A stretch of DNA of 64,000 nucleotides from a virus (Duplodnaviria; Caudoviricetes). The position numbers and the translations under genes were made by a program. The stretch lies in IMG/VR virus record IMGVR_UViG_3300010149_000008. The stretch is one strand, 5' to 3'. Of this stretch, positions 1 through 64,000 are shown piece after piece. Numbering within the stretch: the stretch's first letter is position 1; each line of letters begins with the position of its first letter. Below the pieces are notes generated by a model, which ran no database searches, was not told where the DNA came from, and saw only the letters and a list, made by a program, of their open reading frames with translations.

Positions 1-1
1 C

Positions 2-1852
2 TTTACTGTTACATACTACGAAAAAAATATCTTCCTAAACATTTCAGAAAAGCCACAGACTTTTTCTAGCATTAGTGACATTGATTTGTCAAAAACAGTT
101 ACTAAAAAGTTTAAATTCATCAAAAAAACTTATGACAATAGCAGTCCTACAGAGTATTTTTTAGTAGCTCCTTTACATTTCTGGGAAACTGGCGAGCTTG
201 ATACTTCAAAGAATTCTGTCAACAATATTTTTGACAGAGAAAAAGATTCATCAACAACAAGTAGTATTGTAGGCTTTGGCAGGAAGTCAAGTCAGTTTAA
301 CGACGCAAATAGTTTGGCAAATCCATCTGCAGCTTGGTTTGCTAAATTAGAGGATAATACTAGTATTGCAACTGCAGCTGCAAGTTCTAACATTTATGAG
401 AATTTTCTAATACTAGAAAGTAATGAAAACTATGAAAATAATTTTGTACATCCACCTTCAACACTTAATAGAAAAATAACAATAACAGGACTTAGTTCTA
501 CTGCTTTACTAGGTGTTAATGGGCCAATTGCTGGTAGTATTATTAATAACACTTCTATTTTTGTACCATTTAAACAAACTGAGCTAAGTAACAATGCAGA
601 AGCTTCTGCGCAAAACTTAGTTATAACAAGAAATATTATTTTATCTTATTCAAGTAACAGTCTAAAAGAAAATAGCAATACAGGAAATGCATATAGCATA
701 TCCAGTAACTTCAGTGAAAGTTTAAATAACAACTTTATACTGAACAAGACAAAGAAACACTTTATTTCAAATGAACATTTAAACAATCAAATAAGTCTAA
801 TAGCTGGCAAAGCTGCTGATTTGTTAGACATAGATGAAAGTGATACTAACTACAATATTAACGAAAAAGTATATTTATCAAATTGTAAAAAAGTAGTTGA
901 TAACCATATATTTGATACAAACTCAAACTTTGTCTACAAGATAAAAGAAAAGTACGTTGAAGGAAATAATTTAAACAATCAAGAAAGCTATAAAATTATT
1001 GAGCTAAAAGGTCTGTATAATAATTTTACTATATTCAAGAAAAACAGAATTCTAGAGCAAGAATTAATTTTTGATTTTGAAAGTAAAGATAAACTAAGAG
1101 TATATGAGGATAAACTGTTAAAAAACGTATCAAGTTATTCTTCTTCTAAAGAATTTAGTACTCCGCACTACGAAATAGTTCTTTCATCAAACTTATCAAC
1201 TGATATAAATATTCCTACATCTGCCAGCGACAGTATTATACAGATACCTTACTCTCACTATAAAGTCGACTCTAGATTTAATCCACAAAGCTTTAATTCA
1301 TCATTTAACGTAGAAATTGAAGATGTTACTGACGCTTTTGATGAAAGTATAGATAATTTAAGTTCAGGATCACCGGTTTTCATGCTTTCAGAGAATCCAG
1401 AAGGATATGAAAGCAAAATAGAGCAAGAAGAAAAATTAAAAGAATTTCTTTACGGTTTTAGTAGAGGAGTTAACAGATATCCAATACAAAGACTAGACGG
1501 CTTTAAATACGGAGTTGAATGTGGAAGTAAAAAAAGCTTAAATCATCACTTTAAAAACAATAGTTTTGGCCAGTCTTCAGATAAAATAATGGGTTCAACT
1601 AATTTTGCAACTGCTAGATTAAACAAACAAGGAAATACAGTTTTTGAAAGAGTTATAGAAAAAAGATTCGTTAATGATAGCTTTGAGTTTGTGTCTACTA
1701 ATGACTATGAAACAACAGTTAGAAGCGACGAAGAAGTATTCAATAAGGATAGATACGGCAGATCTTACTATCCTTATATAGAAGATTCCAGTAATAATTT
1801 ATCACAGCTAAACAGCAACAATCCTTATTTCAATGCTAGCTTTTCTTTTTAA
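2..1852 (+). CDS. Partial (5'-truncated) large virion/baseplate-region protein
   Basis: Frame is open from position 2 (FTVTYYEKN...), so the TTG at 86 is internal. Asn/Ser-rich, lies upstream of baseplate-like genes. Confidence 0.6.
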   Translation, partial: FTVTYYEKNIFLNISEKPQTFSSISDIDLSKTVTKKFKFIKKTYDNSSPTEYFLVAPLHFWETGELDTSKNSVNNIFDREKDSSTTSSIVGFGRKSSQFNDANSLANPSAAWFAKLEDNTSIATAAASSNIYENFLILESNENYENNFVHPPSTLNRKITITGLSSTALLGVNGPIAGSIINNTSIFVPFKQTELSNNAEASAQNLVITRNIILSYSSNSLKENSNTGNAYSISSNFSESLNNNFILNKTKKHFISNEHLNNQISLIAGKAADLLDIDESDTNYNINEKVYLSNCKKVVDNHIFDTNSNFVYKIKEKYVEGNNLNNQESYKIIELKGLYNNFTIFKKNRILEQELIFDFESKDKLRVYEDKLLKNVSSYSSSKEFSTPHYEIVLSSNLSTDINIPTSASDSIIQIPYSHYKVDSRFNPQSFNSSFNVEIEDVTDAFDESIDNLSSGSPVFMLSENPEGYESKIEQEEKLKEFLYGFSRGVNRYPIQRLDGFKYGVECGSKKSLNHHFKNNSFGQSSDKIMGSTNFATARLNKQGNTVFERVIEKRFVNDSFEFVSTNDYETTVRSDEEVFNKDRYGRSYYPYIEDSSNNLSQLNSNNPYFNASFSF

Positions 1853-1860
1853 TAATTATA
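1852..1860 (+). promoter_or_regulatory. Putative late-promoter motif ATANTTA (ATAATTATA)
   Basis: 32 nt upstream of ATG 1884; the same motif and spacing recur about 20 times. Confidence 0.4.
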
Positions 1861-1883
1861 AACAAAATACATAGGGACAAAAC

Positions 1884-2975
1884 ATGGCAGGAATACTGGA
1901 TAAAAAAAGTAGAATTATAGATTTTGTTATCACAGAAAATGGTAGATCTCAAATTGAAGATGGAGACATTAGATATAAATTTGCAACTTTCAGTGATAGC
2001 TCTATAGTTTATACTAAAGATCATGAAGCTTCGCAACAAAACAAGTCAGATATTAGCAGCTCAGAAGCAAACTATATTCCAACTGAGATTAATACAAAAG
2101 CAAACAGCACTATTAATCCTGAGTTTGATCTAGGTAAGTTTTTTTCTTATACTAATAGTAATATACTTGATGCAGCTGAAGTTAAAAACAGCATAAACTT
2201 TAATGCATCAGTTGACAATCTTTTGACTAGCGAATCTTTGTCAAATAAACTTAAAAATTTAAGTTTAATAACAACCGAAAATAGCATAAACCCAGATAGA
2301 GCTATAACTTTCATCGATAACGGTTTCATGAAATCTGAAATTGACTTTCAAGGAAAATCAAATAAATATAAGACTATAAATTCTCATAAAATAGAAAGAA
2401 AAAATCTTCCAGTAATTGCATTAGACAAAAGATTTAGCAATAAAATTAACTACAGATTATTAATCCCTAAAGACATTTCAGGTGAAGATTTATATGAAAA
2501 GAGCCAGTTTAAAAACATTAAAAGTCTAGACGAGTTTAACACGACTGGGTTTGTATACTCAAGCTACAATATTAGTGAAACTTCTAATGAAACTTTAATT
2601 CTATCAAGAGAAAAAGAAATATTAAAAGTAATAAATGCTATTGAAAAAGATGAAAGCATCCATAAAAAAGTATATGAGTTAGAAAATAACTCAGAAGAAA
2701 ACACATTTATATTTGAACTACATGAGGCAAGAATAGAAAGTAACGACTTAGAAAAGCTTTCTTTTGTAAAACTAGGAAGCTTTTTTGATAAACTAAATTC
2801 TTCAACTAAACATGTTTATTTAATTGGTAAAGTTGTTAATTCTAGAGAAGACTCGAGTGACTTAGAAGTGCTGTTTAGCTTTAACGATGGAAAGATAAAC
2901 CTTAAAAACAAATCAAAATTTGCTATTTCTGCGTATTATTCTTTTATCACTTTGTTTACAATGGTTATTGAATAA
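1884..2975 (+). CDS. Putative baseplate/tail-collar-like protein (N-terminal-half motif)
   Basis: N-terminus IIDFVITENGRSQI...FATFSD aligns by eye with 12351 (IIDAVLTERGRELL...FVFGDD). Confidence 0.45.
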   Translation: MAGILDKKSRIIDFVITENGRSQIEDGDIRYKFATFSDSSIVYTKDHEASQQNKSDISSSEANYIPTEINTKANSTINPEFDLGKFFSYTNSNILDAAEVKNSINFNASVDNLLTSESLSNKLKNLSLITTENSINPDRAITFIDNGFMKSEIDFQGKSNKYKTINSHKIERKNLPVIALDKRFSNKINYRLLIPKDISGEDLYEKSQFKNIKSLDEFNTTGFVYSSYNISETSNETLILSREKEILKVINAIEKDESIHKKVYELENNSEENTFIFELHEARIESNDLEKLSFVKLGSFFDKLNSSTKHVYLIGKVVNSREDSSDLEVLFSFNDGKINLKNKSKFAISAYYSFITLFTMVIE

Positions 2976-2994
2976 AAAATTTTAGGGATTTAAA

Positions 2995-5900
2995 ATGATA
3001 GAAAATAGATATAAAAACAAAATTATTACTAAGTTTAGCACATCTAAAATAAAAGCAATTGTTCCGTCTATTGTAGAAAATAGTGAATTTTTTTTTAGAA
3101 TACCTGTAGATGTTAACAAAAACAGCGTTTCTTCTACAAATAAAAAATTAAAAATGCAAATAATTTGTCAAGACAGAAATACTTTTGCAAAATCTTTTTC
3201 AAATAAGTTTTATAGCAACACTTCAAACTATAAAGCTTATAATAAAAAAGAAGAAAATTCTTTGTTAAGTAAATTTTTACATAAAAATATTTTTCTAGAG
3301 TATAATAAAAAAAGTAGTAATGCTAATGATTTGGTTTTTAGCTTAGACTTAAATTTAGATAACACTGTAGACAATGAAAACGAAGAAAATAATTTAACAT
3401 CAAATACACATTTTTTTAATTTAACAGCAAATTTTTCTAAAAAGCTTATTAATAAAAATATAAAAAACATAAGAATTTTTATTCTGGATGATAAAAATAA
3501 TATCATAGACGAAACAGATATTTTAGAATGTGATTTTAGATTTATCAAGGAAAAGCAAAAACTAGTTGATGATAAGCTGTTTTATCAAAATTATTTTTTA
3601 AACAATTTTTCAGATAACTTAAAAATATCAGCAAACAAAGAATGTAATACTATTAATATTAAGTCTAGCTCAATTATTGACACGGAAATGTTTGAAAGCT
3701 TTAATGTAAGCTTAACTTATTCTGGCAGAAATAAAACTATTACTTGCCATGATACAGATTTAGACTTTTCTAGTGGCAATTTTATTTTAACTAAAGATGT
3801 TTCTAGCTTTTGTTTTTTTATTGCTGAAGATTATTATCTTGACAATAATCATGAATTTAACTTAAAGATTACAATTGACTTGCTAATAAAAGACAAATCT
3901 ACCAATAAAAGAATATCTAAGAAACAAAAGTCTGTTACACTATTTAAAGAGCTTACTTTTTCTAGAGACAAACTTTTACCTAGAGCTTGCGCTATATACT
4001 TTAAAGACAAGTTTTTCTCTCAAATAATGAAAAAATTGAATCTTAAGCAAAATCTAACTTTAATTAGTGATTCTAAAGTTTTTAATAAAATAAGCATTGA
4101 TAAAAATATTTCAAAAAGTATTTTGGAAGAAATTATTATTAAAGAGATTAAACTAAACAATGTATCTCTAGATAATAAAGCATACAATTTTAAAGATTTT
4201 ACCATAGAAAACTTAATACAGTTTAAAGGCAAAAGCATATCAGATATATTTGAAAATAATCTTTTTGAATACTATTGTAGAACTTCTAACAGAGAAGTAT
4301 TTTTTAGCATTGAAGTTGAATATTTAAATAAAAAGCATAAGTTTGTTTCTAATAAAATTACAAACAATTCCGGTTATGAGACTTCAATAAAAAAGTTAAA
4401 CAGACTTAGCAAAAGTAATATCAATATAGCAAAAGTAAAAGTTAATTCTTTCTTGAATTTAAACGAAAAATCAATATTTGATTTTAGAAACATTTCTTTG
4501 ACTAATTTAAGCTCTTATAACGATCTGGCTTATTCTCTTGGGTATATTTTAAATAATCAAGGTGACATTGAAAATTTTTTAGCTAATTGTATTGTAAAAA
4601 TAGAAAACAGCACAGAAGTAACAGATATTGGAATAACTACATATAATACAAATTATTTCTTTTTTAAAGAGCTCTTTAATATGCAAGAATTCTCTTCGGG
4701 CACAGTTTCAATAAACGAAAGTTATATAGAAAACTTTGTAAAAACAGATGAATACTTTACTATAGTAAACAAAAAAAGAAACGAGATAAACAAGAACATT
4801 ATAGACTTTTTTTTAAGCTCTGACGATTTAACTTCATTTCGAAAGATTTCTAAAGAAAAAAGCCTAAATGTTGAAAATCATATTAGTATAAAGCTTTTAC
4901 CCATACCTGAAATTGTTTCTGCTTATAGAGGCTACGACTTAGACAAGTTAGGAAATCCTATTGATGATTTAATTTATGGTGACATTGAAAACTTGTCTAC
5001 TATAAAAAGTAGAATAGCACGTGAGCTTGTAGTATACCTTTATACAGGCAATACAAATTTAAATTGGAGTAAATTTAACAAGTATAAAAGCATATTAATG
5101 GATAGCACAAAGTCTGAATCAGTTAATAATTATTCTGAGTTTTTTAATGACCTTGTATTTTTAGGAATGAATGAAAATGATTATTTTAAAAAAAGTTTTA
5201 GATATGACAAAAATGAATTATTAAGCTTGCAAAACATTGATGAAGTATATCTAAATTCTTCTATTATAGTCTCAAGTATAGAAGAAGAATTTAATAAAAA
5301 ATATTATGATTTTTCTTTGTCGAACAAAGAAGTTTTTATAGAAAACTCGCCTTTTAGCGTTTTATTTCAAAATAACAGTTACTTATCCGAAGACAATGTT
5401 TATAAACCTAGAGAAATAAAAATTGTCAAGAATGAAAGTGTAAGTGATATAAAAATAAACATTACAAATCTAAAAAACATTTATAGTATAGATCAAATAA
5501 AAGAAGCAAGATATTATGTTAGATGCTCACTTCACTTTTTAATGAAAAAAGACGAAGAAGAACTAAACAGTTTATTGACTGATAATACTGATTTTGTAAC
5601 GACATTTTTTAGTGGAAAAAATTGCATGACTTATAGTTCAAAATACGTTGATAAAAATGCTGCTAGTTTTTCAAATTTAAAAAATGAAATAGATATATCA
5701 AAAATACAGTGTTCTATAGAAAATGATAATATATATTTAGTCATTAATGATGATACAAACGACTTAGATGTATGTAATTTAAATTATAGCTTTTTTGCAA
5801 GTTTTTTTGACTTTTGTAATAACAACAGTATAAATCATTTATTAAAGCCATTGCTAAGATTTAGCGTAGGTTTTAAAGTCCCGCAATCTGATGATTTTAT

Positions 5901-6000
5901 TTTTGGTGTATTTAATCATAGTATACCTTATATTAATCTTAATGATAAAAAACTGTTACTAGATGATTTAAGTAAAATTGACACGCTAATAGTTACATAA
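2995..6000 (+). CDS. Large hypothetical protein (1001 aa), baseplate region
   Basis: Long ORF with AGGGA RBS, Asn/Lys/Ile-rich; no recognisable motif. Confidence 0.6.
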   Translation: MIENRYKNKIITKFSTSKIKAIVPSIVENSEFFFRIPVDVNKNSVSSTNKKLKMQIICQDRNTFAKSFSNKFYSNTSNYKAYNKKEENSLLSKFLHKNIFLEYNKKSSNANDLVFSLDLNLDNTVDNENEENNLTSNTHFFNLTANFSKKLINKNIKNIRIFILDDKNNIIDETDILECDFRFIKEKQKLVDDKLFYQNYFLNNFSDNLKISANKECNTINIKSSSIIDTEMFESFNVSLTYSGRNKTITCHDTDLDFSSGNFILTKDVSSFCFFIAEDYYLDNNHEFNLKITIDLLIKDKSTNKRISKKQKSVTLFKELTFSRDKLLPRACAIYFKDKFFSQIMKKLNLKQNLTLISDSKVFNKISIDKNISKSILEEIIIKEIKLNNVSLDNKAYNFKDFTIENLIQFKGKSISDIFENNLFEYYCRTSNREVFFSIEVEYLNKKHKFVSNKITNNSGYETSIKKLNRLSKSNINIAKVKVNSFLNLNEKSIFDFRNISLTNLSSYNDLAYSLGYILNNQGDIENFLANCIVKIENSTEVTDIGITTYNTNYFFFKELFNMQEFSSGTVSINESYIENFVKTDEYFTIVNKKRNEINKNIIDFFLSSDDLTSFRKISKEKSLNVENHISIKLLPIPEIVSAYRGYDLDKLGNPIDDLIYGDIENLSTIKSRIARELVVYLYTGNTNLNWSKFNKYKSILMDSTKSESVNNYSEFFNDLVFLGMNENDYFKKSFRYDKNELLSLQNIDEVYLNSSIIVSSIEEEFNKKYYDFSLSNKEVFIENSPFSVLFQNNSYLSEDNVYKPREIKIVKNESVSDIKINITNLKNIYSIDQIKEARYYVRCSLHFLMKKDEEELNSLLTDNTDFVTTFFSGKNCMTYSSKYVDKNAASFSNLKNEIDISKIQCSIENDNIYLVINDDTNDLDVCNLNYSFFASFFDFCNNNSINHLLKPLLRFSVGFKVPQSDDFIFGVFNHSIPYINLNDKKLLLDDLSKIDTLIVT

Positions 6001-6018
6001 TATAAAAGAGGTTTTAAA

Positions 6019-9000
6019 ATGACTTTACCAACAAATATAGGATTAGGATCAAACAGCGGAATTAGTATAGACAACAATATTTCAGCTGAAGTGCAAATTC
6101 AAAATAATCAAGATGTACGTAATTCTGGTCTTAATGTTGACAATAGTGTGTCTTTAAAGGATTTAATTAATTCTAATAACTTAAAAATTGACACAGATGA
6201 AGTTGCAGTAAATAATTTCATATCAGGCAAAAATTCTCCTGCAAATAAAAATGTTGAACTTGATTTAGTTTTCAGCCTAGAAAACAATAAAAACAATTTC
6301 TTAAGCAATGAAGTTCTGCAAAATATTAAAAACTATAATTTAGATATTATCAGTAATTTTTATGAAAACATTGAAAATAAAGCTTCTATGCTTCTTTCTC
6401 TTAACAACAATGAAGAAAGTTATTTTTCTAATTTTTACAATACAATATCAAATTTCAATACACTTAAAGGTAAGATTAGTGAAGCAATATTAGAAAAATC
6501 AGAAAAAGTTAAAACCAATAACTTTGAAAACATACTAAAAAATTATATTTCATCTTCTAGCAACTCAGAACTTTTTAATTTATTGACTAGCAGTTTTGCT
6601 ATTAATTCTGTAAAAGAAAATAATGAAAAAACTGCTAAAGTTTTAAATAACGTTTTGACTTACGATAGAGTACAAAAAATATTTCCTGCTCAAATTAATG
6701 CGGGCAAATTTATTAAAAAACACTGTCTTTTCGAAGCAAATATTTCAAGAGACTACGAGAGTAAAGAAATAAGAAGTATAATAAACGATGTTAATGTTCA
6801 AAACATAGTTACTATGATTAGAAACTTATACTTTATGTCTCCAAACTCTATGACTGGAAACTATTTGAAAGAAGAAAAATTTAATTTTCTTGACATGTCA
6901 AAAGAAAATTTAAGAATATACACTTCAGAATTTGATGATATTGATTATTTCAACTTTATTAATGAAAACGACAACGTTGACTTTGAAAGCTTTTTAGACA
7001 GAAATACTTTTAAACAAGTAAAAGAGAACGAGCTAACTTATTCTAGAAGCATCACTTTAAATTCTTCTATAGATGAAGCTTTAGGTAAGCAGCATATAGT
7101 CAGCAACATTAAAAGCTATGTTAATGATGTTATGATTGAAAATTTTAAAAATGTTAATCACATAAAAACTACAAACTATTCTAATCTTGGTCTTTTTCCT
7201 CCAAACAGCGTTGTAGCTGCTTTAGAGCTTAATAAAATTTTTACTGGTGACTTTTTTGAAGTAAATCTAGAAAAATATGATGTTCTTAAAGATGTTGGAA
7301 TACAAGACTTAATTTCTTTTATGCTTTTTGGCAACTCTGCTAATAATACTGATAATTTTGCTAATAGACTCTTTAAAGAAAATTATCTTAAACGTAGTAA
7401 TGAAATTATTTATAGATTTAAAAGTCCTATTACTAGATATCAAAACAACAGTAGCTCTAGAAACAACAAAGGAACAATAATATCTTCTGACAGATTTAAT
7501 TTAGATGATTCTAGCTTGCATTATATAAATGATCTATATACTAAAAGCATGATTGATAACTTTGTTAAAAAACAAAAGCTAAACTTTTTAAAAAATAGTG
7601 ATGTAGACTTACAATTCTCAAGAGAAGTTATAGAAAATATAAAGAAGTCTAGAATAAACAAAAAACTTGTTGCATACTGTAAAGAAGATAAACAAAACTT
7701 GTCTGCATTAAATACAGACAATCAATTATTTAAATTGTTTTTTACTGAAGATACTGAAGATGAAAATATTTTTTATAGTCACGCTGATATAGTTTCTAAT
7801 CATAGTGTTGAAGATGCTATTTTTAAAGGCTTGGATAACATGAAGTCATTAGAAATAGAGCCTAATGAAGACTACATTTTAATTAGTAATAATATTAAAA
7901 AAATTATTTCACTTTACTATCAAAATAATAATTTTTTTAGTTCTAGCTTGTTTTTTAAAAACATATTAAAAAGTATGTTAGATGAAATAGATGTAATCGA
8001 AGATATAGATTACGAAGAAAACAATCTGACTCAGGCTTTGTATTTTAATTACTTCAAAAAAGATTTTAATGAAGACACTCAAGCAAAAAAAGTTATAGCA
8101 GAGAGATTTTTAAAAAAAGCTGTGCAACTTGATTCTATATCTTCTTCAGCATTTAAAAGAAATAGAAGCTTAGAAAGCTTCAGATACATGCATGAGAGCG
8201 TAATAGAGGATGACTTTGATAGTGATTCAAAAGAAAGCGTAAAAAGCTATATTGATCAAGTTCTCAGCACATCAGAAAATCTTAAAAAAATTAAATCTTC
8301 AGTTTTTTCTCATAAGAATATTAAAAATTTAAGCATGCTATCAGACTATAAAAGAATTAGTAATTCACAAATAGTAAATAATGGCTACTCTTCTGAATTT
8401 GGTACAAATTTATACGCAGTTTCTTCAATTTTAAATTTAAATCTTATTCCTAACTATTGTTTATTATATAATTTTAAGTCAAGTGGTATCTTTGAAGAAG
8501 ATGCAAAAGTAAGTTATATTATAGAAAATAAAAATAAAGTTTTAGAAAATATTACTTTTGGTGACTTAAATCAAGAATCAGGTGAAAGAGAAATAAAAAG
8601 CACATCATACTTTGTTGACAGATCAATACAAAAATTTGATGTTACAAAGTCACAAGATATTTTGGTAAAAGTTTCTCCTAGACTGTGCATAAACGACAAA
8701 AACAGAGAAGATCATGAGTTTCCTCATATTACAATAAAAGATAATTTTGAAAAAATATTTATAAACGAAAACTACTCAAAGTTTGCTTTCGGTAAAGTAA
8801 TTGATATAATACAGGACATGCTAAGAATGTCTGTAAAAGACTACTTGAAACTATCTATAAGTTCTGAAGGTGATATTGACAGTATTGTTTCTAAAAATCC
8901 TAGTTTAATAGACGAAGTTGTAAGCTTACTTGAATTGTACTCAGAATTTTATCTAATTTATACTTCTAGAATTCAAAGATTGCAATCTTTGAAAATATTT

Positions 9001-10668
9001 AAATGGCAAAAAAAAGAAATATTTAATTCTGTATTTGTCAATGGAACTAACAACTCTTTTCCTTTAAACGGTATTATATCAAATCACTCTAGTGTGTTCT
9101 CTAAATTTAAAGACGCAATGGATCTAGACAACAATGACAATATTACTATAATAGAAAAAGAAGAAGTAATAGAATGCTTTAAAGATTTACAGGATTTAGT
9201 AATAGAATTCAATCAAAACCCTAATACTTATCTAGAAGATAATTTGACTGAGTATGATTCAGCAAACTACAAGACACATATAACTTACCTTTGTAAAAAT
9301 ATCATGCACAGTCTTTATTTGTCTGACTTTGCTCAAGCTTTTAACTTTGACTTGGTTAATGGTTTTTTAAATCATCAAAACAAAATTATTACATTAGATA
9401 GAAATGAAGTTAGTTCAAGTAATCTTTTTAGTGAGCTATCAAATGTTTCTGAAGACTTTGCAGAAGATCTTGAATTAAATTTTTATAATTCTTTTTATCT
9501 AAACAGACTTTCAAAAGTTATAAGTTTTATTTCACTTAAAAACAATATTAATTACAAGTATATTGATGATTGTTATAAAAAGTTAGGAAACAAGCTTCAC
9601 AAGAACAAAAACATTTTTGAAAAAATAAAAAACCACAAAATAGATATGGCAAGTAATTTAGGAAGTAAAATAGAGAATATATATAATTTACAAAACTATA
9701 CATTCTTTGATAGAAAAGAAGACTTCTTAAACTCTAGCTTTAAAACTTTTGCTTTAAACAACGATAGATTAAAAAATAAAAACAGTAAGTCTTTAATAAA
9801 AATAAAAGTATCATTATTAGACAAGTCTAACTTAAATAGATTGTATTTGCCTAAATTATATTTATTTTCACCTTTAATTACAGGTACTAATTACTTAACA
9901 CAAGAAATTCTTAATGAAAACAATATAACATCTAGCATAAAAAAGATTGGCTTTTTTGATGAAAGAAACAGTCTTTTAAATAGAACAAATATTCAAGATA
10001 TTGAAAGCATGTTAAATGGAGATGTTTTTGATTTAAAAAATAATTTAAAAAACAAGTTTTCAAAAATTAACAGTAATGAAGTTGATTTATTATATAAATA
10101 TTTAATAAGCTGCCATGTCAGCTCTTCTGAGATATCTGATATTTTAAAGTATTGTTATTCTTTAAATGTTTCAAAGGATATTTATAAGTCAAGAATAAGT
10201 GAGGAAACATTTTTGCTAGTAGAGAACTTATCAGATAGACAATTCTTTGATGTATTTAATGCTAAAAAAAATGATATACTAGAGAAAATTGTATTAGACA
10301 TAGATACAAATACTTATATATTACCTAAAAGAAGTAATATTATTGAAGAAAAATGCTTAGTTTACGATACGTTAACAAAATTAGAAAATATGGCTTCATT
10401 ATCTGAGATTGAAGACATTAAAGACGAATTATATTATGACTTCTATAATATAGCTATTAATCCTACACAGTTTTACTTTATTGATAGCAATTCTGATAGA
10501 GCTTTAGAAGATGAGTTTATTATAAAAGATGATCAAATAAAGCAAATAGAAAAAGTATTTGCAAAAATAAATAATTTAGATAATTTTAACAGTTCAAATA
10601 CAGTTTTTAAGAAAAGCACAATGTCAATTGACAATTTTGACATAATTTTTGAAATCGAGGTTTTGTAA
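6019..10668 (+). CDS. Large hypothetical protein (1549 aa), baseplate region
   Basis: Long ORF with GAGG RBS; stop overlaps next start (TAATG). Confidence 0.6.
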   Translation: MTLPTNIGLGSNSGISIDNNISAEVQIQNNQDVRNSGLNVDNSVSLKDLINSNNLKIDTDEVAVNNFISGKNSPANKNVELDLVFSLENNKNNFLSNEVLQNIKNYNLDIISNFYENIENKASMLLSLNNNEESYFSNFYNTISNFNTLKGKISEAILEKSEKVKTNNFENILKNYISSSSNSELFNLLTSSFAINSVKENNEKTAKVLNNVLTYDRVQKIFPAQINAGKFIKKHCLFEANISRDYESKEIRSIINDVNVQNIVTMIRNLYFMSPNSMTGNYLKEEKFNFLDMSKENLRIYTSEFDDIDYFNFINENDNVDFESFLDRNTFKQVKENELTYSRSITLNSSIDEALGKQHIVSNIKSYVNDVMIENFKNVNHIKTTNYSNLGLFPPNSVVAALELNKIFTGDFFEVNLEKYDVLKDVGIQDLISFMLFGNSANNTDNFANRLFKENYLKRSNEIIYRFKSPITRYQNNSSSRNNKGTIISSDRFNLDDSSLHYINDLYTKSMIDNFVKKQKLNFLKNSDVDLQFSREVIENIKKSRINKKLVAYCKEDKQNLSALNTDNQLFKLFFTEDTEDENIFYSHADIVSNHSVEDAIFKGLDNMKSLEIEPNEDYILISNNIKKIISLYYQNNNFFSSSLFFKNILKSMLDEIDVIEDIDYEENNLTQALYFNYFKKDFNEDTQAKKVIAERFLKKAVQLDSISSSAFKRNRSLESFRYMHESVIEDDFDSDSKESVKSYIDQVLSTSENLKKIKSSVFSHKNIKNLSMLSDYKRISNSQIVNNGYSSEFGTNLYAVSSILNLNLIPNYCLLYNFKSSGIFEEDAKVSYIIENKNKVLENITFGDLNQESGEREIKSTSYFVDRSIQKFDVTKSQDILVKVSPRLCINDKNREDHEFPHITIKDNFEKIFINENYSKFAFGKVIDIIQDMLRMSVKDYLKLSISSEGDIDSIVSKNPSLIDEVVSLLELYSEFYLIYTSRIQRLQSLKIFKWQKKEIFNSVFVNGTNNSFPLNGIISNHSSVFSKFKDAMDLDNNDNITIIEKEEVIECFKDLQDLVIEFNQNPNTYLEDNLTEYDSANYKTHITYLCKNIMHSLYLSDFAQAFNFDLVNGFLNHQNKIITLDRNEVSSSNLFSELSNVSEDFAEDLELNFYNSFYLNRLSKVISFISLKNNINYKYIDDCYKKLGNKLHKNKNIFEKIKNHKIDMASNLGSKIENIYNLQNYTFFDRKEDFLNSSFKTFALNNDRLKNKNSKSLIKIKVSLLDKSNLNRLYLPKLYLFSPLITGTNYLTQEILNENNITSSIKKIGFFDERNSLLNRTNIQDIESMLNGDVFDLKNNLKNKFSKINSNEVDLLYKYLISCHVSSSEISDILKYCYSLNVSKDIYKSRISEETFLLVENLSDRQFFDVFNAKKNDILEKIVLDIDTNTYILPKRSNIIEEKCLVYDTLTKLENMASLSEIEDIKDELYYDFYNIAINPTQFYFIDSNSDRALEDEFIIKDDQIKQIEKVFAKINNLDNFNSSNTVFKKSTMSIDNFDIIFEIEVL

Positions 10669-12299
10669 TGACTAACTTATTATTAAGTAATTCACCTGAT
10701 TTTTATTTAGACATAGATACTAATTTTATATACAATCTATACAACGAAAATGAAACTCAAATTGACGATAGCATTATAATAAGCAATAATAACAACTTTT
10801 ACAAAGCTATAGAATTAAAAGTAAAAGCAAGAACAAAATACAACAAAAGAGTTTTAAAGTTTTATGAGAGCATATCAATAGCAGATTTCAAGCTTCTTAA
10901 TAATAAAAACTTAAATATAGATACTTTGTTTTATTTTAATCACGTTCATAAGTTAGATGAAAACTTAATAAATTTAAATTATGATACAGACACAGATAGT
11001 ATTCAAGCAATTAATGATTACTACAACATAAATAATAATAAATTCGAATTAGCAAAAAAATTCATAGAAGCAAACAAGAAAATAAGTGTTAACAAAAATT
11101 TTGAAAAAGAATTTTTAAACTTAAATTATTCTAATGACTTTTTTACTAATAGTAATAATTCTAATTACAACTTTTACAGAAACTTTCTTGATAAAACAAT
11201 AATTGATTTCGGTAAAGACATTAAAGAAGTAGTACTAAATAAAAATTTTAATGTTTATAGAAAAAAGTCAGTTTATCAATCAAATAACGACTTTACACCT
11301 TATTATATAAACATAGGATTTTTAATAGAAAAGTACGTAAAAAATCAGAATGACTATAAAAAATCAACTTCTTATTTTAAGTACAACATGCAGAATGAAA
11401 CAATTCCTAGATTAAGTAGAGGATTAAAAGATCATACTATTGATTATAGTTTTACTATAAAAGATAATGCAGTAAAGTATGGTAGTACATACAAATATGT
11501 TGTCTATCCAGTATTTGTAACAAGTTTACCTTCTAGACTTGATTACCATACACTTGACGAATTTATAGTATGCGATTTTCCATACATAACAAAAGACATT
11601 GAATGTAAAGAAACGATTAGACCAATACCTCCATCTCAAATTTACTTTAAGTACATAAAGAGTCAGGACAATGTCAAGTTAGAGTGGTCAATACCATTAG
11701 AAGAACAAGGTGATGTGAAAGGATATCAGATTTTTAAAAGACATAGTCTTGAAGATCCTTTTGTCTTAATAAGACAGCTAGAATTTCATAACAAAAATGA
11801 CTTATATTCTAGAAATGAAAATGTAAGTGAGTCTATTGTTGAAATTTTAGAAAGAGAAGGCGATACTTTTTACTATGACAATAGTTTCAAAAAAGAAAAG
11901 ACGCAAATATATGCTATATGCTCAATTGATGCACACGGATTTGTATCAAATTATTCTTCACAGTATGCAGTAAGATATAATAGCTACAAAAAAAGCTGTG
12001 AAATTGATCTTATAAGTACAGAAGGTGCTCCTTTACATATGCCGAATTTAATGATACCTAGAAAAACAAAGTTCTATGAAAATGAAGATTATATTGTCAA
12101 CAATATTCCTATTGAAGAAAAAGTTAAAAAATTTACTTTGTATGTAACACCTGAGTATAACAAGTTAGGAACAGGTGAATCAGTTTACAGGACAGTGCTT
12201 GGAGACAATTATAAATTAAGCATATTTAAGTTAGAAAATTCTGATGTGTATACTGAAGATATACAGATAAAAAACTTTAATAACGAAAATTTTATTTAA
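10668..12299 (+). CDS. Hypothetical structural protein with C-terminal FN3/Ig-like domain
   Basis: PPSQIYF...VKLEWSIP...VKGYQIFKR matches the fibronectin type III pattern. Confidence 0.5.
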   Translation: MTNLLLSNSPDFYLDIDTNFIYNLYNENETQIDDSIIISNNNNFYKAIELKVKARTKYNKRVLKFYESISIADFKLLNNKNLNIDTLFYFNHVHKLDENLINLNYDTDTDSIQAINDYYNINNNKFELAKKFIEANKKISVNKNFEKEFLNLNYSNDFFTNSNNSNYNFYRNFLDKTIIDFGKDIKEVVLNKNFNVYRKKSVYQSNNDFTPYYINIGFLIEKYVKNQNDYKKSTSYFKYNMQNETIPRLSRGLKDHTIDYSFTIKDNAVKYGSTYKYVVYPVFVTSLPSRLDYHTLDEFIVCDFPYITKDIECKETIRPIPPSQIYFKYIKSQDNVKLEWSIPLEEQGDVKGYQIFKRHSLEDPFVLIRQLEFHNKNDLYSRNENVSESIVEILEREGDTFYYDNSFKKEKTQIYAICSIDAHGFVSNYSSQYAVRYNSYKKSCEIDLISTEGAPLHMPNLMIPRKTKFYENEDYIVNNIPIEEKVKKFTLYVTPEYNKLGTGESVYRTVLGDNYKLSIFKLENSDVYTEDIQIKNFNNENFI

Positions 12300-12318
12300 C
12301 CTTTAATTTACTTAGATT

Positions 12319-12327
12319 ATATTTATA
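12319..12327 (+). promoter_or_regulatory. Putative late-promoter motif (ATATTTATA)
   Basis: 32 nt upstream of ATG 12351. Confidence 0.45.
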
Positions 12328-12350
12328 AACACTAGAAAGGCGCCTATAAT

Positions 12351-13112
12351 ATGGGATTTTTAAATCACAGCACAAACAATATTATAATAGATGCAGTACT
12401 AACTGAACGTGGTAGAGAACTTTTAGCAAGAAACGATGGTAGTTTTAATATTTCGTCGTTTGTTTTTGGCGATGATGAGGTCGACTACTCTATTATAAAA
12501 AAATACGGATTAACAATCGGAAAAGAAAAAATAGAAAAGAATACGCCTGTTTTTGAAGCAAACCCTAACGAAAACATTGCAATTAAACATTCACTTATCT
12601 CTTTTCCTAATCCTTTAACAAGGTTAACTCAGATTCCAACTTTAAAATGGTCAAATAGATCAACATCTGAAAGTAAAGTCGACTTATTTGACACAAGAGC
12701 TTCGGAAACTGATACTAGTAGTGTAGGTGTTACTAAAAAAATTATAATTAAAAATAGCATTACAGGGACAGTTGAAGGTCTTTTAGATGAAAACATAACT
12801 GATTCTTCATTTTTTGTTAAAGTCCATGGCTCTTTACTTAAAATTTCAGGAGAAGAAGTTGAAGACACTGATATTAATGGTATTGATACATATTCTATTA
12901 AAACAGACACAGCTGACGATTTTGAGTGGAGCAATCAAGTTCAAGGAATTTTTACTGTATTTTCAAATGGTGTAGTTTCATCATCTGACTTTGAAAAATT
13001 TGCATCGATAAGTAATGCAAACAAAATCAATACTTCGATTCAAGTAATAGGTGCTTCTTCTGGCGCAACTTTAGTAATTCCTGTTACAATTTCAAAGAGA
13101 TCAACAACTTAA
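12351..13112 (+). CDS. Putative baseplate/tail-collar-like protein
   Basis: MGFLNHSTNNIIIDAVLTERGRELLARNDGSFNISSFVFGDDEVDY resembles the N-terminal half of tail-collar/baseplate domains. Confidence 0.55.
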   Translation: MGFLNHSTNNIIIDAVLTERGRELLARNDGSFNISSFVFGDDEVDYSIIKKYGLTIGKEKIEKNTPVFEANPNENIAIKHSLISFPNPLTRLTQIPTLKWSNRSTSESKVDLFDTRASETDTSSVGVTKKIIIKNSITGTVEGLLDENITDSSFFVKVHGSLLKISGEEVEDTDINGIDTYSIKTDTADDFEWSNQVQGIFTVFSNGVVSSSDFEKFASISNANKINTSIQVIGASSGATLVIPVTISKRSTT

Positions 13113-13128
13113 TAGAAAGAAATAACAC

Positions 13129-14760
13129 ATGTCAGAATTATCAGGTTCATTTATATCAATAGATGAAAGCAATAAAAACACTAGCAAGTCATCAATACAA
13201 CAATTAGTAGATATTGTTCAATCAGATATTGCTAGCATTAGTAGTACTACTAGAAAGTCATATGAAGTATTTGTAAGTGGAGGAATAAATTTACACCCTA
13301 TTACTAGTTCATTATATCAGACAGTATTTGACCAAGATTTTACATTAGGAACTGCAAACCCTTTGTTTGACATAACTATGGGTTCATTAGAAGAAGTTTC
13401 ACAAAATGCACAAGGAGAAACTATTGCAACAGTCAACGGTATTAGCGCTTCTTATGATGCAGGAGGAAAACTAACAGGATTTGGTAACGATACTGCAATG
13501 ATGCGTGAAAAAGTCAACGTTTACAAACAGTTTGCACAAAACCTCTTAGGTGACTCAAATGAAGCTTTTGTTTCTCCTCATGGAGAAATACCTCCTGATA
13601 CACCTTCAGCAGACCCTGCAATTGCAATAAAAGAAGCAAAGAGCATCAAGGGTGCTGTTTTTTTATGTTTTAGAAGGCTTTTTACTAGAGATAATATATT
13701 TAAAGGATCTTACGGTATAAAGCTTCACAAGAAAGCTTCTCTTTTATACTCTGATTTTGTAAGCACAGATGCTAGTAATAGACAGACTGGAACTTCGATT
13801 TCAAACATTAACATACAAGCTGATTTAAATTCAACTGATGGTAATACTGCTTCAATATACGATGATAGAATATCTACTACAAACATGTCAGTTAGTCCTA
13901 TTGCTGGTGAAGTTTCTACTCTAATGGATTCTAATTCAAATCCAATTGGTCTAGTTTATTATGATAGCGGGATTATTGTTTTGGACGTCGAAAGAGCTTT
14001 TGATTCAGATCAAATTATTAGAGGCTTAATTGACTCTACTAGACAGAATTCTGTTACTTATCCTAGTGGAGATACTACAGAATATGACGGGCCTTTTTAT
14101 GTTTATGGTTCAACTGTAGCAGATGGAGCTGGTTATTTTTATCCAGTATACACTTCTGATTTTGATGGTAGTAATTCAGAACCTTTTACGGACTTGCAAG
14201 TTTTAGATAAAGATAACAATGCTGTAAATGTTGGTGCTGTTCAATTTTATCACAATGCTAGCACTTCAACTAGAGGAAGTGCCGTAAGACCTACAAGTGG
14301 AGAAGCTTTGTTTGTTCCTAACTTGAGTGATGTATATTACTCAAGCGAGTTAGTCAAACAATTTTCTGCAGGAGATGGAAAATCGCAAATCAATGAGAGC
14401 TTTTACCCGGGACTTTGGACAAAAGGTACAGTTGATGATGTATTAGATCATGTCTGCACTACTAGATTTGGTAGAGGCAATCTTTCAGCTATTTCTTTTA
14501 GAAATGAAACAGTAATAAATTCTAGTCTTATATTCTGCAGAGCAGCACCTTCCCAGTTAAATTACTCTACTAATCCTACTTATAAAGATTCAGATGGAAA
14601 TATTGTTGCTTTAAATTCTAACAATGAGCCTTTTAGTTTTGTAACAACTGTAGGCCTTTATGATGCTGATAGGTTTTTGTTAGCTGTAGCAAAAACCTCT
14701 AGACCTATAGAGAAAAACCCAGAAACTGATCTTTCTATAAGAATTAGATTGGATTACTAA
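13129..14760 (+). CDS. Putative baseplate protein with tail-collar-like C-terminus
   Basis: C-terminal FVTTVGLYDADRFLLAVAKTSRPIEKNPETDLSIRIRLDY. Confidence 0.55.
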   Translation: MSELSGSFISIDESNKNTSKSSIQQLVDIVQSDIASISSTTRKSYEVFVSGGINLHPITSSLYQTVFDQDFTLGTANPLFDITMGSLEEVSQNAQGETIATVNGISASYDAGGKLTGFGNDTAMMREKVNVYKQFAQNLLGDSNEAFVSPHGEIPPDTPSADPAIAIKEAKSIKGAVFLCFRRLFTRDNIFKGSYGIKLHKKASLLYSDFVSTDASNRQTGTSISNINIQADLNSTDGNTASIYDDRISTTNMSVSPIAGEVSTLMDSNSNPIGLVYYDSGIIVLDVERAFDSDQIIRGLIDSTRQNSVTYPSGDTTEYDGPFYVYGSTVADGAGYFYPVYTSDFDGSNSEPFTDLQVLDKDNNAVNVGAVQFYHNASTSTRGSAVRPTSGEALFVPNLSDVYYSSELVKQFSAGDGKSQINESFYPGLWTKGTVDDVLDHVCTTRFGRGNLSAISFRNETVINSSLIFCRAAPSQLNYSTNPTYKDSDGNIVALNSNNEPFSFVTTVGLYDADRFLLAVAKTSRPIEKNPETDLSIRIRLDY

Positions 14761-14769
14761 GGTGGACTT

Positions 14770-17628
14770 ATGACGTTTGTGCCTTTAACTCAAAAAAACT
14801 TTGTTGTCAATAAAATAAATAATACCATTAAAATAGATTATAAAGACTCTGATATACAAACTCATGTATGTGATAAGTCTATTGATTCAAAAAGCTTAAT
14901 TAATTTAAATAATTTTGTTGGTATAACAAACAAAGAATGCAACGTTTTAGATACAGACGCTGAAGCAAATTCAAAAAAAAATAGGATTAAATCTTTCTAT
15001 TCAAGTGTTTCAAATAATGAAATGTCTGCCGAAGAATATTTCGAAGCAAAGTCTTCGCTTAATGATAACAGCATTTTTAATGATAATATAAAAGAGTTTA
15101 ATTTTAAAAATTATTTTAAAGTAGAAAGAATTGATCAGAAATTTCTACCAAATAGCTTTGAACTTCAAAAAAAAAATATTGTTAAAAACAGTTTATATAA
15201 AGACTATAGCGAAAACTATTCTCTAGACTTTTATAAAGATCTAAGAAAAGGTTTTTGCAATTACAATTCTATCAACTTTTTCTCTCAAAGACTAGATCCT
15301 CAGATTAATCATACTAATTGTTTAATTTGGCCAAATCCATATGCTGACAATAAGCATCTTTACGATGTGTATAATAATAATTTAACTTTTTCTTTTTATT
15401 TAAATTTAAGAAAAAACTACAGTACACATAATCAACCTGAATGTATTTTACATGTACCAAGGCTTTTAAGCCTTTACACAGTAAGAAGTATAAATGCTTC
15501 TAACGGTCACAGAATTTGTGTAGTTTTAGGTGACAACGCATCAAAAAAATTAAAAGATTTAAAACCATCAATATTTAATTCTTCAAATAAAAATATTGAT
15601 AATCAATTAGGTACTTATATTTCTTCTGATTTAAACTTAATTAATAATAGATGGTATAATATATGTATTGCATTAAATAAAAACGTAGATAATTCTCGAG
15701 AAATTGAAGTATTTATTGACGGAGTTTCTGTTGACAAAATAGACTTAGAATTTCAGAATTCTGTAGATTTAAATCATGATAGCTATATTTGTTTAGGAAA
15801 TAAGCCTGATTATCTAAACAATTCAGATAACACATATAAGGATGACTATAACAAGATATTTTATCAATTTTTTGGAGCAAAGTATAACAACGAAAAACCA
15901 GTTTCAGGACCTTCAATAGTCAAAGATTTAAGTTTAGGTAAGAGCAGTTGGGAAGAAACTGGTCAGTACAACATAGAAGACATCATAATCAATAATAATG
16001 CAGTTAACTTTGAAGAAGCAATTCAATTAAATTCTGAGTCTTTCCATGGAGAAATACATGATTTAAGAATATATACTCAAAACATAAACGAGGAAAAACT
16101 AGAAAATATTTGCAACAATACTATTGATAATGTTAGTAAAGAAATAGAAGACTTTAATCTTTGCTTTTATATACCTAATTTCTATATAAGTGATTATGTT
16201 TTTAAAAGAACAATGGTTAACGCTAGTAATGAAAAAATGAACACTTACTTTTCATGCTTATATAACCCATATTTGTCAAATACGTGTGGTGGTTTAGAAG
16301 TCTCGAGTGAATCTTTCTTGTTAGACTTTGTTAATTTAACAAAGCCAAACGTAGTAATAGGCGGTGCAGAATATATTAATACTCACGATGATAATTCAAG
16401 TAACAGTATGTCTTCTTTAGTTAGTACAACTAATGATATTAGTGATATAAGGAAAGGAATATTAGCTAGCAGAATATACAATAAAAATATTTCTGATATT
16501 TCACATGAGTTCTTTAGTGTAAACAAAAATAACAATCTTACGTATAGAAATTTATTGCTATTACCTAATGACAATGGAATTCCTAAAGTTAATTTTAATA
16601 TAATTAATGATCTTTCTAGTGAAATCAATAGATCTAAAAATGTTTATGATATAACAGATTATCATATTAGTACTGATAATGTTATAGATGATAATTTACA
16701 CTATACAGACTTAAATCATAGTTTAATATTAGATGATAATAGTTTAAGTTTTGAAATTAATTTAGCTAATAATATAAATTATGATTTTATATTTACAAAC
16801 GATTTACTCTATAATGTAAGTAACATAGTATATCATGATATTAGACTCAACAACATGTCAGAATTAAATATAAGTAACAATCTTTTTATTAACAAAGTAG
16901 ACAAAGTTAGAAATTATTATAGTTTTAGTGATTCAAATCCTGTATTAAGAGATTATAAGCATAGTCCTTTAAGTTTTAATTTAAATAATATAAGTACTAT
17001 TAAAGAGCAAGATACTTATATTAGTGATACAAAAATAACATATTTAAACCTTTTATTACCTTACTCATCAACTAACCTTGATTATGACTGTATATTTATT
17101 AATATCTTTGATGTTTCTAGTAAATTGTACAACAAAAAATTAAATAAAAATTCAATATTACTTTCAGATGACAGCATATCATCAACAAACAATAATGTTT
17201 CACTTATCTTTAAAGATGACGGTTATGGTTCTATGTACAGAGCTGATTGTTTGACAAAGCATGCAGTATGGAACTACGTAGGTCATTCATTTTACAAAGA
17301 AGGAATTATAGTTTTAAATAGACCTGAGCTTTCATATTTTGGTCAAGAAGATTATAGCTTAAGTTTTGAAACTGACTTTTCTATGTATGTTCATGAAATA
17401 AACATACCAGCTGAAGCAGGTTTATTAAACAAGTCTAATAATAAAACATATAATCCAGATCTAAGACAAGATCAAAGTGCATTTAATTCTGAAAGTTCTT
17501 TTGTTTATATTACTGATATAAATCTACATGATGAAAATTTAAATATAATAGCTCGAGCTAAATTAGCTAGACCTGCGCCTAAGAAAAACGAAGACAGCAT
17601 TTTGTTTAAATTAAAAATGGATTATTAA
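14770..17628 (+). CDS. Baseplate/receptor-binding-like protein with LamG (ConA-like) domain and tail-collar-like C-terminus
   Basis: WYNICIAL...IEVFIDG...YICLG...FHGEIHDLRIY (LamG); C-terminal YITDINLHDENLNIIARAKLARPAPKK...KLKMDY is paralogous to 13129. Confidence 0.6.
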   Translation: MTFVPLTQKNFVVNKINNTIKIDYKDSDIQTHVCDKSIDSKSLINLNNFVGITNKECNVLDTDAEANSKKNRIKSFYSSVSNNEMSAEEYFEAKSSLNDNSIFNDNIKEFNFKNYFKVERIDQKFLPNSFELQKKNIVKNSLYKDYSENYSLDFYKDLRKGFCNYNSINFFSQRLDPQINHTNCLIWPNPYADNKHLYDVYNNNLTFSFYLNLRKNYSTHNQPECILHVPRLLSLYTVRSINASNGHRICVVLGDNASKKLKDLKPSIFNSSNKNIDNQLGTYISSDLNLINNRWYNICIALNKNVDNSREIEVFIDGVSVDKIDLEFQNSVDLNHDSYICLGNKPDYLNNSDNTYKDDYNKIFYQFFGAKYNNEKPVSGPSIVKDLSLGKSSWEETGQYNIEDIIINNNAVNFEEAIQLNSESFHGEIHDLRIYTQNINEEKLENICNNTIDNVSKEIEDFNLCFYIPNFYISDYVFKRTMVNASNEKMNTYFSCLYNPYLSNTCGGLEVSSESFLLDFVNLTKPNVVIGGAEYINTHDDNSSNSMSSLVSTTNDISDIRKGILASRIYNKNISDISHEFFSVNKNNNLTYRNLLLLPNDNGIPKVNFNIINDLSSEINRSKNVYDITDYHISTDNVIDDNLHYTDLNHSLILDDNSLSFEINLANNINYDFIFTNDLLYNVSNIVYHDIRLNNMSELNISNNLFINKVDKVRNYYSFSDSNPVLRDYKHSPLSFNLNNISTIKEQDTYISDTKITYLNLLLPYSSTNLDYDCIFINIFDVSSKLYNKKLNKNSILLSDDSISSTNNNVSLIFKDDGYGSMYRADCLTKHAVWNYVGHSFYKEGIIVLNRPELSYFGQEDYSLSFETDFSMYVHEINIPAEAGLLNKSNNKTYNPDLRQDQSAFNSESSFVYITDINLHDENLNIIARAKLARPAPKKNEDSILFKLKMDY

Positions 17629-17630
17629 TA

Positions 17631-18191
17631 ATGCAAAGTTACTGTTTAGGTTTAGATATATCTACTTCTATTATTGGAATATCAATATTTGAAAATAAAA
17701 AAATGAAAGATCTTTTTTATATAGATCTTACAAAGACTAAGTGTATGTTTGATAAAGCAAAAAATTACAGGCTTTTTTTAGAAGAGAAGCTTAAACTTTT
17801 CAATATAGAAAACATCTACGTAGAAGATACATTACAGTCATTTGCTAGAGGTCTATCTTCAGCAAAAACTCTTATGACATTAGCAAAATTTAACGGTGTT
17901 ATTTCTAACATTACATTTGAACTAACTGGAATCAAACCTGAGTTTATAAATGTTAATGTTGCTAGAAAAACATTAGGGATTAAAATAGATAAGAGCATTG
18001 ATAAAGACAAAAAAGAACAAGTTATGGACTGGGTTGCTTCTGACATTGGTCACTACGATTGGCCTACTAAAACTATTTCACGAGGTAAAAATAAAGGGCT
18101 TGTAAAATATGAAAAATTTTGTTATGATATAGCTGACGCATATGTGATATGTAAAGCAGGTATTATAATAAATGAGCAAAATATCAAATAG
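17631..18191 (+). CDS. ruvC: RuvC-like Holliday junction resolvase
   Basis: LGLDISTS, IYVED and DIADAY acidic catalytic motifs of the RuvC fold. Confidence 0.8.
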   Translation: MQSYCLGLDISTSIIGISIFENKKMKDLFYIDLTKTKCMFDKAKNYRLFLEEKLKLFNIENIYVEDTLQSFARGLSSAKTLMTLAKFNGVISNITFELTGIKPEFINVNVARKTLGIKIDKSIDKDKKEQVMDWVASDIGHYDWPTKTISRGKNKGLVKYEKFCYDIADAYVICKAGIIINEQNIK

Positions 18192-19137
18192 ACTAGATTT
18201 TATAGATAAACATATTCAAAACTATACAGTTTCAAAAGACGGAGTTAACTTAAATATTTGGTGCCCTTTTTGTAAAGATTCAAATAGAAATAAATTAAAA
18301 ATGGTGATTCATTTAGAAAAATGCTTTTATCATTGTTGGGTTTGTGATAAAAAAGGTTCGAACGTATCTTATCTTTTTTCTAAAATTAGTAGAAATATTT
18401 CTGAACTATCTAAAGCAGTTTTCTTAAACAGAAAAGCAAAAATTAGTATATTTGATGAAGAAATAGAGGAAGAAAATATAGAACCAGTAAACTTACCAGA
18501 AGGTTTTAGGTTCTTCATTCAAGACTTTAATCTTTCAGACCCTAATGTTAGAGACGTTTTTAAATACGCAAAAAACAGAGGAATAGATAAACATAAACTT
18601 CACATATTAAGAGCAGGCTATTCTTTAAATAGCAGTTTATGCAGATATCTTATTCTTCCGTCATATGACAAAAAAGGAGAGTTAAACTTCTATGTTTCTA
18701 GAAATATAGATTCTGATACTACATGTTCATTTAAATATAAAAATGCACATGTGCCTAAAAAATCTATTATATTTAATGAAATCAATATAGACTGGAGCTT
18801 GCCTTTAACAATCGTTGAAGGTCCACTTGATCTCATTAAGACAAATGATAACGCAACATGTTTACTAGGATCAGCTTTAAATGAAGATATGAAGCTGTTT
18901 CAAGAAATAGTAAAAAATAAAACTAAAGTTAACTTAGCACTTGATAGCGATGTATATCATAAAACAGTTCGAATTGCAAAGTTATTAAGTAGCTACGATA
19001 TCAATGTTGATATTTTAGATACTAGAGGTAGTGAAGACGTTGGTGATATGTCAAAAGAAAAGTTCAGTGAAATTCTAGATAATTCTAAATCTTTTAGCGA
19101 AAACGACACTTTGCTAGCAAAAATAAGATCTTTATAA
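18172..19137 (+). CDS. dnaG: DNA primase (Zn finger + TOPRIM)
   Basis: CPFC...CWVC zinc finger; IVEGPLD, LALDSD and EDVGD TOPRIM motifs. Confidence 0.85.
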   Translation: MSKISNRLDFIDKHIQNYTVSKDGVNLNIWCPFCKDSNRNKLKMVIHLEKCFYHCWVCDKKGSNVSYLFSKISRNISELSKAVFLNRKAKISIFDEEIEEENIEPVNLPEGFRFFIQDFNLSDPNVRDVFKYAKNRGIDKHKLHILRAGYSLNSSLCRYLILPSYDKKGELNFYVSRNIDSDTTCSFKYKNAHVPKKSIIFNEINIDWSLPLTIVEGPLDLIKTNDNATCLLGSALNEDMKLFQEIVKNKTKVNLALDSDVYHKTVRIAKLLSSYDINVDILDTRGSEDVGDMSKEKFSEILDNSKSFSENDTLLAKIRSL

Positions 19138-19148
19138 AAGGACTAAAA

Positions 19149-22100
19149 ATGTTTAAATGTGCACATATAAGTGATGTACACTTCAGAAGTCTTAAAAGAC
19201 ACGACGAATATAAAACTGTTTTTGAAAAAGTATTCAATAGTCTTAGAGACATAAAAGACTTAGACGCAATATTTATTGGCGGTGATATTGTTCATTCTAA
19301 GACACAAGGTATTACGCCAGAGTTAATTGACATTCTTAACTGGTGGTTTACATCAATATCTAATATAGCACCAACGTACGTTATTTTAGGTAACCATGAC
19401 GGCTTGATTTTAAATGAAAACAGGCAAGATGCTATAACGCCTATAATAAATGCTCTAAATAATAAAAATATATTTTTATATAAACAAAGTGGTGTTTATC
19501 CTTTAGCAGTAAATAAAACTGGATTAAAAATAAACTGGTGCATATTTTCTTGTTTTGATGAAAAAAATTGGTCAAATGTAAAACCAGTTGATAATGAAAT
19601 AAATATTGCATGTTTTCATGGTGCAGTAGCTGGTTCTAAAACTGATGTCGACTGGGAACTTGAAGGTGAAGTTCACTCTACTTTTTTTATTGATTTTGAT
19701 TTTGGGTTTTTAGGTGATATACACAAAAAGCAGTATTTAGACTCAGAAAAAAGAATAGCTTATCCAGGAAGCACAATTCAACAAAATTACGGAGAAGATA
19801 TAACAAAAGGCTTTTTAGTTTGGGAAATAAAAAGTAAAAATGATTTTAAATCTAGGTTTATTAGAGTTGAAAACCCATGTCCTTTTTTAACTTTAGACTG
19901 GAGAGGAAACATTGAAGAAACAATACTTTTTGCTTCAAAAGTTAAAAAAGGTGTTAGATTTAGAGTAAGATCAGATAAAAGCATATCTCAGGCTGAAATA
20001 AAGCTTATACATCACTATTTAAAAAATGAAAAATGCGCAAAAGAAATTGTATATCAAGTAAACAGTACAAAAAACAATAAAAGCATCGAATTGTGCGGAA
20101 ATTCTCAACAAAGTCTTAACATAAGAAAAAAGTCTGATAGAAAAACTTTAATTAACGACTATTTTGAAAAAATTGACGAAAATACAGTTGAAAAAATTGA
20201 CGAAATATTTATAAAGACACTTGATAAAATACCTCAAAATTTAAAAGATGTTTTTGGGCAAAAGTGGTCTATTAATTCATTAGAATTTGACAATACTTTT
20301 TCTTATGGTAAAAACAATTATATAAATTTTGATAATATGAACGGTATTATTGGTCTATTTGGAAACAATAGATCAGGAAAGTCATCAATACCTGGGACTT
20401 TAATGTACAATTTGTTTAATACTACTGATAGAGGCTCACTTAGAAATCAAGACATTGTAAACATTAGAAAAGGTTCATGCAGATCAGAAGCAAAAATCAC
20501 TATTGGCACTAAGCAATATACTATTGTTAGAGAAACTACCAAGAAAACAAATAAAAGAAAAGAAATATCTGCAACTACTTCGCTTAAACTTACTTCATTC
20601 AATGATTTAGTTGATGAAACAGAAGAACAAAGAAGAGAAACAGAAAAAATACTTAAAAAGCTCATTGGCAGCTCAGAGGACTTTCTTTACACATCTTTTG
20701 CATCTCAAGGAGACATTAACACTTTTATAAAGGAAAAAAACAGCGCTAGAAAATCAATTCTTTCTAAGTTTTTAAATATTCAAATATACGAAGAGCTATA
20801 TAAACAATCTCGAGACGAATATTCAATGCTTAAATCTTTACTCGGAAGCAAAGAAGAAAAAGATTGGAGCGTGATAACTTTAGAAAAATCTAACTTTATA
20901 GACTCAGACAAACTTTTGATCGATAAAAAGCAAGATGAAATTTCAAAAGATAGAAAAGAACTAGTAAGTTTAAACGTAGATCTAGAAAATTTAAGAAGAA
21001 ACAACAAAAAACATGCTTCAGGGCATAATATAGTATCAGCTAAAAAAGAAAAGTTGTACTTAGAAAGTAAACTAGAAGATCTTACTATAAAAAGAAGTAA
21101 TTTTTCTAAAAAAAGAGAAGATACAATAAACGCGCTAGATAAAATTGAAGCTTTTAAGGAAAGCTTTTCTATAGATGATCTTAATGCTGAAAAAGAAAGA
21201 CTAAGCCTTTTAGAGAAAAAGTTAAATGTTTTTAAGTCAACACTATCAGAAGCTAATAAAAACAAAAACAATATTGAAAATGAAATAAAAATACTTGATC
21301 AAGTACCATGCGGAAACATGTTTAAAACTTGCAAGTTTATTGTTAAAGCTCATGATCAAAAAGATAAGATAGAAGAAGTAAAAAATGAAATAGTTGATTT
21401 AGAATCAAATGTTTTAGAATTAAACAATATTGTTAGAAGACTACAAGACACTCAAATAAATGAAAAAATAATTAAGTTTGAAAATATTTTAAATAAAGAG
21501 TATAAGTTAAAATTAGATCTTGAAAGCATTAATACTAAAGATGAGTTTAATAACAAATCAATAAGCTCTGTTTTAACTAAAATAGAAAATATTAATACAA
21601 TATTAAAAGAAATTGAAAACCTAAACTTACAGCAATCTGTTAACAAAGAAAATACAATTCAGGATAATATTAAAGAAATACAAAGAAATATAAGCAATAA
21701 CGAAGTTGAAGTTTTAAATTTAAATAAAAATATATTTTCTCTTGAGCAACAGATAAAAAACATAGAAATAGAAAAATCAGAATATTATAAATTAATTGAA
21801 GAATTTAGAATAAATGATATATTTTCAACTTTGGTATCTAAAAAAGGAATACCTACTATGTTAATTAATTCTTACCTACCAAAGATAAATCAAGAAATAA
21901 ACTCTATTTTAAGTGGAGTTACTTCTTTTAAGATTTATTTAGAAGAAGAAGAAAAAAATAATAATCTAAATGTTTATATTGATTACGGCGACTCAAAAAG
22001 AATTATAGAATGTGCAAGTGGAATGGAAAAAATGATGGCTTCAATAGCAATAAGAGTAGCTTTTATTAATATATCTTCTTTAGCAAAATCTGATATTTTC

Positions 22101-22289
22101 ATTATTGATGAAGGATTTGGCGCGTTAGATGATACAAACATTGAAGCATGCAGCAGATTATTAAATAGTTTAAAAAAATATTTTAAGTCTATAATGATAA
22201 TATCACATATTGATGCAATAAAAGATATTGTAGACAAAAACATAGAGATTAGTATTGATGGTAATGACGCTTATGTTAGATTTGAATAA
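19149..22289 (+). CDS. sbcDC: Fused SbcD(Mre11/gp47)-SbcC(Rad50/gp46) nuclease-ATPase
   Basis: Phosphoesterase motifs SDVH, GGDIVH, GNHD, FHG, GDIH; then Walker A GNNRSGKSS, long coiled coil, signature ASGMEK, Walker B IFIIDEGFGALD, H-loop IISH. Confidence 0.9.
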   Translation: MFKCAHISDVHFRSLKRHDEYKTVFEKVFNSLRDIKDLDAIFIGGDIVHSKTQGITPELIDILNWWFTSISNIAPTYVILGNHDGLILNENRQDAITPIINALNNKNIFLYKQSGVYPLAVNKTGLKINWCIFSCFDEKNWSNVKPVDNEINIACFHGAVAGSKTDVDWELEGEVHSTFFIDFDFGFLGDIHKKQYLDSEKRIAYPGSTIQQNYGEDITKGFLVWEIKSKNDFKSRFIRVENPCPFLTLDWRGNIEETILFASKVKKGVRFRVRSDKSISQAEIKLIHHYLKNEKCAKEIVYQVNSTKNNKSIELCGNSQQSLNIRKKSDRKTLINDYFEKIDENTVEKIDEIFIKTLDKIPQNLKDVFGQKWSINSLEFDNTFSYGKNNYINFDNMNGIIGLFGNNRSGKSSIPGTLMYNLFNTTDRGSLRNQDIVNIRKGSCRSEAKITIGTKQYTIVRETTKKTNKRKEISATTSLKLTSFNDLVDETEEQRRETEKILKKLIGSSEDFLYTSFASQGDINTFIKEKNSARKSILSKFLNIQIYEELYKQSRDEYSMLKSLLGSKEEKDWSVITLEKSNFIDSDKLLIDKKQDEISKDRKELVSLNVDLENLRRNNKKHASGHNIVSAKKEKLYLESKLEDLTIKRSNFSKKREDTINALDKIEAFKESFSIDDLNAEKERLSLLEKKLNVFKSTLSEANKNKNNIENEIKILDQVPCGNMFKTCKFIVKAHDQKDKIEEVKNEIVDLESNVLELNNIVRRLQDTQINEKIIKFENILNKEYKLKLDLESINTKDEFNNKSISSVLTKIENINTILKEIENLNLQQSVNKENTIQDNIKEIQRNISNNEVEVLNLNKNIFSLEQQIKNIEIEKSEYYKLIEEFRINDIFSTLVSKKGIPTMLINSYLPKINQEINSILSGVTSFKIYLEEEEKNNNLNVYIDYGDSKRIIECASGMEKMMASIAIRVAFINISSLAKSDIFIIDEGFGALDDTNIEACSRLLNSLKKYFKSIMIISHIDAIKDIVDKNIEISIDGNDAYVRFE
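20164..20205 (+). repeat. 18-nt direct repeat x2 (TTGAAAAAATTGACGAAA) in the SbcD-SbcC linker
   Basis: Copies at 20164-20181 and 20188-20205, encoding EKIDE twice. Confidence 0.7.
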
Positions 22290-22539
22290 AAAATGGAATA
22301 AGATTGACAATGAAAACGAGGAATTAGTAGTAGGCAACATTATTTTTAAAAGGCCTATTGAATTTAATTATTGTAGCCCTTATTGTAAATCTTGCGGCGA
22401 AATTGTTGCAACTATAGATGATGCTGACATGATTAAAAAAGAAGACGTTTGTGAAACATGTTACATAACATATTATTATACTAATAAAGAAAAATGGAAA
22501 CATGGCTGGCGCCCTAACAAAAAAACTGTCAACAAGTGA
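22255..22539 (+). CDS. Small putative zinc-binding protein (start may be ATG 22273)
   Basis: CKSC...CETC Cys pairs. Confidence 0.55.
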   Translation: MMVMTLMLDLNKKWNKIDNENEELVVGNIIFKRPIEFNYCSPYCKSCGEIVATIDDADMIKKEDVCETCYITYYYTNKEKWKHGWRPNKKTVNK

Positions 22540-22570
22540 TAATTATTAAGTATAGAAAAAGGTATATATT

Positions 22571-22942
22571 ATGGATTATGATTTAGTAGCAAATATAGGG
22601 ACAGCTATCGACAACGTTTACAATAGCTATGCAGAAGACTCTTCTAGACGAACTGTTGCAAAGTTAGCAGGAGAACAATTAGTTGTTGAATTTAGAACTA
22701 TTTTAACTGTTGCAAAAGATAGAGAACTAGAGCACCAAATGACAATGATAAAGTCAGAGTCAAAACAAATGATTGACACCAGGGTTAAGTCTATAAAAGA
22801 CTGTTTTAAAGAGAGTGCTGGAAGAGCTTTAAAACTAAAAAAAATAAACGACTATGATAGAATTGAAACTTTAACTGTAAGTCCTTATAGTCCTATAAGA
22901 ACTCTAAAGTATACTTTTGTGGTAAATTATGAGGTTAAATAA
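22571..22942 (+). CDS. Hypothetical protein directly upstream of terminase
   Basis: ORF coupled to terL by TAATG overlap; ATAATTATT motif 32 nt upstream. Confidence 0.65.
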   Translation: MDYDLVANIGTAIDNVYNSYAEDSSRRTVAKLAGEQLVVEFRTILTVAKDRELEHQMTMIKSESKQMIDTRVKSIKDCFKESAGRALKLKKINDYDRIETLTVSPYSPIRTLKYTFVVNYEVK

Positions 22943-24570
22943 TGCCTAAAAAGATGTCTAGACAGTCGCAGGTAACTGAAATTATTAAATGTGGTAAAGA
23001 TCCTGTTTATTTTATGAACAAGTACTTGAAAATCCAGCATCCAATGCGTGGATTAATACCTTTTGCAACATTTCCGTTTCAAGATGACTGTGTTAAAGAC
23101 TTTAATGATAATAGATTTAATATTATTCTTAAGTCTAGACAGCTTGGATTATCGACTTTAGTAGCAGCATATTCAGTATGGCAAGCTATTTTTTATAAAG
23201 AAAAAAACATTTTGATTATTGCTACAAAATTAGCAGTTGCTCAAAACTTTATAAGAAAAGTCAAAACTTATATAAAAAGTATGCCTAAGTGGCTTCTTGT
23301 GCCTATTATAACAGCAAACAACAAACAGCAGGTTGAATTCTCAAACGGATCACAAATAAAAGCAGTACCTACTTCAGAAGATGCAGGTAGATCTGAAGCA
23401 TTGTCTTTACTGATTGTAGATGAGGCAGCTTTTGTTAGAAACTTTGATGAGTTGTGGATGGGACTTTATCCTACACTATCAACAGGTGGACGTGCTATTT
23501 TATTGTCAACACCTAACGGAGTTGGCGGACAATATCATGAGATTTATACAAAAGCTGAAAGAAAAGAAAACAAGTTCAATCCTATAAAGTTAATGTGGGA
23601 TGTGCATCCTGAACGTGGTGATGAGTGGTTTGAAAAAGAAACTAAAAATATGTCACAAAGGCAAGTAGCACAAGAGCTACTTTGCGACTTTGCATCATCT
23701 GGAGACACGTTTTTAACTAGTGAAGTTTTAGATAAAATTAGAATGACAACTTCTCAGCCTATAGAAAAAAGTGGACCTCAATATAATGTTTGGTATTGGG
23801 AATATCCTGTTGAAGGAAACAACTACATACTATCAGCAGATATTGCAAGAGGAGATAGTGGTGATTATTCTACTTTTCACATAATAAATTGTGCTACAAA
23901 TTCAGTATCTGTTGAGTTTAAAGGAAAAATAACTCCTGATCACTTTGCTTCCTTAATTTATGATGTTGCAAAAAGATTTAATAATGCACAGATTTGCCCA
24001 GAAAATAATGCATATGGATATTCAGTATTGTCAAAATTAGCTGAGCTAGCTTATAAAAATATATATTTTGCATCAGAAAAACAAAAATATGCCTATCTTT
24101 ACGGAGAAGGAGGTAATATAGGAAAAGCTGGTTTCAATACAAACAAAGAAAGCAGAGAATTAATTTTAGCAAATTTTGAAGAATCTTTAAGAAACGGTCG
24201 TATAAAAACTAGATCACAAAGACTCTTTTCAGAATTAAAAACTTTTGTATGGAATGGTAAGAAAGCATCTGCTATGAAAGGATATAATGATGATTTAGTT
24301 ATGTCTTTAGCAATTGGTTGTTGGCTTTTGGACAGCAATTCAAGTACTTATAACGTTTCACAAATTCAATATGCAGATGCACTTTTAAAAGGAATGCAAG
24401 TTAACAATACAGATATAAAAAACACAGTAATGTCAACTTTCTATACAAATAAACAGAATGCAGTCAACCCTTTTATACCTGTAGTTTTACCTCAAGACAA
24501 ATTCTCAGGTAACAAAGATATCAATAGAAAAAACCCGCTAGGCGACTTGCGATGGTTAATAGGAAAGTAA
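22942..24570 (+). CDS. terL: Terminase large subunit (T4 gp17-like)
   Basis: KSRQLGLST (Walker A), LLIVDEAAF (Walker B), STPNG, nuclease SADIARG and DDLVMS. Confidence 0.95.
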   Translation: MPKKMSRQSQVTEIIKCGKDPVYFMNKYLKIQHPMRGLIPFATFPFQDDCVKDFNDNRFNIILKSRQLGLSTLVAAYSVWQAIFYKEKNILIIATKLAVAQNFIRKVKTYIKSMPKWLLVPIITANNKQQVEFSNGSQIKAVPTSEDAGRSEALSLLIVDEAAFVRNFDELWMGLYPTLSTGGRAILLSTPNGVGGQYHEIYTKAERKENKFNPIKLMWDVHPERGDEWFEKETKNMSQRQVAQELLCDFASSGDTFLTSEVLDKIRMTTSQPIEKSGPQYNVWYWEYPVEGNNYILSADIARGDSGDYSTFHIINCATNSVSVEFKGKITPDHFASLIYDVAKRFNNAQICPENNAYGYSVLSKLAELAYKNIYFASEKQKYAYLYGEGGNIGKAGFNTNKESRELILANFEESLRNGRIKTRSQRLFSELKTFVWNGKKASAMKGYNDDLVMSLAIGCWLLDSNSSTYNVSQIQYADALLKGMQVNNTDIKNTVMSTFYTNKQNAVNPFIPVVLPQDKFSGNKDINRKNPLGDLRWLIGK

Positions 24571-24579
24571 AAAAGTAAA

Positions 24580-26607
24580 ATGGCAGATGAATCAAATCTA
24601 TTTAAAAAACTGACGTCACTTTTTAGATCAGGCCCGGTAGTAAGAAGAAGAGTCAAACAATTTTCAGGAAAATCAACTTCAAAATCTTCTCTAGAGTTGT
24701 TTAAAAAAGCTCATAGTGATGTATATAATTCAACGTTAAGTGCTTATGGCTCTTATGATAGAATGGCAAGATATTCAGACTTTTCAGAAATGGAAGCTAC
24801 TCCAGAAATTAGTTCTGCATTAGACATATACGCAGAAGAGTGTGTATCGCAAGACGTTGAAGGTAATGTTTTGCACATATACTCAGAGAACAGAATGATA
24901 AAACAACTTTTAAACGAGCTTTTTTATGATGTTCTAAACATAGACTTTAATCTTGTAATGTGGGTAAGAAACCTATGCAAATACGGTGACTTTTTTCTTT
25001 TTAACGACATACACCCAGAGTACGGTGTAATCAATTGTTTTCCAATACCTATATCAGAGATAGAAAGAGAAGAAGGCTTTGATTCTGATGACCCAGCTGC
25101 TGTAAGATTTAGGTGGGTTACACAAGGTAATCGTATTTTAGAAAATTGGCAAGTATCACATATAAGACTCTTAGGTAGCGATGCATTTTTACCTTATGGT
25201 TCTTCAGTTTTGGAAGGTGCTAGACGTATATGGCGTCAATTAATTCTTATTGAAGATGCAATGCTTGTATATAGAGTAATTAGATCGCCTGAAAGACGAG
25301 TATTTTATATAGACGTTGGAAACATACCTCCTGAAAATGTAGCTGATTATCTAGAACAAGCGCAAACAGCGCTTAAAAGAAATGCTGTAATTGATAAAAA
25401 TACAGGACAAGTCGATTTAAGATATAATCCACTTTCAGTAGACGAAGACTATTTTCTACCTGTGAGAGGCGGAGAAAGTGGAACAAGAATTGATACGCTA
25501 GCAGGCGGTTCTAATACAACAGCAATTGAAGATGTAGAGTATATACAGAAAAAGCTTTTTGCAGCTTTAAAGATTCCTAAAGCTTACCTAGGGTATGATG
25601 AAGATATTGGTGCTAAAGCTACTTTAGCTCAAGAAGATATAAGGTTTAGTAGAACAATACAACGAATACAAAAAACAATCATCGCAGAATTAAACAAAGT
25701 TGCTATGATTCATTTGTATACGCACGGATACACAGAAGAAGATCTGTTAGACTTTGAGCTTAAATTAAGTAATCCATCAAGCATAGCACAACAACAAAAA
25801 CTTGAATTAATTAGAACTAAATTTGAAATAGCATCTCAGTCACCTGAAGGTATTGTAGATAGAGAGTGGATAAGAAAGCACATTTTAGATCTTAATGACG
25901 ATGAAATTAGAAGAATTGAAACAGGTAAAGAAAGAGATAAACTTCGTGATATGGAGTTAGAACAAGTCAGGCTGCCAACAGATAATCAATTTCTATTTGG
26001 AGACGAAAACGAAGATGGCGGAGATGGTTCGGGCGGAAGTGACGATATGAGTTTTGGATCTGATATGGGCGGAGGAGATGAAGGCGGAGGAGATGAAGGC
26101 GGTGGTGGTGGTTTAGAAGGATTATTTGCAGGTGAAATGAAAAGTGGCAAATTAATGTCAGAAGATGAGTTATCTGAGTATGATGATTTACTTGACGAAG
26201 ACGATGAAGTATCAGAAGAAAACAAACAAAACATAGGTAAAGGCGCAAACGTTAGCAATAGAGCAAAAGGCAAAAAAAGAGGAAAGTATAATATTAATAC
26301 TGACTTAAGTCTAGGAAAACTAGGTGCTGCTCAATCAGGAATAGAAAAAACATCTACCCATCAAGGTGCTCTAACAGGACCTGCTGTTATAAAAGCTAGT
26401 GATTTAATGGACGGAATATTACCACAGAGTCCTATTATTGAAAAGTTTGTTGACAAGCAACTTGGGTATAGAATGTCAAAGTCTCTTGAAGATATGTCAA
26501 AAGCACTAAGCATGGGTTCAAGCAGTAATAAAGTATTAACTGAGTCTAATAGTAGCAATGACGACATACTTATAGATAATGATATATTTGATAATGAGGA
26601 CCAGTAA
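24580..26607 (+). CDS. gp20: Portal protein (T4 gp20-like) with acidic/Gly-rich C-terminal extension
   Basis: PEISSALDIYAEE, EDAMLVYRVIRSPERRVFYIDVGNIP, EDYFLPVRG, ALKIPK. Confidence 0.93.
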   Translation: MADESNLFKKLTSLFRSGPVVRRRVKQFSGKSTSKSSLELFKKAHSDVYNSTLSAYGSYDRMARYSDFSEMEATPEISSALDIYAEECVSQDVEGNVLHIYSENRMIKQLLNELFYDVLNIDFNLVMWVRNLCKYGDFFLFNDIHPEYGVINCFPIPISEIEREEGFDSDDPAAVRFRWVTQGNRILENWQVSHIRLLGSDAFLPYGSSVLEGARRIWRQLILIEDAMLVYRVIRSPERRVFYIDVGNIPPENVADYLEQAQTALKRNAVIDKNTGQVDLRYNPLSVDEDYFLPVRGGESGTRIDTLAGGSNTTAIEDVEYIQKKLFAALKIPKAYLGYDEDIGAKATLAQEDIRFSRTIQRIQKTIIAELNKVAMIHLYTHGYTEEDLLDFELKLSNPSSIAQQQKLELIRTKFEIASQSPEGIVDREWIRKHILDLNDDEIRRIETGKERDKLRDMELEQVRLPTDNQFLFGDENEDGGDGSGGSDDMSFGSDMGGGDEGGGDEGGGGGLEGLFAGEMKSGKLMSEDELSEYDDLLDEDDEVSEENKQNIGKGANVSNRAKGKKRGKYNINTDLSLGKLGAAQSGIEKTSTHQGALTGPAVIKASDLMDGILPQSPIIEKFVDKQLGYRMSKSLEDMSKALSMGSSSNKVLTESNSSNDDILIDNDIFDNEDQ

Positions 26608-27443
26608 TGCCAAAAACTCATAATAAAAAAAGAAACATTGGAATTATTTACGAGCAGATTATACAACATGTATGTAAAAAAGCAATGGAAAATAACGAAG
26701 TTGATGCAGAACAAGGAATTGGCATCATTAAAGAGTGTTTTAGAAAAGGAACGCAGCTTAATAAAGAATACAAATTGTTTAAAGCATTAGCTGAAACTAA
26801 TGGAGTTTCTGGACACTTGGCAAATTCTATTATATTTGAAGCAAAAAAAGCATGTAATCAAATGTTTGATAGCGAAAAGCTTGAAAAAGAAAAAAGTAGT
26901 TTAATTAAAAAATTAAATTATAACTTTGGTAAAGGTGTTATTTTTGAAGAAAATATTGAAAACTACAAGCTTTATGCAACAATTCAAACTTTGCTAAATG
27001 AATGGCGTGATCCAAAAAATGCTTCTTTTGATTTAACAACAAAGTATGAAATAAAGCTTCATGAGAGCTTAACAGCTGATAATATAAAAGACGTTAAGCC
27101 TAAAAATTCAATTAAAGCAGATAGGCTAACTTTCAAGCTTATGAATGAAATATTTGACAAAAAGTATAAATCAATTTTAAATGAAAGTCAAAACAAACTT
27201 CTATATTATTTTTCTTCAAACAAAGAAGAAGACTTAGATAATGCATGTAATTCTTTAAAAAATGATACGCAGTGTCTTCTTGAAGAATATATGGAATCAT
27301 GCAATAACAAAATACTTTTAGAAAAATATAGATCAATAAATAGCCAAATAAATGAACTATCAACTGAACAAATTGATAAAAAAAGTTTGCAAAAATATTT
27401 GTTGCTAGCAAAGCTTAGAGAAGAACTACTAGGAGAAGAATAA
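26607..27443 (+). CDS. Hypothetical head-assembly-region protein
   Basis: Between portal and protease, coupled on both sides by TAATG overlaps. Confidence 0.65.
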   Translation: MPKTHNKKRNIGIIYEQIIQHVCKKAMENNEVDAEQGIGIIKECFRKGTQLNKEYKLFKALAETNGVSGHLANSIIFEAKKACNQMFDSEKLEKEKSSLIKKLNYNFGKGVIFEENIENYKLYATIQTLLNEWRDPKNASFDLTTKYEIKLHESLTADNIKDVKPKNSIKADRLTFKLMNEIFDKKYKSILNESQNKLLYYFSSNKEEDLDNACNSLKNDTQCLLEEYMESCNNKILLEKYRSINSQINELSTEQIDKKSLQKYLLLAKLREELLGEE

Positions 27444-28045
27444 TGCTGACCCCAAAATTAATTACAGAATGGTCAGCCTTTGAATATGACCATAAACTTA
27501 TAAAAGAGCAAAAAGCTGCAGGTAGGCCTTTGATGATGAAAGGTATACTTCAAAAAGCTGAAACGCTTAATCAAAATGGTAGAGTTTATCCAAAGGCTAT
27601 ACTTGAGAGAGAAATTAGAAACTATCAAAAATTTATAAAAGAAAATAGAGCACTTGGAGAATTAGATCATCCAGACTCATCAGTTGTGGAGCTTAAAAAC
27701 GCTTCTCATAACGTAAAAGAAGCTTACATGGAAGGCAATATTGTTTATGGTGTTGTAGAGATTTTAAATACGCCAAGCGGTCAAATCCTTCAGTCATTAG
27801 TTGAAAGCGGAGTAACGTTAGGAATTTCATCTAGAGGTGTTGGTAGTACAAAGTCACAAGGTGATATGCAAATTGTGCAAGATGACTTTCAGCTTATATG
27901 CTGGGATTTTGTAAGTGAGCCTTCAACACCAGGTGCATTTATGATGAGAGAAGCAAAAGAAGTTTCTCCACAATTTATAAACAATGTTTTTAACAAGACA
28001 GACAGAATAGATAGAATATTCAATGACATAATGGAGTGGAAATAA
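27443..28045 (+). CDS. gp21: Prohead core protease (T4 gp21-like)
   Basis: GILQKAETLNQNGRVYP, GELDHP, GISSRGVGS, DFVSEPSTPGA. Confidence 0.92.
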   Translation: MLTPKLITEWSAFEYDHKLIKEQKAAGRPLMMKGILQKAETLNQNGRVYPKAILEREIRNYQKFIKENRALGELDHPDSSVVELKNASHNVKEAYMEGNIVYGVVEILNTPSGQILQSLVESGVTLGISSRGVGSTKSQGDMQIVQDDFQLICWDFVSEPSTPGAFMMREAKEVSPQFINNVFNKTDRIDRIFNDIMEWK

Positions 28046-28476
28046 TGGCAATATCACATATACCAAGATCTGTAGGACATAACTTTGCTCCAGAATACCA
28101 AATTAGTGCTGTTCCTTATATGAGATCTTTAACAGTTGGTAATACTTTAGTTGATGAAGAAAATGACATAAGATCATTTTCATTTCCAAAAATAACTCAG
28201 TGGCTAAGTTTTAAAACATTGGCAGGGGTGACTGTAACAGTTTATTTCTGTAAAGAAGATGCTGTAAGCCTATCAAACGGTTTGGTAGTTGCAGCTGAAA
28301 CGACACTTCCTTTACATTTAAGATGTACTAAGCTATATTTTAATAATCGAGCAGTTGATGCAGATCCAAACCCAGGAGACGCAGGTCTAGCTATTCAAGT
28401 AAGAGCTGGTTTAACAACAATTGATGCATCTGAGTTTAACAATGTAGTAGAAACATTTTTAGAGGCTAATAACTAA
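28045..28476 (+). CDS. Hypothetical virion protein (start at TAATG overlap 28045)
   Basis: MAISHIPRSVGHNFAPEYQISAVPY; beta-rich; head operon context. Confidence 0.6.
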   Translation: MAISHIPRSVGHNFAPEYQISAVPYMRSLTVGNTLVDEENDIRSFSFPKITQWLSFKTLAGVTVTVYFCKEDAVSLSNGLVVAAETTLPLHLRCTKLYFNNRAVDADPNPGDAGLAIQVRAGLTTIDASEFNNVVETFLEANN

Positions 28477-28919
28477 TGGCAAAAGTAAGTAAAAGTTTAT
28501 TAAAAGAGATTGTTAAAGAGTGCTTAGTTGAGATTCTTGCTGAGGGCTTAACAGGTGGTGACACCGAGGCTTTAACAGAAAGCGTGCAAAAAGTAAAGCC
28601 TGTTAGGCGTGCTAGCAGTAAAGATAGAATTATGAAAAATATTCTTCCTCCTAAGCAAAAAGTTGTTAATGAAGACTTTGAAAAAAATATGAAAAGTGTT
28701 ATTTCAAATACAACAAAAGATCCTGTAATGGCAGCACTTTTAGCAGACACTGCTCAAACAACATTACAAGAGCAAAATACTGCTGATAGTGGAAATAGAT
28801 TTGCAGCGCGTCCAACAGACAGTGCTAGCAGAGCGGTGGCAGAAAGTGACCCTTCAGAATTGTTTGGAGGAGCAGCTGCAAATTGGGCACAGTTAGCTTT
28901 TTCTGATAGTATGAAGTAA
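28476..28919 (+). CDS. Hypothetical protein with N-terminal LKEIVKE...LAE leader
   Basis: MAKVSKSLLKEIVKECLVEILAEG. Confidence 0.65.
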   Translation: MAKVSKSLLKEIVKECLVEILAEGLTGGDTEALTESVQKVKPVRRASSKDRIMKNILPPKQKVVNEDFEKNMKSVISNTTKDPVMAALLADTAQTTLQEQNTADSGNRFAARPTDSASRAVAESDPSELFGGAAANWAQLAFSDSMK

Positions 28920-28956
28920 ATTATTAATTAAGACTATAAGTTTAACTGACAAGCAT

Positions 28957-28965
28957 ATATTTATA
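28957..28965 (+). promoter_or_regulatory. Putative late-promoter motif (ATATTTATA)
   Basis: 39 nt upstream of ATG 28996; overlaps a T4-type TATAAATA at 28962-28969. Confidence 0.45.
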
Positions 28966-28995
28966 AATACAATATAAAATATATGGAGTTATATT

Positions 28996-29274
28996 ATGGC
29001 TAGAAGAAAGAAGCTGACACCACGCGTATTGCGTAGAATTATTGCTGAAGAAAGCGCAAAATTAAATGAGACTTTAGAGATGGGACTCAAACACCCATCA
29101 GAGGCTCCTAAGCGCACAAAGGAAGTTGATGCTCACAAGTATGCAGACTCATTAGAGTCATGTATGGATTATTATAAAATGTGTTGCATTAAAGAAGAAA
29201 AAGTTTTAAAGCATCTTAGAGTAATTCAAGAGGCAAAGAGACGTCTTAAAAAGAAGATGATTCGCAAACTTTAA
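28996..29274 (+). CDS. Small basic protein with LRRIIAEE...LNE leader
   Basis: MARRKKLTPRVLRRIIAEESAKLNE; GGAG RBS. Confidence 0.65.
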   Translation: MARRKKLTPRVLRRIIAEESAKLNETLEMGLKHPSEAPKRTKEVDAHKYADSLESCMDYYKMCCIKEEKVLKHLRVIQEAKRRLKKKMIRKL

Positions 29275-29318
29275 TTTGTCATATTTAAATAATGAAAGTT
29301 TATCAATAGGAGTATCTC

Positions 29319-29990
29319 ATGGCTAAAGGTGCAAACGGAACAATAGATCTAGCAAGCTTTGAACAATTAAGAGTTCAAAGACTTTCAACTAGTGCAAGAA
29401 ACTTAGAACATTCTGGTGGAAAATCTTTTGGCATTGCAACCGATAGACTTGACAGTATATTTACGTCAAGCCCACTTTTATCTTCAAATAGAGTAGCAGA
29501 TATAGAAGGTTCTAGAGATCCTGACAAAATTCAAGTTTTAGACGGCGACATTTATAAAATGTATGCTAATGTTGTTGACGGTGATAATAGCATAAATGGA
29601 TTTGGCTTTGAAGGAACTGATACAGTTAATTTAAATTATAAACACCCACAAAATCCTTTTTATATTCAAAGTTCTAACAGCGTTGATTTTTCTTTATTAA
29701 CTACAGGTGCTATGCAAACAGATTCAGAAGGAAATATTGCGCATTACGCGGGATCACCAGATTTAATACCTAATAATCTAGATAGCCCAGAAACTGAAAT
29801 TGGAAATACAACGCCTATATTTGAAACATCTGATGGCACTAATATACCGCATAGAAGAGAAAATTTATTTGGTTCTACAGATGCAAGTTATGCTAGCATT
29901 GTTGATAACGAGCAAGGGCTAGGATTTAGTGGTAATCCTGATACTATAGATACTATAGGCAAATATTTTAATAAAAAGTTTAACAACTAA
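29319..29990 (+). CDS. Hypothetical head-region protein
   Basis: AGGAG RBS; weak similarity by eye to 30003. Confidence 0.65.
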   Translation: MAKGANGTIDLASFEQLRVQRLSTSARNLEHSGGKSFGIATDRLDSIFTSSPLLSSNRVADIEGSRDPDKIQVLDGDIYKMYANVVDGDNSINGFGFEGTDTVNLNYKHPQNPFYIQSSNSVDFSLLTTGAMQTDSEGNIAHYAGSPDLIPNNLDSPETEIGNTTPIFETSDGTNIPHRRENLFGSTDASYASIVDNEQGLGFSGNPDTIDTIGKYFNKKFNN

Positions 29991-30002
29991 AGGAAAATTC
30001 TC

Positions 30003-30767
30003 ATGGCAATAAACATTCCTATTAGACAAACATCAAAAAAATATGGTTTTATTACAGATAATGCTAGGGTTCATGGCAATTCAAGCCTTGAGAATGAGTC
30101 ATATGGCGCAGCAAATTTTGGTGAAAAAGGTTTAGGTAATCATACTAGTCTAAAATCTATTTTTAATCATCCTAATAGTATAATAAACGGAGGAAATGGC
30201 AGCGAAGACAAAGACATGATTATAGCACCTGCTTTTTTACAAGGAAGAAATGACCTTTCCGGAAAATCATTAGGAGATGAAATTGCAGCTGCATTAGAGA
30301 TTATAGAAAGAAAAATAAGCGAAAGAGAAACAACATTAGCTGCTCAAACTCCACCTGGCGACAGAGATGCAGATACTGTATTACAAAAACTTTTGCAAGA
30401 CGAGTCGACGCTTAGTGGAATTATTAACAACGAAACAAGCGACCCTGCAGCACTATCAGCTTTGCTAGTTTCTTCTGAATTTGAATACAATCCAGACTTT
30501 CCATTAAGCAATGTAAATTTTGGTTATGGCGCAATAACTACTGAAACTTCTCGTGCTAAAGACTTACACAGTAGAACAACTGCTGCACCTCGTTCACCTA
30601 ATGTAAACTTTCCTTCTTTAAATTCATCACTCAATAACAATGAAGCCACGGCTAACGCTAATACAGACATACAAGGTCTAGACGGTCAAGGTGGTTTTGG
30701 ATCCTCTACATCATCAAACTTTAGCACTTCAACTATCATTACAGCAATTATAAATAGATATATTTAA
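30003..30767 (+). CDS. Hypothetical head-region protein
   Basis: AAGGA RBS; possible paralogue of 29319. Confidence 0.65.
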   Translation: MAINIPIRQTSKKYGFITDNARVHGNSSLENESYGAANFGEKGLGNHTSLKSIFNHPNSIINGGNGSEDKDMIIAPAFLQGRNDLSGKSLGDEIAAALEIIERKISERETTLAAQTPPGDRDADTVLQKLLQDESTLSGIINNETSDPAALSALLVSSEFEYNPDFPLSNVNFGYGAITTETSRAKDLHSRTTAAPRSPNVNFPSLNSSLNNNEATANANTDIQGLDGQGGFGSSTSSNFSTSTIITAIINRYI

Positions 30768-30779
30768 TAAAGGTATGTT

Positions 30780-31589
30780 ATGCCGGGTTTAACAACAAAT
30801 CCTAATTTAGGTAGAGGTCAAGGATACTACACGCGTAATGATCTCGGTTATGGAAAGACCGACAGTGGCAGTGGAGTTGGAGGTGGTCTAGGATCACCTT
30901 GGGCAGTTTCAGGCAATGCTGGAATATATAAAGAAAAGTCTGAGTACGAAAAAGAGTTAGACAAAGATAGATTTGAGCAAGACAAAGAAGATGACTGTGA
31001 TATAGAGGAGTTTGAATTAGATGTTAAACTTAAACAAAAATCTTTTACATCTAATAGTAAAGACGTATCAGACTTCGGAGTAAAATCCGGAACTGATCCT
31101 TATTCTTTTAACGGTCTTGCTAACACATCTCAGTATCTAGGTGCTGGTTATGATAGAGGAGAAAGTGTCCTTAAAGAATTCATAAGAGAAGCTTTGCAAG
31201 AAGAGATGTTAAGAGAAATAACTTCGATGTCTGTTAGAGTTATGGTTAAAGGAACAGTTGGTGACACTTACAAGAAAAGTAAAGCAAACGTATCAAATAC
31301 AAATCAAATGTCTCCAGGCGATCCATCTATAAAGCAAAGAGGGTATGATAACAATAATAGAAAAGCAAGAACACCTGATAAATGGCCATATTCTATACCT
31401 GACGAGCCAACAGCTTCAGGAACTAAAAGAATGAATTTCCTAGACGATGACATATCTGATGAGTTTGATTGGGAAAATGATAGTTATACAACTGGAAAAT
31501 ATTTGTATGATACTACTAAGCAAGAATACGTTGACGAAAAAAATCTTAAAAATCATATTAAAAAAACGAAATTTAATTTAAATAGATAA
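30780..31589 (+). CDS. Hypothetical protein, Gly-rich N-terminus, internal LKEFIRE motif
   Basis: ...VLKEFIREALQEEMLRE... Confidence 0.6.
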   Translation: MPGLTTNPNLGRGQGYYTRNDLGYGKTDSGSGVGGGLGSPWAVSGNAGIYKEKSEYEKELDKDRFEQDKEDDCDIEEFELDVKLKQKSFTSNSKDVSDFGVKSGTDPYSFNGLANTSQYLGAGYDRGESVLKEFIREALQEEMLREITSMSVRVMVKGTVGDTYKKSKANVSNTNQMSPGDPSIKQRGYDNNNRKARTPDKWPYSIPDEPTASGTKRMNFLDDDISDEFDWENDSYTTGKYLYDTTKQEYVDEKNLKNHIKKTKFNLNR

Positions 31590-31634
31590 TTTCGTCATAT
31601 TTATTGATATATATTAATAGAAAAATTATTAAAT

Positions 31635-33389
31635 GTGAGTAATATAATGGCGAACAATTTATATGAAGAAGCAATTAATGCTGCTGAACAAATTAAAGCA
31701 GCTGCTGAGAATAAAGTTAAGCAACAGTTAGTTGAAGCAATGTCTCCAAAAATTAAAGATCTTATTGAAAGGTCTTTGATGGGCGAAGAAATTGACGAGA
31801 TGAGCGATGCTGCACCTATTCAAGCATCTGATGAAAATCAAGATGTTGTTGACAAAAGGGTTGTCGACGACAAAAAAGAAGACAGCAAAAAAGAAGACAG
31901 CAAAAAAGAAAAAGTTGATGGTGAAGAAGAAGTAAAAGAAAGTGACGGCACAGAAGAGTGTGGTACTATGGAAGATGACAAAAGTGAATCTTATAAATCT
32001 TCCAGTGTTAACGAAGTAGAAATTTCAGCATCATCAGCGAAAATATTAAACAGGATGATTTCTAAAAAGAGAATGAAAGAAGCTGCTTCAAATAAATTAA
32101 GTAAAATTAGTGAAAGTACTAGGTCGCTAAAAAAAGCTATTTTAATTGCTGAAAGCTCAAATAAAAGTAAAAAATTTAGTAAAAAATTCGTACAAGCGTA
32201 TAAGACTTTGTTGAATGAGCTTAAAAATATTGGCAATAGCGATATAATTAAATCAGATAAAACATTATTAAGAGAATATTTAAAAATATCTAAGGAGTTA
32301 AAGAATATGTCTACAAGACGCAGATCGAGAAAAAACTATCTTAACGAAAGTCTAGAAGACCTTCTAGAAATGAACATCTTCGAGGATGAAGATGAAGATG
32401 AAGAATTAGATGATGAAAAAAGCGAAGTCGAAGCCGAAGACGACGACGAAGATGCTGATCTTGAATTAGATCTAGACGACGAAGGCGAAGACGACGACGA
32501 AGGTGGAGAAGAATTAGATCTAGACGATGACGTAGACGATGACGATTATAGCTCTCTCATGTCAGAGCCTCTAGAAGACATACTTAAGTCAGCACTTAAA
32601 GGTATGGGAGAAGGCGATGATGATCTAGACTTAGAAGTTGCTGAAGAAGGTGTTGACGAAGTCTATGAAATGGACGAGCTAGACGAAATGGACGAGCTAG
32701 ACGAAATGGAAGAAGGACCCGGATGTGATGAAGATGATCAACAAGAAATGCATGCTGAGTCTAGACGCCGCGGAAAAGATCTCTTTTTAGAGATCGATGA
32801 AAATATGCTTAAAAAAGAAATTACTAAAATGAGAAGACTTCGTGAAGGCGAAGCATCAGACATGGCATCACACTTTGGTGGTGGCAGTTTGGACAAGGAA
32901 ATGTTCGTTGATGTAGACGACGGTGATCTTAATGTACATGCAGGTGTTTTAGGCCGCGAGGATGTACCGATGCCAAAGGTTGAAGCAGCACTCCGAAAGA
33001 CAGTACGCACAAATCGTATGTTAGAGAGCAAGATTCGACAATATAAAAATGCGGTTCGTGGAATGAAGACGCAATTAACTGAGATGAACCTGTTTAACGC
33101 TAAGCTTCTATACGCTAACAAATTGATGCAAAATAGAGATCTCTCTATGAAACAACAGCGTCACATTGTTGAGTCACTAGATGAAGCAGGTACTTTAAAC
33201 GAGGCGAAACTCTTGTTCGAGAGTCTCTCTAAGTCTTTGAGTAAACCTTCCAGAAGAAGCGGCAAAAATCTTTCAGAGGGTGCTAACAGAAGAACTCTTT
33301 CTTCAGCATCACGTTCTACAAAGAGTGCTCAAACACTCAAAGAGAACGTTGCTCTAGATCGATGGGCAACTTTAGCTGGAATTAAGTAA
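31635..33389 (+). CDS. Prohead scaffold/core protein (T4 gp22-like); start probably ATG 31647
   Basis: Immediately upstream of MCP; MANNLYEEAI start, long acidic tract, C-terminal coiled coil NLFNAKLLYANKL...LDRWATLAGI. Confidence 0.75.
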   Translation: MSNIMANNLYEEAINAAEQIKAAAENKVKQQLVEAMSPKIKDLIERSLMGEEIDEMSDAAPIQASDENQDVVDKRVVDDKKEDSKKEDSKKEKVDGEEEVKESDGTEECGTMEDDKSESYKSSSVNEVEISASSAKILNRMISKKRMKEAASNKLSKISESTRSLKKAILIAESSNKSKKFSKKFVQAYKTLLNELKNIGNSDIIKSDKTLLREYLKISKELKNMSTRRRSRKNYLNESLEDLLEMNIFEDEDEDEELDDEKSEVEAEDDDEDADLELDLDDEGEDDDEGGEELDLDDDVDDDDYSSLMSEPLEDILKSALKGMGEGDDDLDLEVAEEGVDEVYEMDELDEMDELDEMEEGPGCDEDDQQEMHAESRRRGKDLFLEIDENMLKKEITKMRRLREGEASDMASHFGGGSLDKEMFVDVDDGDLNVHAGVLGREDVPMPKVEAALRKTVRTNRMLESKIRQYKNAVRGMKTQLTEMNLFNAKLLYANKLMQNRDLSMKQQRHIVESLDEAGTLNEAKLLFESLSKSLSKPSRRSGKNLSEGANRRTLSSASRSTKSAQTLKENVALDRWATLAGIK

Positions 33390-33439
33390 TTAACCTTTAA
33401 AACACAGAATTTATATTAAGAAAGAAGGATAAAACAAAT

Positions 33440-35455
33440 ATGAGTTTTACACTTAAAACATTAACAGAAGGTATTAGAGACCGCCACGTAGGCCAGCAAA
33501 ATAAGCGCCTCGTTGAGAAATGGTCTCGCACTGGGCTCCTTAGAGGCATGGACGACGTAAACCGTGAGAACATGGCAACAATGCTTGAGAACCAGGCAGC
33601 ACAAGTTCTTCGCGAGAGCAACACAATGAGCAGCGGTGAGGTTGGTGGTTTCACTAACATCGCATTCCCAATCGTTCGTCGTGTTTTCGGTGGTCTTATT
33701 GCTAACGAGCTAGTTTCAATCCAACCAATGAGTTTACCATCAGGTCTTCTCTTCTACCTTGATTATACATACGGTGGTGATAGCGGTGGATATGGAAAAG
33801 GTGAGTCAATCTACGGTGGCCCAGCAGGCAAGGCAATCCAAAGTGGTGCTCTTGCTTCTGGCGGTCAATATGATCTAGTAGGTAGCGGCTTTTCTAGAAA
33901 ACCAAAAAGACTTTTAGTTTGTGACGGTGGTAATGAAGCACGTGCTGCTAATGCTGTGTTGGCTGATGATCGTGATGAGGTTGTTGCAAATATTAATGAT
34001 TTAGCAACTTTATTAGTTGACCAAAACCCAGCTTTTGTTGGTGCTCCTGCTGACGGTTCAAATGCTTTTGCAGCGTTTGGTACAAATAGTCAAGTAATTA
34101 AAATTGATCAAGCTGAGCATTTAAAGCTAATCCAGTTTGACTCACAGCTAGTTGATAGAATTACTGCTGTAGCTGATGGTGGTTTAGGCGAAAGATACGC
34201 ATTTATGGCACTTCTTTTAAGTGGTATGAGTAGCGTAGATAAGGCAATGGCAAAAGATATCGTTCTTCTTGGAGCATTTGACGACGGTGACGGTACAGAA
34301 GCACTCTCAGCAGTTCTTCCAGATGCAGTTCAAGCAGGACCTGCGCACAACGTGAGAAGACTCAATCAATTAGGAACTTTTGCAGGTGGAGTATTTACAC
34401 CTGATTCAATTGGCGGGACACACGTACTTATGGTTGTTCACTTAGGTGATAAAGATAGTACTGCGCATATATCAGGACAAATTGCTGGAAATAATGCGGC
34501 TGATAACTCTGTTGACGCGCTTACTCTTACTTTCGTGAGAGAGGACACAGTTGATCACCTTGATTCTGCAGGTGCAGCAACATTTGGTTCTGTAACTGGC
34601 GCTCCTGCATTTGAAGGTGACGGATCAGGTGGCACAGCAGATGCTTCTGATGGCACTGCGAATCTTGATATTCCAGAGATTGATATCAAGATTGAGTCAA
34701 TTCCTGTAACTGCTCAAACACGTAAGTTAAGAGCTCGTTGGAGCCCAGAGCTTGCGCAAGACCTCAACGCGTACCACTCAATGGACGCAGAGGTTGAGCT
34801 TACTCAGATCCTTTCAGAGCAAATTGCACTTGAGATTGACCGTGAGATCCTTGGTGATCTTCTTACTGGTGCTCAAGGCGCTAACTTCTTCTGGAGCCGT
34901 TCTCCAGGTAAGTTTGTTAACAAGCGTACTGGTAGTGAGATTGCTCGTACTTCAACTCTTAACCCTGGACCAGCTTTCACTGGTACAGTTCGTGAGTGGT
35001 ATGAGACTTTGACCGAGACAGTTATTGACGTAGCTAATGAGATTCACCGTAAGACTCTACGTGGTTCTGCTAACTTCATCGTGGTTTCACCTGACGTTGC
35101 AACAATCCTTGAGGCTTCAGTTCTTTATCGTCCTTCATATAGCATTGATGGTGACGGCCAAGTTGGTGCTCCTTTCACAATGGGTGCTGAGAAGGTTGGT
35201 ACACTTTCAAATCGTTTCACAGTTTATAAAGATCCTTACTTCCCACGCAACAAGATCCTTGTTGGTTATAAGGGTGGTTCTTATCTCGAGACTGGTTTCG
35301 TTTATGCTCCATATGTACCACTCATCGTTACACCGACTATCTTCCAGCCTGACGATTTCACCCCGAGAAAGGGTGTTATGACTCGTTACGGTAAGAAGAT
35401 GGTACGTGCGGACTTCTATGGTACAGTAACATGCCTCGATATGAACATTATCTAA
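33440..35455 (+). CDS. gp23: Major capsid protein (T4 gp23-like) with large central insertion
   Basis: PIVRRVF, VSIQPMSLPSGLLFYLD, TRKLRARWSPELAQDLNAYH, LEIDREI, YAPYVPL, GVMTRYG; strong codon bias. Confidence 0.95.
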   Translation: MSFTLKTLTEGIRDRHVGQQNKRLVEKWSRTGLLRGMDDVNRENMATMLENQAAQVLRESNTMSSGEVGGFTNIAFPIVRRVFGGLIANELVSIQPMSLPSGLLFYLDYTYGGDSGGYGKGESIYGGPAGKAIQSGALASGGQYDLVGSGFSRKPKRLLVCDGGNEARAANAVLADDRDEVVANINDLATLLVDQNPAFVGAPADGSNAFAAFGTNSQVIKIDQAEHLKLIQFDSQLVDRITAVADGGLGERYAFMALLLSGMSSVDKAMAKDIVLLGAFDDGDGTEALSAVLPDAVQAGPAHNVRRLNQLGTFAGGVFTPDSIGGTHVLMVVHLGDKDSTAHISGQIAGNNAADNSVDALTLTFVREDTVDHLDSAGAATFGSVTGAPAFEGDGSGGTADASDGTANLDIPEIDIKIESIPVTAQTRKLRARWSPELAQDLNAYHSMDAEVELTQILSEQIALEIDREILGDLLTGAQGANFFWSRSPGKFVNKRTGSEIARTSTLNPGPAFTGTVREWYETLTETVIDVANEIHRKTLRGSANFIVVSPDVATILEASVLYRPSYSIDGDGQVGAPFTMGAEKVGTLSNRFTVYKDPYFPRNKILVGYKGGSYLETGFVYAPYVPLIVTPTIFQPDDFTPRKGVMTRYGKKMVRADFYGTVTCLDMNII

Positions 35456-35510
35456 GATAATTAGTAAAGCATAAACCAGATTTATTCTGGTAACTCTAGT
35501 GATATCAATT

Positions 35511-35545
35511 AAACCGTTTAGATTGAATTTTAAGCGGTTTTTTTG
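35511..35545 (+). terminator. Rho-independent terminator after MCP
   Basis: AAACCGTTTA / TAAGCGGTTT stem followed by a T-run. Confidence 0.75.
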
Positions 35546-35615
35546 TATTTGCAAATAGAATAGCTAAAAATACATACAATATAGCATAATTATAATTGAT
35601 TTTAAAGGTAAAGAA

Positions 35616-36782
35616 ATGTTTAAAAAAAGAGATACAAAAATATTATTAGAAAACTGGAGAAGGTTTTTAAATGGTGAAGTATTTGAAGATAAAAAAGTTA
35701 ACGAAATTTATCAAACTGTTTATGCAGGAGGCGGGGGATACGTAACAACTCAGACAGATATACCTAGAAACGATTATTTGATTTATGACGATTATTCTAT
35801 GATATTAGGAAGAGGCATGAACGAAAGTGCTGGAGGAGAAATTCAGATGCAAGCACTTACAAAAAAATTCGTAAAAGAAAATGGAAGCCCTGAACTTGAC
35901 ATTGTTGACTTTTTTTATGAAGTTATTGAATCTTCTTTTGGCAGGTCTAGTGGTGAGCAAAGAAAAAAAGAATTAGAGCTTATTAAGCAAAGAGCTGAAT
36001 TTTATAAAACTGTTTTTTCTCCTTCTATGTACACAGACGAAAAAACTATTATCTTTTTACCTTTGGCACATTTCGGTGACAGGGATTCAACGACTGAGTC
36101 ACAAAGACCTTACATAAAAAAAGACACATCGGGTAAACACGTAGACTTTGACATTTCAAATGAAGAACTTTCAGGAAAAAAAGATTTTAAACAAATAGAA
36201 ATGGATAATGTTAGTGATAATTTTGGTAAAGAAAGTGTACATGAATATTTAACGCTTAAAGATAATATTAACTGGTCAATGCATGATCTAGGACATGCTA
36301 TGATTGAGAGTGTATTTGATAACGATTCTATTATAGACTTTGAAGAGCATCACCCACAAGAAAAAGACAGTCATGAAGCATTTGACTTTATTTTCAAAGA
36401 CTTATCAGCAAGAGGAAAAAGAGAAATAGATTCACTAGAGAACGATGTTAAAAGAAGTGATGCTTTGCATATAAAAGAACTTTTAAATGCATTAACTCCA
36501 GGTGTTGGAGAAGGTGACTTAGAATTTTCTTTGTTTGCAAAACTTATAAAAAACCCTACAGACAAAGGCGTTCAAGAATTAGTTGATTTAATAACTAAGA
36601 ACATAAGAAACAATTTAAATCAGATACACCCTAAAATTATTAAAAGATTTAATATAGATAGCGAAATTTCTTCTGGACTTTCTACTTTAAAGAAATTTTT
36701 AGAAAAAGTATTACATGTTCATAAAGAAGTAGGAAATAGAGTTCATGATGTTTTTAAAATAATTTATGTACCTAAGAATTAA
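35616..36782 (+). CDS. Hypothetical protein with LLENWRRFL leader and HDLGH motif
   Basis: MFKKRDTKILLENWRRFLNGE; NWSMHDLGHAMIE. Confidence 0.65.
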   Translation: MFKKRDTKILLENWRRFLNGEVFEDKKVNEIYQTVYAGGGGYVTTQTDIPRNDYLIYDDYSMILGRGMNESAGGEIQMQALTKKFVKENGSPELDIVDFFYEVIESSFGRSSGEQRKKELELIKQRAEFYKTVFSPSMYTDEKTIIFLPLAHFGDRDSTTESQRPYIKKDTSGKHVDFDISNEELSGKKDFKQIEMDNVSDNFGKESVHEYLTLKDNINWSMHDLGHAMIESVFDNDSIIDFEEHHPQEKDSHEAFDFIFKDLSARGKREIDSLENDVKRSDALHIKELLNALTPGVGEGDLEFSLFAKLIKNPTDKGVQELVDLITKNIRNNLNQIHPKIIKRFNIDSEISSGLSTLKKFLEKVLHVHKEVGNRVHDVFKIIYVPKN

Positions 36783-36840
36783 ATCGTAAAAACTAATAGT
36801 TATATTATATTTAAATACATAAATCAAATAAAGGATTATT

Positions 36841-37218
36841 ATGTTAAGCAACAGAAAAAATACTAGTGTAGTTGTTTCATCTTGGAGAGACTATTTAAGC
36901 GGAAAGCCTGCTAGAAAAAATTTAAACGAAGCAGTTCACAATGCAGACGGAGATAGAGAAGAATGTTTTAAAGCACTAATTTCAGACTTATTAGATCGTG
37001 GTTGGGATGATGATAGAGTTGATGTACTAGTTATTGATGTATTGAAAAAATGTAATATTTCTGATGAAGAGCTAGAGATGATTGCTTACGAACGACCTAG
37101 CAGTCATGAGCTTAACAACGACAAAGATATGGCAGAATATAATGATGATGATTACGACCCAGAGTATAATCCATTAGGCACAGAAGAAGATTCACTTTAT
37201 AATCCAGGCGATCGATAA
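36841..37218 (+). CDS. Small acidic hypothetical protein with WRDYL...LNE leader
   Basis: AAGGA RBS; leader resembles that of 35616. Confidence 0.6.
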   Translation: MLSNRKNTSVVVSSWRDYLSGKPARKNLNEAVHNADGDREECFKALISDLLDRGWDDDRVDVLVIDVLKKCNISDEELEMIAYERPSSHELNNDKDMAEYNDDDYDPEYNPLGTEEDSLYNPGDR

Positions 37219-37252
37219 TTAATACTTTTTATTAGACTTACTAGGATTTAAA

Positions 37253-37618
37253 ATGAAGAAACCAAAATTCTATGAAAACAGCAGCGTACCTAAGATTTTA
37301 AGTAAGTTTGCGCCTATTGAAATATGGGCAATTACTTTAGGCCCTTGGGTTTTTTGTCGTGGCGAGTTAGCTGAAAAAACAAAGAGGCATGAAACAATTC
37401 ATTATTTACAGTATAAAGAGCTTTGGTTTATTGGTTTTCTATTAATATACATATTTGATTATCTATGGGCTGCAGTTTTAAGCAGAAAAGGGTTTTCTCG
37501 TGCGTCTTACCTTTCCATAAGGTTTGAGCAAGAAGCGTGGAACTGCGATGAATTTGAGGACTACTTAGAAAATAGAGAACCTTATGCATGGAAAAATTAT
37601 CCGTTAGGTGGTGAATAA
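37253..37618 (+). CDS. Small HExxH-motif (zincin-like) protein
   Basis: RHETIHYLQ...FEQEA with a hydrophobic helix between. Confidence 0.6.
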   Translation: MKKPKFYENSSVPKILSKFAPIEIWAITLGPWVFCRGELAEKTKRHETIHYLQYKELWFIGFLLIYIFDYLWAAVLSRKGFSRASYLSIRFEQEAWNCDEFEDYLENREPYAWKNYPLGGE

Positions 37619-38145
37619 TGCCTTTTATGAGACAATATAACAGTCAAAAAAAAGTTTCTAAAAGAATTAATACTAGTCCTTCTAAAAGTGATATCGATAC
37701 TGCTAAAAAGCTAGGAATTGATTTGGGTAAAAGCTGGAATGCGTATTCTAAAGAAGTAAGAGTTCACATTTACATAAAAAATATGGATGAAATGGTTAGG
37801 TTTTACAACAAAATACTAGAATTTCCTGTCGTAAGATATTGGAGGTATTCTGATGGTGATGGCACGCAAATAGACTTAGGTGGCAACGTTATAGAATTAT
37901 TTTCTAAAAGCAGTAGAAACTATTCAAATAAAAACTTTCATGGAAACGTTTCACTTTCAGTAAAAGTAAAAGATGTAAACAAGTTATATGAAAAATTTAG
38001 CAAGAAAAATATAAAGCTAGGTGAGTTAATAGAAAATCCTTGGGGTGATGCATCTTTTCACGTTGTTGATCCTGAAGGCAATCGTTTAGCTTTTTTTAGT
38101 CCGACGATTAAAAAAGAAAAATATTACAAAGTTAAAAAAAGCTAA
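37618..38145 (+). CDS. VOC/glyoxalase-bleomycin-resistance family protein
   Basis: VRFYNKILEF...VKVKDVNKLYEK...PWGDASFHVVDPEGNRLAF. Confidence 0.8.
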   Translation: MPFMRQYNSQKKVSKRINTSPSKSDIDTAKKLGIDLGKSWNAYSKEVRVHIYIKNMDEMVRFYNKILEFPVVRYWRYSDGDGTQIDLGGNVIELFSKSSRNYSNKNFHGNVSLSVKVKDVNKLYEKFSKKNIKLGELIENPWGDASFHVVDPEGNRLAFFSPTIKKEKYYKVKKS

Positions 38146-38293
38146 TATAATTATTTAGTCAGTCCTATCTATGCGTTTTATACATTATGTGAAGAACAAG
38201 GGTGTCAGCGTATAAAAAGTGTAGTAATGCCAATTGACTTGCTGGATTTTCATCCTTTCTTCAGCGAGAAGGAAACGTAGGAGGGCAATTTTT

Positions 38294-38548
38294 ATGAAGT
38301 GGTATATGTACGTTATTCTCTGTTTTGACAATTCTTTTTATTGCGGTATTACCACAAATCTTGAAAAAAGATTAAAACAGCACAACGGTGCGATCAAAGG
38401 CGGGGCAAAATACACAAGAAGCCGGCGTCCTTGCAGATATATATACAAAGAAGATGCTCAAAATAGAAGTGATGCATCAAAAAAAGAAGCAACTTTTAAA
38501 AAATTAAATAGAAAACAAAAAGAAAAGTATATTAACTTTATTTCCTGA
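38294..38548 (+). CDS. Stand-alone GIY-YIG nuclease (YhbQ/UPF0213-like)
   Basis: MKWYMYVILCFDNSFYCGITTNLEKRLKQHN...GAKYTR...E; AGGAGG RBS supports ATG 38294. Confidence 0.85.
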   Translation: MKWYMYVILCFDNSFYCGITTNLEKRLKQHNGAIKGGAKYTRSRRPCRYIYKEDAQNRSDASKKEATFKKLNRKQKEKYINFIS

Positions 38549-39644
38549 ACTCTGGACTAATATAGTCAACGCCCAGAGCAGAAAAAACTTGCTTTTCATT
38601 TTTAGGCATTAAAAACTTTTGCTTATTCTTGTCATAAAGATAATCAAAAGAATAAATAACATCTCTTTTAAAACCTTCATATAACATCTTTACATTGTGC
38701 GCAGCGCTACCAGTCCAGTAACATCTTCTTGTTGGAATAGAAGTCGGACTACACATAAAGACGTCACATTGCATTCCTTCTTTTACAAACTGAACTATGT
38801 TCTTAAAAGATCTTGTTCTACTTTCAGAAACTATATTTCTTTTTAATGTGTTACCGAATAAAAAGCTATAATTCTCCATAAATCTTTTTTCATCCAGAGG
38901 ATGTCTATTTATTCTGCCGGCATCTTTATGACCTACAATATTAACAATTAGATCTAAGTCGCCTACAATGCTTTTCTTTCTACGAAGAGAGCCAGCATTG
39001 TATATATTTTCAACAATAAAGCCATTTTCTTCTAAAATATTGGTAACTTCTTCTTTAACAATGCCGAATACGTTTTTAGCATATTCGTAATCTTTTTTTT
39101 CGCAGCCTAGAGATGCACCTTCATTTAAGAGACTATTGCGATTATTTAGCTTAGATTCTTTAATTACATGATGAGATCCGTCCCAAAAGCCTTCTAATGC
39201 TTTAAAGTCACAAAGATGAATTGCTTCGTGAATAATGCTTTCTTTTAAAAACCTTATATGACTTTGTAAGTTAAATTTTGTCCAGTCAATTTTTAGCTGA
39301 CCGTTGTCTTCATATAAATGATTTGGTTTATAAACATATCCATTAACAACACGATCACAAATACTCTCACCAATTGTTTTCATCTTATTAATTGCTTTAA
39401 CATCAGAATACTTAAAAAGTTCTAAATCAATACTCTCAGCTAACAGTGAATCAAAGCTATATAGAAAATAGTCATAGTCTTTTACTTGATGAGATCTGTT
39501 TTCCATTAAAGCTTTATGATAGTTGACAATTGAAGCGCTATAATCAAAAACATATCTGTCTTTTTCAACATGATACATTACGTTTTCTAATGCCAACTCT
39601 TCTATGCCTTTTACTAACATTTTATGCTGTTGTTTAGTTAGCAT
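38538..39644 (-). CDS. polX: DNA polymerase X family catalytic domain with about 175-aa N-terminal extension
   Basis: AGSLRR, GDLD, CDVF, YWTGS, EKQVFSALGVDYISPEFR. Confidence 0.8.
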   Translation of the reverse strand: MLTKQQHKMLVKGIEELALENVMYHVEKDRYVFDYSASIVNYHKALMENRSHQVKDYDYFLYSFDSLLAESIDLELFKYSDVKAINKMKTIGESICDRVVNGYVYKPNHLYEDNGQLKIDWTKFNLQSHIRFLKESIIHEAIHLCDFKALEGFWDGSHHVIKESKLNNRNSLLNEGASLGCEKKDYEYAKNVFGIVKEEVTNILEENGFIVENIYNAGSLRRKKSIVGDLDLIVNIVGHKDAGRINRHPLDEKRFMENYSFLFGNTLKRNIVSESRTRSFKNIVQFVKEGMQCDVFMCSPTSIPTRRCYWTGSAAHNVKMLYEGFKRDVIYSFDYLYDKNKQKFLMPKNEKQVFSALGVDYISPEFRK

Positions 39645-39654
39645 TTTAAGCTCC

Positions 39655-40443
39655 TTATAAAAGAACCTTGTTCATAGCTCTTTTAGACTCTTTAATAAAC
39701 CCATTGTTAAATTCCATAAAATATTCTTCAATAGAATAAATCTTTTTAGAGTCACGACCTTTTACACCAATTTCGCCTAACAACTCAGCATCAATGTCTT
39801 GTTGACTTAATAAGTCATAGTCCATTAAAATCTTTGTGACTTCTTTAGCTCTTTGCTGTCCGTTTTTTCTAGCTGACTTTTGAAAAGCTAGGTTTAAATC
39901 ACCTAATAAATTGCCACTATTACTTTTATCACCTTGAGCAGTAAAAATATTTCCACTCGGCACGTGCTCAATATCACCTTCAGTACCTCTAGTTACTTGT
40001 GAGTCAACAATTAAGAAAAAATCTTCTTTTGGCATGCCTCCGCCTTGCATGTTTGCATCTACAGCGTCGCCTACATCTTGTTGACCTGGGCTGTATGTTC
40101 CATGCCATATATTACCATTAGGATCAACCCATCCTACACCTTGAACATATGAACCACCAGGAGCAGCTAAGCCTTGTTGATTTCTATTGCTGTTGTAAGA
40201 TGATTGTGAAGATGAAGGGTCTTCAAATCCCATTTGTCTTCTCTCTTGTCTTTGTCCTGCCTGTCTATATAGCTCTTCGTCTGCAGCAGAGTGTCCAGGG
40301 AAAGAAGGACCTCGCGATGATCTTCCTCCTCTTACACCACCTCTAGCGTCACCTGCCATTCCATATCTGGTGTCACCCGGAGTAGAAACTTCTTCTATTG
40401 TTTCTCTTATAAGTCTTCGAAGATTTTTAATGCTAATTTTCAT
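39655..40443 (-). CDS. Hypothetical Gly/Arg/Gln-rich protein with LRRLIRETIEE leader
   Basis: MKISIKNLRRLIRETIEE; RGG-type low-complexity segment. Confidence 0.65.
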   Translation of the reverse strand: MKISIKNLRRLIRETIEEVSTPGDTRYGMAGDARGGVRGGRSSRGPSFPGHSAADEELYRQAGQRQERRQMGFEDPSSSQSSYNSNRNQQGLAAPGGSYVQGVGWVDPNGNIWHGTYSPGQQDVGDAVDANMQGGGMPKEDFFLIVDSQVTRGTEGDIEHVPSGNIFTAQGDKSNSGNLLGDLNLAFQKSARKNGQQRAKEVTKILMDYDLLSQQDIDAELLGEIGVKGRDSKKIYSIEEYFMEFNNGFIKESKRAMNKVLL

Positions 40444-40447
40444 TTAA

Positions 40448-41236
40448 CTAGTCCTTTTCTAGATTATCTTTTATTAAATATTCTCTAATTATGTCTTTTT
40501 TTGGTAGCACTACACATTTATTTGATTTTTCTTTTAAATAAATTCTTTTATTTTTTAGCGGATCTAAACTGTTTACAAACACTGGGTTTGATGTATATAG
40601 AATTTGTGCAGGTCTAAATATGCATTTGTCAACTCCTTCACAATGCTTTTCAAACCAAGGTTTAAGTGTTTCACCATCATACGCTTCGCTTAACATAAAC
40701 CAAAGATGTGCCTTAATTTTATTACTATTAAAAAACATGCCATTTGAAAACTGGCAAACGTAACTTGAATTGTGGAATGATTCATGAAGCGTTTTTACAA
40801 ACATTTCAACAGCTAGTTCTCTATGACTTTTTATCTGTAAGTTGCAATTTAGAGGTTTTTTAAAGTCATCAATGTCTAGCATAATCCATTTTTTTGGATG
40901 ATCAACTATTGTAGGCTTATGACAAATACCTTCTTCAATTTTCTCTTTAATTAGTCTTCTAATCTTATAACCTCGTGTCTTTAAGTTATAAGCATTTTCT
41001 GTTATTTTACCTCTAACAAAACAACAATTTCTTTTCCAAGCGTATTTTTCTACAAGCGAATTTAAGTCGTATATGTCTAAAATTGCTACTTCGTTAAAGC
41101 TATAGTACTTAGAAAAATTTTTATCTATAAGCTCATATTCTTGATTTTGATTTAAATACCAAGACTTGTGTTGTTGTGTATTACATTCTAGAATAGTAAC
41201 TAGATTATTGTTCTTTTTTTTCATTAATTTTGCCAT
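40448..41236 (-). CDS. Putative primase-polymerase (AEP superfamily) domain protein
   Basis: IMLDIDD (DxD), QFSNG...KAHLWFML (His), DKCIFRPAQILYTSNPVF. Confidence 0.55.
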   Translation of the reverse strand: MAKLMKKKNNNLVTILECNTQQHKSWYLNQNQEYELIDKNFSKYYSFNEVAILDIYDLNSLVEKYAWKRNCCFVRGKITENAYNLKTRGYKIRRLIKEKIEEGICHKPTIVDHPKKWIMLDIDDFKKPLNCNLQIKSHRELAVEMFVKTLHESFHNSSYVCQFSNGMFFNSNKIKAHLWFMLSEAYDGETLKPWFEKHCEGVDKCIFRPAQILYTSNPVFVNSLDPLKNKRIYLKEKSNKCVVLPKKDIIREYLIKDNLEKD

Positions 41237-41282
41237 ATTGTTTTAAAATAATTATTACACAACATGACAAAATAAACAAATC

Positions 41283-41699
41283 TTACTCTTCTGAACTTTC
41301 TTCACCAGCTTGAGGCTCAACATTATCATCACAATCTTCTGGACATTCTTCTCCTTCACAAGGCTCACAAGCAGGATCTACAGCCGGCTGGGGCTCGTCA
41401 CATCCGTCTTCACCCTGAAACTCAGGCTCACAATCTAATTGGTCTTCACCACCAGATACATCTTGATCACTATTTGTTTCGCCTGCTTCTGAGCCTGCTT
41501 CTGCACCTGCTTCTGCACCTGCTTCTGCACCTGCTTCTGCACCTGCTTCTGCACCTGCTTCTGCACCTGCTTCTGCACCTGCTTCTGACATTCCCATGTC
41601 TGTTTCTTGTGCTTCTTTTTCATCATGATCGTCTTTTTCACAACCACTTACCAATAAAGATAAAGCTAACATTAAAAATAACAATGAGTTCTTGAACAT
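41283..41699 (-). CDS. Acidic lipoprotein with (A/S)EAG repeats
   Basis: Signal peptide ending in lipobox LVSG-C; AGGAG RBS; Cys/Glu-rich C-terminus. Confidence 0.7.
   Translation of the reverse strand: MFKNSLLFLMLALSLLVSGCEKDDHDEKEAQETDMGMSEAGAEAGAEAGAEAGAEAGAEAGAEAGAEAGSEAGETNSDQDVSGGEDQLDCEPEFQGEDGCDEPQPAVDPACEPCEGEECPEDCDDNVEPQAGEESSEE
41482..41589 (-). repeat. 12-nt tandem repeat x9 encoding (A/S)EAG
   Basis: Plus-strand unit CCTGCTTCTGCA, 7 identical copies plus 2 variant flanks. Confidence 0.95.
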
Positions 41700-41778
41700 A
41701 AAAATTCTCCTTTTAATTAACTCAAACTAATAAATATATATTTGTTTGTATTATCTTAAATAAAAGGAAAAATTGTAA

Positions 41779-41973
41779 ATGAATTTTAAATTTTTAAATA
41801 TATTGATGTTGTTTGCTGTATCTTTTTTATTTTCTTTTGGTAAAAAAGAAAAAAAGCCTGCACTTGATGATTACTATATTATAGAAAACAGCAAAGATTT
41901 TCAAAATCTTGTTTATAAAAGCGACTATAAAACTTATCGTGATATTTTGTATACAAATGTAGTTTTTAATTAA
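41779..41973 (+). CDS. Small protein with N-terminal hydrophobic segment
   Basis: MNFKFLNILMLFAVSFLFSFG; AAGGA RBS. Confidence 0.45.
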   Translation: MNFKFLNILMLFAVSFLFSFGKKEKKPALDDYYIIENSKDFQNLVYKSDYKTYRDILYTNVVFN

Positions 41974-42014
41974 ATTAATATTTATAATCATAAAACAAAG
42001 AAAAGAGTTAACTT

Positions 42015-42380
42015 ATGTCAATAAACAATCCTGAAAAATATATTGAGCTAGCAATTAAATACAAGACACATACAATGGTTTTGCTTTCTTTTTTGCTTCT
42101 TGTAATTGTATTTTTTATCGGTAGATCAACTGTTTCAATTCCACCTAAAGAGATTGTGTGTAAGAGTGAAATTACAACTATAGAAAATCTTTTTACAAAA
42201 ATAGAAGAATGTCAAAGTAAATCAACTAGTAATCTTAGAGATCAAATGGACAAAGATGAAGCTGAATGTAAAAAAAGAATTAAAGCAGGAATAATAGAAA
42301 ATAGAGGAACAGTAGAAATACTTTCATGTAGCGAAGCAAAAGCAATAATGCCTCAGTGCAAGAGAAGAAGAGAATGGTAG
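42015..42380 (+). CDS. Membrane-anchored Cys-containing coiled-coil protein (i-spanin-like candidate)
   Basis: Single N-terminal TM (MVLLSFLLLVIVFFIG), helical C-terminal domain with several Cys. Confidence 0.45.
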   Translation: MSINNPEKYIELAIKYKTHTMVLLSFLLLVIVFFIGRSTVSIPPKEIVCKSEITTIENLFTKIEECQSKSTSNLRDQMDKDEAECKKRIKAGIIENRGTVEILSCSEAKAIMPQCKRRREW

Positions 42381-42895
42381 ACATGATAAACAAAATAACA
42401 ACAATAATTTTAATTGTACTTCTTTTAATTCCGGCAAGTTTAATAGCCCAGCCGTTAAAAGAAGTAAATGAAGATTGGGATCCAATATCACAAAGTATTG
42501 AATGGGAACCTGTAGAAATGAAAATAAAGCTAGGAGATGCTGAAGTTAAAGTCTGGCTTCTTCATTCAATGGTTCCAGCGCCAATATCTGGTTATATGTT
42601 AAAAAAACCAGACTTTGCTGATATGAAAAGAATATTAGACAATTTAGACAAAGAAGTAGAGAGAGTAAAGCAAAAAGAAAGGTCTTTTTGCGATAAACTT
42701 TTAGTAGAAAAAGATGTTTTTTGTAGAAGTTTAAATAAAGATCTTATAAAACAAATAGACAGCCAGAAAATTGTAATTGTAAGCAGAGATGACAAAATAA
42801 AAAGTCTAAACAGCGAGCTGTTTTGGACAAAAATAATTTCTGGGACTGTCGTTTTAGGCTTAAGCGCATTTTCAATATACTCATTGGCAAAATAA
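42374..42895 (+). CDS. Secreted/membrane protein with signal peptide, coiled coil and C-terminal TM
   Basis: MINKITTIILIVLLLIPASLIAQ...WTKIISGTVVLGLSAFSIYSLAK; overlaps the previous gene. Confidence 0.55.
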   Translation: MVDMINKITTIILIVLLLIPASLIAQPLKEVNEDWDPISQSIEWEPVEMKIKLGDAEVKVWLLHSMVPAPISGYMLKKPDFADMKRILDNLDKEVERVKQKERSFCDKLLVEKDVFCRSLNKDLIKQIDSQKIVIVSRDDKIKSLNSELFWTKIISGTVVLGLSAFSIYSLAK

Positions 42896-42942
42896 TTGAG
42901 CTTATTTAGTATAATTAATTTTATAGTTTTAGGAGAATATTA

Positions 42943-43212
42943 ATGGAACCAAATTTAGTTCTTTCTTTAGGTAGCATTATTGGTTTAATGGGTCTTTTTT
43001 GGACATGGCATAAAGAACAAAAACATACAAGTAGTACAATTTCAGTATTGCAAAACAAAGTTGAAAATCTAGAAGAAAAAATAAAAGTTCAAGATGAAGC
43101 TATTGTAAAAGTGCAAGAAACTTTAATGAAGATGGATCTTAAACTTACTAGAATTGATACTCAGTTATCATTGCTTTTAGAAGAAAAAAAAATACAAAAG
43201 TCTGTAAGTTAG
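42943..43212 (+). CDS. Small N-terminal TM + coiled-coil protein (holin/XhlA-like candidate)
   Basis: LVLSLGSIIGLMGLFWTW followed by heptad repeats; AGGAG RBS. Confidence 0.45.
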   Translation: MEPNLVLSLGSIIGLMGLFWTWHKEQKHTSSTISVLQNKVENLEEKIKVQDEAIVKVQETLMKMDLKLTRIDTQLSLLLEEKKIQKSVS

Positions 43213-43257
43213 CAAATTAAATAATATTTATATTTAAACAATAAAGGAAATAAACAT

Positions 43258-43479
43258 ATGAGAATTACTGAGAATACATTAAGAAAAATGATTATTCAAG
43301 AGATGAGAAACGTTAGAAGACAAAAAAGACTTCAAGAAGGCACAGCTGAAAGGCCAATCGCTGTAACTCCTCAACTTTTAAATAGAATTATTCGCGAAGA
43401 ATACACAAGATTTCAAAGAAGACAAAGACTAACAGAGGCTAAAAGAAGAAGATTAGCAGCTGCTAAAAGAAGAAGATAA
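43258..43479 (+). CDS. Small Arg-rich protein built from two leader-like repeats
   Basis: ITENTLRKMIIQEM...RLQE and VTPQLLNRIIREE...RLTE, then AKRRRLAAAKRRR. Confidence 0.7.
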   Translation: MRITENTLRKMIIQEMRNVRRQKRLQEGTAERPIAVTPQLLNRIIREEYTRFQRRQRLTEAKRRRLAAAKRRR

Positions 43480-43485
43480 AAAAAG

Positions 43486-43514
43486 TTGTACAAATTGCAT
43501 ATTGTGTTTATTAT
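43486..43514 (+). promoter_or_regulatory. Putative sigma70-type promoter
   Basis: TTGTAC-N17-TATTAT upstream of ATG 43573. Confidence 0.45.
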
Positions 43515-43572
43515 ATAGACACGTTTAATCAAGCGATAAATATCGAAAACAAAATCGAAAGGACACGAATTT

Positions 43573-43884
43573 ATGCAATTATCACCTGAACAAGTACAAT
43601 CTATCAATATTCTACTTTCTGCAGTACAAGTAGCGCAGAGACGAGGTGCTTATTCACTGCAAGATGCATCAACATTGCAAGAAGCTATTGATAAGCTTGT
43701 ACCTCGAGAGGAGCAAGAGAGACAAGCAGCAGAGGCGGCCGCTGCCGACGCAAGCCCTGAGGAGGCTGAGGCATCATTAAGCATGGGAGAAACAGATGAC
43801 TGTTGCGATGACGATGATGCTGACTGTTGCGATGACGATGATGCTGACTGTTGCGATGACCAGCCGGCTGCAGATTCTGAGTAA
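43573..43884 (+). CDS. Small acidic protein with Cys-Cys/Asp repeats
   Basis: N-terminal helical domain (VQVAQRRGAYSLQDA), C-terminal DCCDDDDA repeats. Confidence 0.7.
   Translation: MQLSPEQVQSINILLSAVQVAQRRGAYSLQDASTLQEAIDKLVPREEQERQAAEAAAADASPEEAEASLSMGETDDCCDDDDADCCDDDDADCCDDQPAADSE
43798..43860 (+). repeat. 24-nt tandem repeat x2.6 (GACTGTTGCGATGACGATGATGCT)
   Basis: Exact copies at 43798 and 43822, partial copy at 43846. Confidence 0.95.
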
Positions 43885-43941
43885 TATATTCTTAGCTTTG
43901 ATAGTTAATTAAATTAATAGTTAATTAAAAAGCGAGAATAT

Positions 43942-44730
43942 ATGCCATTAATAAAAAATTACATTGCAAATTATCTGTTAAGAGAAAACATACAAAAAAA
44001 CCAACAAGTATCAATGATGTTTATAAACAGTCTGCTTGTTAAAGATGAAGACGGTTATCTCTTAGAAGAAGCTTACATAGAAGAAGAACGAGAACTCAAT
44101 CAACTTATAGATACTGGAGTGTGTGAAGATACTTTTTTTCAAAAAGTGTATGAAAGCATATTAAGTTCTGGATTTAAATACTTTGCAAAAGGATCTGGAA
44201 GAATTGTATTTACGCACAATCAGGCACCAAACTTGATTTTTAAGTTAGTTATTCCTGGTGAAGAGCTAGATGGAAATATTGCTGAAACTAGAAAAGAAAA
44301 AGAAATGATGCTTAGACATCCTCATCTTTTTGGAGAGCTATATAATGTTAAAGGGAATATTCCTAGTTTGTTTAATAATTCTATAGACTATTTTATTATA
44401 GTCGAAAGATTAATACCCTTGTTTACAACAAACTTTGTGCCATTTTCTGATGATAAAGTTTTTAATAATTTAAAATCCCAGTTTGGATATAGTGGATCTT
44501 TGTCTGAATTTAAAACATTTCTTAAAGAAAAGCTTATAAAGTATTATGAGTTAGCGTTTGGACAGGAGACTGAAGACTATGCACATATAAAAGTGCCTGC
44601 TAGTCCTCCTGACATGCTTGATAATTTTTGTGAAGAAGTAATTAAATTTAGCAAAGAAGTTAAGCCAGATAACGTTGGTTTAAAGGTTATTGGAAGTAAT
44701 AGATATAAATTTGTAATGTTAGATGTGTAA
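43942..44730 (+). CDS. Protein kinase-like fold protein (atypical or pseudokinase)
   Basis: KGSGRIVF, LIFKL, IIVERL, KEVKPDNVG, VMLDV-stop. Confidence 0.55.
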   Translation: MPLIKNYIANYLLRENIQKNQQVSMMFINSLLVKDEDGYLLEEAYIEEERELNQLIDTGVCEDTFFQKVYESILSSGFKYFAKGSGRIVFTHNQAPNLIFKLVIPGEELDGNIAETRKEKEMMLRHPHLFGELYNVKGNIPSLFNNSIDYFIIVERLIPLFTTNFVPFSDDKVFNNLKSQFGYSGSLSEFKTFLKEKLIKYYELAFGQETEDYAHIKVPASPPDMLDNFCEEVIKFSKEVKPDNVGLKVIGSNRYKFVMLDV

Positions 44731-44760
44731 AAACAGCAATTAAATAATATATAGAGATAG

Positions 44761-44841
44761 GCCCGATGCGAACATAACAGCTGACCCCGCCAGTGCATCG
44801 GAATCATGCGGACAAGTTTATCCTAAAAGGAGGAAGTTATG
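44761..44841 (+). ncRNA. Candidate structured cis-regulatory RNA leader
   Basis: GC-rich island; 8-bp stem 44763-44770/44794-44801, inner CUG/CAG hairpin, loop CCGC complementary to GCGG 44808-44811. Confidence 0.5.
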
Positions 44842-45342
44842 CCAGTAGTAGAATATACAGCCGAAAAAGGCTTAGTACAAAAATCAGGAACAACAGCAAG
44901 CCTTGACTTACAGGGACAATTATTTGGTCATCGTTCAGGAATTAAATCAGTAAGCGGAGCTACATCATTAACTGTAGCAGATTCTGGAAAGACCATATTA
45001 GTTACAGCTTCTCAAGCTGGAGCAGCATATGATATAGCATTACCAAGACTAAACGGAACAGGCGATGAAGGTACATGTTATAAGTTTATCTTAGTACAAG
45101 CAGGAAATGCAGCTGCATCGGATGTAACAATATCAGTAGGGCACGCTGACGATGACTTTGTTGGTCATATTGTTGCAACAGACGGCGTTGATACAGCAGC
45201 TGCTGGCGATGAAGATATTACATTTGACCAAAATGCCGGATCTTTAGCTGGTGATACAGTTGAATTATTTTCAGATGGAACAAAATGGTTTGTAAGAGGT
45301 CAGTCAGCTGCAGTAGCTGGTTTAGCATTTGTCGGCGCATAA
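44839..45342 (+). CDS. Putative head decoration/fibre protein
   Basis: Ala/Gly/Thr-rich beta protein: EYTAEKGL...ADSGKTILV...AGDTVELFSDGTKWFVRG; strong AGGAGG RBS. Confidence 0.55.
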   Translation: MPVVEYTAEKGLVQKSGTTASLDLQGQLFGHRSGIKSVSGATSLTVADSGKTILVTASQAGAAYDIALPRLNGTGDEGTCYKFILVQAGNAAASDVTISVGHADDDFVGHIVATDGVDTAAAGDEDITFDQNAGSLAGDTVELFSDGTKWFVRGQSAAVAGLAFVGA

Positions 45343-45364
45343 TAAATAATAAAGGAGATATATA

Positions 45365-46294
45365 ATGCCAAGTTTAGAATATACCTTGTCAAAAGGTTTA
45401 ATTAGTAAAAAGTCTGGCGGCTCTGAAATTAATTTGCAAGGCGTCATTACTAATACAAGAAAAAAAGTTACAGCGCTTGGAGATGCAGCAGCTTTACAAA
45501 GTCCCGCTAAAGCGGACAGTGGAAGAGAATATCTAATTCCAGCACAAAGTCAAGGAAGTACTATTACATTACCAAACTTTGCTGGAAGAAAAACTTCTGG
45601 AAAAATTCACTTAAATGGAGCTAATGCTGGTATACTAACAGTAGGAGATAAATTTTCATTTAATAATGTCTTTGGTAGAACATTTGTATTGACAGCTGTT
45701 GCTGATGCTGGTGGCGCTGCAAATGGAGTTTTGCAAGCAGACGGTTCTTTTGGACTAGAAATAGGAGCAGCACCAAATGCAACACAAGCTATAGATCATT
45801 TAAACAACACATTAACCGGCGTAGGAGCAAATAATGTACTTACAGCTATGTCTGATGTGACTTTTACACAGACAGATGCAGGTGCCAGTTTGACAATAGA
45901 AGCTAACTCTGTAGGAGTTTCCAACAACGGCACAATAACTATGCCTACTTTTACAAATACACCAACAATTACAGGATTTGCCGACGGAGTTGATACAAGA
46001 GATTCTGACGCTTCTGGAGTTGAGCTTCGTTACATGATGAGTGCTACTGCAGCAAATACTATTGATATTATTTTGCCTGTTGACAATACGAATACAAAAG
46101 GTACTTTTGATGCAACATTTGTAGGTGGTACAGTTGCAACTGATGGTCATACACCTTTTGCTGCAACAGACACAAAAGTTACATTTGCTGCAGCTGCTGT
46201 TGCAGGTGACTATATGATACTTAGATACGATGGCACTAGCGTTTGGGCAGTCACAGGCGCTTCTGCAGCTGACGCTGGAATTACTAGCGCTTAA
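45365..46294 (+). CDS. Paralogue of 44839 with inserted domain
   Basis: EYTLSKGL...ADSGREYLI...AGDYMILRYDGTSVWAVTG; insert of about 135 aa. Confidence 0.55.
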   Translation: MPSLEYTLSKGLISKKSGGSEINLQGVITNTRKKVTALGDAAALQSPAKADSGREYLIPAQSQGSTITLPNFAGRKTSGKIHLNGANAGILTVGDKFSFNNVFGRTFVLTAVADAGGAANGVLQADGSFGLEIGAAPNATQAIDHLNNTLTGVGANNVLTAMSDVTFTQTDAGASLTIEANSVGVSNNGTITMPTFTNTPTITGFADGVDTRDSDASGVELRYMMSATAANTIDIILPVDNTNTKGTFDATFVGGTVATDGHTPFAATDTKVTFAAAAVAGDYMILRYDGTSVWAVTGASAADAGITSA

Positions 46295-46313
46295 AAACTA
46301 GAAAGGTTTAATA

Positions 46314-46625
46314 ATGAGTAAAAGAGAAGTTAAAGAATCAAAGAAGGTTGCTGAGCCAAAGAAAGTTGCTGAGCCAAAGAAAGTTGCTGAGTCAAAGAAG
46401 GTTGCTGAGCCAAAGAAAGTTGCTGAGCCAAAGAAAGTTGCTGAGCCAGTACCTGCTAAACTAAAACTAAATATTGATGATAAAGTTAAATTAGTTAAAG
46501 ATGGTCGACAAGGTGTTGTTACATATGTAAGAAATGATGAAGAAGGCTTTTTGATAAAAGCTGAAGTCTTACTAGAAGACGGTACTAAAAAAGTTTCTGG
46601 GTCATTATCTTTAGAACTTTTATAA
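46314..46625 (+). CDS. KKVAEP-repeat protein with C-terminal SH3/KOW-like domain
   Basis: Six KKVAE(P/S) units, then IDDKVKLVKDGRQGVV...AEVLLEDG. Confidence 0.65.
   Translation: MSKREVKESKKVAEPKKVAEPKKVAESKKVAEPKKVAEPKKVAEPVPAKLKLNIDDKVKLVKDGRQGVVTYVRNDEEGFLIKAEVLLEDGTKKVSGSLSLELL
46341..46448 (+). repeat. 18-nt tandem repeat x6 with 54-nt higher-order period
   Basis: AAGAA(G/A)GTTGCTGAG(C/T)CA; units 1 and 4 carry the G variant. Confidence 0.95.
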
Positions 46626-46653
46626 AAAAACAATAATTAGCAATTATAGGCTT

Positions 46654-46697
46654 AAGCCTCTGTAGAATTCTTTACAATGTTTTTGCAGAGGTTTTTT
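46654..46697 (+). terminator. Rho-independent terminator
   Basis: AAGCCTCTGTAGAA / TTTTGCAGAGGTTT 14-bp stem (3 G-U) followed by T-run. Confidence 0.7.
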
Positions 46698-46779
46698 AGT
46701 ATTTGCTGTTTGATAATTTAGTTCTTTTATAAAGACTTTTATAATTAGATATGTATATAAAAGATTATAGGAGTTTTGT

Positions 46780-48279
46780 ATGGCTTCGTTTGCTAGTTTA
46801 GTATCATTAAATGATAAACCAACAGCGTTTGGAACATTTGATGACGACTTACATTTTCAAGAAGACGCTGATAAGATTATATTATATGTCAAACGACGCT
46901 TAGGCGATGATATAATGTCAGTAGAATTGACTAATCGTCAAATATGGACGAATTTTGAAGAAGCTTGTCTAGAATTTTCAAAGAATGTAAATGCTCACCA
47001 AGCTGAGTCTTACATGTCAAATCTTCTAGGTCTTAAGATAGGACCAACTGAAACGTTTAAAAAGAATTCCCATGGGCATTATTACTGGAATGACGTAGAT
47101 ATTGAAGGATCACCGCTTTTAATTCAAGATACTTTTGACCCTAGATTTCAAAGCTCAAACTTTAAAGGTAAATACGTTCAAGAAGGCAACGCTGATGTTA
47201 TTCCTAGACAAATTGAGGCTGAGCTAGACAACGATTCTAATAAAATATCAGCTAGTCCTATACTAGACAAAAGAATAGGACCTCACGGAAAAGAACAAAA
47301 ATTTCCTCGCGAGACATTAGAATATTTAGTAAGACGTGCAGAACCATATGCAGCTGAAGCTGTTGTAGGTGGTTCTACAGACTTTGTAAGAGCATTTATA
47401 CCTCTGACTTCTAAAGATCAAGATTACGATATTTACAAAGACATGGTTATACCTGGGAAAGATGCTAGTGGCGCAGGTGTCCAGCTTAAGCTAGAAGAGT
47501 GGAATGGACAAGATGATCATTTGAGTGCTTTTAATCCTTTGTACTCTTCATCGCTGCCTGCTAATATAACAAGCACAAAAATTAAAATACAAGAAGTATA
47601 TCATTTTTCGCCACAAGCAGCGTATCGCTTTTTTGATACGACTTCAGCAGTAAACTATTTAAATAATCAATTTGCTTTTGAATCTTTTACACCGGAAACT
47701 GTATTTTACGTATTACCAGTGTTTGAAGATCTACTTCGTGCAGGGCAGCTTGACATATCAAATAGAGTTAGGCGCAGCAATTTTAGTTATAAGATACAAG
47801 GTAAAAATATTAGAATATTTCCTAGACCAACACAGGAAAATCCTATGAACTTGTTTGTTAAGTTTAGTTTTCCAGCTGATCCTTATAAAACAAATTTACC
47901 TTATGAAGATGAAACAATTGATGGTGTATCAAATATTTCTAACGTTCCTTTTGCAAATGTAAAGTATAGCTCTATAAATTCTATGTGTAGACAGTGGATT
48001 AAACAGTACACTTTGGCTTTGTGTAAAGAGACTTTAGGAATGATAAGATCTAAGTTTTCTTCTGTACCAATTCCAGGCAGTGACCTTCAAATGAATGGGT
48101 CAGAGCTTATAAGTCAAGGGAGAGAAGACAAATCAAATCTTAACTCTTCTTTAACAGAAACTCTAGACAAACTAACATATCAAAAGTTATTAGAAGCAGA
48201 TGCAGCTCAGTCTGAACAAATGAGTCAAATACTTAAAAGAATTCCCATTCCTAATGGGAGAGCAATTATTATAGGATAA
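46780..48279 (+). CDS. gp13: Neck/head-completion protein (T4 gp13-like)
   Basis: KRRLG...VELT, WIKQYTLALCKETLGMIRSKF..VPIPG...MNGSEL. Confidence 0.8.
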   Translation: MASFASLVSLNDKPTAFGTFDDDLHFQEDADKIILYVKRRLGDDIMSVELTNRQIWTNFEEACLEFSKNVNAHQAESYMSNLLGLKIGPTETFKKNSHGHYYWNDVDIEGSPLLIQDTFDPRFQSSNFKGKYVQEGNADVIPRQIEAELDNDSNKISASPILDKRIGPHGKEQKFPRETLEYLVRRAEPYAAEAVVGGSTDFVRAFIPLTSKDQDYDIYKDMVIPGKDASGAGVQLKLEEWNGQDDHLSAFNPLYSSSLPANITSTKIKIQEVYHFSPQAAYRFFDTTSAVNYLNNQFAFESFTPETVFYVLPVFEDLLRAGQLDISNRVRRSNFSYKIQGKNIRIFPRPTQENPMNLFVKFSFPADPYKTNLPYEDETIDGVSNISNVPFANVKYSSINSMCRQWIKQYTLALCKETLGMIRSKFSSVPIPGSDLQMNGSELISQGREDKSNLNSSLTETLDKLTYQKLLEADAAQSEQMSQILKRIPIPNGRAIIIG

Positions 48280-48283
48280 TATC

Positions 48284-48943
48284 ATGGCTAGATTATTTGT
48301 AGGACAAAGAGAAGCTGACTTTTTTGCTGATTTAACTAAAGAAGTGATAAAAGACATTGCTGGCCAAAAAGTATATTACTATACAATTAGAGAAGACTTA
48401 TCAAATGTACATGAGCTATATGAAGAGTCTCCTCAGAAAATATTTAATCCTCCTGTCGAAATTGAATGTATGGTTGAATGGCAACCTTCAGAAGTTCGTA
48501 CTACAAACTTTGGTACTGAAACTATAAAAACACTTACGTTGTATCTTCACTATAGAGACTTGCTTGATAGAGAAATAGTTTTTAATGAAGGGGACTACTT
48601 TTCTTACGGCCCATACTTTTTTGAAGCAACTTCAATTATATACGACAAGATTGCATATGGTCAAATTGAAAGAATTATTTCTATAAAAGTTAATGGTAAA
48701 CAAACAAGAATGCATCAAGTTGCGCTCAGACCTCATGGGCCTATTGATGAAGCATATTCTGATCAAGATGCAATTCAAACAACATTTACACAGCAAAGAG
48801 GTATACCTGATCATGACGTAAGAAGATTACAAGATGATGGAATAATCGATAAACCAATTTCAGGCCCAAGGTCTGTAAAACCTGATGGTTCTGCAAGAAG
48901 TGTTAATGGCGTAGGATCTTCTTTCTATGGAGATGAAGACTAA
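48284..48943 (+). CDS. gp14: Neck/head-closure protein (T4 gp14-like)
   Basis: GQKVYYY...NVHELYEES, EGDYFSYG; syntenic after gp13. Confidence 0.65.
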   Translation: MARLFVGQREADFFADLTKEVIKDIAGQKVYYYTIREDLSNVHELYEESPQKIFNPPVEIECMVEWQPSEVRTTNFGTETIKTLTLYLHYRDLLDREIVFNEGDYFSYGPYFFEATSIIYDKIAYGQIERIISIKVNGKQTRMHQVALRPHGPIDEAYSDQDAIQTTFTQQRGIPDHDVRRLQDDGIIDKPISGPRSVKPDGSARSVNGVGSSFYGDED

Positions 48944-50163
48944 TGGCAACAAAATATGATTTAGACAGTAATAAAAGATATGCACCTACAGGATATGAAG
49001 GATCTGGTAATACAGATTACATTATACCCTCGTGCGGTGTTGAAGACCTAGATCATTCTATTTTTAATCTTTTTGACAAACAGATACCTTTATATTATGA
49101 TCTTCATGGCGAAATAAAAAAAGTTCCTGTAATATTTGCTACAGGCGAACGATTTGCTTTGTTAAGAAGAAAACAACCGATAACTGACAGAAATGGTGCA
49201 TTAATATTGCCACTTATTTCTATAACAAGGACAGCAATAGAAAACGTACCTTCAAAAGGAATTGCTAATAATCAAATGTTTCCTAATATTGTGACAAAAA
49301 GAATATCAAAAAAAGATTTAGAATATAGACAACAAAAAAACATAGAAAATTTAAAAAACGTAAAAGGTGAAGATCTATCACAAGAAGGAGATATTTCTCT
49401 TAAGCCGAGAATAGAAAAAAATATTGTTGAAACAATCGAGATGCCTCCAGTTAAATATTTTGGCGCTAATTACGAGATTTCAATCTGGTCATCTTTTACT
49501 CAGCAAATGAACAAATTATTGGAAGCGATTATGAGTGCTTACACACTTAATCCTGGACAGCAGTTTAGATTAGAAAGTGACAAAGGCTACACATTTTCAG
49601 CATTTGTTGATGGGAGTATATCACAAGATACAAACTATAGCGACTTTACTGATGCAGAAAGATATATCAAATATAATATGACAATTAATGCAACAGGCTA
49701 TATTATTGCGCCAAATATTTTAGGAGGTAAAACTGCGTTAAGATCGTTTATGAGTGCACCTGAAGTATCTTTTGATGTATTAGAAGAATTTGTACAATTA
49801 GATCCTCAAGTAGGAGGTGTTGCTGATCCTGATCCTAATGCACATATGTTTGATGACTTAGCAACAGAGGATACATTAGTTGCTTCTACTAGAGTAGGTA
49901 TAGTCGGCGGTAGTAATGCAAAAGAGCTACAAGAAATAGACAGGTCAAAAGGATTTGCAGTTGATCTAAATATAGATAAATATAAGTCAGATGTTGTAGG
50001 CGAAAAATCTTCTGATAGTAAAAAGGTAAGAAAAACATTTGTTAGAGACTTGAACGGAAAACTTGTTCCTGTTATGGCTAAAGCTTCAAAAGGCAAAGGC
50101 GAAACTGTATACGATGCTAGATTAGGTGAAGTTTTATTTAATATTTCATCAATTGACGAATAA
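48943..50163 (+). CDS. gp15: Tail terminator/sheath stabiliser (T4 gp15-like)
   Basis: KVPVIFATGERF...LPLISITRT, YEISIWS; synteny before sheath. Confidence 0.65.
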   Translation: MATKYDLDSNKRYAPTGYEGSGNTDYIIPSCGVEDLDHSIFNLFDKQIPLYYDLHGEIKKVPVIFATGERFALLRRKQPITDRNGALILPLISITRTAIENVPSKGIANNQMFPNIVTKRISKKDLEYRQQKNIENLKNVKGEDLSQEGDISLKPRIEKNIVETIEMPPVKYFGANYEISIWSSFTQQMNKLLEAIMSAYTLNPGQQFRLESDKGYTFSAFVDGSISQDTNYSDFTDAERYIKYNMTINATGYIIAPNILGGKTALRSFMSAPEVSFDVLEEFVQLDPQVGGVADPDPNAHMFDDLATEDTLVASTRVGIVGGSNAKELQEIDRSKGFAVDLNIDKYKSDVVGEKSSDSKKVRKTFVRDLNGKLVPVMAKASKGKGETVYDARLGEVLFNISSIDE

Positions 50164-50222
50164 TTAAGAAATGACGAAATATTTAAAGATAGAAGATAAA
50201 ATAATATTAGGAGAATAATATC

Positions 50223-53200
50223 ATGGCAGAACAGACATTTAAGTCTCCAGGATTTTTCGAGCGAGAGATCGAAGTCATTAGTAGACCTCTTACACGAAAT
50301 ACAGCTACACCGGTTGGTGTAATTGGTCCTGCCCAAAAAGGACAAGCATTCGTACCTAAAACAGTAACAAGTGTTGATGAATTTATTAGAGAATTCGGTA
50401 TGCCAGATCAAGACACGTCTGCTGCCCATGCTGTCAGTGAATTCTTTACAAACGGCGGAAAAGCAGCAACATTCTGCCGCATCTTAGGCTCAGGAAAATC
50501 TGCAGCTGCAGGCACAAATAATTACGCAGGCTTTAAGATTGATGGAACAGCTCTTACAGCAGGAGGCGAAACAGATAGAGCACGTGGCGCAGTACAATTT
50601 ATTGTTGCAGAGCATGAAATTAACTTGGCAGAACACGTTACTTATGGTATTTTTAACGATAACGACTCACATAAGACATCAATGGATCCAGACCCATCAG
50701 ACAATGGCGGTGCTTTACAAGATGTCAATAGCTCTGATAGAGAAGTTCAATTAGTTCGTGCTATGATTTTTATGCATAAAGATTATACTCTTAGGATTAG
50801 TGAAGCCTCAGATACAACTGTTGGCCAATCGAGTGGTACTAATGATACTGCAACTCCAGCTTCCGGATTATTTAAGCTATGGATAATGAAGCATGATGAT
50901 GATACAGATGCTGATCCTTATACAGTATCATTAGACCCTTCTTCTACGCAATACATTGCAAAAGTTTTAAACACAGATCCTTATAGCTTTACAAAAGAAA
51001 AACACTTTTTATATGCAGACTTTCCTGTAGATAGCGAAATTGCTGAAGTTAAAGATGTAGCTGATCGTGTTGGTGTTGTAAGAGGTAATAGTGAAAATAT
51101 AGATTTGTATGGTGACTTTGTATCTAGGTTTACTGCACCTCAAACAACGTCTTTTATCTCCCAACCTTTTGGCAAGAAAGAATACGATCTTTTCCACTTT
51201 GAATCACTTGATGATGGTGCATATGCAAGTGGAAGTTATAAAATTTCTATTGCAAACATTAAGGCATCAACTCAAAAGAATTATAAGTATGGAACATTTT
51301 CTGTCCAACTTCGAAAAATTGATGATACAGATGAAGCACCAGTTATTCTCGAGTCATATAGCAGATGCTCTTTAGATCCTGACGCAAAAAATTATATTGC
51401 AAGATTAATTGGTGATCAAAAAGTAATGCTTTCTTTAGACGTTGATTCTGAAGATGAAAAGAGACTTGTAAGAGAAGGAACATTCCAAAGCAAGTCGTCT
51501 AGAATTCGTGTTGTTATGTCAAAAGACGTTATGAGAGGCGAAGCTCCAGATGACGCGCTTCCTTTTGGGTTTAGAGGCATACCCGCTTTAAAAACTACAA
51601 GTGACGGAAAAGATGCCAACGCAACAACAGTTAATAGTTTGCTTCTAGGCAAAGTAGTTGATTCATCATCAGTTTTAAATGCGTTAGGTAGTTCAATTTT
51701 GCCTCCTTTACCTTTTAGATCCAAGGTTACAAAAGGTAGCATGCTTAATAATGCAGGCGCATATTTTCAAGAATACTTTGGGCAAGCTCTTAACAAAGAA
51801 ACTGGTTTAAAGACTTCACAAGAAAACGTAAAGACATCTCTTTATTGGGGGCTTCATACTTCTAGAGTTTCAAATATTGATCGACCAAATGACAGTCTTT
51901 CTACAGACTTTAATCCTTTAATTAGATCTTTGACAAAATTTCTTGCAAAAAGAGACGAAGTTAAGTTTAGTGGAACAGCTGCAGATAAGTTTAACAATAA
52001 CAAATTTAGTCTTGCAAAAGTAGCATTCCCAGGAAGTACAGTAGCATCAATTCAAGGTAGTCCTCTTGATGCATTCTTGGAAGCTGTTTATGTAAGAAAC
52101 GCTGATGTTGACAGTGCATTTTATGATGCAGTTAATCATACAATTGATATGGATGCTGATTCTAGTGCTAACGATCCTTTCATAGGAGAATTAAGTACTG
52201 TAGCTTCAAATGCTTTAATTGTAGGTACAACTTATGAAATATTAACAACTCCTGACAACACAGCTGCAGGTATATCAAATAATGTTGTAGGCGAAATATT
52301 TACAGCAACCTTAACTTCTACAGGCGATGCTAATGGAACAATGAGACCATTTAGAAATACAAGAGCTACAATGGCTAAGTTGCTAGCTGAAGATATTACA
52401 AAGTTTAATAAATACAGCCAGATGGCTAAGTTTACTGCTCCTTTTTATGGTGGTTTTGACGGCGTTAACATTTTAAATAGAGACGATGCTTTCTTTACAG
52501 ATAGAGCAACATCAGTTGATTTAGGTGGACATGCAGGCGACGGTGGTTATACAAGTGGTCTAGACGGTACTGATGATGCTGATCCTATGCAAGGTAAAGA
52601 ATTAAATAACAATGCTGTTATATCATATAGAAATGCTATATTAGTTATGACTGATGAGATGATTATTGATCATAATGTCTTGGTTGTTCCGGGAATTCGT
52701 GAATCACTCATTTCAGATTATGCAGCACGTCGTGTAAGAGATTATGGCAAAGCAATTTATTTAATGGATATTCCTCATTACACTAAAGATAACGAAAGAA
52801 TATTTGTTTCATCTCGTGGTATTGCAACAGGAACAGCAGATGTTGATTTGACATCTTCTATCTTCGACCAGCGTGAGCTTGATTCATCATATGTTGCAAC
52901 GTATTTTCCTGATGTAATGATTAAAGACAGTGGTGATGATGAAAATGCTAGACAGACAAATCATAGAGCTAAGCGTGTACCATCATCAGCTGTTGCTTTA
53001 GGTGCACTTGCAAGAACAGACGCAAACCAAAGTCCTTGGTTTGCTCCTGCAGGATTTTCTCGTGGTGCTCTACCTAATGTTACAAGTCTTGATGTAAGAT
53101 TAAACGCAGCAGATCGTGATACTCTTTACGAGGCACGAATCAATCCAATTGCGAACTTCCCAAATAATCAGTTTGTTATATTTGGTCAGAAGACAACGCA

Positions 53201-53534
53201 AATTGCAAGAACAGCACTTGATAGAGTTAACGTTAGACGATTAATGATTAATATCAAGAGAAGAATTCAGAAAGTTGCACAAGGTTTGCTATTTGAGCAA
53301 AATGATGCAGCAACAAGAAACCGTTTTATTTCAAGAACATCTTCGATTTTGGCAGACGTTAGAGTTCGTCAAGGTATTGAAGATTTCCGCGTAATCATGG
53401 ACGACACAAATAACTCTGCTGAGGATGTGGATAACAATAGATTGAATGGTCGTATTGTTGTTGTACCAACTCGAGCTGTTGAGTTTATTGCAATGGACTT
53501 TGTAATTACAAATAGCGGTGTAGAATTCCCTTAA
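50223..53534 (+). CDS. gp18: Tail sheath protein 1 (gp18-like)
   Basis: FKSPGFFEREI, GPAQKGQAFVP, PWFAPAGFSRG, INPI, FGQKT, ALDRVNVRRL, PTRAVEFI. Confidence 0.93.
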   Translation: MAEQTFKSPGFFEREIEVISRPLTRNTATPVGVIGPAQKGQAFVPKTVTSVDEFIREFGMPDQDTSAAHAVSEFFTNGGKAATFCRILGSGKSAAAGTNNYAGFKIDGTALTAGGETDRARGAVQFIVAEHEINLAEHVTYGIFNDNDSHKTSMDPDPSDNGGALQDVNSSDREVQLVRAMIFMHKDYTLRISEASDTTVGQSSGTNDTATPASGLFKLWIMKHDDDTDADPYTVSLDPSSTQYIAKVLNTDPYSFTKEKHFLYADFPVDSEIAEVKDVADRVGVVRGNSENIDLYGDFVSRFTAPQTTSFISQPFGKKEYDLFHFESLDDGAYASGSYKISIANIKASTQKNYKYGTFSVQLRKIDDTDEAPVILESYSRCSLDPDAKNYIARLIGDQKVMLSLDVDSEDEKRLVREGTFQSKSSRIRVVMSKDVMRGEAPDDALPFGFRGIPALKTTSDGKDANATTVNSLLLGKVVDSSSVLNALGSSILPPLPFRSKVTKGSMLNNAGAYFQEYFGQALNKETGLKTSQENVKTSLYWGLHTSRVSNIDRPNDSLSTDFNPLIRSLTKFLAKRDEVKFSGTAADKFNNNKFSLAKVAFPGSTVASIQGSPLDAFLEAVYVRNADVDSAFYDAVNHTIDMDADSSANDPFIGELSTVASNALIVGTTYEILTTPDNTAAGISNNVVGEIFTATLTSTGDANGTMRPFRNTRATMAKLLAEDITKFNKYSQMAKFTAPFYGGFDGVNILNRDDAFFTDRATSVDLGGHAGDGGYTSGLDGTDDADPMQGKELNNNAVISYRNAILVMTDEMIIDHNVLVVPGIRESLISDYAARRVRDYGKAIYLMDIPHYTKDNERIFVSSRGIATGTADVDLTSSIFDQRELDSSYVATYFPDVMIKDSGDDENARQTNHRAKRVPSSAVALGALARTDANQSPWFAPAGFSRGALPNVTSLDVRLNAADRDTLYEARINPIANFPNNQFVIFGQKTTQIARTALDRVNVRRLMINIKRRIQKVAQGLLFEQNDAATRNRFISRTSSILADVRVRQGIEDFRVIMDDTNNSAEDVDNNRLNGRIVVVPTRAVEFIAMDFVITNSGVEFP

Positions 53535-53578
53535 TCAGAATAGTTATAATAAAGTAAAAACATAGGAGAAAAATCAAT

Positions 53579-56500
53579 ATGGCTGGACAAGGCTCAGCGA
53601 GAGTAACTCTACGTGAAATCGATTTATCACAAGTAAGAAATCCTCAACAACTACCACAGGGTGTCCCAGCTGCTGTTGTTGGTCCTGCGAGAAAAGGTCC
53701 AGCCTTTGTCCCGCAAACATTTGCAACAATGCAGCAGTTTAATGAGGTCTTTGGAAATATGCTTGAAGTGGGACGAGAAGGCAACTCAAACCAATTTGGA
53801 CCTTTAGCTCTTAACGAGTGGATGCGTTCTGCGCAAGCAGGAACGTATCTTCGCGTTTTAGGCGTTGGTAATGGTTTGCCATCAAGCAGCGGCAAAACAT
53901 CTGAAGCAGGTTTTGTTGTAGGTGAAAAACAGCTTCAATTGCAATCAACAGGTCTTGCAAAAGTTGGTGACAACGAAAATGCAGCTATTACAGACTCAAC
54001 TGCAGCTTTAGCTTTAGGCAGAACTCATATGCTTGGCTGCTTTATGAAAGATGCAGAAGGTAGCACATATCTTGCAGATGCAGGAATGGCTTCAGAAGAT
54101 GCTGCAGCTTCTATTGTTATAGACTTTGGTGATCAAGTGCCTGAAGATGGCAGTACTCTTTCTTTAATCGCAGACGATGGTGACGGCACATTTACAACTA
54201 GAGTTTATGGTTTTGATAATGGCGGCGGCGCTGTTGCAAACACTAATCATGTTATTAACACAGTGGGTGGTGCAAATGCAATTGCTGCACTTCTAGCTAC
54301 AGAAATTCAACAAAATCATGCAAATTTAAATGCTGTAGCTGCAGCAAATACTGGGCGACTAACGATTACACAAGTCCAGTCAGGCGCAGCAGGTAATACA
54401 GAAGTTAAAGCAACACTTAATAATGCTGTTACAAATAAAATTACAATTACTTCTGCAGACGGCACAAGCATTACAAATAGTACATCTGGCGCAACGTTTA
54501 GATTTAGAGAAGGAACAGGCGGAACCAAAGCTTCAGGTAAAATTTCAGGACAAGATGCAGCAATTACAGATGGACAAAACATTGTAATTAAAAGTCCAGA
54601 CGTTACAGGTACAGAAAAAACTGTAACATTTACTTTTAATACACAGGCAACAATTGATACTGCAATTGATAATGATGGAGCTGTTGCTGTAGGACAAGAC
54701 AAAGCTGATGCTAAAGCAGCTGCAGCAACTGCAGGATTTTATAGAGTTGCTGCAGCAACTGGTGCGATTACTGTGTTAAATGTTACTGGAGGCTCAAATG
54801 CAGAAAATAATGCAGCATCTTTACAAAATCTGTTAAATGCTATTAACTCTTCTGGACATGATATCTCTGGTCTTATTACAGGAGAACGATCAGACGACGA
54901 CCTTGTTTTAACTCAGGTACTTCAAGGAACTGAAGGTAATCTAGCTTTAACTACAACAGCTGCTGCTGCCTTTACTATTGGTGGTTTAGAAGATGGTAGC
55001 GGTAACGCTAATGTCATAGAAGGCGGCACAGCAGCTGCTAACGCTAATGTAACGTTAAAGTTTAACGGTCAACCAAACGCAGGTGACGTTATAAGACTTC
55101 CTAATCTAAATGGCTCAACAGATGGAGAAGCTTTTCACTTTATAGCAACGCTAACAGGAGATCTCATTGGTGGTCTAAATGCTACAAGACCAGGTGGTCT
55201 AGATGATACAATTGGCGGAAATACTGCTATAGCTGTTGAGTTAGGTGAGTCAATTGATGTAACACTAGATAATTTAAGACATGCATTACTACAAAACGGT
55301 GGCGCAGACCCTGATAATAATGCAGGTCATGGATTAGATAAAGATAATATATCAGTTGTTATTGATTTCTCAAGCAAAGAATTAAAAATTGCTGCTGATG
55401 GTGCAAACGGTTTGGCAGACAACAAAGAATTAATCTTTAACGTGTCTTCAAACGTAACAGTTTCTAATCCTGCAGGTGAGAGTTTAGTTGGTAACTTTGG
55501 TGAAAAGACAATCAACTTTTCAGGTGGCGAGACAAATGCTGCACAACCAGTTATTCGTGGCGTTTTAATGACTCCACAAGGTGTAAGAGCTTCTTTAGAG
55601 GTCAATGATAATTTAGGAGACGATGATGCAGATATTTTAGTTCCATTAAAAGACTTATCATCTCATGATAAAGTTAGGCTTCGTGCACATGGAAAAACAT
55701 TTGGTAATACAGCTGATAATAATCTTGCAGGATACGTTGTAGGTGAAGTTGATAGCAGTCAAGGATTTAAATTAATTTTAAATGGCTATTCTAATATAGA
55801 GAACCCTGCAGTTTTGGACTGTTCATTCGATCCTAATTCACCATCATATTTTGCAAAAGTATTAAACACAGATCCAACAAAGATGGAAGAGTTAGGACAT
55901 TATTTATACGCTAACTGGGATATTAATCCAGCCGTTGCTGCTCCTTCAAATGCAGGCTTAAAGCATAGTGGTGCGAGTGTTATTGGTACAAACTATGAAG
56001 ACATGAAGGGTTTCTTGGTTGCAGGTGCAGCAGGAAGAAACACATCAGATACAGGTAAACCTGACTATGAAGACTTTAGAAGCAAATTTGCAACTGCAAG
56101 AACGCCATGGATTGTTTCGCAATTTTATAGTGCAGGTGTAAATACTGCTGCTAGACCTGGGACGGCAGCCTCGGGCGGCGCAGTTAAGCTATTTAGACTT
56201 TACTCAGTAGATGACGGTGTAATTTCTAATGGCAAATTTAGATTGTTAATTTCAAACTTAAGATACGGTGGACAAAATGATTATGGATCATTTGATATGT
56301 CACTTGAAAGTTTTGCGTCAGATCCTATTAGAGGAACTGTTGTAGCTTCATGGAAAAATGCAAACTTAGATACTAATAGCAGAAACTTTATCGGTCGACT
56401 TGTTGGTGATAAACACATTTATTATGATTTTGAGAGTGACTTAGGAAAACAAAGACTACGTGAAGAAGGTCAATATGACAGAAAAAATCCTTACGTAAGA

Positions 56501-58138
56501 ATTGAACTTTCAGATGCACTTAAGCAAGGTGACGTCGAAATCGATGCTTTACCAACAGGTTTCCAAGGTCATGCACACTTATTTACTAAGAGTAATGGCA
56601 ACTTCTTAGAACTTGATGTAGCTGAAGGTAATAGAGTTTTTACAGACTCTGCTAATCTAGTTACAGAAACTTTATCACAAGCGCAGGTTTTACCTCTTGA
56701 CTTTGTAACAAGCATTAATAGAATTGAAGGTGCTTCTTCTTTAGCTTCTGATGATGATTTAGCTTGGGGCGTTAAATTTGCTTTAAGAGAAAACAATCAT
56801 ATAAGTTATACTGATTCGAATGGCAATTTAGTTAAAGGTCACAAAGAGTTAACAGAGCAAGTATTTAACAAATCAATTAGTTCATGGGCTAAGTTCTTTC
56901 CTTCGTTTGGATCGAATCCTGCTTGGATTACAGATGATGCTGCAGACTCAAGTCAAAATTCTTTCTTCTCATTAGAAAAAATTGCAATACCAACAGCTTC
57001 TTTAGACACTGATAGCAATATATCTACTTGGGATGGAGCTACTTATAAGAGAAAACCAGCAGACACGCCAAGTGGTAGATTTGTTAAAATTTCTAAAGAC
57101 GCGTTAGGCGGAAATGCTAAATATCTTAAGTTCCGATGTATGTTCCAAGGTGGATTTGATGGTGTTAATATATTTGATGAAGAAAAAGCTGAATTATCAG
57201 GCGTGGCATCTTTAAGAGAAGGTGAAGACGAGACAAATTCTCAAAAGTTTACTGGTCCTACAGTTATGGCATATCAAAGAGCAGTTGATGTTTTAACTGA
57301 TAAGTCTGCAACTGAGTTCCAATTGCTAGCTATTCCTGGCCAAAGATCACCACGAGTTACTGACTATGCAATTACAGCTTGTGAAGATAGATTTGATGCA
57401 ATGCTTATTATTGATATTGTTGAGAAAGATGCTTTAAACAGCTTAATTGAAGACAGTGATGTTAAGCCACATGTTAGAAATACTATTTCGTTATTTTCTG
57501 ATCGTGTTTTAGATACATCATTTGCTGCAGCTTATTTTCCAGATGTAGTTGTACGTCGTCCTTCTGACAATGCACCAATTGTTGTCCCACCATCTGTTGG
57601 AATGCTTGGTGTAATGAGTAGAAACGACTCGATTGCAGATCCATGGTTTGCTCCTGCAGGCTTAAATAGAGGTCGTCTAAGTGCTATTGATTCTAGAGTT
57701 CAAATGAACAGAGACTTGTTAGATGATCTTTATGATGCTGACATTAATCCAATTTACGTTCCAGCTGGACGTAGTGGTGAGGTTTACGCATTTGGTCAAA
57801 AGACACTTCTCCAAGATCAGTCAGCGCTCGATAGAATTAATGTACGTCGTCTTCTTATTGACATTAGACGCAAGGTTAAGAAAGTTGGCGAGCAGTTATT
57901 ATTTGAGCCAAATAGATCATCTACATTATCTAGATTTTCTTCATTGGTTGAACCAATCATGGCAAACGTTCAGGAACGAAGAGGTGTTACTCGTTATAAG
58001 GTTCAAATTGACTCTTCAACGACGACACAAAACGACATTGAGAACAATACAATTCGTGGCAAGATCTACTTGCAACCTACTAAGTCTGTAGAGTTTATTT
58101 CTTTAGACTTTGTGGTCACAAATACAATTCAGCAATAA
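53579..58138 (+). CDS. gp18: Tail sheath protein 2 (gp18-like) with three inserted repeat domains
   Basis: GPARKGPAFVP, PWFAPAGLNRG, FGQKTL, ALDRINVRRL, QPTKSVEFISLDF. Confidence 0.93.
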   Translation: MAGQGSARVTLREIDLSQVRNPQQLPQGVPAAVVGPARKGPAFVPQTFATMQQFNEVFGNMLEVGREGNSNQFGPLALNEWMRSAQAGTYLRVLGVGNGLPSSSGKTSEAGFVVGEKQLQLQSTGLAKVGDNENAAITDSTAALALGRTHMLGCFMKDAEGSTYLADAGMASEDAAASIVIDFGDQVPEDGSTLSLIADDGDGTFTTRVYGFDNGGGAVANTNHVINTVGGANAIAALLATEIQQNHANLNAVAAANTGRLTITQVQSGAAGNTEVKATLNNAVTNKITITSADGTSITNSTSGATFRFREGTGGTKASGKISGQDAAITDGQNIVIKSPDVTGTEKTVTFTFNTQATIDTAIDNDGAVAVGQDKADAKAAAATAGFYRVAAATGAITVLNVTGGSNAENNAASLQNLLNAINSSGHDISGLITGERSDDDLVLTQVLQGTEGNLALTTTAAAAFTIGGLEDGSGNANVIEGGTAAANANVTLKFNGQPNAGDVIRLPNLNGSTDGEAFHFIATLTGDLIGGLNATRPGGLDDTIGGNTAIAVELGESIDVTLDNLRHALLQNGGADPDNNAGHGLDKDNISVVIDFSSKELKIAADGANGLADNKELIFNVSSNVTVSNPAGESLVGNFGEKTINFSGGETNAAQPVIRGVLMTPQGVRASLEVNDNLGDDDADILVPLKDLSSHDKVRLRAHGKTFGNTADNNLAGYVVGEVDSSQGFKLILNGYSNIENPAVLDCSFDPNSPSYFAKVLNTDPTKMEELGHYLYANWDINPAVAAPSNAGLKHSGASVIGTNYEDMKGFLVAGAAGRNTSDTGKPDYEDFRSKFATARTPWIVSQFYSAGVNTAARPGTAASGGAVKLFRLYSVDDGVISNGKFRLLISNLRYGGQNDYGSFDMSLESFASDPIRGTVVASWKNANLDTNSRNFIGRLVGDKHIYYDFESDLGKQRLREEGQYDRKNPYVRIELSDALKQGDVEIDALPTGFQGHAHLFTKSNGNFLELDVAEGNRVFTDSANLVTETLSQAQVLPLDFVTSINRIEGASSLASDDDLAWGVKFALRENNHISYTDSNGNLVKGHKELTEQVFNKSISSWAKFFPSFGSNPAWITDDAADSSQNSFFSLEKIAIPTASLDTDSNISTWDGATYKRKPADTPSGRFVKISKDALGGNAKYLKFRCMFQGGFDGVNIFDEEKAELSGVASLREGEDETNSQKFTGPTVMAYQRAVDVLTDKSATEFQLLAIPGQRSPRVTDYAITACEDRFDAMLIIDIVEKDALNSLIEDSDVKPHVRNTISLFSDRVLDTSFAAAYFPDVVVRRPSDNAPIVVPPSVGMLGVMSRNDSIADPWFAPAGLNRGRLSAIDSRVQMNRDLLDDLYDADINPIYVPAGRSGEVYAFGQKTLLQDQSALDRINVRRLLIDIRRKVKKVGEQLLFEPNRSSTLSRFSSLVEPIMANVQERRGVTRYKVQIDSSTTTQNDIENNTIRGKIYLQPTKSVEFISLDFVVTNTIQQ

Positions 58139-58189
58139 TTAAATAAATTAGTTAGATATATATAAATAAAGAATTAGGAGTTTTTAAAC

Positions 58190-58678
58190 ATGGCTGAGAC
58201 ACTATCCGTTACAGAGATGATACCTAATAAGTTTGAACCAAAGAGAAAAAATCGATGGGTCTTTGCTATTGAGGGTATCGACGCTTTTCTTATGAAGACG
58301 GCGAACCGTCCTTCGTATTCAACAAATGAGACAACAATACCTTTTATTAACAGTACTCGTTACCTTGCTGGTAAGACAACTTTTGATACAATGTCTGTGA
58401 CACTTCATGACCCAATTGCACCTTCAGGCGCACAACAGGTTATGGAATGGATCAGAACTCACTTCGAGTCTGTATCAGGTCGTGCAGGTTACGCTGACTT
58501 TTACAAGAGAGACTGCCAGCTTAAGATGCTTGATCCAGTTGGTACAGTTGTTGAGCTTTGGGACATCAAAGGTTCATTTATAACACAAGCAGGTTTTGGT
58601 GACCTTTCTTACGATGGAGATGATCCACAAGAAATTTCATTGACTTTGCGATTTGACAACTGCGTTCTACAATACTAA
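58190..58678 (+). CDS. gp19: Tail tube protein (gp19-like)
   Basis: FEPKRKNRW, YLAGKTTF..MSVTLHD, QVMEW, KRDCQLKMLDPVG..VE.W.IKGSF, LRFDNC. Confidence 0.9.
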   Translation: MAETLSVTEMIPNKFEPKRKNRWVFAIEGIDAFLMKTANRPSYSTNETTIPFINSTRYLAGKTTFDTMSVTLHDPIAPSGAQQVMEWIRTHFESVSGRAGYADFYKRDCQLKMLDPVGTVVELWDIKGSFITQAGFGDLSYDGDDPQEISLTLRFDNCVLQY

Positions 58679-58728
58679 TTTAGATATTGCAACTTAATTG
58701 TTGCTAGCAATAATCTTGGTGTCGTCTT

Positions 58729-58766
58729 AAACAAAAGAGTGGCTTTCGGGCTGCTCTTTTTTGTTT
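58729..58766 (+). terminator. Rho-independent (possibly bidirectional) terminator with UUCG loop
   Basis: AAACAAAAGAGTGGCT-TTCG-GGCTGCTCTTTTTTGTTT. Confidence 0.8.
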
Positions 58767-58875
58767 TCGTTTAATTTATTTAACGACAAAGTATTTCTTA
58801 TCAATAATTAAGTAAAAGTCAAAACAGCAAAAAACAGTGAATAATACTTATTTAATATAATGCGATAGGATTACT

Positions 58876-61800
58876 ATGTCAAATAACGATTTAGTTAGAG
58901 TAGAATTTGGAACAGTAACAAACACTGATGATCAAACCATATACAAAGATTTAAATGCCCAATCAGCAAACATAATAGGCACTGCTTTTAAAGGCCCAGC
59001 ATTTGTTCCCCAAGTTTTGTTTAACAGAGCAACCTTAAACGGTGAAATCGTTAGGAATACTATGACTAACGTTTTGGGCACTCATAGACAAAACTTTAGG
59101 GCACATCTTTTTGATGATTATCTTTGCTATCCTGATAGTGAAGCTTATGATGCTGCTTCTACTTGGTTTTCTGGTGGTGGAGAATATGCATATTTTACAA
59201 GAGTTTTAGGTATTGGTAGCGGCGTAAGAAGTAACACGACAGGCAAAATGATAGGTAGTGGATTTAATCTATCTAAAAATATTTCTAGCGGAACACTTGA
59301 TAATAAAATAGGAAGAAATATAAATGCAAATGATGGAGGTGATCCAGGTTCTGTTGGCTTTGTTGTAAGAAAAATTAACGAAGTTGGCAAATCAGATCCT
59401 ACTCCTGATGATTCAACACCTACAAATAATTTAGATTATTTTTCAGAATTAGGATTACCTGATAATTCTTTTATACTAACAGATGTTTATATGTTTGCAG
59501 GAGGCGTTTTGCCTGATTTCCCTTCAACAATATCAGCAGAAAATTCTACTAGCTATGATACAACTACTAAAAATTTTACAGATATAACTTCCCAATTTTT
59601 AGATGCTAGTCTTGATGACACTCAAAGATTACAAGATGTCTTGATGCTAAATTTTAATCCTTATCAAAGTATCAAAGAAGAAGAAGACGCAGAAACTGAT
59701 CTTAACGTTAAAAAGGCGTTTTCTATAAGCACTTCAAGTCAAAATATAAAAACAAAAGAAAACCATTATAACGACGCATCTAGAAGATCGAATCAGTTTT
59801 TTAATAATTTTATTAATAGAGGACATGTTTTATATTCAAAATACCCTACATGTGGTTTATCTGCAGTTGAAAATAAGACAGCTATATTAAATACTAGACA
59901 ATACCCACAAGATCCAGTCAACTATCCAGACTATAATTCTTTTGAATGTGAGTACCAAACAGCTAAAACACCATGGGTTACTTCACAACCTATCAACAGA
60001 TCAGGATTTAGTACTGCTAATAATGACAATAGATTAAACATACACGATAAAGTTGTTGATTTGTTTAGACTTTGGTCGTTAGATGATGGAGAAATAGGAA
60101 ATCGATTTAGAATAAAAATAAACATTAAAGAGTGTGGTGATACTAGTTACGTAAAGCCTAATAAAGTTGATCCTGATTTTAATATCTTAAAAGCAGATGA
60201 TGACATGTATTCTTCTTTTGACCTGTATATTTTTGAATATGACCCTAGAGTAAATGCTTATATTGATTTACAAGTACCTGATGGTGATGACGGTTCTGGT
60301 AGACTTTATAAACCTGTAGAAACTTATCTTGATTTAAACTTAAACCCAGACTCAGACAAGTATATTGGACGTGTTATAGGGACAAAGCATACATTTTATG
60401 ATTTTGATAGTGACATGATAAAAGTTACAGGCAAGTATGAAAATAAAAGCAAATATTTAAGAGTAGAAATACATGAAGATATAGAGGCAAAAAAGTATGA
60501 CACAGAAGATGGACCTATACAACATCGATTATTACCAGCAGGATTTAAATCTTACCCACATATTGAATTAAACAAAGCTGCTTTTAGTGGACATTACAAC
60601 GCAGGTGATACACCTATAACTACAACTCAGCTAGACAATATTTTTGTTGGTGAAAAGGTTTATCATTTGCCGCCACAGTATGCTTTACACTATCACATTG
60701 ACGATGCACTTGCTTCTGAAGGTGGTGATATACAAAACAATTGGGGTGTATTGTTTTGCCCGTCGATGTTAGAAAATACTAATAATAAGTTTTTTTTAGA
60801 CAGAGTGCAAGAAGAAAATAGAGAATCTGGCGGTACTGGTGAAGAACATGTTTTTCCTCTTTCACCTCATTTTTACTATTCAAAATATTTCTTATCAGGA
60901 ATTCAGGAAACAAACGCAGACGGAGATCTAGTACAATCACTAACAAAAAACGTGTGGATTGAAGAAAATAACTACTTAAATTCATTTTTTCACTTAGAAA
61001 AGATCGTTTTTAAAAATGAATTAGATACCGATAGCGTACTAATAAGTTCTTTTGTAGGTGATGAAAGAAAAGATATGAGTTATAAACATTCTGGAAGAGC
61101 AGTAATAGGTAATGACAATTACGAGTACATAAATTTATCAGAGGACAATAGTTTAATATGGGACAATAACAATAGACTGTTAAAAGATAAATTTAGAAAT
61201 AAGCTTTCTTTTGACTTTTTTACTTACGGTGGCTTTGATGGAGTTGATTTAAGAGATAATGATAAAAGGTTGTTAAGAAATGATGCAATAATAAGAGAGA
61301 TAGCAGGTGAAGAACAAGGATCAGAAACAAATGGTGCAACATATAATTCATATAAAAAAGCAATAAGCATAGCAACAGACGATGCATATACTACAGCTGA
61401 TCTTTTAGTTGTTCCCGGGATTAAAGAAATACCGCTGATTAGACAATGTGTAAATGCTTGTGAAGACTCAAGAACACAAGACATGTTTTTTATAGGTGAC
61501 GTTTCTGGTGCATGCTCTTCAGTCGACATAACTTTTGCAAATCAAACAATTGTTCTAGTTGAAGATGCAACGCCTGATGATGAAATTGACAATAATGTTT
61601 ATAGTAATAAGCCTGTTAAGGTTTCGAAAGGTGTAATGGGCAATTATACAATACTTAATAGCAATTTAAACAACAGTTACAGAAGAGACACATCAAAAAC
61701 AAGAGCTGAAGGTAGATTTATTCTTACTGATAAGAATGTTCCTTTATTGGGAGATGTACAAACATTTTATTCTTATAAAAATGTAGTTAAAAGTCAATTT

Positions 61801-62571
61801 AATAATATAGTAAATTTATGGCCAACATTTTTTATTGAAAGCAGATATTTTCTACCTGTATTAGGTGATGTTATTGCAACTAATGCAGATAGTGAGTTAG
61901 ATAAAAAGATTGGACCAGAAACTGTTGCCTTAGGATTGATTGCAAAAAATGGTCTAAGAGATAGTTTAGTTAATTCAACTACACCTTCTTTTTTAGAAAA
62001 CTTTAATGTTAGCATGCGTCTATTAGATGATGTAAACTTAAATGCAAGAGACATTAATTTTGAAACAAATTCTGATCGTGCAAAAAAAGCAGGAATAAAT
62101 TTGTTGTATAACAATACTGAAGCAGATACATTTAAGCTATTGAGTCAAAATACAGCTTATGTAGAAAGAGGATCTTTGTTCAAAGATCAAGGTGTTGTAA
62201 GAACAATTCAGCAAATTAAAAAAAGAATAATGTTTGACATGTTTTTAAATCAACAGTTTGTTGAAGGAGGATTCTTTTTTGGACAGAATTCTAATTTAAC
62301 AAATATGTATCAAAAGCTAGAGATACAATTAAACAATATACTGACTACTTTTATTGAAGAAGGTTTGATTACAGACTATAAAGTAAGAATACCACAAAGT
62401 GATGATGATCAAACTATGTTAGATATGCAAAACTATATACTTAGAGGAAATATTATTTTACAAATGGGCATCTCAGATACAATAGACATAACACTAGACG
62501 AGATATTACAAGATCTGAGTTTGACTGCAGATCCAGTCAATGGTGCTGTTTTAGTACCTAGAATACCTTGA
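58876..62571 (+). CDS. Tail sheath-like protein 3 (divergent paralogue)
   Basis: GTAFKGPAFVPQ, TAKTPWVTSQ, LFRLWSLDDG, LNPDSDKYIGRVIG, GGFDGVD and LLVVPGI match sheath 1/2; the WFAPAG/NVRRL core is degenerate. Confidence 0.8.
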   Translation: MSNNDLVRVEFGTVTNTDDQTIYKDLNAQSANIIGTAFKGPAFVPQVLFNRATLNGEIVRNTMTNVLGTHRQNFRAHLFDDYLCYPDSEAYDAASTWFSGGGEYAYFTRVLGIGSGVRSNTTGKMIGSGFNLSKNISSGTLDNKIGRNINANDGGDPGSVGFVVRKINEVGKSDPTPDDSTPTNNLDYFSELGLPDNSFILTDVYMFAGGVLPDFPSTISAENSTSYDTTTKNFTDITSQFLDASLDDTQRLQDVLMLNFNPYQSIKEEEDAETDLNVKKAFSISTSSQNIKTKENHYNDASRRSNQFFNNFINRGHVLYSKYPTCGLSAVENKTAILNTRQYPQDPVNYPDYNSFECEYQTAKTPWVTSQPINRSGFSTANNDNRLNIHDKVVDLFRLWSLDDGEIGNRFRIKINIKECGDTSYVKPNKVDPDFNILKADDDMYSSFDLYIFEYDPRVNAYIDLQVPDGDDGSGRLYKPVETYLDLNLNPDSDKYIGRVIGTKHTFYDFDSDMIKVTGKYENKSKYLRVEIHEDIEAKKYDTEDGPIQHRLLPAGFKSYPHIELNKAAFSGHYNAGDTPITTTQLDNIFVGEKVYHLPPQYALHYHIDDALASEGGDIQNNWGVLFCPSMLENTNNKFFLDRVQEENRESGGTGEEHVFPLSPHFYYSKYFLSGIQETNADGDLVQSLTKNVWIEENNYLNSFFHLEKIVFKNELDTDSVLISSFVGDERKDMSYKHSGRAVIGNDNYEYINLSEDNSLIWDNNNRLLKDKFRNKLSFDFFTYGGFDGVDLRDNDKRLLRNDAIIREIAGEEQGSETNGATYNSYKKAISIATDDAYTTADLLVVPGIKEIPLIRQCVNACEDSRTQDMFFIGDVSGACSSVDITFANQTIVLVEDATPDDEIDNNVYSNKPVKVSKGVMGNYTILNSNLNNSYRRDTSKTRAEGRFILTDKNVPLLGDVQTFYSYKNVVKSQFNNIVNLWPTFFIESRYFLPVLGDVIATNADSELDKKIGPETVALGLIAKNGLRDSLVNSTTPSFLENFNVSMRLLDDVNLNARDINFETNSDRAKKAGINLLYNNTEADTFKLLSQNTAYVERGSLFKDQGVVRTIQQIKKRIMFDMFLNQQFVEGGFFFGQNSNLTNMYQKLEIQLNNILTTFIEEGLITDYKVRIPQSDDDQTMLDMQNYILRGNIILQMGISDTIDITLDEILQDLSLTADPVNGAVLVPRIP

Positions 62572-62592
62572 TATTGAGGAGAAATTTAATTT

Positions 62593-63441
62593 ATGAGCAA
62601 TTCTTTAGACACACCAATTAATCCAAACCAAATTAAAAGCGAAGGACCAATTCAGGTTTCTAACGTTATGAAAGATGATTTTGGTTTTGAGATACCCCAA
62701 GAAAGTGTACCTTTGCCTTCTAAAGGGATTATTTATCCTGTTGATGGACCACTTTATGGACAAGAAACAATTGATATTAGACCAATGACAGCAAGAGAAG
62801 AAGACATACTTACGTCTCGTGCTTATATTAAGAATGGATCTGTATTAACTAAGCTTTTAGGTTCATGTATCGTTAACAAAACAATTGACCCAGATAATCT
62901 GATTAGTGGTGATAGGAATGCACTTCTTGTTTCATTAAGAATTACAGGCTACGGAGCAGACTATGATGTCGAAGTTGATTGTCCTGAGTGTGGTACTAAG
63001 AGTAAACAAACTTTTGATTTATCACAGTTATCAATTAAAAGATTAGATGTTGAGCCTGTTATTGAAGGAGACAATCTTTTTGAGATTGAGCTACCTGTTA
63101 CAAAAAGAAGCGTTCGAGTAAAGTTCTTGACTGGCCATGACGAGCGTGAAATGATGGTTATTAATGAAAGAAAGAAAAAGAGCGGAATGAAAGTTGAAAC
63201 TGCAATTACTGACAGACTAACACGTTCAATAGTTTCAGTTAATGGCATTACAGACAGAAATAAGCTTACTTTCTTTGTTAAAAACTTGCCAGCTCGAGAT
63301 TCTTTAGCTCTTCGAAGATTTCTAGACAAGCATGAGCCAGGAATTATAATGAAGTCTTGGATGAATTGCCCTTCATGTCATGAGCAAAGCGAGGTGGGCC
63401 TACCTATGGGAGCGTCGTTTTTTTGGCCTGACACCGAATAA
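62593..63441 (+). CDS. gp26: Baseplate hub assembly/tail chaperone protein (T4 gp26-like)
   Basis: VPLPSKG, RPMTAREEDIL, DRNALLVSLR..GYG, CPECG, CPSC. Confidence 0.8.
   Translation: MSNSLDTPINPNQIKSEGPIQVSNVMKDDFGFEIPQESVPLPSKGIIYPVDGPLYGQETIDIRPMTAREEDILTSRAYIKNGSVLTKLLGSCIVNKTIDPDNLISGDRNALLVSLRITGYGADYDVEVDCPECGTKSKQTFDLSQLSIKRLDVEPVIEGDNLFEIELPVTKRSVRVKFLTGHDEREMMVINERKKKSGMKVETAITDRLTRSIVSVNGITDRNKLTFFVKNLPARDSLALRRFLDKHEPGIIMKSWMNCPSCHEQSEVGLPMGASFFWPDTE
63418..63424 (+). promoter_or_regulatory. Putative programmed frameshift site (T7 run, TTT TTT T)
   Basis: A +1/-2 slip joins the gp26-like frame (ASFF) to the overlapping frame (GLTPNNKDLYLEQIF...). Confidence 0.5.
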
Positions 63442-63652
63442 TAAAGATTTATATTTGGAACAAATATTTATCTTAATGTATCATCTAGGCTTTACGTATT
63501 ATGATGCTTATAAGTGCCCCGTCTGGCAAAGGTTTTGGTTTATAAATAGATTTAAGAAGGAACTAGACGTAGCTAAAGAAAACAATCAAAATCCATACTC
63601 AACATCAAAAAGAAATAATAGCGGAAGTAGATCATATCGTAAAGCTTTTTAA
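63419..63652 (+). CDS. gp51/G-T-like chaperone extension frame
   Basis: IFILMYHLGFTYYDAYKCPVWQRFWFINRF; no good RBS/start after the upstream stop. Confidence 0.55.
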   Translation, partial: FFGLTPNNKDLYLEQIFILMYHLGFTYYDAYKCPVWQRFWFINRFKKELDVAKENNQNPYSTSKRNNSGSRSYRKAF

Positions 63653-63686
63653 TATATAATTACAATAAAGGATTAGAGGCTTTTAA

Positions 63687-63944
63687 ATGAAATACATTAA
63701 CGAAAAAGAATTGTTTTTACATAATATTGCAGCAAAATACATCATAGGCGAAAATGTTGAAGTTGAGCTAGATGGAAACTATGCTGAGCTTGTTTGTCTC
63801 AAAGAACTACTTGATATTTCTAAAGAACTAAAAATTTCATTAGATGAATGTAATTCTTTAGACGTCATTATAGACATAATGCAAAAAAAGAAAGATATTA
63901 CATGTAAATTTGAAAGCTTAACAGGTATTTCCTGGAGACTCTAA
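63687..63944 (+). CDS. Hypothetical protein
   Basis: 85-aa ORF with GAGG RBS and ATAATTACA motif 31 nt upstream. Confidence 0.6.
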   Translation: MKYINEKELFLHNIAAKYIIGENVEVELDGNYAELVCLKELLDISKELKISLDECNSLDVIIDIMQKKKDITCKFESLTGISWRL

Positions 63945-64000
63945 TGAACGTTATTCAACAACAGCTAGATGTATCAAAAAGTCTGCTTTCTGCATTAGAT
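63944..64000 (+). CDS. Partial ORF running off the window (possibly tape measure)
   Basis: TAATG overlap; MNVIQQQLDVSKSLLSALD; position after hub/chaperone genes. Confidence 0.35.
   Translation, partial: MNVIQQQLDVSKSLLSALD

Follow-up and report, generated by a model that had tools for sequence, protein, structure and literature searches.

The question raised by this locus is why otherwise unrelated proteins, encoded around the head genes of a phage, begin with much the same amphipathic peptide, and whether that peptide could direct them into the head. The window analysed here, a 64,000-nt stretch of the IMG/VR virus record IMGVR_UViG_3300010149_000008, covers the head region of an uncultured marine phage distantly related to T4. 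A sequence-only reading had treated a series of strings in this region as one motif ending in L/I-x-E and proposed that they tag virion cargo. Our answer, to which we give a probability of roughly 60%, is that one class of leader (leader 1), and probably a second (leader 2), would act as portable N-terminal propeptides that address their carriers to the prohead core and are removed by the protease.

Gene order and PHROG matches give a head module that runs from a gp20-type portal through a gp21-type protease and an acidic scaffold to a gp23-type capsid protein. The prohead protease (27443..28045, +) matches phrog_207 (E=3.8e-50) and T4 gp21 in PDB 5jbl (E=1e-16), and it keeps the catalytic His (in ELDHP) and Ser (in ISSRG), at positions where the 5jbl crystal construct of the T4 enzyme has alanine. 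This is presumed to be the enzyme that would cut off the leaders. The acidic scaffold-like protein in the gp22 position (31647..33389, +), directly upstream of the capsid gene, has 71 homologs in related loci, a net charge of -57 and many [LI]-x-E sites (22 observed, 11.4 expected from its own composition), while PHROG and T4 gp22 comparisons returned no match for it. In an alignment of the major capsid protein (33440..35455, +; phrog_138, E=2.4e-74) with T4 gp23 and with relatives, the T4 cut site L-T-E/A (the slash marks the cut) falls on [VL]-L-[RK]-E/S, which is kept in the window's own protein and in 22 of the 22 relatives shown. We infer from this that the capsid protein is cleaved at the predicted maturation site V-L-R-E59/S (nt 33605-33616, +). 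Tripeptides of the form [LI]xE are common in any helical protein (533 genome-wide, 443 in shuffles); the densest in the genome are found in head-module proteins and in a 73-aa protein at 43258, with 14 observed against 6.1 expected at 26607 and 5 against 1.1 at 43258.

Leader 1 has the consensus M-[RK]-[ILV]-[TS]-x3-L-[RK]-[RK]-h-[IV]-x-E-E..h-L-x-E and four carriers in this genome, at 28476, 28996, 40443(-) and 43258, the last with two copies. Across the 133-kb record a leader-1 HMM finds exactly these five copies, at 13-24 bits, starting at residues 3 (28476), 6 (28996), 2 (39655-40443, -) and 2 and 36 (43258). The next-best match scores 2.9 bits and the top score in 20 shuffled proteomes is 7.6 bits. 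A seven-residue regular expression gives 6 matches against 0.5 expected, all within 28476-43479, and a 13-residue one gives 5. The bodies behind the leaders are unrelated to one another by BLASTP. The leaders are real, they are N-terminal, and they are common to unrelated bodies; the idea of a portable leader is supported by the HMM copies, by the BLASTP result and by the 41 body clusters described below.

Two of the carriers belong to the head module. Family A (147 aa; 28476..28919, +; 16.9 bits from residue 3) has its leader at residues 1-23 (nt 28476-28544, +), ending in I-L-A-E/G, and 36 BLAST homologs in related loci. Family B (92 aa; 28996..29274, +; 24 bits) is basic in its mature part, has its leader at residues 1-25 (nt 28996-29070, +), ending in K-L-N-E/T, and its 29-32 orthologs in relatives all have KLTPxxL[RK][RK]h[IV]xEE. 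The two families are alike only over the leader (hhalign columns 2-20, P=0.0057). In every relative examined they lie between the protease and scaffold genes, a place in the head module analogous to that of the T4 prohead core proteins gp67/gp68/gp22; when the profiles of families A and B were compared by hhalign with individual T4 gp67, gp68 and gp22 sequences, the probability was at most 1.1%. Because both are conserved head-module proteins, a role for families A and B in the prohead core is more likely than injection as cargo.

The third carrier is a 262-aa protein (39655..40443, -; 13.2 bits) with leader 1 at residues 1-18 (nt 40390-40443, -) and the sites I-R-E/T and I-E-E/V. In its 16 homologs (37-80% identity) conservation is highest over the leader, where L8, I12, T15, I16 and E18 are invariant, and extends beyond it into STPGDxRY..GDARGG. 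The AF2 model has a helix at residues 5-18, pLDDT <50 at residues 18-49 and 70-120 and values of ~70-90 from residue 121; the predicted layout is an N-terminal helix, a long disordered linker and a folded C-terminal domain, for which a search with the model found no fold match. The gene, on the opposite strand, stands within a conserved cassette (primase-like gene, carrier, PolX) that is kept down to 37% identity and in which neither neighbour has a leader, a setting in which a role in DNA metabolism could be equally possible. Finally, a very basic 73-aa protein (43258..43479, +; pI 12) is made up of two leader-1 copies (nt 43258-43302 and 43363-43398, +; 19.5 and 22.8 bits) and an Arg-rich tail, and its orthologs (L003, L022) have 2-3 copies. 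An HMM built from the relatives' family-B leaders only also finds these two copies, at 15.3 and 10.4 bits, and recovers 28996.

Leader 2 is LLENWRxFL-like, and its core, W-[RK]-x-[FY]-L, has 2 matches against 0.06 expected, at 35616 and 36841. This is the sole pair from the sequence-only reading that an unbiased 12-mer scan of all N-termini picked out (score 34). The first carrier, a 388-aa protein (35616..36782, +; leader-2 HMM 19.7 bits), has the leader at residues 1-24 (nt 35616-35687) and homologs that retain it down to 31% identity; Pfam, PHROG and Atlas searches with this protein gave no lead. In the second, an acidic protein of 125 aa (36841..37218, +; 19.6 bits), VVSSWRDYLSG is followed by K-N-L-N-E30/A (nt 36841-36930), and its body homolog of 139 aa in L006 likewise begins with leader 2. 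The leader is N-terminal in L006, L022 (twice) and L046, and among relatives there is a leader-2-like carrier with a DnaQ-type exonuclease motif. A faint likeness links leader 2 to the LLxxW N-termini of T4 gp23, T4 gp21 and the phage's own protease.

Every string that had been listed is present at the ORF named for it, but together they form at least two leader classes plus unrelated helices rather than one motif. The string LKEFIREALQEEMLRE (31170..31217, +; residues 131-146 of a fast-evolving 269-aa head-module protein, 30780-31589) is internal, as had been noted. Four diverged positional orthologs are most alike over this block (LK-[FY]I[RK]E-[IL]..E), but it scores 0.8 bits with the leader-1 HMM and is no N-terminal leader; it may serve for docking or cleavage within the protein. 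A second 262-aa protein (43942..44730, +), described earlier as kinase-like and as a bearer of the common motif, begins with MPLIKNYIANYLLRE followed by N, matches neither the leader-1 nor the leader-2 HMM and fits neither class, being a singleton type here. Its N-terminus and an L-x-E are retained in homologs down to 37% identity, and it may represent a third leader type, although as a single instance it is inseparable from chance. The PolX-family polymerase (38538..39644, -; PF14791, E=2.8e-10) was also thought to carry the leader in its N-region. It has no leader-1 HMM match and no leader; the ortholog in L008 keeps EELALE, and the N-terminus looks like part of the protein body.

Relatives extend the picture considerably. 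In 80 related loci the 13-residue expression matches 37 times (0.27 expected), in 32 cases within the first 20 residues; five whole related contigs hold 28 leader-1 matches, and searching IMG/VR with a strict DNA pattern yields 21 contigs, where a 3-kb stretch holds as many as 6 copies. Some relatives have arrays of 3-4 consecutive genes, each beginning MRITESQLR. The leader-1 census comes to 95 unique carriers in 41 body clusters, partly from a pattern search that itself selected for the leader. Many array members are small and without a recognisable fold or family; carriers of considerable size or with folded domains also occur (388 aa, 341 aa and the 262-aa protein). No cultured relative with the leader was found. 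Between the leaders of a single array there are many synonymous differences, and the sequences just upstream (45 nt) are not alike. Moreover, leader 1 persists between genomes of very different G+C content, including GC-richer relatives that use different codons. Given the synonymous differences among leaders, it is the peptide that is under selection.

The leaders also carry a site motif. An [LI]xE ending at residues 10-32 is present in 40 of the 41 leader families against 34% of controls, and a second one beyond the core, at residues 17-32, in 30 of the 41 against 28% of control N-termini. The P1' residue is mostly A, S, N or G (22/40), and several leaders have V at P3 of the core site (I-V-R-E), off the T4 consensus. 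The proposal that leaders end in L/I-x-E after the manner of gp21-type sites agrees with the placement of the sites, the protease His/Ser and the capsid L-R-E/S; PolX and 43942, to which it had been extended, lie outside both leader classes.

In this phage and in its relatives alike, carrier genes are found in the head module or in the variable stretch that separates the capsid gene from the neck gene, and they point the same way as late genes. The leaders co-occur with the protease: all leader-bearing contigs checked for a protease or head module encode one (7/7). Twelve genes, all in the structural half, have a candidate late promoter, ATATTTA[AT], 28-55 nt upstream (13 sites, ~2 expected); they include those for the sheath, the scaffold, 28996 (at -39), 36841 (at -34), 39655(-) and 43258 (at -34), with the reservation that the motif is AT-rich in an AT-rich genome and was picked after viewing the sequences.

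How might such a leader work? It would form an amphipathic helix of ~14-24 residues at the extreme N-terminus and dock its carrier onto the scaffolding core during prohead assembly. The gp21-type protease would cut after (I/L)-x-E, inside the helix or at its end, at a site of the same kind as the capsid protein's own L-R-E59/S. The mature body would remain in the head, core proteins instead being degraded and expelled. Families A and B would be conserved core components of the head module, and the counterparts of the T4 internal proteins would be the 73-aa double-leader protein, the 262-aa protein, the two leader-2 proteins and the relatives' arrays. That carriers dock to the core, are cleaved, stay in the virion and are ejected is what we infer. 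The earlier claim of a region encoding tagged virion cargo is partly supported: the portable leader, the protease and the T4-type head module agree with it, but PolX has no leader and families A and B are more likely core. Possible but doubtful is a small code for the whole of this large clade of uncultured, marine T4-like phages, in which at least two interchangeable address peptides, of the MRITESQLRKIIREE type and the LLENWRxFL type, might load dozens of unrelated proteins into the capsid for co-injection. If this were true, the cargo would include the leader-repeat basic protein, the partner of PolX and the primase-like gene in the cassette and the relative's DnaQ-type exonuclease, and the leader alone would make the injected proteome of uncultured phages readable from sequence.

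Alternatively, the shared helix might have a function away from the capsid, such as binding one target in the host or the phage (for example a polymerase, a clamp or DNA), oligomerisation or a degron, with the arrays encoding regulators or anti-defence proteins. Indeed, the 262-aa carrier is fixed between the primase-like gene and PolX down to 37% identity, conservation in its family passes the leader into STPGDxRY..GDARGG, and anti-defence loci are also typically N-terminally conserved, C-terminally variable arrays. We nonetheless consider this unlikely: two conserved proteins of head morphogenesis begin with the same leader, carrier genes are concentrated in the head module and the capsid-to-neck gap in the orientation of the late genes, and a second (L/I)-x-E with a small P1', far commoner than in controls, would be needless for a plain binding helix. 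The leader could also be an assembly helix only, its carriers all being transient prohead-core proteins that are degraded and expelled like T4 gp22, gp67 and gp68, with nothing delivered to the host. Such a role would suit A and B, the best conserved carriers, which every relative examined has between its protease and scaffold genes, the top [LI]xE density of the head-module proteins and the 73-aa protein, and the many small array members without a recognisable fold or family. It is harder to reconcile with tandem, fast-diversifying arrays of unrelated bodies, typical of accessory or arms-race genes and not of essential scaffolds, with large or folded carriers (those of 388 aa and 341 aa, and the 262-aa protein, whose C-terminal domain is confident) or with the DnaQ-type exonuclease motif in a relative's leader-2-like carrier, and we regard it as distinctly unlikely.

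Far less probable are two explanations in which the peptide has no common function. Ordinary amphipathic helices rich in K/E/L/I, in an AT-rich genome, might have been chosen by eye; the unbiased 12-mer scan leaves most pairs of the sequence-only reading within background, [LI]xE is common everywhere, and chance does account for the PolX N-region and, as a single instance, 43942 is inseparable from it. For leaders 1 and 2 a chance origin is refuted by the regular-expression counts in relatives (37 against 0.27 expected), by the HMM separation (13-24 bits against at most 2.9 for the next best and 7.6 in shuffles) and by the relatives-only HMM, which recovers 28996 and both 43258 copies; the same leader in GC-richer relatives with different codons also speaks against it. 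In T4-type phages, gene shuffling occurs at short conserved boundary sequences, and the leaders stand at gene starts in tandem arrays, as they would if a cassette of promoter, ribosome-binding site and 5' coding sequence had spread by recombination with a functionless peptide. This DNA-level mosaicism, which we hold to be very improbable, is contradicted by the synonymous differences and unlike upstream 45 nt within one array, and the motif survives across genomes of very different G+C content.

Portable, core-addressing propeptides, which remain our preferred reading, have close parallels. In T4, internal proteins enter the core by way of N-terminal capsid-targeting sequence (CTS) propeptides of 10-20 residues, removed by gp21 (PMC5694885, PMC3012670), and such a CTS is reported on IPI, IPII, IPIII and Alt, with removal by the gp21 prohead protease (Mullaney and Black, 1996, as cited in PMC5694885 and PMC3012670). 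Here, too, proteins that are otherwise unrelated share a short N-terminal peptide, ending in (L/I)-x-E with a small residue after it; a gp21-type protease and a T4-type head module of core, scaffold and gp23 are encoded in the genome, and the carrier genes are variable and accessory. Set beside a T4 CTS string, the leaders look different in sequence except at their h-I-x-E end, and what they have in common with the N-termini of T4 gp24, gp67 and gp22 is amphipathic L-x-E character only. They are about twice as long and bipartite (a core and a second L-x-E), come in at least two classes on dozens of body families against T4's handful, and the same leader is also found on two conserved head-module proteins; the function given to them here is a prediction from sequence. 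In the hypervariable internal-protein loci of T-even phages, different ORFs retain only the CTS (PMC3012670). Those loci resemble the tandem arrays of small genes seen here, with a conserved leader, unrelated bodies and differences between close relatives, whereas the arrays here are mostly in the late region, from capsid to neck, or beside the head module. In phiKZ-like giants such as SPN3US, a gp21-related protease strips N-terminal propeptides from many inner-head proteins; these propeptides are mostly >100 residues long, are cut at A/S-x-E and were established by mass spectrometry, and conserved N-termini on diverged paralogs have been read as CTS-like (PMC5694885, PMC10052503). The leaders described here, in contrast, are putative propeptides, 14-24 residues long, that have (L/I)-x-E. 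By analogy with these systems, the leader system of this phage is probably a case of T4-type CTS logic.

The strings that the sequence-only reading had gathered into one shared leader are all present at the ORFs concerned, but they do not form a single motif. They comprise an N-terminal peptide of the type M-[RK]-[ILV]-[TS]-x3-L-[RK]-[RK]-h-[IV]-x-E-E (leader 1), a second one of the type LLENWRxFL (leader 2) and sequences that are not leaders. In the whole record, the pattern L[KRN][KRE][ILMFV][IV]x[EQ] matches six times, against 0.5 in shuffles, and all six matches lie inside 28476-43479; when the pattern is extended upstream ([LIVMT][ST]xxxL..), five matches are kept, four of them at residues 3-7 of proteins. 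Across 80 related loci the extended pattern gave 37 matches where 0.27 were expected, with 32 falling within the first 20 residues. An HMM of leader 1 finds five copies at 13-24 bits: in family A (147 aa; 28476-28919, +), in family B (92 aa; 28996-29274, +), in a 262-aa protein (39655-40443, -) and twice in a 73-aa protein (43258-43479, +). The next best score is 2.9 bits and the maximum over 20 shuffled proteomes is 7.6 bits; for leader 1, the enrichment over shuffled sequence is borne out. An HMM built from the family-B leaders of relatives alone recovers 28996 and both copies in 43258 and misses 28476 and the 262-aa protein, hence leader 1 has sub-types. The leader motif strings did not occur in the literature searched. 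Additionally, neither family B nor the 262-aa protein was matched by tblastn in a cultured-phage collection, where a 30-aa leader gave nothing better than E of 3.

Stripped of their leaders, the carriers show no likeness to one another in BLASTP (best E=0.19, database of nine sequences), and a profile-profile comparison of families A and B aligned columns 2-20 only, which is the leader. Searching five whole related contigs with the 20-column leader alignment gave 28 matches, among them the orthologs of A and B and runs of consecutive small genes each starting with MRITESQLR[KR]I[IV]R (four consecutive genes in contig L083, three in L084 and more in L085). A strict degenerate DNA pattern for M-R-I-T-E-S-Q-L-R-x-I matched 21 IMG/VR contigs, in which as many as six copies lie within 3 kb. 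When pooled, the 95 unique leader proteins fell into 41 BLAST body clusters, some members of which had been retrieved via the leader itself. The leaders of one array use differing synonymous codons, their upstream DNA is dissimilar and the motif persists in relatives of much higher G+C, so that selection acts on the leader peptide, and neither base composition nor a DNA cassette is what is being kept. In the 262-aa family, the leader is the best conserved segment among 16 homologs at 37-80% identity.

Leader 2 (hh-E-x-W-R-x-[FY]-L) stands at the start of a 388-aa protein (35616-36782, +) and of the product of 36841, the sole pair from the originally quoted strings to be picked by an unbiased 12-mer comparison of all N-termini. 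It is also N-terminal on other proteins encoded just past the capsid gene in related loci (L006, L046 and twice in L022), is retained in the 388-aa family to 31% identity and heads at least five unrelated bodies. Two further proposed carriers are not confirmed: the N-region of PolX matches neither leader HMM and is kept in the ortholog as protein body, while 43942 is a single instance that likewise fits neither HMM; homologs of 43942 retain its N-terminus together with an L-x-E. The motif at 30780 is indeed the best conserved block of a fast-evolving head-module protein, but it is internal and not N-terminal. An LLxxW-type N-terminal motif occurs in four places, namely T4 gp23 (ELLNKWKPLLEGE) and T4 gp21 (LLIETW), both from locus L082, the phage's own protease (KLITEWSAFEY) and leader 2 (ILLENWRRFLNGE), with window stretches at 27443-27520 and 33500-33560. 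HMM tests did not show this likeness to be significant; the leader-2 HMM ranks protease and capsid N-termini no higher than noise. The idea that the leaders mimic capsid propeptides is retained as no more than a lead, given that an HMM of residues 1-48 of the relatives' capsid proteins misses the leaders (E of 4 or worse). In a relative, a 309-aa protein with a DnaQ-type exonuclease motif, FFDTETSGL (L056:13761-14690, -), has a weak leader-2-like start, EILKEWRKF..LLTE, at 4.5 bits.

The window sits within a viral record of 133,179 bp, and its proteins are also present on a 256,231-bp contig of another protein collection, which makes a jumbo phage of about 256 kb probable; further leader genes may lie beyond the 133-kb record. 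The head genes, all on the + strand, run from the large terminase (22942-24570) and a gp20-type portal (24580-26607) through a conserved 278-aa protein to a gp21-type prohead protease (27443-28045; E=1e-16 to the T4 gp21 structure 5jbl). Six small or medium ORFs (+) separate the protease from a very acidic scaffold-like protein of 580 aa (31647-33389, +), which is followed by the gp23-type major capsid protein (33440-35455, +) and by a variable block that extends to a gp13-like neck gene at 46780. The protease retains the His and Ser of wild-type T4, at which the crystal construct 5jbl has alanine. With such a protease and a T4-type head gene order, the premise that the genome encodes a T4-type protease and core is sound. 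By capsid protein, the closest cultured phages (Flavobacterium phage immuto, Microcystis phage Mel-JY01 and Rhodothermus phage RM378) are only 42-47% identical over half of the protein, and about 600 IMG/VR contigs encode capsid proteins that are 55-70% identical; therefore, the phage belongs to a large clade of uncultured, distant T4-like phages. Its capsid protein is 671 aa long, compared with 521 aa in T4 and 536 aa in immuto. The tblastn coverage of only about half, in two pieces, suggests a large inserted domain, some 150-250 aa in length.

The known maturation site of T4 gp23, L-T-E|A, aligns with [VL]-L-[RK]-E|S, which the phage's own capsid protein (at E59) shares with all the relatives shown. 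T4 gp24, whose short propeptide is removed by gp21 (PMC5694885), has a similar L-R-E|S at its cut site. From both sites, the (L/I)-x-E specificity is probably retained by the protease of this phage. We compared one representative of each of the 41 body clusters with 1,120 control N-termini: an [LI]-x-E ends at residues 10-32 in 40 of the 41 leader proteins and in 34% of the controls, and past the HMM core (residues 17-32) in 30 of 41 and 28%, respectively. In 22 of 40, the site Glu is followed by A, S, N or G. Given this enriched second [LI]-x-E beyond the core, mostly with a small next residue, the full leader measures about 20-24 residues and reads M-[RK]-I-T-E-S-Q-L-R-[KR]-I-[IV]-R-E-E-h-x-x-h-L-x-E|small. 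Cleavage at such sites would leave mature proteins that begin, for example, at G24 of 28476, at V19 or T15 of the 262-aa protein and at S60 of the capsid protein. Each of the seven leader-bearing contigs examined for a protease or a head module encodes one or the other. In [LI]-x-E content, the head-module proteins and the 73-aa protein rank among the highest of the genome, as expected for chopped-up core proteins, a weak statistic because PolX is likewise rich in such sites.

In relatives, leader genes flank the protease gene (L099), follow the capsid gene (L098) or stand in tandem just upstream of a gp13-like neck gene (L100, L089), always in the same orientation as the structural genes; the variable block at 35616-46625 is the equivalent slot in the window. 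Twelve genes have the octamer ATATTTA[AT] at a distance of 28-55 nt upstream; these are 13 sites, and the intergenic frequency would predict about two. All 12 belong to the structural half of the record, with none from the replication half; they include sheath, scaffold, 28996, 36841, 39655(-) and 43258 (examples of the octamer are at 28957, 29281, 31597, 36807, 40481(-), 43224 and 50179). It is a candidate late-promoter -10 element, like the T4 late -10 box TATAAATA, and is supportive only, as the motif was picked after inspecting the sequences. In the same slot, a 167-aa protein (44839-45342) and the adjacent 309-aa protein (45365-46294) share near-identical N-termini, MP[VS][VL]EYT[AL][ES]KGL[VI]; the pair ranked second in the N-terminal scan, and the two are probably paralogous structural proteins. 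Small repeat proteins are also encoded here: one with six tandem KKVAEP units (46314-46625), a lipoprotein-like acidic one with eight AGAE units (41283-41699, -) and a Cys/Asp-rich, possibly metal-binding one ending in three CCDDDDAD units (43573-43884).

The most economical reading, to which we give a probability of roughly 60%, takes leaders 1 and 2 for propeptides that address proteins to the prohead core and that the gp21-type protease would remove; the accessory carriers may then be analogues of the T4 internal proteins. Across the whole clade, families A and B stay between the genes of the protease and the scaffold; they are best seen as core proteins, analogues by position of T4 gp67 and gp68, with no homology to gp67, gp68 or gp22 of T4 detected. 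The unusual, very basic 73-aa protein (pI 12) has an Arg-rich tail after its leader-1 copies, as do its counterparts in two relatives (L003:11137-11400; L022:18390-18626, the latter with three copies); it may cross-link the core, give rise to internal peptides as their precursor or act as an internal protein that binds DNA. The charge of the mature bodies is mixed across carriers, 43258 and family B alone being basic. No carrier had a significant match in Pfam or PHROGs, and for the 388-aa and 262-aa proteins the ESM Atlas offered no lead either.

The 262-aa protein is the weakest case for capsid addressing. AlphaFold2 models of its family have an isolated N-terminal helix (5-18), disorder (18-49 and 70-120), a helix at 53-70 and a C-terminal domain that begins near residue 120 and has a block pLDDT of roughly 70-90, a predicted layout as expected for a tag on a linker. 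Foldseek (PDB, AFDB) and VIA-align wide searches with the model gave no convincing match (best E=0.05, Z=3.7), and a complex prediction of the scaffold with carrier residues 1-45 scored 0.00, both chains being poorly folded, so that the score speaks neither for nor against contact. Its gene lies in a minus-strand cassette, opposite to the surrounding late genes, between those of a primase-like protein (40448-41236, phrog_16950) and PolX (38538-39644), neither of which has a leader. With the two genes that flank it, a small one of the GIY-YIG type and one of the glyoxalase family, the cassette spans 38294-41236 (mostly -; related loci L108-L111). The order primase-like, carrier, PolX persists at identities as low as 37% in the homolog contigs, which stem from Tara Oceans samples. 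The 262-aa protein may instead work with these two enzymes.

If the leaders are capsid addresses, they would give a sequence-only listing of packaged, possibly injected proteins in widespread uncultured marine phages, and the tagged proteins would be candidates for a first-line role in counter-defence and host takeover. The capsid targeting sequence (CTS) of T4 is used for loading foreign proteins into capsids, and the leader could be employed likewise. In T4, the internal proteins and Alt have an addressing propeptide of this kind, their CTS of 10-20 residues (PMC5694885, PMC3012670), and the mechanism proposed here is the same. The T-even internal-protein loci (PMC3012670) are paralleled by the tandem variable leader arrays of the clade. 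Nonetheless, the leader differs from the T4 CTS in its sequence, which is not visibly related, in its length and in its bipartite form; there are two leader classes, the number of body families differs and the leader is also found on conserved head-module proteins. As the principle is already known from T4, the gain is one of breadth and of a defined new motif, not of a new mechanism.

Follow-up and report, generated by a model that had tools for sequence, protein, structure and literature searches.

The minus-strand open reading frame (ORF) at positions 38538-39644 encodes a DNA polymerase of family X (PolX) made of two modules. It lies in a 64-kb window, meaning the whole stretch of DNA analysed, which belongs to a distant T4-like myovirus with a T4-type large terminase, gp20 portal, gp23 capsid protein and gp21-type prohead protease. 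The ORF call and its translation give 368 aa and a stop. The C-terminal module is, with near certainty, a catalytically intact minimal PolX of ASFV type that consists of palm and thumb only. The N-terminal module is near-certainly not an 8-kDa or fingers domain and is specific to its PolX family, and the union of PolX with this domain adds a new architecture to family X. A further reading, to which we give slightly less than even weight, is that the N-terminal module is a pro-region processed by the prohead protease, freeing a 193-aa polymerase. The parts of the protein are the following.

38538..39644, minus strand: two-module phage PolX (P0001), the whole ORF of 368 aa plus stop
39195..39644, minus strand: N-domain (residues 1-150), built of helices and a single beta-hairpin at 110-119, near-neutral in charge
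39120..39194, minus strand: linker, residues 151-175, with G-F-W-D-G-S, V-I-K-E163, a variable spacer and L-L-x-E175
39117..39128, minus strand: candidate prohead-protease site L173-N174-E175 / G176, [LI]-x-E-[G/S] in 25/25 sequences
38541..39119, minus strand: PolX core (residues 176-368) made of palm and thumb alone, matching pol beta 143-334, basic with a mean pI of 8.8
38952..38960, minus strand: catalytic D229-L-D231 in G-S-L-R-R...G-D-L-D, invariant in the family
38763..38765, minus strand: D294 in M-Q-C-D-x-F, the third of the catalytic Asp, unchanged across the family
38682..38720, minus strand: Helix-N segment Y309-W-T-G-S...N317...K319-M-L321, with the Tyr gate and the Asn279-equivalent kept

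Identification of the core relies on profile searches, sequence searches and structural superposition. The preliminary description of this DNA had confined the PolX motifs to the C-terminal part of the protein, and this holds: the Pfam thumb, DNA_pol_B_thumb (PF14791), matches residues 308-367 (40.3 bits against a cut-off of 25, and 44 bits in the genome search), the Pfam palm gives a weak match at 194-241 that stays below its cut-off (15.6 against 25), and pol beta matches only from residue 175 or 182 to 368. Pfam finds nothing on the first 190 residues, and HHH_8, HHH_5 and lambda-fingers have no match at E<=1 anywhere in the ORF. Sequence searches of the PDB return Thermus PolX, TdT, pol mu and, weakly, ASFV PolX, with all matches inside residues 210-367. 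In an AlphaFold model of the full protein built on 23 homologues (pLDDT 85.5, pTM 0.80), residues 175-368 superpose on pol beta 143-334 with a Z of 18.3 and an rmsd of 2.6 A over 171 residues, and PolX palm and thumb folds in general give Z 17-18 and an rmsd of about 2.5 A. When pol beta and pol lambda chains are aligned directly, 163-181 residues match, nearly all within 169-368. The structural comparison that had been proposed as a check of the minimal-PolX claim thus places the core on the pol beta palm and thumb, and the N-terminal region is not the 8-kDa and fingers pair. The core presumably fills short gaps without these two domains.

The catalytic apparatus of the core is complete. D229, D231, D294 and G218-S-L-R-R222 are invariant in 25/25 sequences and align with ASFV PolX and Thermus PolX; across 34-85% identity, little or no change is seen in the three catalytic Asp, the triphosphate-binding G-S-x-R-R, the Tyr gate or the Asn279-equivalent. 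Y309 is the equivalent of pol beta Tyr271 and N317 that of Asn279, and both are kept. A YWTGS motif with a TdT-like Trp had been reported here; it is present at 309-313, and W310, at the pol beta Phe272 position, aligns with the Trp of TdT. This Trp is not universal in the family: the two most distant homologues have Phe or Met instead.

The claim that pol beta Arg283 is replaced by Leu also withstands proper alignment. The position twelve residues past the Tyr, which we take to be Arg283 by pol beta numbering, is L321, and it is Leu or Met in 25/25 family members. An ungapped HMMER alignment sets L321 against the Arg of Thermus PolX, a BLAST alignment to a bacterial PolX, read in ungapped register, sets it against the +12 Arg, and in TdT it lies at one of two adjacent Arg, so that Arg283 is conserved neither in these alignments nor within the family. 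A basic residue, K319, is retained two positions before L321. Mutants of pol beta R283 are the basis for expecting lower fidelity. Because the template-checking Arg283 is absent, the fidelity of the core is probably reduced, and by analogy with these mutants lower fidelity is a reasonable inference. A mutagenic role of the enzyme finds no support.

The closest known counterpart of the core is ASFV PolX (O174L, 174 aa; PDB 1jaj, 5hrb), which likewise consists of palm and thumb only and is similar in size to residues 176-368. ASFV PolX residues 30-171 align to 210-365 of the phage protein, with an extrapolated start near residue 181. The G-S-L-R-R...D-x-D segment is a near letter-for-letter match, whereas overall sequence similarity is weak (E about 0.1-0.5). 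Both enzymes are virus-encoded, and that of ASFV is error-prone (PMC8619059). The phage enzyme differs in its extra 175-aa N-terminal module, in a longer palm helix (about 249-270) that is the predicted contact for an AEP protein, and in belonging to a tailed phage with a bacterial host. ASFV PolX also has no known capsid-protease or propeptide route, which packaging of the phage PolX would use. Pol beta, pol lambda, TdT and the bacterial PolX of Thermus and Bacillus have in common with the phage protein the palm/thumb fold, the three Asp and the Tyr271- and Asn279-equivalents, and TdT shares the Trp at the Phe272 position. Unlike these eukaryotic and bacterial enzymes, the phage PolX has no 8-kDa lyase, fingers/HhH or PHP domain, and unlike canonical PolX it carries Leu/Met in place of Arg283.

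The family comprises 27 full-length homologues of 361-369 aa (42-85% identity) and two more distant ones of 357 aa. The 175 extra N-terminal residues are present in every member, so that as encoded none is a palm-and-thumb-only protein of about 174 aa; no core-only form was found, just fragments on tiny contigs. A profile of the N-domain searched against 1.84 billion representative proteins yields six matches, all fused to PolX of the same family, and a profile search of all ORFs of the 133-kb source record detects no paralogue. The N-domain has a mean identity of 60% and evolves faster than the core. No cultured phage is found to carry the family, since tblastn on 50,697 phage records returns only three weak core-only matches, and the literature searched contains no description of the family or of a phage PolX-AEP pair.

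In the AlphaFold model a confident N-domain (residues 1-150; 10-residue block means of pLDDT 65-96, mostly confident) is followed by residues 152-177 with pLDDT below 50 and by a confident core from about residue 178. The linker motifs G-F-W-D-G-S and V-I-K-E163 are conserved, and the spacer before L-L-x-E175 differs by up to 8 residues. The N-domain modelled alone gives only generic helical matches with VIA-align on 48,161 chains (Z at most 5.8) and in the ESM atlas (TM at most 0.41), and Foldseek on the PDB gives no convincing relative (E at least 0.8); these nulls do not prove a new fold. A comparison by hhalign of the N-domain profile with the N-terminus of bacterial PolX finds nothing (probability 0.1%). 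As modelled, the N-domain is well folded, conserved and unrelated to any detectable PolX accessory domain.

Several functions were considered for the N-domain. Its mean net charge is -0.9 and that of the core +5.8; a DNA-binding replacement role is disfavoured because the domain is near-neutral while the core is basic, and a basic substitute for the 8-kDa domain is unlikely at a charge of about -1. A metal-binding His triad (H43, H109, H129) is ruled out by its absence from P0032 and P0033. The residues of the N-domain and linker that are invariant even in the most distant members (R30, P107, W121, F124, E135, D155 and E175) constitute, judged by their identity, no catalytic signature. Since E175-G176 aligns near pol beta 143, it could be what is left of a junction between fingers and palm, a point against processing.

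The proposal of a cleavable pro-domain draws on the phage itself. At 133 kb, the source record is a fragment with an estimated completeness of about 53%, and the phage is therefore probably jumbo. Its capsid protein has its nearest relatives in Flavobacterium phages and uncultured huge phages. No ligase or PolB is found in the 133-kb record, which is uninformative as the record is only about 53% complete. Scans for sigma-70-like promoters and terminators remain at chance level, and TATAAATA has no systematic placement upstream of head genes. The enzyme for the proposed cutting is encoded in the head module.

27443..28045, plus strand: gp21-type prohead protease (Peptidase_S77, E 5e-29)

The T4 enzyme, gp21, cleaves after L/I-X-E (PMC9026906). 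The sites quoted in the preliminary description (LLAE70, LYE112, LKE135, IKE163 and LLNE175) are all present, and a cut after E175 does leave 193 aa when counted on the sequence. Residues 1-175 contain nine [LI]xE sites against 2.5 expected from shuffling (P<0.001); the control motifs [LI]xK, [LI]xD, [VMF]xE, [AGS]xE and others are not enriched in the N-half. With a composition-corrected shuffle z of 5.3, PolX ranks first among the 96 ORFs of the record, and the top ten hold five to six of the nine portal-to-capsid (head-core) ORFs, the protease included. Ten of 11 control motifs fail to reproduce this ranking, and the overlapping [LI]..E partly does. At the end of the low-confidence, variable-length linker, [LI]xE-[GS] is kept in 25/25 sequences.

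Four of the N-half sites are conserved (E70, E135, E163 and E175). The family's other N-half sites, distributed over 20 further alignment columns, number 76 where 35 are expected, a count that is indicative only, as the sequences are related; on this evidence the N-halves look as though selected for motif abundance. The most distant members have only four N-half sites. A short T4-type leader of 10-20 aa ending in L/I-x-E, of the kind found at the extreme N-terminus of gp21 substrates, is not conserved, with I14-E-E16 kept in 8/23 sequences; targeting, if any, would thus need the whole N-domain, as with giant-phage propeptides. A stricter pattern, h-[LI]-x-E-[SGA], has six sites against 0.31 expected and is not used as evidence, because it was derived from the same sites and fails to flag T4 substrates.

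As a positive control, the identical statistic was run on 119 kb of T4. The scaffold protein-like density of PolX is matched by gp22, which ranks first (z 5.6), followed by gp21 in second, gp68 in fifth, Inh in seventh and gp23 in tenth place, while T4 non-substrates have a mean z of 0.26 (sd 0.95, maximum 3.1). Alt and IPI-III, the cargo that survives in the T4 head, show no motif enrichment, so that the statistic marks a polypeptide for fragmentation and says nothing for retention of the core. In the core itself there are five L/I-x-E sites (z about 2.6), and those at 212 and 252 are conserved in 18/23 sequences. Of the idea of a cleavable pro-domain, then, the gp21-type protease, the invariant [LI]xE-[G/S] junction and the top-ranked, scaffold-like site density validated on T4 are borne out and lend it real though indirect support, which makes cleavage plausible. 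We regard the chances that the N-module is a prohead-protease substrate as evenly balanced, and put them no higher despite the extreme, validated enrichment and the invariant junction, because the support is statistical in kind and a polymerase is a priori an unlikely substrate.

Long propeptides with several sites have precedents in giant phages, where those of head proteins measure 100-275 aa and one is carried by a virion RNA polymerase subunit (PMC5694885). The enrichment in a multi-site motif fits a disposable N-module of this sort, and the candidate 175-aa propeptide resembles the long propeptides of SPN3US, phiKZ and 201phi2-1. ASFV PolX is made late and goes into the virion alongside further repair enzymes (PMC12172490). 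No DNA polymerase within a tailed-phage capsid is reported in the literature searched, nor any other phage precedent for a DNA polymerase as such cargo.

In the proposed mechanism, the N-terminal module would be a pro-region handled by the gp21-type prohead protease and would take PolX into the prohead core. The protease would cleave the invariant [LI]-x-E175/G junction as well as other L/I-x-E sites, freeing a 193-aa, ASFV-sized polymerase within the capsid. This polymerase would be carried into the host along with the DNA and mend gaps ahead of replication, in the manner of ASFV and its packaged PolX. Packaging, injection and mutagenesis, all suggested in the preliminary description, are conjectural and draw no support from the present results. 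Retention of the freed core in the capsid followed by its injection, an idea built on the ASFV analogy, is less likely than processing. Similarly unlikely is the complete scenario in which the N-domain docks the pro-enzyme to the prohead core and is shredded, and the 193-aa polymerase, possibly AEP-bound, is injected and fills gaps or mends damage before expression of the phage genes begins.

PolX is the last gene of a three-gene cassette, in which an AEP primase-like protein comes first and a leader-bearing protein of variable length second.

40448..41236, minus strand: first cassette gene, AEP/RepB-type primase-like, 262 aa, with conserved DxD, His and Asp motifs
39655..40443, minus strand: middle cassette gene, 262 aa, with a conserved leader and its stop 10 nt before the PolX start
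38838..38897, minus strand: palm helix of PolX (residues 250-269), where the AEP neighbour is predicted to bind

This synteny is retained in relatives down to 42% identity, and relatives of the cassette proteins are of marine metagenome origin. The AEP-like protein matches a PHROG primase at 5e-13. The middle protein begins with the leader L-R-[RK]-L-I-[RK]-E, followed by variable low-complexity sequence, and on these features it has the look of T4-type internal proteins. A near-identical leader is found on the head-module ORF at 28996-29274, and its recurrence there and on the co-transcribed gene upstream of PolX is a point for processing. By the motif statistic, the AEP protein (z 3.7) is borderline and the middle protein (z 2.5) is within noise, because T4 non-substrates reach z 3.1; neither was counted. 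The cassette lies on the strand opposite to the flanking capsid and neck genes, which tells only weakly against head association: in T4, alt, hoc and inh likewise lie on the opposite strand. A small GIY-YIG gene and a gene of the glyoxalase/bleomycin-resistance family are conserved neighbours, and the neighbourhood suggests a repair island.

The AEP primase-polymerase-like product of the first cassette gene, two genes upstream, is probably the working partner of the PolX core in a complex. A model of the AEP-PolX complex has an ipSAE of 0.86, the best of three controls reaching 0.48; the ipSAE mark is met by 58 of 80 solved complexes and by two of 110 mismatched pairs, counts that hold only roughly here because the complex model used custom alignments. 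Runs of the model show at least 89% contact agreement and a partner pLDDT of at least 77. The modelled interface joins the PolX palm helix 250-269, together with residues 207-208 and 239-242, to AEP residues 9-12 and 48-64. The model supports binding of the core to the AEP protein as a two-polymerase complex. Since the modelled interface is on the core palm helix, the prediction speaks against the N-domain as an AEP-docking module and gives it no role in the complex.

These results bear directly on the main rival to the pro-region reading, according to which the 368-aa protein remains unprocessed and acts as a cytoplasmic repair polymerase in a repair or damage-tolerance module with the AEP protein and perhaps the GIY-YIG nuclease. 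Its N-domain would be regulatory, or serve in oligomerisation or partner binding, and the L/I-x-E excess and conserved E175-G would be structural or coincidental. We consider this reading plausible, though clearly short of an even chance. The well-folded, conserved N-domain and the full-model pTM of 0.80 speak for it, a picture that fits an integral domain no less than a disposable one. It is also favoured by the conserved repair-like neighbours (AEP, GIY-YIG and the glyoxalase/bleomycin-resistance family gene), the predicted binding of the core to the AEP protein, the direction of the cassette opposite to the structural genes, the excess of L/I-x-E sites in the core as well, their weaker excess in distant family members, and the absence of a tailed-phage capsid DNA polymerase from the literature searched. 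However, an unprocessed polymerase leaves unexplained why L/I-x-E enrichment is higher here than in any other of the 96 ORFs and comparable to T4 gp22, as well as the continual rise of extra sites at new positions, and the invariant [LI]xE-[GS] that ends a variable-length, low-confidence linker. The N-domain that it would have to employ lacks basic charge, shows no catalytic signature that persists in distant members and lies outside the predicted AEP interface.

A second alternative accepts the protease and removes the delivery. PolX would be a substrate that is fragmented at head maturation, either as a prohead-core or scaffold-associated component or as an Inh-like decoy or regulator; this could apply to the whole protein or only to the N-module, and no active polymerase would be ejected into the next host. 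The T4 statistic is in line with such a fate, as it picks out the targets of gp21 fragmentation and proteins acting on gp21 (gp22, gp21, gp68 and Inh) and not surviving cargo, and the conserved core sites at 212 and 252 point the same way. Against it, the catalytic residues and the whole core are strongly conserved, beyond the N-domain, which would be pointless if the protein were destroyed, and the conserved predicted partnership with the AEP protein suggests enzymatic work. We judge this alternative improbable. An inactive relic, or a PolX fold that is not a polymerase, such as a nucleotidyltransferase acting on targets other than DNA 3' ends, would account for the Pfam palm score under its cut-off (15.6 against 25) and for the missing Arg283 and DNA-binding 8-kDa and fingers domains, but is very hard to reconcile with catalytic Asp, G-S-x-R-R, Tyr gate and Asn279-equivalent near-invariant over 34-85% identity, and ASFV PolX is active with the identical minimal architecture (PMC8619059).

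Minimal PolX has been studied almost only in ASFV, and the phage family provides a distinct source of the same stripped-down core. The natural absence of the pol beta fidelity Arg, together with a predicted AEP partner, makes it a new system for the study of DNA handling by a palm and thumb. The composition-corrected L/I-x-E score, which singles out gp22 and gp21 in T4, may be a cheap means of nominating prohead-protease substrates in uncultured T4-like phages. If the pro-domain reading is true, the enzyme would be the first DNA polymerase found as cargo of a tailed-phage capsid, in parallel to the packaged repair kit of ASFV, and packaging of a polymerase would be new in kind for phages. Incoming phage genomes would then be repaired or completed by injected enzymes.

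The AEP/RepB-type primase-like protein that heads the PolX cassette retains the DxD, His and Asp motifs and, in complex modeling, is predicted to bind the palm helix of PolX with an ipSAE of 0.86, versus 0.48 for the control. The cassette and the genes beside it are as follows.

40448-41236, minus strand: AEP/RepB-type primase-like protein, with a PHROG DNA primase match (5e-13)
39655-40443, minus strand: middle cassette protein, opening with the leader L-R-R-L-I-R-E, after which the sequence is of low complexity and rich in Gly, Arg, Ser and Gln
41283-41699, minus strand: protein of 138 aa that bears a signal peptide and lipobox (L-V-S-G-C)
37618-38145, plus strand: glyoxalase/bleomycin-resistance family gene, adjoining the cassette
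38234-38548, plus strand: small GIY-YIG gene, adjoining the cassette

The 138-aa lipobox protein is encoded upstream of the cassette, on the strand that the cassette uses, and carries nine tandem E-A-G-A units and an acidic, Cys-rich tail. In related contigs, too, the glyoxalase/bleomycin-resistance family gene and the GIY-YIG gene have kept their place next to the cassette. The GIY-YIG ORF and the PolX gene converge, with an overlap of 11 bases at the 3' end of the latter; an internal ATG near 38294 is probably the real start of the GIY-YIG ORF. A further ORF appears to encode a nuclease-ATPase fusion.

19149-22289, plus strand: 1046-aa ORF, with an N-terminal calcineurin-like phosphoesterase (Mre11/SbcD-like) and a C-terminal SbcC/Rad50 Walker B region

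In the portal-to-capsid interval (26607-33389, plus strand), most ORFs, including the protease, display a strong excess (z 2.3-3.7) of L/I-x-E, the cutting motif of T4 gp21, and are therefore likely substrates belonging to the core or scaffold. Applied to T4, this score places gp22 and gp21 at the top of the ranking.

33440-35455, plus strand: major capsid protein, 671 aa
35616-36782 and 36841-37218, both plus strand: two ORFs directly past the capsid gene, with similar amphipathic N-terminal motifs
28996-29274, plus strand: small head-module ORF, starting with the leader L-R-R-I-I-A-E

Because the Gp23 Pfam model matches the major capsid protein in two separate stretches, the protein harbors a large insertion. 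Its N-terminus contains T-L-T-E10-G and V-L-R-E59-S, the latter sitting approximately at the maturation position of T4 gp23. The start motifs of the two following ORFs, I-L-L-E-N-W-R-R-F-L and S-S-W-R-D-Y-L, presumably resemble the T4 gp23 N-terminus.

The leader of the small head-module ORF is nearly identical to that of the middle cassette protein, a leader conserved in homologues that vary in length over the rest of the protein (262, 213 and 152 aa). This common leader is a candidate capsid-targeting leader.

What the first reader, a model, noticed from the sequence alone, without database searches (positions are those of the whole stretch)
44761..44841. GC-rich structured RNA leader that may control the decoration-like genes
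Seen: a GC island in AT-rich intergenic DNA. P1 is CCGAUGCG/UGCAUCGG. It encloses an A-rich strand and a CUG-[ACCCCGC]-CAG hairpin whose loop CCGC can pair with GCGG (44808-44811), forming a pseudoknot. CAUAAC (44773-44778) is complementary to GUUAUG (44836-44841), which includes the start codon. UCCU (44821-44824) can pair with the AGGA of the SD. Inference: a translational switch or autoregulatory operator; I do not recognise it as a known Rfam family. The nested layout loosely recalls HDV-like ribozymes, but it lacks G at +1 and U at the first L3 position.
Basis: partly seen in the sequence, partly recalled or inferred. Interest (0 to 1): 0.7.

Follow-up and report, generated by a model that had tools for sequence, protein, structure and literature searches.

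The report
Knotted phage RNA leader masking start codon
The GC-rich stretch is a real folded RNA at the start of a late phage message, found in no RNA catalogue; it is kept across many uncultured marine T4-like phages, is shaped like an HDV ribozyme without that ribozyme's catalytic base, and pairs with the start codon of the next gene, so it most likely controls how much virion protein is made.

Summary
Window 44759-44841 is an 83-nt leader between a conserved TAATATATA box and the ATG at 44839.

It matches no Rfam family, and its single-sequence folding energy is unremarkable. About 60 distinct copies from marine viral and metagenome contigs, in at least seven sequence lineages, all keep five helices:
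- P1 (7 bp).
- P3 (4 bp).
- A pseudoknot between the P3 loop and the 3' tail (4 bp).
- A variable hairpin (P4) at the Shine-Dalgarno sequence.
- A long-range helix (P2) that ends on or beside the start codon.

On 53 sequences, 98.6% of cells pair and 11 of 21 pairs show compensatory changes. No shuffle reaches these values.

There is one copy per genome. It always heads a small module of virion-surface and basic proteins placed before the neck, sheath and tube genes.

The order of helices, and the lengths of P1, P3 and its loop, match HDV-like ribozymes. Three defining features are missing: the G.U pair at the cleavage site, a P1.1 adjacent to P1, and the catalytic C in J4/2.

The best reading is a cis-acting gate on translation initiation; what triggers it is unknown. 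Self-cleavage is not excluded.

This scan found the same element earlier on other DNA (e1-5323843, e1-5410848, e1-5410836).

The parts
44745..44753 (+). TAATATATA box, a promoter-like element 5 nt upstream of the conserved AGGC
   Evidence: It is nearly invariant, at a fixed distance from the leader, in about 70 loci, usually just after a hairpin plus T-run terminator. It is not enriched elsewhere in the window (6 matches against 2.6 expected). Other late genes in the window carry TATAAATA instead. Promoter function is inferred.
44759..44762 (+). AGGC, the conserved 5' end of the leader (A[G/A]GC in all lineages); probable transcript start region
   Evidence: Seen in alignments A1, A4 and A6. 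One RNA-library contig carries what looks like a template-switch-oligo tail (ACATGGG) joined to sequence that begins just after the box. This is a weak hint only.
44763..44769 (+). P1 5' strand, CCGAUGC
   Evidence: It pairs with 44795-44801. There are 16 distinct strand combinations, nearly all with 7 of 7 pairs, and 5 of the 7 pairs show compensatory change.
44770..44772 (+). J1/2 (GAA), variable, 2-4 nt
44773..44778 (+). P2 5' strand, CAUAAC
   Evidence: It pairs with GUUAUG at 44836-41. Variant forms are UAUAAC/GUUAUA(UG), CAUGAU/AUCAUG, UAAUAA/UUAUUA(UG), UUUGAU/GUCAAA(UG) and UUGAC/GUCAA.
44780..44783 (+). P3 5' strand, GCUG
   Evidence: It pairs with CAGU at 44791-94. The outer pair covaries. 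CUG/CAG is invariant except in L377, which has CGG/ACG, a U-A to G-C change.
44784..44790 (+). L3 loop, ACCCCGC; its last four bases, CCGC (44787-90), are the 5' strand of the pseudoknot
   Evidence: The pseudoknot forms seen are CCGC/GCGG, CCAC/GUGG, UCGC/GCGA, UCGC/GCGG, UCGA/UCGA and AUAC/GUAU, and all pairs are kept in every form.
44791..44794 (+). P3 3' strand, CAGU, running directly into the P1 3' strand
44795..44801 (+). P1 3' strand, GCAUCGG
44802..44807 (+). Unpaired junction AAUCAU, invariant in six of the seven lineages (AAUCUU in L376)
   Evidence: Its role is unknown. It holds the only unpaired C that is invariant in all lineages (44805).
44808..44811 (+). Pseudoknot 3' strand, GCGG
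44821..44831 (+). P4 hairpin UCCU-AAA-AGGA, which covers the 5' half of the Shine-Dalgarno sequence GGAGG (44829-33)
   Evidence: The forms in the main lineage are UCCU/AGGA, UCAC/GUGA and CUC/GAG. Other lineages have different hairpins (ACCU/AGGU, AAAAC/GUUUU, CUUU/AAAG, CUAU/AUAG), some with the Shine-Dalgarno sequence in the loop. L285 and L376 have no clear hairpin.
44836..44841 (+). P2 3' strand, GUUAUG, including the start codon at 44839-41
   Evidence: No other gene start in the window has this sequence context. It was not part of any search pattern, yet it is conserved and covaries.
44839..45342 (+). First gene behind the leader: 167-aa member of the MPxVExxxKGLVQ family (F0)
   Evidence: Homologues and family clustering. 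The AlphaFold model has pLDDT 84. Its best fold matches are a phage capsid spike, a tailspike N-terminal module and T4 gp9/gp10-type domains, all with TM-score below 0.5.
45365..46294 (+). 309-aa paralogue of the same F0 family
46314..46625 (+). 103-aa basic protein (F1) with KKVAEP repeats and a small C-terminal domain
   Evidence: In many relatives this gene, not F0, comes first behind the leader.
46780..50163 (+). Conserved neck genes that follow the module: gp13-like (499 aa), a 219-aa protein in the gp14 position, and gp15-like (406 aa)
   Evidence: phrog_211 matches the 499-aa protein, PF26809 is recorded on a relative's product, and PF16724 matches the 406-aa protein. Sheath and tube genes follow.

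Best explanation
The region is the 5' untranslated leader of a late phage mRNA. It folds into a compact nested double pseudoknot and gates translation initiation of the first gene of the neck-proximal virion module.

Shown:
- P1 and P3 share one continuous 3' strand.
- The last four bases of the P3 loop pair with a tail segment six bases after P1.
- A six-base stretch in the bulge between P1 and P3 pairs with the bases immediately at the start codon.
- In most lineages a small hairpin holds part of the Shine-Dalgarno sequence.

Inferred: when the core (P1, P3, the pseudoknot and the invariant AAUCAU junction) is folded, it holds the weak, AU-rich P2 closed. The AUG, and often half of the Shine-Dalgarno sequence, are then unavailable to the 30S subunit, and opening of the fold permits initiation. 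The strictly conserved unpaired bases suggest that a specific partner sets this balance. That partner could be a small molecule, an ion or a protein (possibly a product of the operon). It was not identified. A secondary inferred effect is protection of the mRNA 5' end by the terminal structure.
For: 1. Structure. On 53 distinct leaders, 98.6% of cells are paired, 11 of 21 pairs show changes on both sides, and 0 of 500 shuffles reach these values; slid controls pair in 25-35% of cells (main lineage alone). P2 and the pseudoknot were not part of the covariance model used for the alignment.

2. Link to the start codon. The distance from the pseudoknot to the AUG ranges from about 21 to about 50 nt. 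The P2 3' strand nevertheless always ends within a few bases of the AUG, and it changes together with its 5' partner in six sequence forms.

3. Strand. G.U pairs are frequent (for example 24 G.U at one P1 pair), which fits an RNA read from the + strand.

4. Selection. The leader is 85-99% identical between phages whose conserved neck gene is only 72-81% identical at the DNA level. More distant lineages keep the fold at 62-67% sequence identity.

5. Context. There is one copy per genome, including a complete 239.5-kb genome. It lies directly behind a terminator and a conserved A/T box. It always heads the F0/F1 module that precedes the gp13-, gp15-, sheath- and tube-like genes.

6. Expression. 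The leader is present in contigs of RNA libraries from several marine studies.
Against: - No experiment or read-level data shows any effect on translation.
- P2 and P4 are weak helices that a ribosome could open, so the fold may throttle only mildly.
- The position of the Shine-Dalgarno sequence relative to P4 differs between lineages (in the 3' strand, in the loop, or no hairpin), so masking of that sequence is not a constant feature.
- No alternative, mutually exclusive fold was found that would make it a two-state switch.
- No candidate ligand or binding protein was found.
- The close match of the 5' half to HDV-like ribozymes leaves a catalytic role open.
Confidence: 0.55

Rival explanations
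1. It is a self-cleaving ribozyme of an HDV-related but undescribed class. It would cut 5' of C44763 at the base of P1 and leave a late mRNA with a 5'-OH end. The catalytic base would come from somewhere other than J4/2; the invariant C44805 in the AAUCAU junction next to the base of P1 is a candidate.
For: The order of strands is the HDV-like one: P1, P2, P3, L3, P3', P1', a loop-tail pseudoknot, P4, P2'. P1 has 7 bp, P3 has 3-4 bp, and L3 has 6-7 nt ending in CGC (ACCUCGC in L283). P3' runs straight into P1', and P4 is variable or dispensable. All of this is as I recall for HDV-like ribozymes. The unpaired junction is strictly conserved, as in active sites. HDV-like ribozymes are known in phages (PMC10879173).
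Against: The first J4/2 position is G in the main lineage and A or absent in others, and is never a conserved C. PMC10879173 states that the catalytic C at that position is required and that replacing it inactivates the ribozyme. The base of P1 is a C-G pair, not G.U. The P1.1-like helix uses the 3' half of L3 and lies 6 nt from P1. No HDV-type Rfam model matches even at E 10. Contigs from RNA libraries run across the would-be cleavage site. This last point is weak, because contigs do not measure cleavage and may hold DNA.
Confidence: 0.13
2. It is a constitutive structural leader with no sensor function. The 5'-terminal knot only protects the late mRNA from 5'-end-dependent decay or from endonucleases that cut at the ribosome-binding site, and it sets a fixed translation rate.
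For: The fold starts within a few bases of the likely transcript start. 5'-terminal structures that stabilise mRNAs are established in bacteria and phages (general knowledge). No ligand, protein partner or alternative fold was found.
Against: Simple protection does not need an invariant unpaired AAUCAU junction, a pseudoknot kept by covariation, or a helix that tracks the start codon through six sequence forms. Only one late operon per genome of about 240 kb carries it, whereas a general stabiliser would be expected on many late mRNAs.
Confidence: 0.17
3. It acts on transcription rather than translation. It would be a promoter-proximal RNA that modifies RNA polymerase, giving put-like processive antitermination along the long neck-sheath-tube operon, or it would be a pause or attenuation signal.
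For: It lies directly behind a promoter-like box at the head of a gene string longer than 15 kb. Structured cis-acting antiterminator RNAs exist in phages (HK022 put; from memory).
Against: No T-run or terminator follows the element. The covarying contact with the start codon would be unnecessary for an element that acts on the polymerase.
Confidence: 0.05
4. Its conservation reflects DNA-level exchange rather than RNA function. It would be a mobile regulatory cassette (terminator, promoter, leader) at a recombination boundary between variable gene modules.
For: The genes on both sides vary. The order of F0 and F1 flips, and the window has an extra 262-aa ORF upstream. Many metagenome contigs break inside the leader. 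Phages with neck genes about 65% identical in protein can share a 99% identical leader.
Against: Exchange cannot explain compensatory changes in four helices across seven lineages, or the G.U pairs specific to one strand. Exchange may add to selection on the RNA fold but cannot replace it.
Confidence: 0.03

Closest known systems
HDV-like self-cleaving ribozymes (HDV, CPEB3, drz family, phage theta ribozymes; PMC10879173)
   Same: Both are nested double pseudoknots with the same 5'-to-3' order of strands. P1 has 7 bp, P3 is short (3-4 bp), L3 has 6-7 nt ending in CGC, and P3' is contiguous with P1'. P2 closes the fold at its 3' end, and P4 is variable and peripheral. Both occur in phages.
   Different: There is no G.U or G at the first P1 position. 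The loop-tail helix has 4 bp, uses the 3' half of L3 and is separated from P1 by an invariant 6-nt junction. No C stands at the first J4/2 position. No Rfam model matches. The 3' strand of P2 is the start codon region of a gene. Cleavage has not been tested.
Translational riboswitches whose pseudoknot buries the ribosome-binding region (preQ1-II, preQ1-III, SAM-II/SAM-V)
   Same: Both are compact pseudoknotted leaders with highly conserved unpaired bases, and their last helix overlaps the translation start region.
   Different: There is no sequence or model match. The topology is different, and here the helix covers the AUG rather than mainly the Shine-Dalgarno sequence. No ligand is known. 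The regulated genes encode virion proteins, not metabolic or transport functions.
Phage translational operators: the T4 gene 32 leader with its 5' pseudoknot, and the MS2 coat-protein operator hairpin holding the replicase AUG (textbook knowledge, from memory)
   Same: All are phage mRNA leaders in which a 5' pseudoknot, or a helix containing the start codon, is the handle for translational repression.
   Different: Those operators belong to known proteins and have simple folds. Here the partner is unknown, the fold is a double pseudoknot, and the first gene downstream is not constant.
Mobile promoter/stem-loop regulatory cassettes of T4-type phages
   Same: Both are conserved short regulatory cassettes at the borders of variable gene modules in T4-type genomes.
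   Different: PeSLs are early promoters with simple stem-loops present in many copies. This element is single-copy, lies at a late operon and is a covarying pseudoknotted RNA.

Membership tests
HDV-like ribozymes | Nested double-pseudoknot order of strands: P1, P2, P3, L3, P3', P1', P1.1, P4, P2' | tested here: met
   All helices are supported by covariation in this order.
HDV-like ribozymes | P1 of about 7 bp and P3 of about 3 bp, with an L3 of about 7 nt (dimensions recalled from memory) | tested here: met
   P1 has 7 bp in all lineages, P3 has 3-4 bp, and L3 has 6-7 nt.
HDV-like ribozymes | Catalytic cytosine at the first position of J4/2 | tested here: not met
   The position after P4 is an invariant G in the main lineage (column 84 of A1), A in the L271/L277 type, and G or absent in the others. 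PMC10879173 states that this C is required.
HDV-like ribozymes | G at +1 forming a G.U wobble at the base of P1 (recalled from memory) | tested here: not met
   The first P1 pair is C-G in 50 of 53 sequences and U-A in L377 and L378.
HDV-like ribozymes | A two-pair P1.1 formed by the 5' part of L3 with the bases directly 3' of P1 | tested here: not met
   The loop-tail helix has 4 bp, uses the last four L3 bases, and lies behind the 6-nt junction AAUCAU.
HDV-like ribozymes | Match to a curated family model (HDV, CPEB3, drz and related models in Rfam) | tested here: not met
   There is no match at gathering score in the window, and none at E up to 10 in 44650-44950.
HDV-like ribozymes | Site-specific self-cleavage | not testable with these tools
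   This needs an in vitro cleavage assay. RNA-library contigs cannot show it.
Riboswitch (any class) | A conserved structured aptamer joined to an expression platform at the ribosome-binding site | tested here: met
   The core is conserved, with invariant unpaired bases, and P2 lies on the start codon.
Riboswitch (any class) | Specific binding of a ligand that changes the fold | not testable with these tools
   No known class matches, and the gene context (virion proteins) suggests no ligand.
Protein-bound translational operator (T4 RegA, gp32 or MS2 type) | A cognate RNA-binding repressor encoded by the phage | tested here: inconclusive
   The RegA family (PF01818) gives only a sub-threshold hit (17.7 bits against a cut-off of 25) in the complete relative G003, and none in the window's record. 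RegB gives none. The basic F1 protein is always in the operon, but nothing shows that it binds RNA.

The most novel reading that the evidence does not exclude
The leader is a working self-cleaving ribozyme of a new class related to HDV. It keeps the HDV fold but has moved its catalytic base out of J4/2; the invariant C44805 of the AAUCAU junction, under the base of P1, is a candidate. It trims the 5' end of a late phage mRNA, and its closing helix doubles as a mask on the start codon, so RNA processing and translation start would be coupled in one 80-nt element.
Probability: 0.12. Interest if true: 0.85.

Novelty: new variant of a known kind. Interest (0 to 1): 0.62.

Why it matters
Uncultured marine T4-like phages of about 240 kb are abundant and poorly understood, and almost nothing is known about how they tune virion protein synthesis. 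This element is a clean, small (about 80 nt) RNA with strong covariation. It has a defined position, a defined target (a start codon) and a fold otherwise known only from a ribozyme family. If it is non-catalytic, it would show an HDV-type fold reused as a translational operator or sensor. If it is catalytic, it would define a new ribozyme class and a new role for one in bacterial-virus mRNA. Simple bench experiments would decide between the two, and a covariance model is now available to annotate it in metagenomes.

Tried and rejected
- **Rfam.** There is no match at gathering score over the whole window, and none at E up to 10 around the site.
- **Single-sequence folding.** The z-scores are not significant.
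- **Other copies.** The window, its 133-kb record and three related records were searched. One strong copy was found in each; a second hit in G003 (E 0.2) does not look like the fold.
- **Alternative partner for AUAAC.** GUUUAU at 44816-21 would give a minimal HDV-like reading with C44813 as the catalytic base. I rejected it: that segment is not conserved (GAUUAU, GUAUAU, GUAAUU, AUAUAA), and the C is a U in the L271 type.
- **Upstream open reading frame.** A frame starting at the invariant AUG in AAUCAUG ranges from 3 to 171 codons in varying frames, so it is not conserved.
- **TAATATATA as the general late promoter.** The box is not enriched in the window. Other late genes carry TATAAATA.
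- **RegA and RegB homologues.** Nothing convincing was found.
- **GenBank phages.** There is no DNA match for 43900-46700, and only a 28%-identity protein hit for the neck gene.
- **Bacterial and archaeal genomes.** 27 pattern matches were found. None scored as the fold except a doubtful E 0.06 hit inside GC-rich coding DNA.
- **RNA runs.** Only contigs were available, not raw reads. They show that the leader is present in RNA libraries, but they give no ends, no strand and no level. Parts without cover mean nothing.
- **MAFFT alignment across lineages.** A3 misaligned P1 and P2, so counts were made on the model-guided alignment and by script instead.
- **More distant relatives.** Those with 52-55% identity in the neck protein and 42-52% GC (L379-L382) gave no match. 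L380 and L381, the two whose upstream ORFs I listed, lack the F0/F1 module.
- **Atlas look-up of the basic protein F1.** It gave nothing usable.
- **Complex prediction.** Not used, because no protein-protein claim is made.

Full report
**What is in the window.** The finding lies in the 108-nt gap between a 262-aa ORF (43942-44730) and a 167-aa ORF (44839-45342). The leader (44759-44841) is 51% GC and its core 59%, in a window of 32% GC. Only 0.3% of equally long windows are as GC-rich as the core. On its own the sequence does not fold better than shuffled versions (z -0.06 and -0.55). It matches no Rfam family at gathering score, nor at E up to 10. The window belongs to a 133-kb fragment of an uncultured virus. 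That virus has T4-type structural genes: a Gp23 major capsid protein, a gp15-like protein, two sheath paralogues and a gp19-like tube protein. No cultured relative exists in the GenBank phage set.

**Relatives.** Homologues of the 167-aa protein and their contigs first showed the same leader with a different but still complementary P1. I then collected more copies in three ways:
- pattern scans of viral and metagenome contigs;
- loci found through the conserved 219-aa neck protein;
- two covariance models, R1 and R2.

This gave about 60 distinct leaders in at least seven sequence lineages: the main type, the L271/L277 type, L283, L285, L376, L377 and L378. All come from marine samples.

**The fold.** Five helices are kept.
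- **P1** has 7 bp (44763-69 with 44795-801). It occurs in 16 strand combinations, nearly all fully paired, including CCUCGUU/GACGAGG, CCAAUCC/GGAUUGG, UCAUAUC/GAUAUGA and CCAGCAC/GUGCUGG.
- **P3** has 4 bp (44780-83 with 44791-94). Its three inner pairs, CUG/CAG, are almost invariant; L377 has a U-A to G-C change. Its outer pair covaries freely (GC 18, GU 18, AU 10, CG 5, UA 1).
- **The pseudoknot** joins the last four loop bases (44787-90) to 44808-11. It occurs as CCGC/GCGG, CCAC/GUGG, UCGC/GCGA, UCGA/UCGA and AUAC/GUAU, and no pair is ever broken.
- **P2** joins 44773-78 to 44836-41, which includes the AUG. It occurs as CAUAAC/GUUAUG, UAUAAC/GUUAUA(UG), CAUGAU/AUCAUG, UAAUAA/UUAUUA(UG), UUUGAU/GUCAAA(UG), UUGAC/GUCAA(AUG) and a shifted GGCA/UGCC form.
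- **P4** is a small hairpin at the Shine-Dalgarno sequence. It covaries within the main lineage (UCCU/AGGA, UCAC/GUGA, CUC/GAG). In other lineages it is replaced by other hairpins or is absent.

On 53 sequences, 98.6% of cells pair and 11 of 21 pairs carry changes on both sides. No shuffle out of 500 reaches any of the measures, and sliding the partners drops pairing to 25-35%. P2 and the pseudoknot were not in the model used to align the sequences, and the P2 3' strand was in none of the search patterns. Frequent G.U pairs assign the RNA to the + strand. The unpaired bases conserved in all lineages are the A that opens the loop and the junction AAUC(A/U)U between P1 and the pseudoknot.

**Context.**
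- Each record, including a complete 239.5-kb genome with terminal repeats, has one copy.
- The copy follows a hairpin plus T-run terminator and a near-invariant (G)TAATATATA box, then five variable bases and A(G/A)GC.
- In the window the terminator is missing, because an extra 262-aa ORF lies between the usual upstream gene (ending ...SDSE) and the box. 66 of 78 loci lack that ORF.
- Behind the leader come, in either order, a basic Lys-rich protein (F1; window 46314-46625) and one to three paralogues of the MPxVExxxKGLVQ family (F0; window 44839-45342 and 45365-46294). The gp13-like, 219-aa and gp15-like neck genes follow, then sheath and tube.
- This is the place that wac (fibritin) occupies in T4, as I recall it.
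- An AlphaFold model of the 167-aa protein (pLDDT 84) resembles a phage capsid spike and tailspike or baseplate adaptor domains, with TM-scores below 0.5. A virion-surface role is therefore plausible but not shown.
- The leader is more conserved (85-99%) than the neck gene DNA (72-81%). Distant lineages keep the fold at 62-67% identity.
- Contigs from RNA libraries of several marine studies contain the leader. One begins with what looks like the end of a template-switch oligo joined to the base just after the box, which is a weak hint of a 5' end there.

**How it most likely works.** The one feature that survives every change of sequence and spacing is that the closing helix lands on the start codon. 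That ties the element to translation initiation. I therefore read the core (P1, P3, the pseudoknot and the invariant junction) as a platform that holds the weak P2 shut, and in most lineages half of the Shine-Dalgarno sequence as well. The fold would then limit 30S binding until it opens. The invariant unpaired bases suggest a specific partner, either a ligand or a protein, but none was found. No alternative fold, no conserved upstream reading frame and no convincing RegA or RegB homologue turned up. Autoregulation by the first gene product as such is unlikely, because the first gene differs between phages. Both module families are always present, however.

**Comparison with known systems.**
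- The order of strands is that of HDV-like ribozymes. The 7-bp P1, the short P3, the 6-7-nt L3 ending in CGC, the direct run from P3' into P1' and the dispensable P4 also match what I recall of that family.
- Three defining features fail. There is no C at the first J4/2 position, which PMC10879173 describes as essential. There is no G.U pair at the base of P1. There is no P1.1 adjacent to P1.
- I therefore do not file it as a member of that family. A catalytic variant that uses another base, for example the invariant C44805 next to the base of P1, remains possible at roughly one in eight.
- It works most like translational pseudoknot leaders: the preQ1-II and SAM-II types, the T4 gene 32 leader and the MS2 operator. 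It is related to none of them by sequence or topology.

**Earlier notes of this scan.** The same element was noted on other genomes. One follow-up (e1-5323843) reached the same reading, which I re-derived here independently. One first-reader note (e1-5410836) proposed different helices. Those rest on bases that vary without compensation in my alignments.

Noticed in passing
window 43942-44730: The 262-aa ORF just upstream of the leader is an insertion relative to most relatives. 66 of 78 loci have the gene ending ...SDSE followed by a terminator directly before the TAATATATA box. In the window that gene ends at 43884 and the terminator is missing.
   Followed up: partly
loci L005, L007-L010, L012, L013, L015, L016: Many short metagenome contigs start or end inside the leader, 15-93 nt before the ATG. 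This probably happens because the near-identical leader joins different flanking genes in co-occurring strains and breaks the assembly graphs.
   Followed up: partly
window 50223-53534 and 53579-58138: Two very large tail-sheath paralogues (1103 and 1519 aa) lie in tandem. Only their C-terminal parts match the sheath domains, so both carry long insertions or extensions.
   Followed up: no
window 46327-46452; 41458-41613; 43797-43868: There are in-frame tandem repeats in coding DNA: 18-nt KKVAEP repeats in the basic protein F1, 12-nt repeats in the minus-strand ORF 41283-41699, and three 24-nt repeats near the end of ORF 43573-43884.
   Followed up: no
window 33440-35452: The Gp23-type major capsid protein has 671 aa. 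The Pfam match covers only residues 375-661, so about 370 N-terminal residues are unexplained.
   Followed up: no
RNA run X5, contig laid at window 44771-44822: The contig starts with ACATGGGG joined to TGATAGGCCCGG. In the matching genomes (L239, L240) the bases before GTGATAGG are ...TAATATATA. The prefix therefore looks like the 3' end of a template-switch oligo (recalled from memory) and may mark an RNA 5' end right after the box.
   Followed up: partly
L316 = G003:C1:45920-49204: A 335-aa ORF in the complete related genome gives a sub-threshold match to the T4 RegA translational-repressor family (17.7 bits against a cut-off of 25).
   Followed up: no
window 28962, 30749, 58161, 63541: T4-type late-promoter octamers (TATAAATA) lie just upstream of several structural genes, including the tube gene. 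The leader's own box (TAATATATA) is different and may belong to another promoter class.
   Followed up: partly

What the first reader, a model, noticed from the sequence alone, without database searches (positions are those of the whole stretch)
50223..62571. Three tail-sheath paralogues with one tube gene
Seen: sheath 1 (1103 aa) and sheath 2 (1519 aa) both keep the WFAPAG/NPI/FGQKT/NVRRL core. A third (1231 aa), after the tube gene and its terminator, shares the N-terminal and middle motifs but has a degenerate C-terminal core. It is also more AT-rich, suggesting lower expression. Known: T4 has a single sheath gene. Inference: a heteropolymeric sheath (alternating or segmented rings), with paralogue 3 as a minor initiator or terminator ring.
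Basis: partly seen in the sequence, partly recalled or inferred. Interest (0 to 1): 0.7.

Follow-up and report, generated by a model that had tools for sequence, protein, structure and literature searches.

The report
Three sheath paralogues, one tail tube
An uncultured marine jumbo phage of about 256 kb, and a wide group of its relatives, carries three diverged genes for the contractile tail sheath around one tube gene: two look like ordinary lattice subunits, while the third keeps the sheath fold but has lost the usual constraints, so the tail is probably built from several subunit types, as in bacterial injection devices but rarely reported in phages.

Summary
Four intact + strand ORFs sit at the stated coordinates: S1 (1103 aa), S2 (1519 aa), a gp19-type tube (162 aa) and S3 (1231 aa). 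S1 and S2 match the Pfam and PHROG sheath families and T4 gp18. S3 matches no library family, but it is a full-length homologue (hhalign E 2e-35 and 7.5e-66). Its AlphaFold model aligns to solved sheaths at Z 19-24.

The order gp15-S1-S2-tube-S3-hub recurs in seven relatives. S1 and S2 have near-invariant terminal arms and C-terminal cores. In S3 these same parts are the least conserved, yet S3 is under purifying selection (dN/dS 0.18). S3 also follows a conserved terminator and has a weaker ribosome-binding site in all five genomes checked.

Its AT-richness is no evidence of low expression. S3 has the genome's average GC, and the difference from S1 and S2 lies mostly in codon positions 1 and 2.

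Best reading: S1 and S2 co-polymerise as bulk sheath, and S3 is a low-copy specialised sheath-fold subunit, perhaps a terminal ring like Pvc4. No protein-level data exist.

Precedents are the PaBG two-component sheath and eCIS Pvc2/3/4. The scan noted the same pattern earlier on other DNA (e1-5319038, e1-5410837, e1-5410847).

The parts
48943..50163 (+). gp15-like tail terminator / sheath stabiliser (406 aa), immediately upstream of S1
   Evidence: Pfam T4-gp15_tss, E 1.8e-5, 24.5 bits, just under the 25-bit cut-off. Same position in relatives.
50223..53534 (+). S1, a canonical-type tail sheath paralogue (1103 aa) with large inserted domains
   Evidence: Pfam Phage_sheath_1 (43 bits) and Phage_sheath_1C (35.8 bits), both above cut-off; phrog_23 E 9e-57. 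Family profile hits T4 gp18 chains at E about 6e-36. First 27 and last 30 residues are 96% and 95% conserved across 5 genomes.
53579..58138 (+). S2, second intact sheath paralogue (1519 aa)
   Evidence: Pfam Phage_sheath_1C 30.6 bits (cut-off 26.9); phrog_23 E 2e-43. 36% identical to S1 over the C-terminal 366 aa, E 5e-58. Arms 91% conserved, C-core 87%.
53939..55765 (+). Hypervariable Ala/Gly/Thr-rich insertion of S2 (residues 121-729)
   Evidence: Mean pairwise identity 0.19. Absent from the 1192-1211-aa S2 of L011, L013 and L015. AF2 model pLDDT 68, rich in beta strands; only weak multi-Ig-like matches.
58161..58168 (+). TATAAATA, a T4-late-promoter-like motif 22 nt upstream of the tube start codon
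   Evidence: the motif is not enriched in the window as a whole: 15 seen vs 12 expected. A similar GATATATATAAATAAG element stands before the tube gene in 4 relatives.
58190..58678 (+). Single gp19-type tail tube gene (162 aa)
   Evidence: phrog_4542 E 1.4e-28; Pfam Phage_T4_gp19 weak. 91-98% identical in relatives, dN/dS 0.04. Only tube match on the contig.
58733..58770 (+). Intrinsic-terminator-like hairpin plus T run between tube and S3
   Evidence: 12-bp stem, 4-nt loop, T-rich tail. A different hairpin followed by T-rich sequence is visible at the same position in the L011, L013 and L015 sequences; L007 was not checked for one.
58876..62571 (+). S3, divergent sheath-fold paralogue (1231 aa)
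   Evidence: No Pfam, PHROG or PDB sequence hit. hhalign to the S1 family E 2e-35 and to the S2 family E 7.5e-66, colinear to the C-terminus. AF2 pLDDT 80, pTM 0.87. Sheath structures match at Z 19-24, 300-430 residues aligned, rmsd about 3 A, spanning model residues 1-1170. dN/dS 0.18.
61516..62568 (+). Remodelled C-terminal core of S3 (residues 881-1231), lacking WFAPAG, FGQKT and NVRRL
   Evidence: C-terminus alone vs the S2 C-terminus: hhalign probability 91%, E 1e-6. The S3 profile hits the S2 C-terminus at E 1.3e-7. Least conserved S3 region (0.27) but dN/dS 0.20.
62593..63441 (+). Baseplate hub gene (282 aa), 21 nt after S3
   Evidence: Pfam T4_baseplate PF12322, 68 bits; phrog_150 E 5.5e-23. 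Follows S3 in relatives.

Best explanation
The tail of this T4-related marine jumbo phage is built from three sheath-fold proteins around one gp19-type tube. S1 and S2 are both true lattice subunits and co-polymerise; whether as alternating rings, mixed rings or segments is unknown. S2 also serves as a platform for a hypervariable surface insertion. S3 is an old, selected offshoot of the S2 lineage that keeps the sheath core fold but is freed from the constraints of the repeating lattice. It is made in smaller amounts and most likely forms a specialised low-copy element at one end of the sheath. The baseplate-proximal 'sheath initiator' ring, as for Pvc4/Afp4 in extracellular contractile injection systems, is the favoured position. 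Shown here: homology, predicted fold, synteny, selection and conservation patterns, and expression signals. Inferred: co-assembly, stoichiometry and the position of S3.
For: (1) All three are sheath homologues, and S3 is predicted to keep the whole sheath core.
(2) The order gp15-S1-S2-tube-S3-hub is conserved in L007, L011, L012, L013, L015, L028 and L029, although S3 identity falls to about 32%.
(3) S1 and S2 behave like lattice subunits. Their N- and C-terminal arms are 91-96% conserved and their C-cores 83-87%. Their C-terminal strands resemble each other (VEFIxxDFVxTN).
(4) S3 shows the reverse pattern: arms 27-31% and C-core 27% conserved. Yet dN/dS is 0.18 overall and 0.20 in the C-core, and about 45 clusters at 50% identity match the S3 profile over its full length.
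(5) S3 is set apart in expression signals. It follows a positionally conserved terminator. Its SD is weaker (TAGGA or AAAGG, against TAGGAG for S1, S2, tube and hub in all 5 genomes). Its GC3 is slightly lower than that of S1 and S2 in 6 of 6 related genomes.
(6) S3 is followed within 8-70 nt by the baseplate hub gene, with no terminator-like site found between them in the window.
(7) Precedents exist. In PlPVC1, Pvc4 forms the initiator ring and Pvc2 and Pvc3 alternate (PMC12546770). In phage PaBG both sheath paralogues are found in the virion (PMC7412058).
(8) A third copy lacking the core motifs arose independently from the S2-type gene in another lineage: in L027, P0108 is sister to the S2-type copy at 100/100 support, and the AU test rejects joining it to the S3 clade, p 1e-11. 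This argues for a recurring functional need.
Against: There is no proteomic, structural or expression-level evidence for any of the three proteins. Adjacency of S3 to the hub gene is not universal. In L027 the third copy lies before the tube gene, and in L026 an S3-type gene sits among nucleotide-metabolism genes, far from tail genes. The variable arms and inner domain of S3 could equally mean that it has left the sheath lattice altogether. The gp25-like sheath adaptor lies about 72 kb upstream of S3, so it gives no neighbourhood support. The GC3 difference is small, and in single-sheath relatives the sheath gene also has lower GC3 than the tube gene, so codon composition says little about dosage.
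Confidence: 0.5

Rival explanations
1. S3 has been repurposed. It keeps the sheath fold but is no longer part of the contractile lattice. Instead it serves as a baseplate-periphery, collar or decoration protein, or as a fibre-docking or assembly factor. Only S1 and S2 form the sheath.
For: The parts that make lattice and tube contacts in known sheaths (terminal arms and C-terminal core) are the least conserved parts of S3. The N-core, the shared middle domain and the GGFDG block are better conserved. All core motifs are lost across the whole S3-type clade. In one lineage the gene has moved away from the tail genes.
Against: The predicted core still superposes on almost the whole of small sheath proteins (for example 314 of 382 pyocin R2 sheath residues, Z 21.7). 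A basic stretch (IKKRI) aligns with the Arg/Lys-rich NVRRL stretch of S1 and S2, and its two Lys are nearly invariant. The C-terminal strand pattern is retained. In most lineages the gene stays between the tube and hub genes.
Confidence: 0.27
2. S1 and S2 are not mixed in one lattice. One builds the sheath. The other is an alternative subunit used under other conditions, or forms a separate structure such as a distinct tail segment or a second tail type.
For: No direct evidence here. It remains open because the stoichiometry is unknown, and because S2 alone carries a lineage-variable 600-aa insertion.
Against: The two genes are adjacent (44-nt gap) with no terminator-like site between them in the window. 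Both have the TAGGAG SD in all 5 genomes aligned. The pair is older than the split of the L027, L028 and window lineages. Both cores and arms are equally and extremely conserved. There is one tube gene and one gp15-like terminator gene on the contig. In PaBG both paralogues are in the virion.
Confidence: 0.18
3. S3 is a decaying duplicate with no function.
For: Loss of the canonical C-terminal motifs, fast divergence (32-41% identity where S1 keeps 65-68%) and no library family hit.
Against: The ORF is intact in every relative examined. About 45 clusters at 50% identity match the S3 profile at full length. dN/dS is 0.18, with every segment between 0.05 and 0.25. The model is confident (pLDDT 80). 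63 columns are invariant across 44 sequences.
Confidence: 0.02

Closest known systems
T4 gp18 tail sheath (Pfam PF04984, PF17482, PF22671; PDB 3J2M, 9MKB)
   Same: S1 and S2 share the C-terminal domains with gp18 (profile E about 6e-36). They sit between a gp15-like gene and a gp19-type tube gene, as in T4-like phages. The S3 model superposes on gp18 (Z 19.4, 430 residues).
   Different: T4 and the nearest cultured relatives (Microcystis phage Mel-JY01, Flavobacterium phage immuto) have one sheath gene of 659-812 aa. Here there are three, of 1103-1519 aa, with large extra domains, and one lacks the conserved C-terminal motifs.
eCIS sheath triads: Pvc2/Pvc3/Pvc4 of Photorhabdus PVC and Afp2/Afp3/Afp4 of Serratia Afp
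   Same: Three sheath-fold paralogues serve one tube. In PlPVC1, Pvc4 is a single initiator ring touching the sheath adaptor and tube initiator, Pvc2 and Pvc3 alternate, and Pvc3 carries an extra knob (PMC12546770). This is the architecture proposed here, with S2 carrying the extra insertion.
   Different: Those are small (350-450 aa) proteins of tailocin-like bacterial devices without a capsid. This locus is in a phage with capsid, neck and T4-type hub genes. Sequence similarity is only at superfamily level (E 1e-6 to 1e-3 for S1). Roles here are inferred, not seen.
Two-component tail sheath of Pseudomonas jumbo phage PaBG (gp76 and gp213)
   Same: Two diverged sheath paralogues arose by duplication, and both were detected among virion proteins (PMC7412058). 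This is the phage precedent for S1 plus S2.
   Different: PaBG has two paralogues of about 58 kDa in separate genome positions and no reported third copy lacking the core motifs. Relatedness to S1/S2 was not tested here.
Uncultured huge phage LR756508 (484 kb): two 824-aa sheath genes
   Same: It has a pair of intact sheath paralogues (29% identity, both with the WFAP(A/S)G core) from the same wider sheath group as Mel-JY01.
   Different: That pair falls outside the S1 / (S2 + S3) clade in the tree, so it appears to be a separate duplication. The tblastn search with S3 found no S3-type copy in that record; its only match there lies inside one of the two intact sheath genes.

Membership tests
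Phage tail sheath protein family (gp18/FI; Pfam PF04984 + PF17482) | Significant match to the sheath C-terminal domain models | tested here: met
   This row is for S1 and S2. S1: PF04984 43 bits and PF17482 35.8 bits. S2: PF17482 30.6 bits. All are above cut-off. phrog_23 E 9e-57 and 2e-43.
Phage tail sheath protein family (gp18/FI; Pfam PF04984 + PF17482) | The same library-model match, for S3 | tested here: not met
   S3 has no Pfam or PHROG hit at E up to 0.1 and 0.01, and its family profile has no PDB sequence hit at E up to 1. Homology shows only by BLASTP to S2 (2e-35), by hhalign (2e-35 and 7.5e-66; C-terminus alone E 1e-6) and by HMM (1.3e-7). S3 is therefore a divergent superfamily member, not a member of the curated families.
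Phage tail sheath protein family (gp18/FI; Pfam PF04984 + PF17482) | Sheath core fold (the two conserved inner domains) | tested here: met
   S3 AF2 model: pLDDT 80.3, pTM 0.87. The top 50 Foldseek hits are all sheath proteins. VIA Z 19-24, rmsd 2.8-3.8 A, 300-432 residues aligned, spanning model residues 1-1170. This is a prediction, not an experimental structure.
Phage tail sheath protein family (gp18/FI; Pfam PF04984 + PF17482) | Conserved N- and C-terminal strand-exchange arms used to knit the lattice | tested here: inconclusive
   S1 and S2 arms are 91-96% conserved. S3 arms are 27-31% conserved but keep a beta-strand-like pattern. Strand exchange itself cannot be tested with these tools.
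Phage tail sheath protein family (gp18/FI; Pfam PF04984 + PF17482) | Polymerises around the tube in virions and contracts | not testable with these tools
   There is no isolate and no proteome. A gp19-type tube gene is adjacent.
eCIS multi-paralogue sheath (Afp2/3/4, Pvc2/3/4) | Three sheath-fold paralogues in one tail gene cluster with one main tube gene | tested here: met
eCIS multi-paralogue sheath (Afp2/3/4, Pvc2/3/4) | Belongs to a capsid-less bacterial contractile injection locus | tested here: not met
   The locus lies in a viral contig with a major head protein (phrog_138 E 2e-74), a gp15-like gene, a T4-type hub gene and a gp25-like gene. Relatives also carry a gp13-like gene. It works like an eCIS sheath triad but is not a member.
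eCIS multi-paralogue sheath (Afp2/3/4, Pvc2/3/4) | One paralogue forms only the baseplate-proximal initiator ring | not testable with these tools
   Only indirect signs exist: the position next to the hub gene, the weaker SD, the upstream terminator, and the relaxed arms and core.
Two-component phage sheath (PaBG type) | Two intact, diverged sheath paralogues that arose by duplication within a phage lineage | tested here: met
   S1 vs S2 E 5e-58, with all core motifs in both. The duplication is older than the split of the L027, L028 and window lineages (99/98 and 100/99 support).
Two-component phage sheath (PaBG type) | Both paralogues present in the virion | not testable with these tools
   Shown for PaBG by gel bands and MS (PMC7412058). 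No data exist for this clade.

The most novel reading that the evidence does not exclude
A large, abundant clade of uncultured T4-related jumbo phages builds a three-component contractile sheath. Two subunits co-polymerise, one of them a display platform for hypervariable domains. A third, recurrently evolved sheath-derived subunit forms a dedicated initiator (or terminator) ring. This would mean that the eCIS-type division of labour among sheath paralogues arose independently in true phages, and more than once.
Probability: 0.35. Interest if true: 0.7.

Novelty: new variant of a known kind. Interest (0 to 1): 0.55.

Why it matters
Contractile sheaths of phages are usually treated as homopolymers of one protein. 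If this clade uses three, it gives a natural system for asking several questions: how ring order is specified in a heteropolymeric contractile lattice, how a sheath subunit is converted into an end-specific adaptor, and how large variable domains can be displayed along a tail without disturbing contraction. The clade recurs in marine metagenomes: five DNA runs from four studies hold most of this stretch, and many relatives are found in Tara and other ocean assemblies. The features bear on how these phages meet their still unknown hosts. The independent origin of a third copy lacking the core motifs in a second lineage suggests a general selective advantage.

Tried and rejected
1. Expression level from public RNA runs. 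Three RNA or RNA-like runs were laid on window 44000-63990. They exist only as assembled contigs, from relatives 90-99% identical. Cover over S3 was sparse, but contigs cannot rank genes, and S3 diverges faster, so more relatives fall below the likeness threshold. No conclusion was drawn.

2. Complex prediction of S3 residues 776-1231 with the tube protein: no verdict (score 0.00). It counts neither for nor against binding.

3. The search for related loci in viral contigs with S3 found nothing. Relatives came from the search for homologous proteins and the look-up of encoding contigs instead.

4. The S3 family profile against PDB sequences gave no hit. Only the fold comparison showed the relationship.

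5. A search of the 267-kb relative for further sheath or tube genes was not possible, because the record is not held. 'Three sheaths, one tube' is therefore established only for the 133-kb contig and for about 23-kb loci of relatives.

6. GC3 as a dosage proxy for S1 and S2 against the tube gene was rejected. Single-sheath phages (immuto, Mel-JY01) show the same gap between sheath and tube.

7. TATAAATA as a late promoter. The motif is not enriched in the window (15 seen vs 12.1 expected). Only its position before the tube gene and its conservation there are suggestive.

8. Fold of the S2 insertion. The model is mediocre (pLDDT 68), and Foldseek gave only weak multi-Ig-like matches of low probability. 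No family was assigned. BLAST self-comparison found no internal repeats.

9. A literature search for three sheath paralogues in a phage found none in the held library. That library is incomplete.
Full report
WHAT IS THERE. The window is part of a 133-kb IMG/VR viral contig with mean GC 0.319. CheckV rates it 53% complete. The same S3 protein also occurs on a 256-kb contig, so the phage is a jumbo phage. At the stated coordinates lie four intact + strand ORFs:
- S1: 50223-53534, 1103 aa
- S2: 53579-58138, 1519 aa
- tube: 58190-58678, 162 aa
- S3: 58876-62571, 1231 aa

Upstream is a gp15-like tail terminator gene (48943-50163; Pfam T4-gp15_tss, E 1.8e-5). Downstream, 21 nt after S3, is a T4-type baseplate hub gene (62593-63441; PF12322, 68 bits).

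ARE THEY SHEATH PROTEINS? S1 and S2 match Pfam Phage_sheath_1/1C above the curated cut-offs and PHROG tail-sheath families at E 9e-57 and 2e-43. The tube matches phrog_4542 at E 1.4e-28. The S1 family profile finds T4 gp18 chains at about 6e-36, and Pvc and Afp sheaths more weakly. S1 and S2 are 36% identical over the C-terminal 366 residues (E 5e-58), and both carry WFAPAG, INPI, FGQKT and NVRRL.

S3 hits no Pfam, PHROG or PDB sequence, but the following results show it is a sheath homologue:
- It is clearly homologous to S2 (BLASTP 2e-35 over the middle region, plus the N-terminal KGPAFVP block).
- Family profiles align colinearly to the end: S3 vs S1 E 2e-35, S3 vs S2 E 7.5e-66.
- The C-terminal 350 residues alone still align to the S2 C-terminus (probability 91%, E 1e-6).
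- The S3 HMM finds the S2 C-terminus in the genome at E 1.3e-7.
- An AlphaFold2 model of residues 32-1231, built with 44 homologues, has pLDDT 80 and pTM 0.87.
- Its 50 best Foldseek matches are all sheath proteins.
- The structural aligner gives Z 19-24, rmsd about 3 A, with 300-432 residues aligned from the N- to the C-terminus. This covers nearly the whole of small sheaths such as pyocin R2 (314 of 382 residues).

CONSERVATION OF THE ARRANGEMENT. S3 has a family of its own. 57 full-length homologues were found by the word-indexed search, and about 45 clusters at 50% identity match the S3 profile at full length in the exhaustive search. Several hundred further hits are S1- or S2-type sheaths that match only up to the GGFDG..PGI block. 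In seven relatives the order is the same as in the window (gp13-like, a 218-aa ORF, gp15-like, S1, S2, tube, S3, hub), although S3 identity falls to 32%.

The nearest cultured relatives have the ancestral order sheath-tube-hub with a single sheath: Microcystis phage Mel-JY01 (812 aa) and Flavobacterium phage immuto (709 aa). A 484-kb uncultured phage, LR756508, has its own pair of intact 824-aa sheaths.

PHYLOGENY. A careful ML tree (36 rows, 914 columns, LG+G4) gave these results:
- An S1 clade (100/100) is sister to a joint S2 + S3 clade (100/99).
- Both lie inside a group (99/98) that excludes Mel-JY01, immuto and LR756508.
- The S1 | (S2, S3) duplication predates the split of the L027, L028 and window lineages.
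- The window's S3 groups with the third copy of L028 (P0096).

Every member of the S3-type group lacks WFAPAG, FGQKT and NVRRL. In the L027 lineage the third, motif-less copy (P0108) is instead sister to that genome's own S2-type gene (100/100). Forcing it into the S3 clade is rejected (AU p 1e-11; the group was named after seeing the tree). A third copy lacking the core motifs therefore seems to have arisen at least twice, unless gene conversion mimics this.

CONSTRAINT PATTERNS. Identities between the window and four relatives are:
- tube 91-96%
- hub 80-89%
- S1 65-68%
- S2 55-67%
- S3 32-41%

By region:
- S1 and S2: the C-terminal core is the best conserved part (0.83 and 0.87) and the inserted domains the worst.
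- S3: the C-terminal core is among the worst conserved (0.27), while the N-core, the shared middle block and the GGFDG block score 0.42-0.50.

The terminal arms mediate strand exchange between subunits in solved sheaths (established knowledge; see PMC12546770). They are 96% and 95% conserved in S1, 91% and 91% in S2, but only 27% and 31% in S3. The C-terminal strands of S1 and S2 resemble each other (VEFIxxDFVxTN), which fits one shared lattice.

S3 is nevertheless under purifying selection. Against a 79%-identical relative (L029), dN/dS is 0.18 overall, 0.20 in the C-core and 0.05 in the GGFDG block. For comparison, S1 is 0.14, S2 0.30 and the tube 0.04. S3 is thus functional but does not behave like a repeating lattice subunit.

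EXPRESSION SIGNALS. A strong hairpin plus T run follows the tube gene (58733-58760). A different hairpin occupies the same place in L011, L013 and L015. The tube gene has TATAAATA 22 nt upstream, conserved in relatives, though the motif is not enriched in the window overall. S1, S2, tube and hub all have a TAGGAG ribosome-binding site in all five genomes, while S3 has TAGGA or AAAGG.

S3 (GC 0.317) has the genome's average composition. S1 and S2 are GC-richer because of codon positions 1 and 2, reflecting Ala/Gly-rich proteins. GC3 is 0.183 for S3 against 0.204 and 0.201. S3 does have the lowest GC3 of the three in 6 of 6 related genomes. The effect is small, and sheath genes of single-sheath phages also lie below their tube genes.

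INTERPRETATION. The best-supported model has two parts.

First, S1 and S2 are both bulk subunits of one sheath. The phage precedent is PaBG, where both paralogues are in the virion (PMC7412058).

Second, S3 is a low-copy specialised sheath-fold subunit. The closest mechanistic analogue is the eCIS triad. In PlPVC1, Pvc4 forms only the initiator ring and contacts the sheath adaptor, the tube initiator's LysM domain and the first tube layer. Pvc2 and Pvc3 alternate above it, and Pvc3 carries an extra knob (PMC12546770). S3's changed inner domain would fit a ring that faces a different partner than the main tube. Its position beside the hub gene also fits a baseplate-proximal role. But that position is not universal, and the gp25-like adaptor gene is far away.

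The main rival is that S3 has left the lattice altogether and serves another structural role. Decay is excluded by the selection data.

My rough odds:
- three true sheath-fold paralogues: above 0.95
- S1 and S2 both in the sheath: about 0.7
- S3 a minor, non-bulk virion component: about 0.6
- S3 specifically the baseplate-proximal ring: about 0.3-0.35

NOVELTY. Multi-paralogue sheaths are known in eCIS and, as a two-component form, in PaBG-like phages. I found no paper describing a phage with three sheath paralogues, or this marine clade's sheath (the library is incomplete).

The scan itself has noted the same pattern on other genomes. Notes e1-5410837 and e1-5410847 describe an evidently related phage with sheaths of 1034, 1479 and 1079 aa. 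Note e1-5319038 describes a lake phage with an old pair plus a younger third copy, a picture my L027 analysis resembles.

I rate the finding a new variant of a known kind. It is real, conserved and widespread, but its mechanism rests on inference.

Noticed in passing
window 53939-55765 (S2 residues 121-729): S2 carries a 600-aa Ala/Gly/Thr-rich insertion that is hypervariable (mean identity 0.19). It is absent from the 1192-1211-aa S2 of L011, L013 and L015 and from the 1005-aa S2 of L028. The AF2 model (pLDDT 68) is rich in beta strands with a few long helices. Foldseek gives only weak multi-Ig-like matches. It may be a surface display or adhesion array on the tail.
   Followed up: partly
L027:1682-11099 (JGI 3300014720 contig): A different lineage has three sheath genes in a row (1008, 1017 and 1042 aa) before the tube gene. 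The third (P0108) lacks WFAPAG, GQKT and NVRRL, yet it is sister to that genome's own S2-type copy (100/100; AU p 1e-11 against joining the S3 clade). This suggests an independent origin of a degenerate third sheath.
   Followed up: partly
L026:10001-13405 (ENA contig k141_105330): An S3-type, motif-less sheath paralogue (P0164, 1134 aa) sits alone among sigma-factor, HNH, NUDIX, ThyX, HSP20 and RNA-ligase genes, far from any tail gene within 10 kb on either side.
   Followed up: no
L017:6029-8503 and 9518-11992 (LR756508.1, 484-kb uncultured phage): Two intact 824-aa sheath paralogues, 29% identical and both with core motifs, lie about 1 kb apart in an unannotated huge-phage genome. The duplication appears separate from the S1/S2 one.
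   Followed up: partly
window 2995-22289: A run of very AT-rich large ORFs (1001, 1549, 543, 952 and 1046 aa; GC 0.24-0.27, against a genome mean of 0.32), interrupted by two ORFs of ordinary GC (0.31 and 0.34). They are presumably fibre or baseplate-periphery proteins and were not examined.
   Followed up: no
window 33440-35455: The major head protein is 671 aa. The phrog_138 match covers only residues 396-654, leaving an N-terminal extension of about 390 aa with only a weak second match (residues 31-100).
   Followed up: no
L022:1948-17432 (window 63944 onward, beyond the window's end): Four large ORFs downstream of the hub gene (1161, 1286, 947 and 1567 aa) have no Pfam or PHROG match at all. 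By position they should include the tape measure and central hub or spike proteins.
   Followed up: partly
G000:C1:2592-11356 (outside the window, upstream): Two adjacent ORFs of 1353 and 1421 aa have GC 0.38-0.39 and high GC1 and GC2, like S1 and S2. The search with S2 does not detect them as sheath homologues. Their nature is unknown.
   Followed up: no
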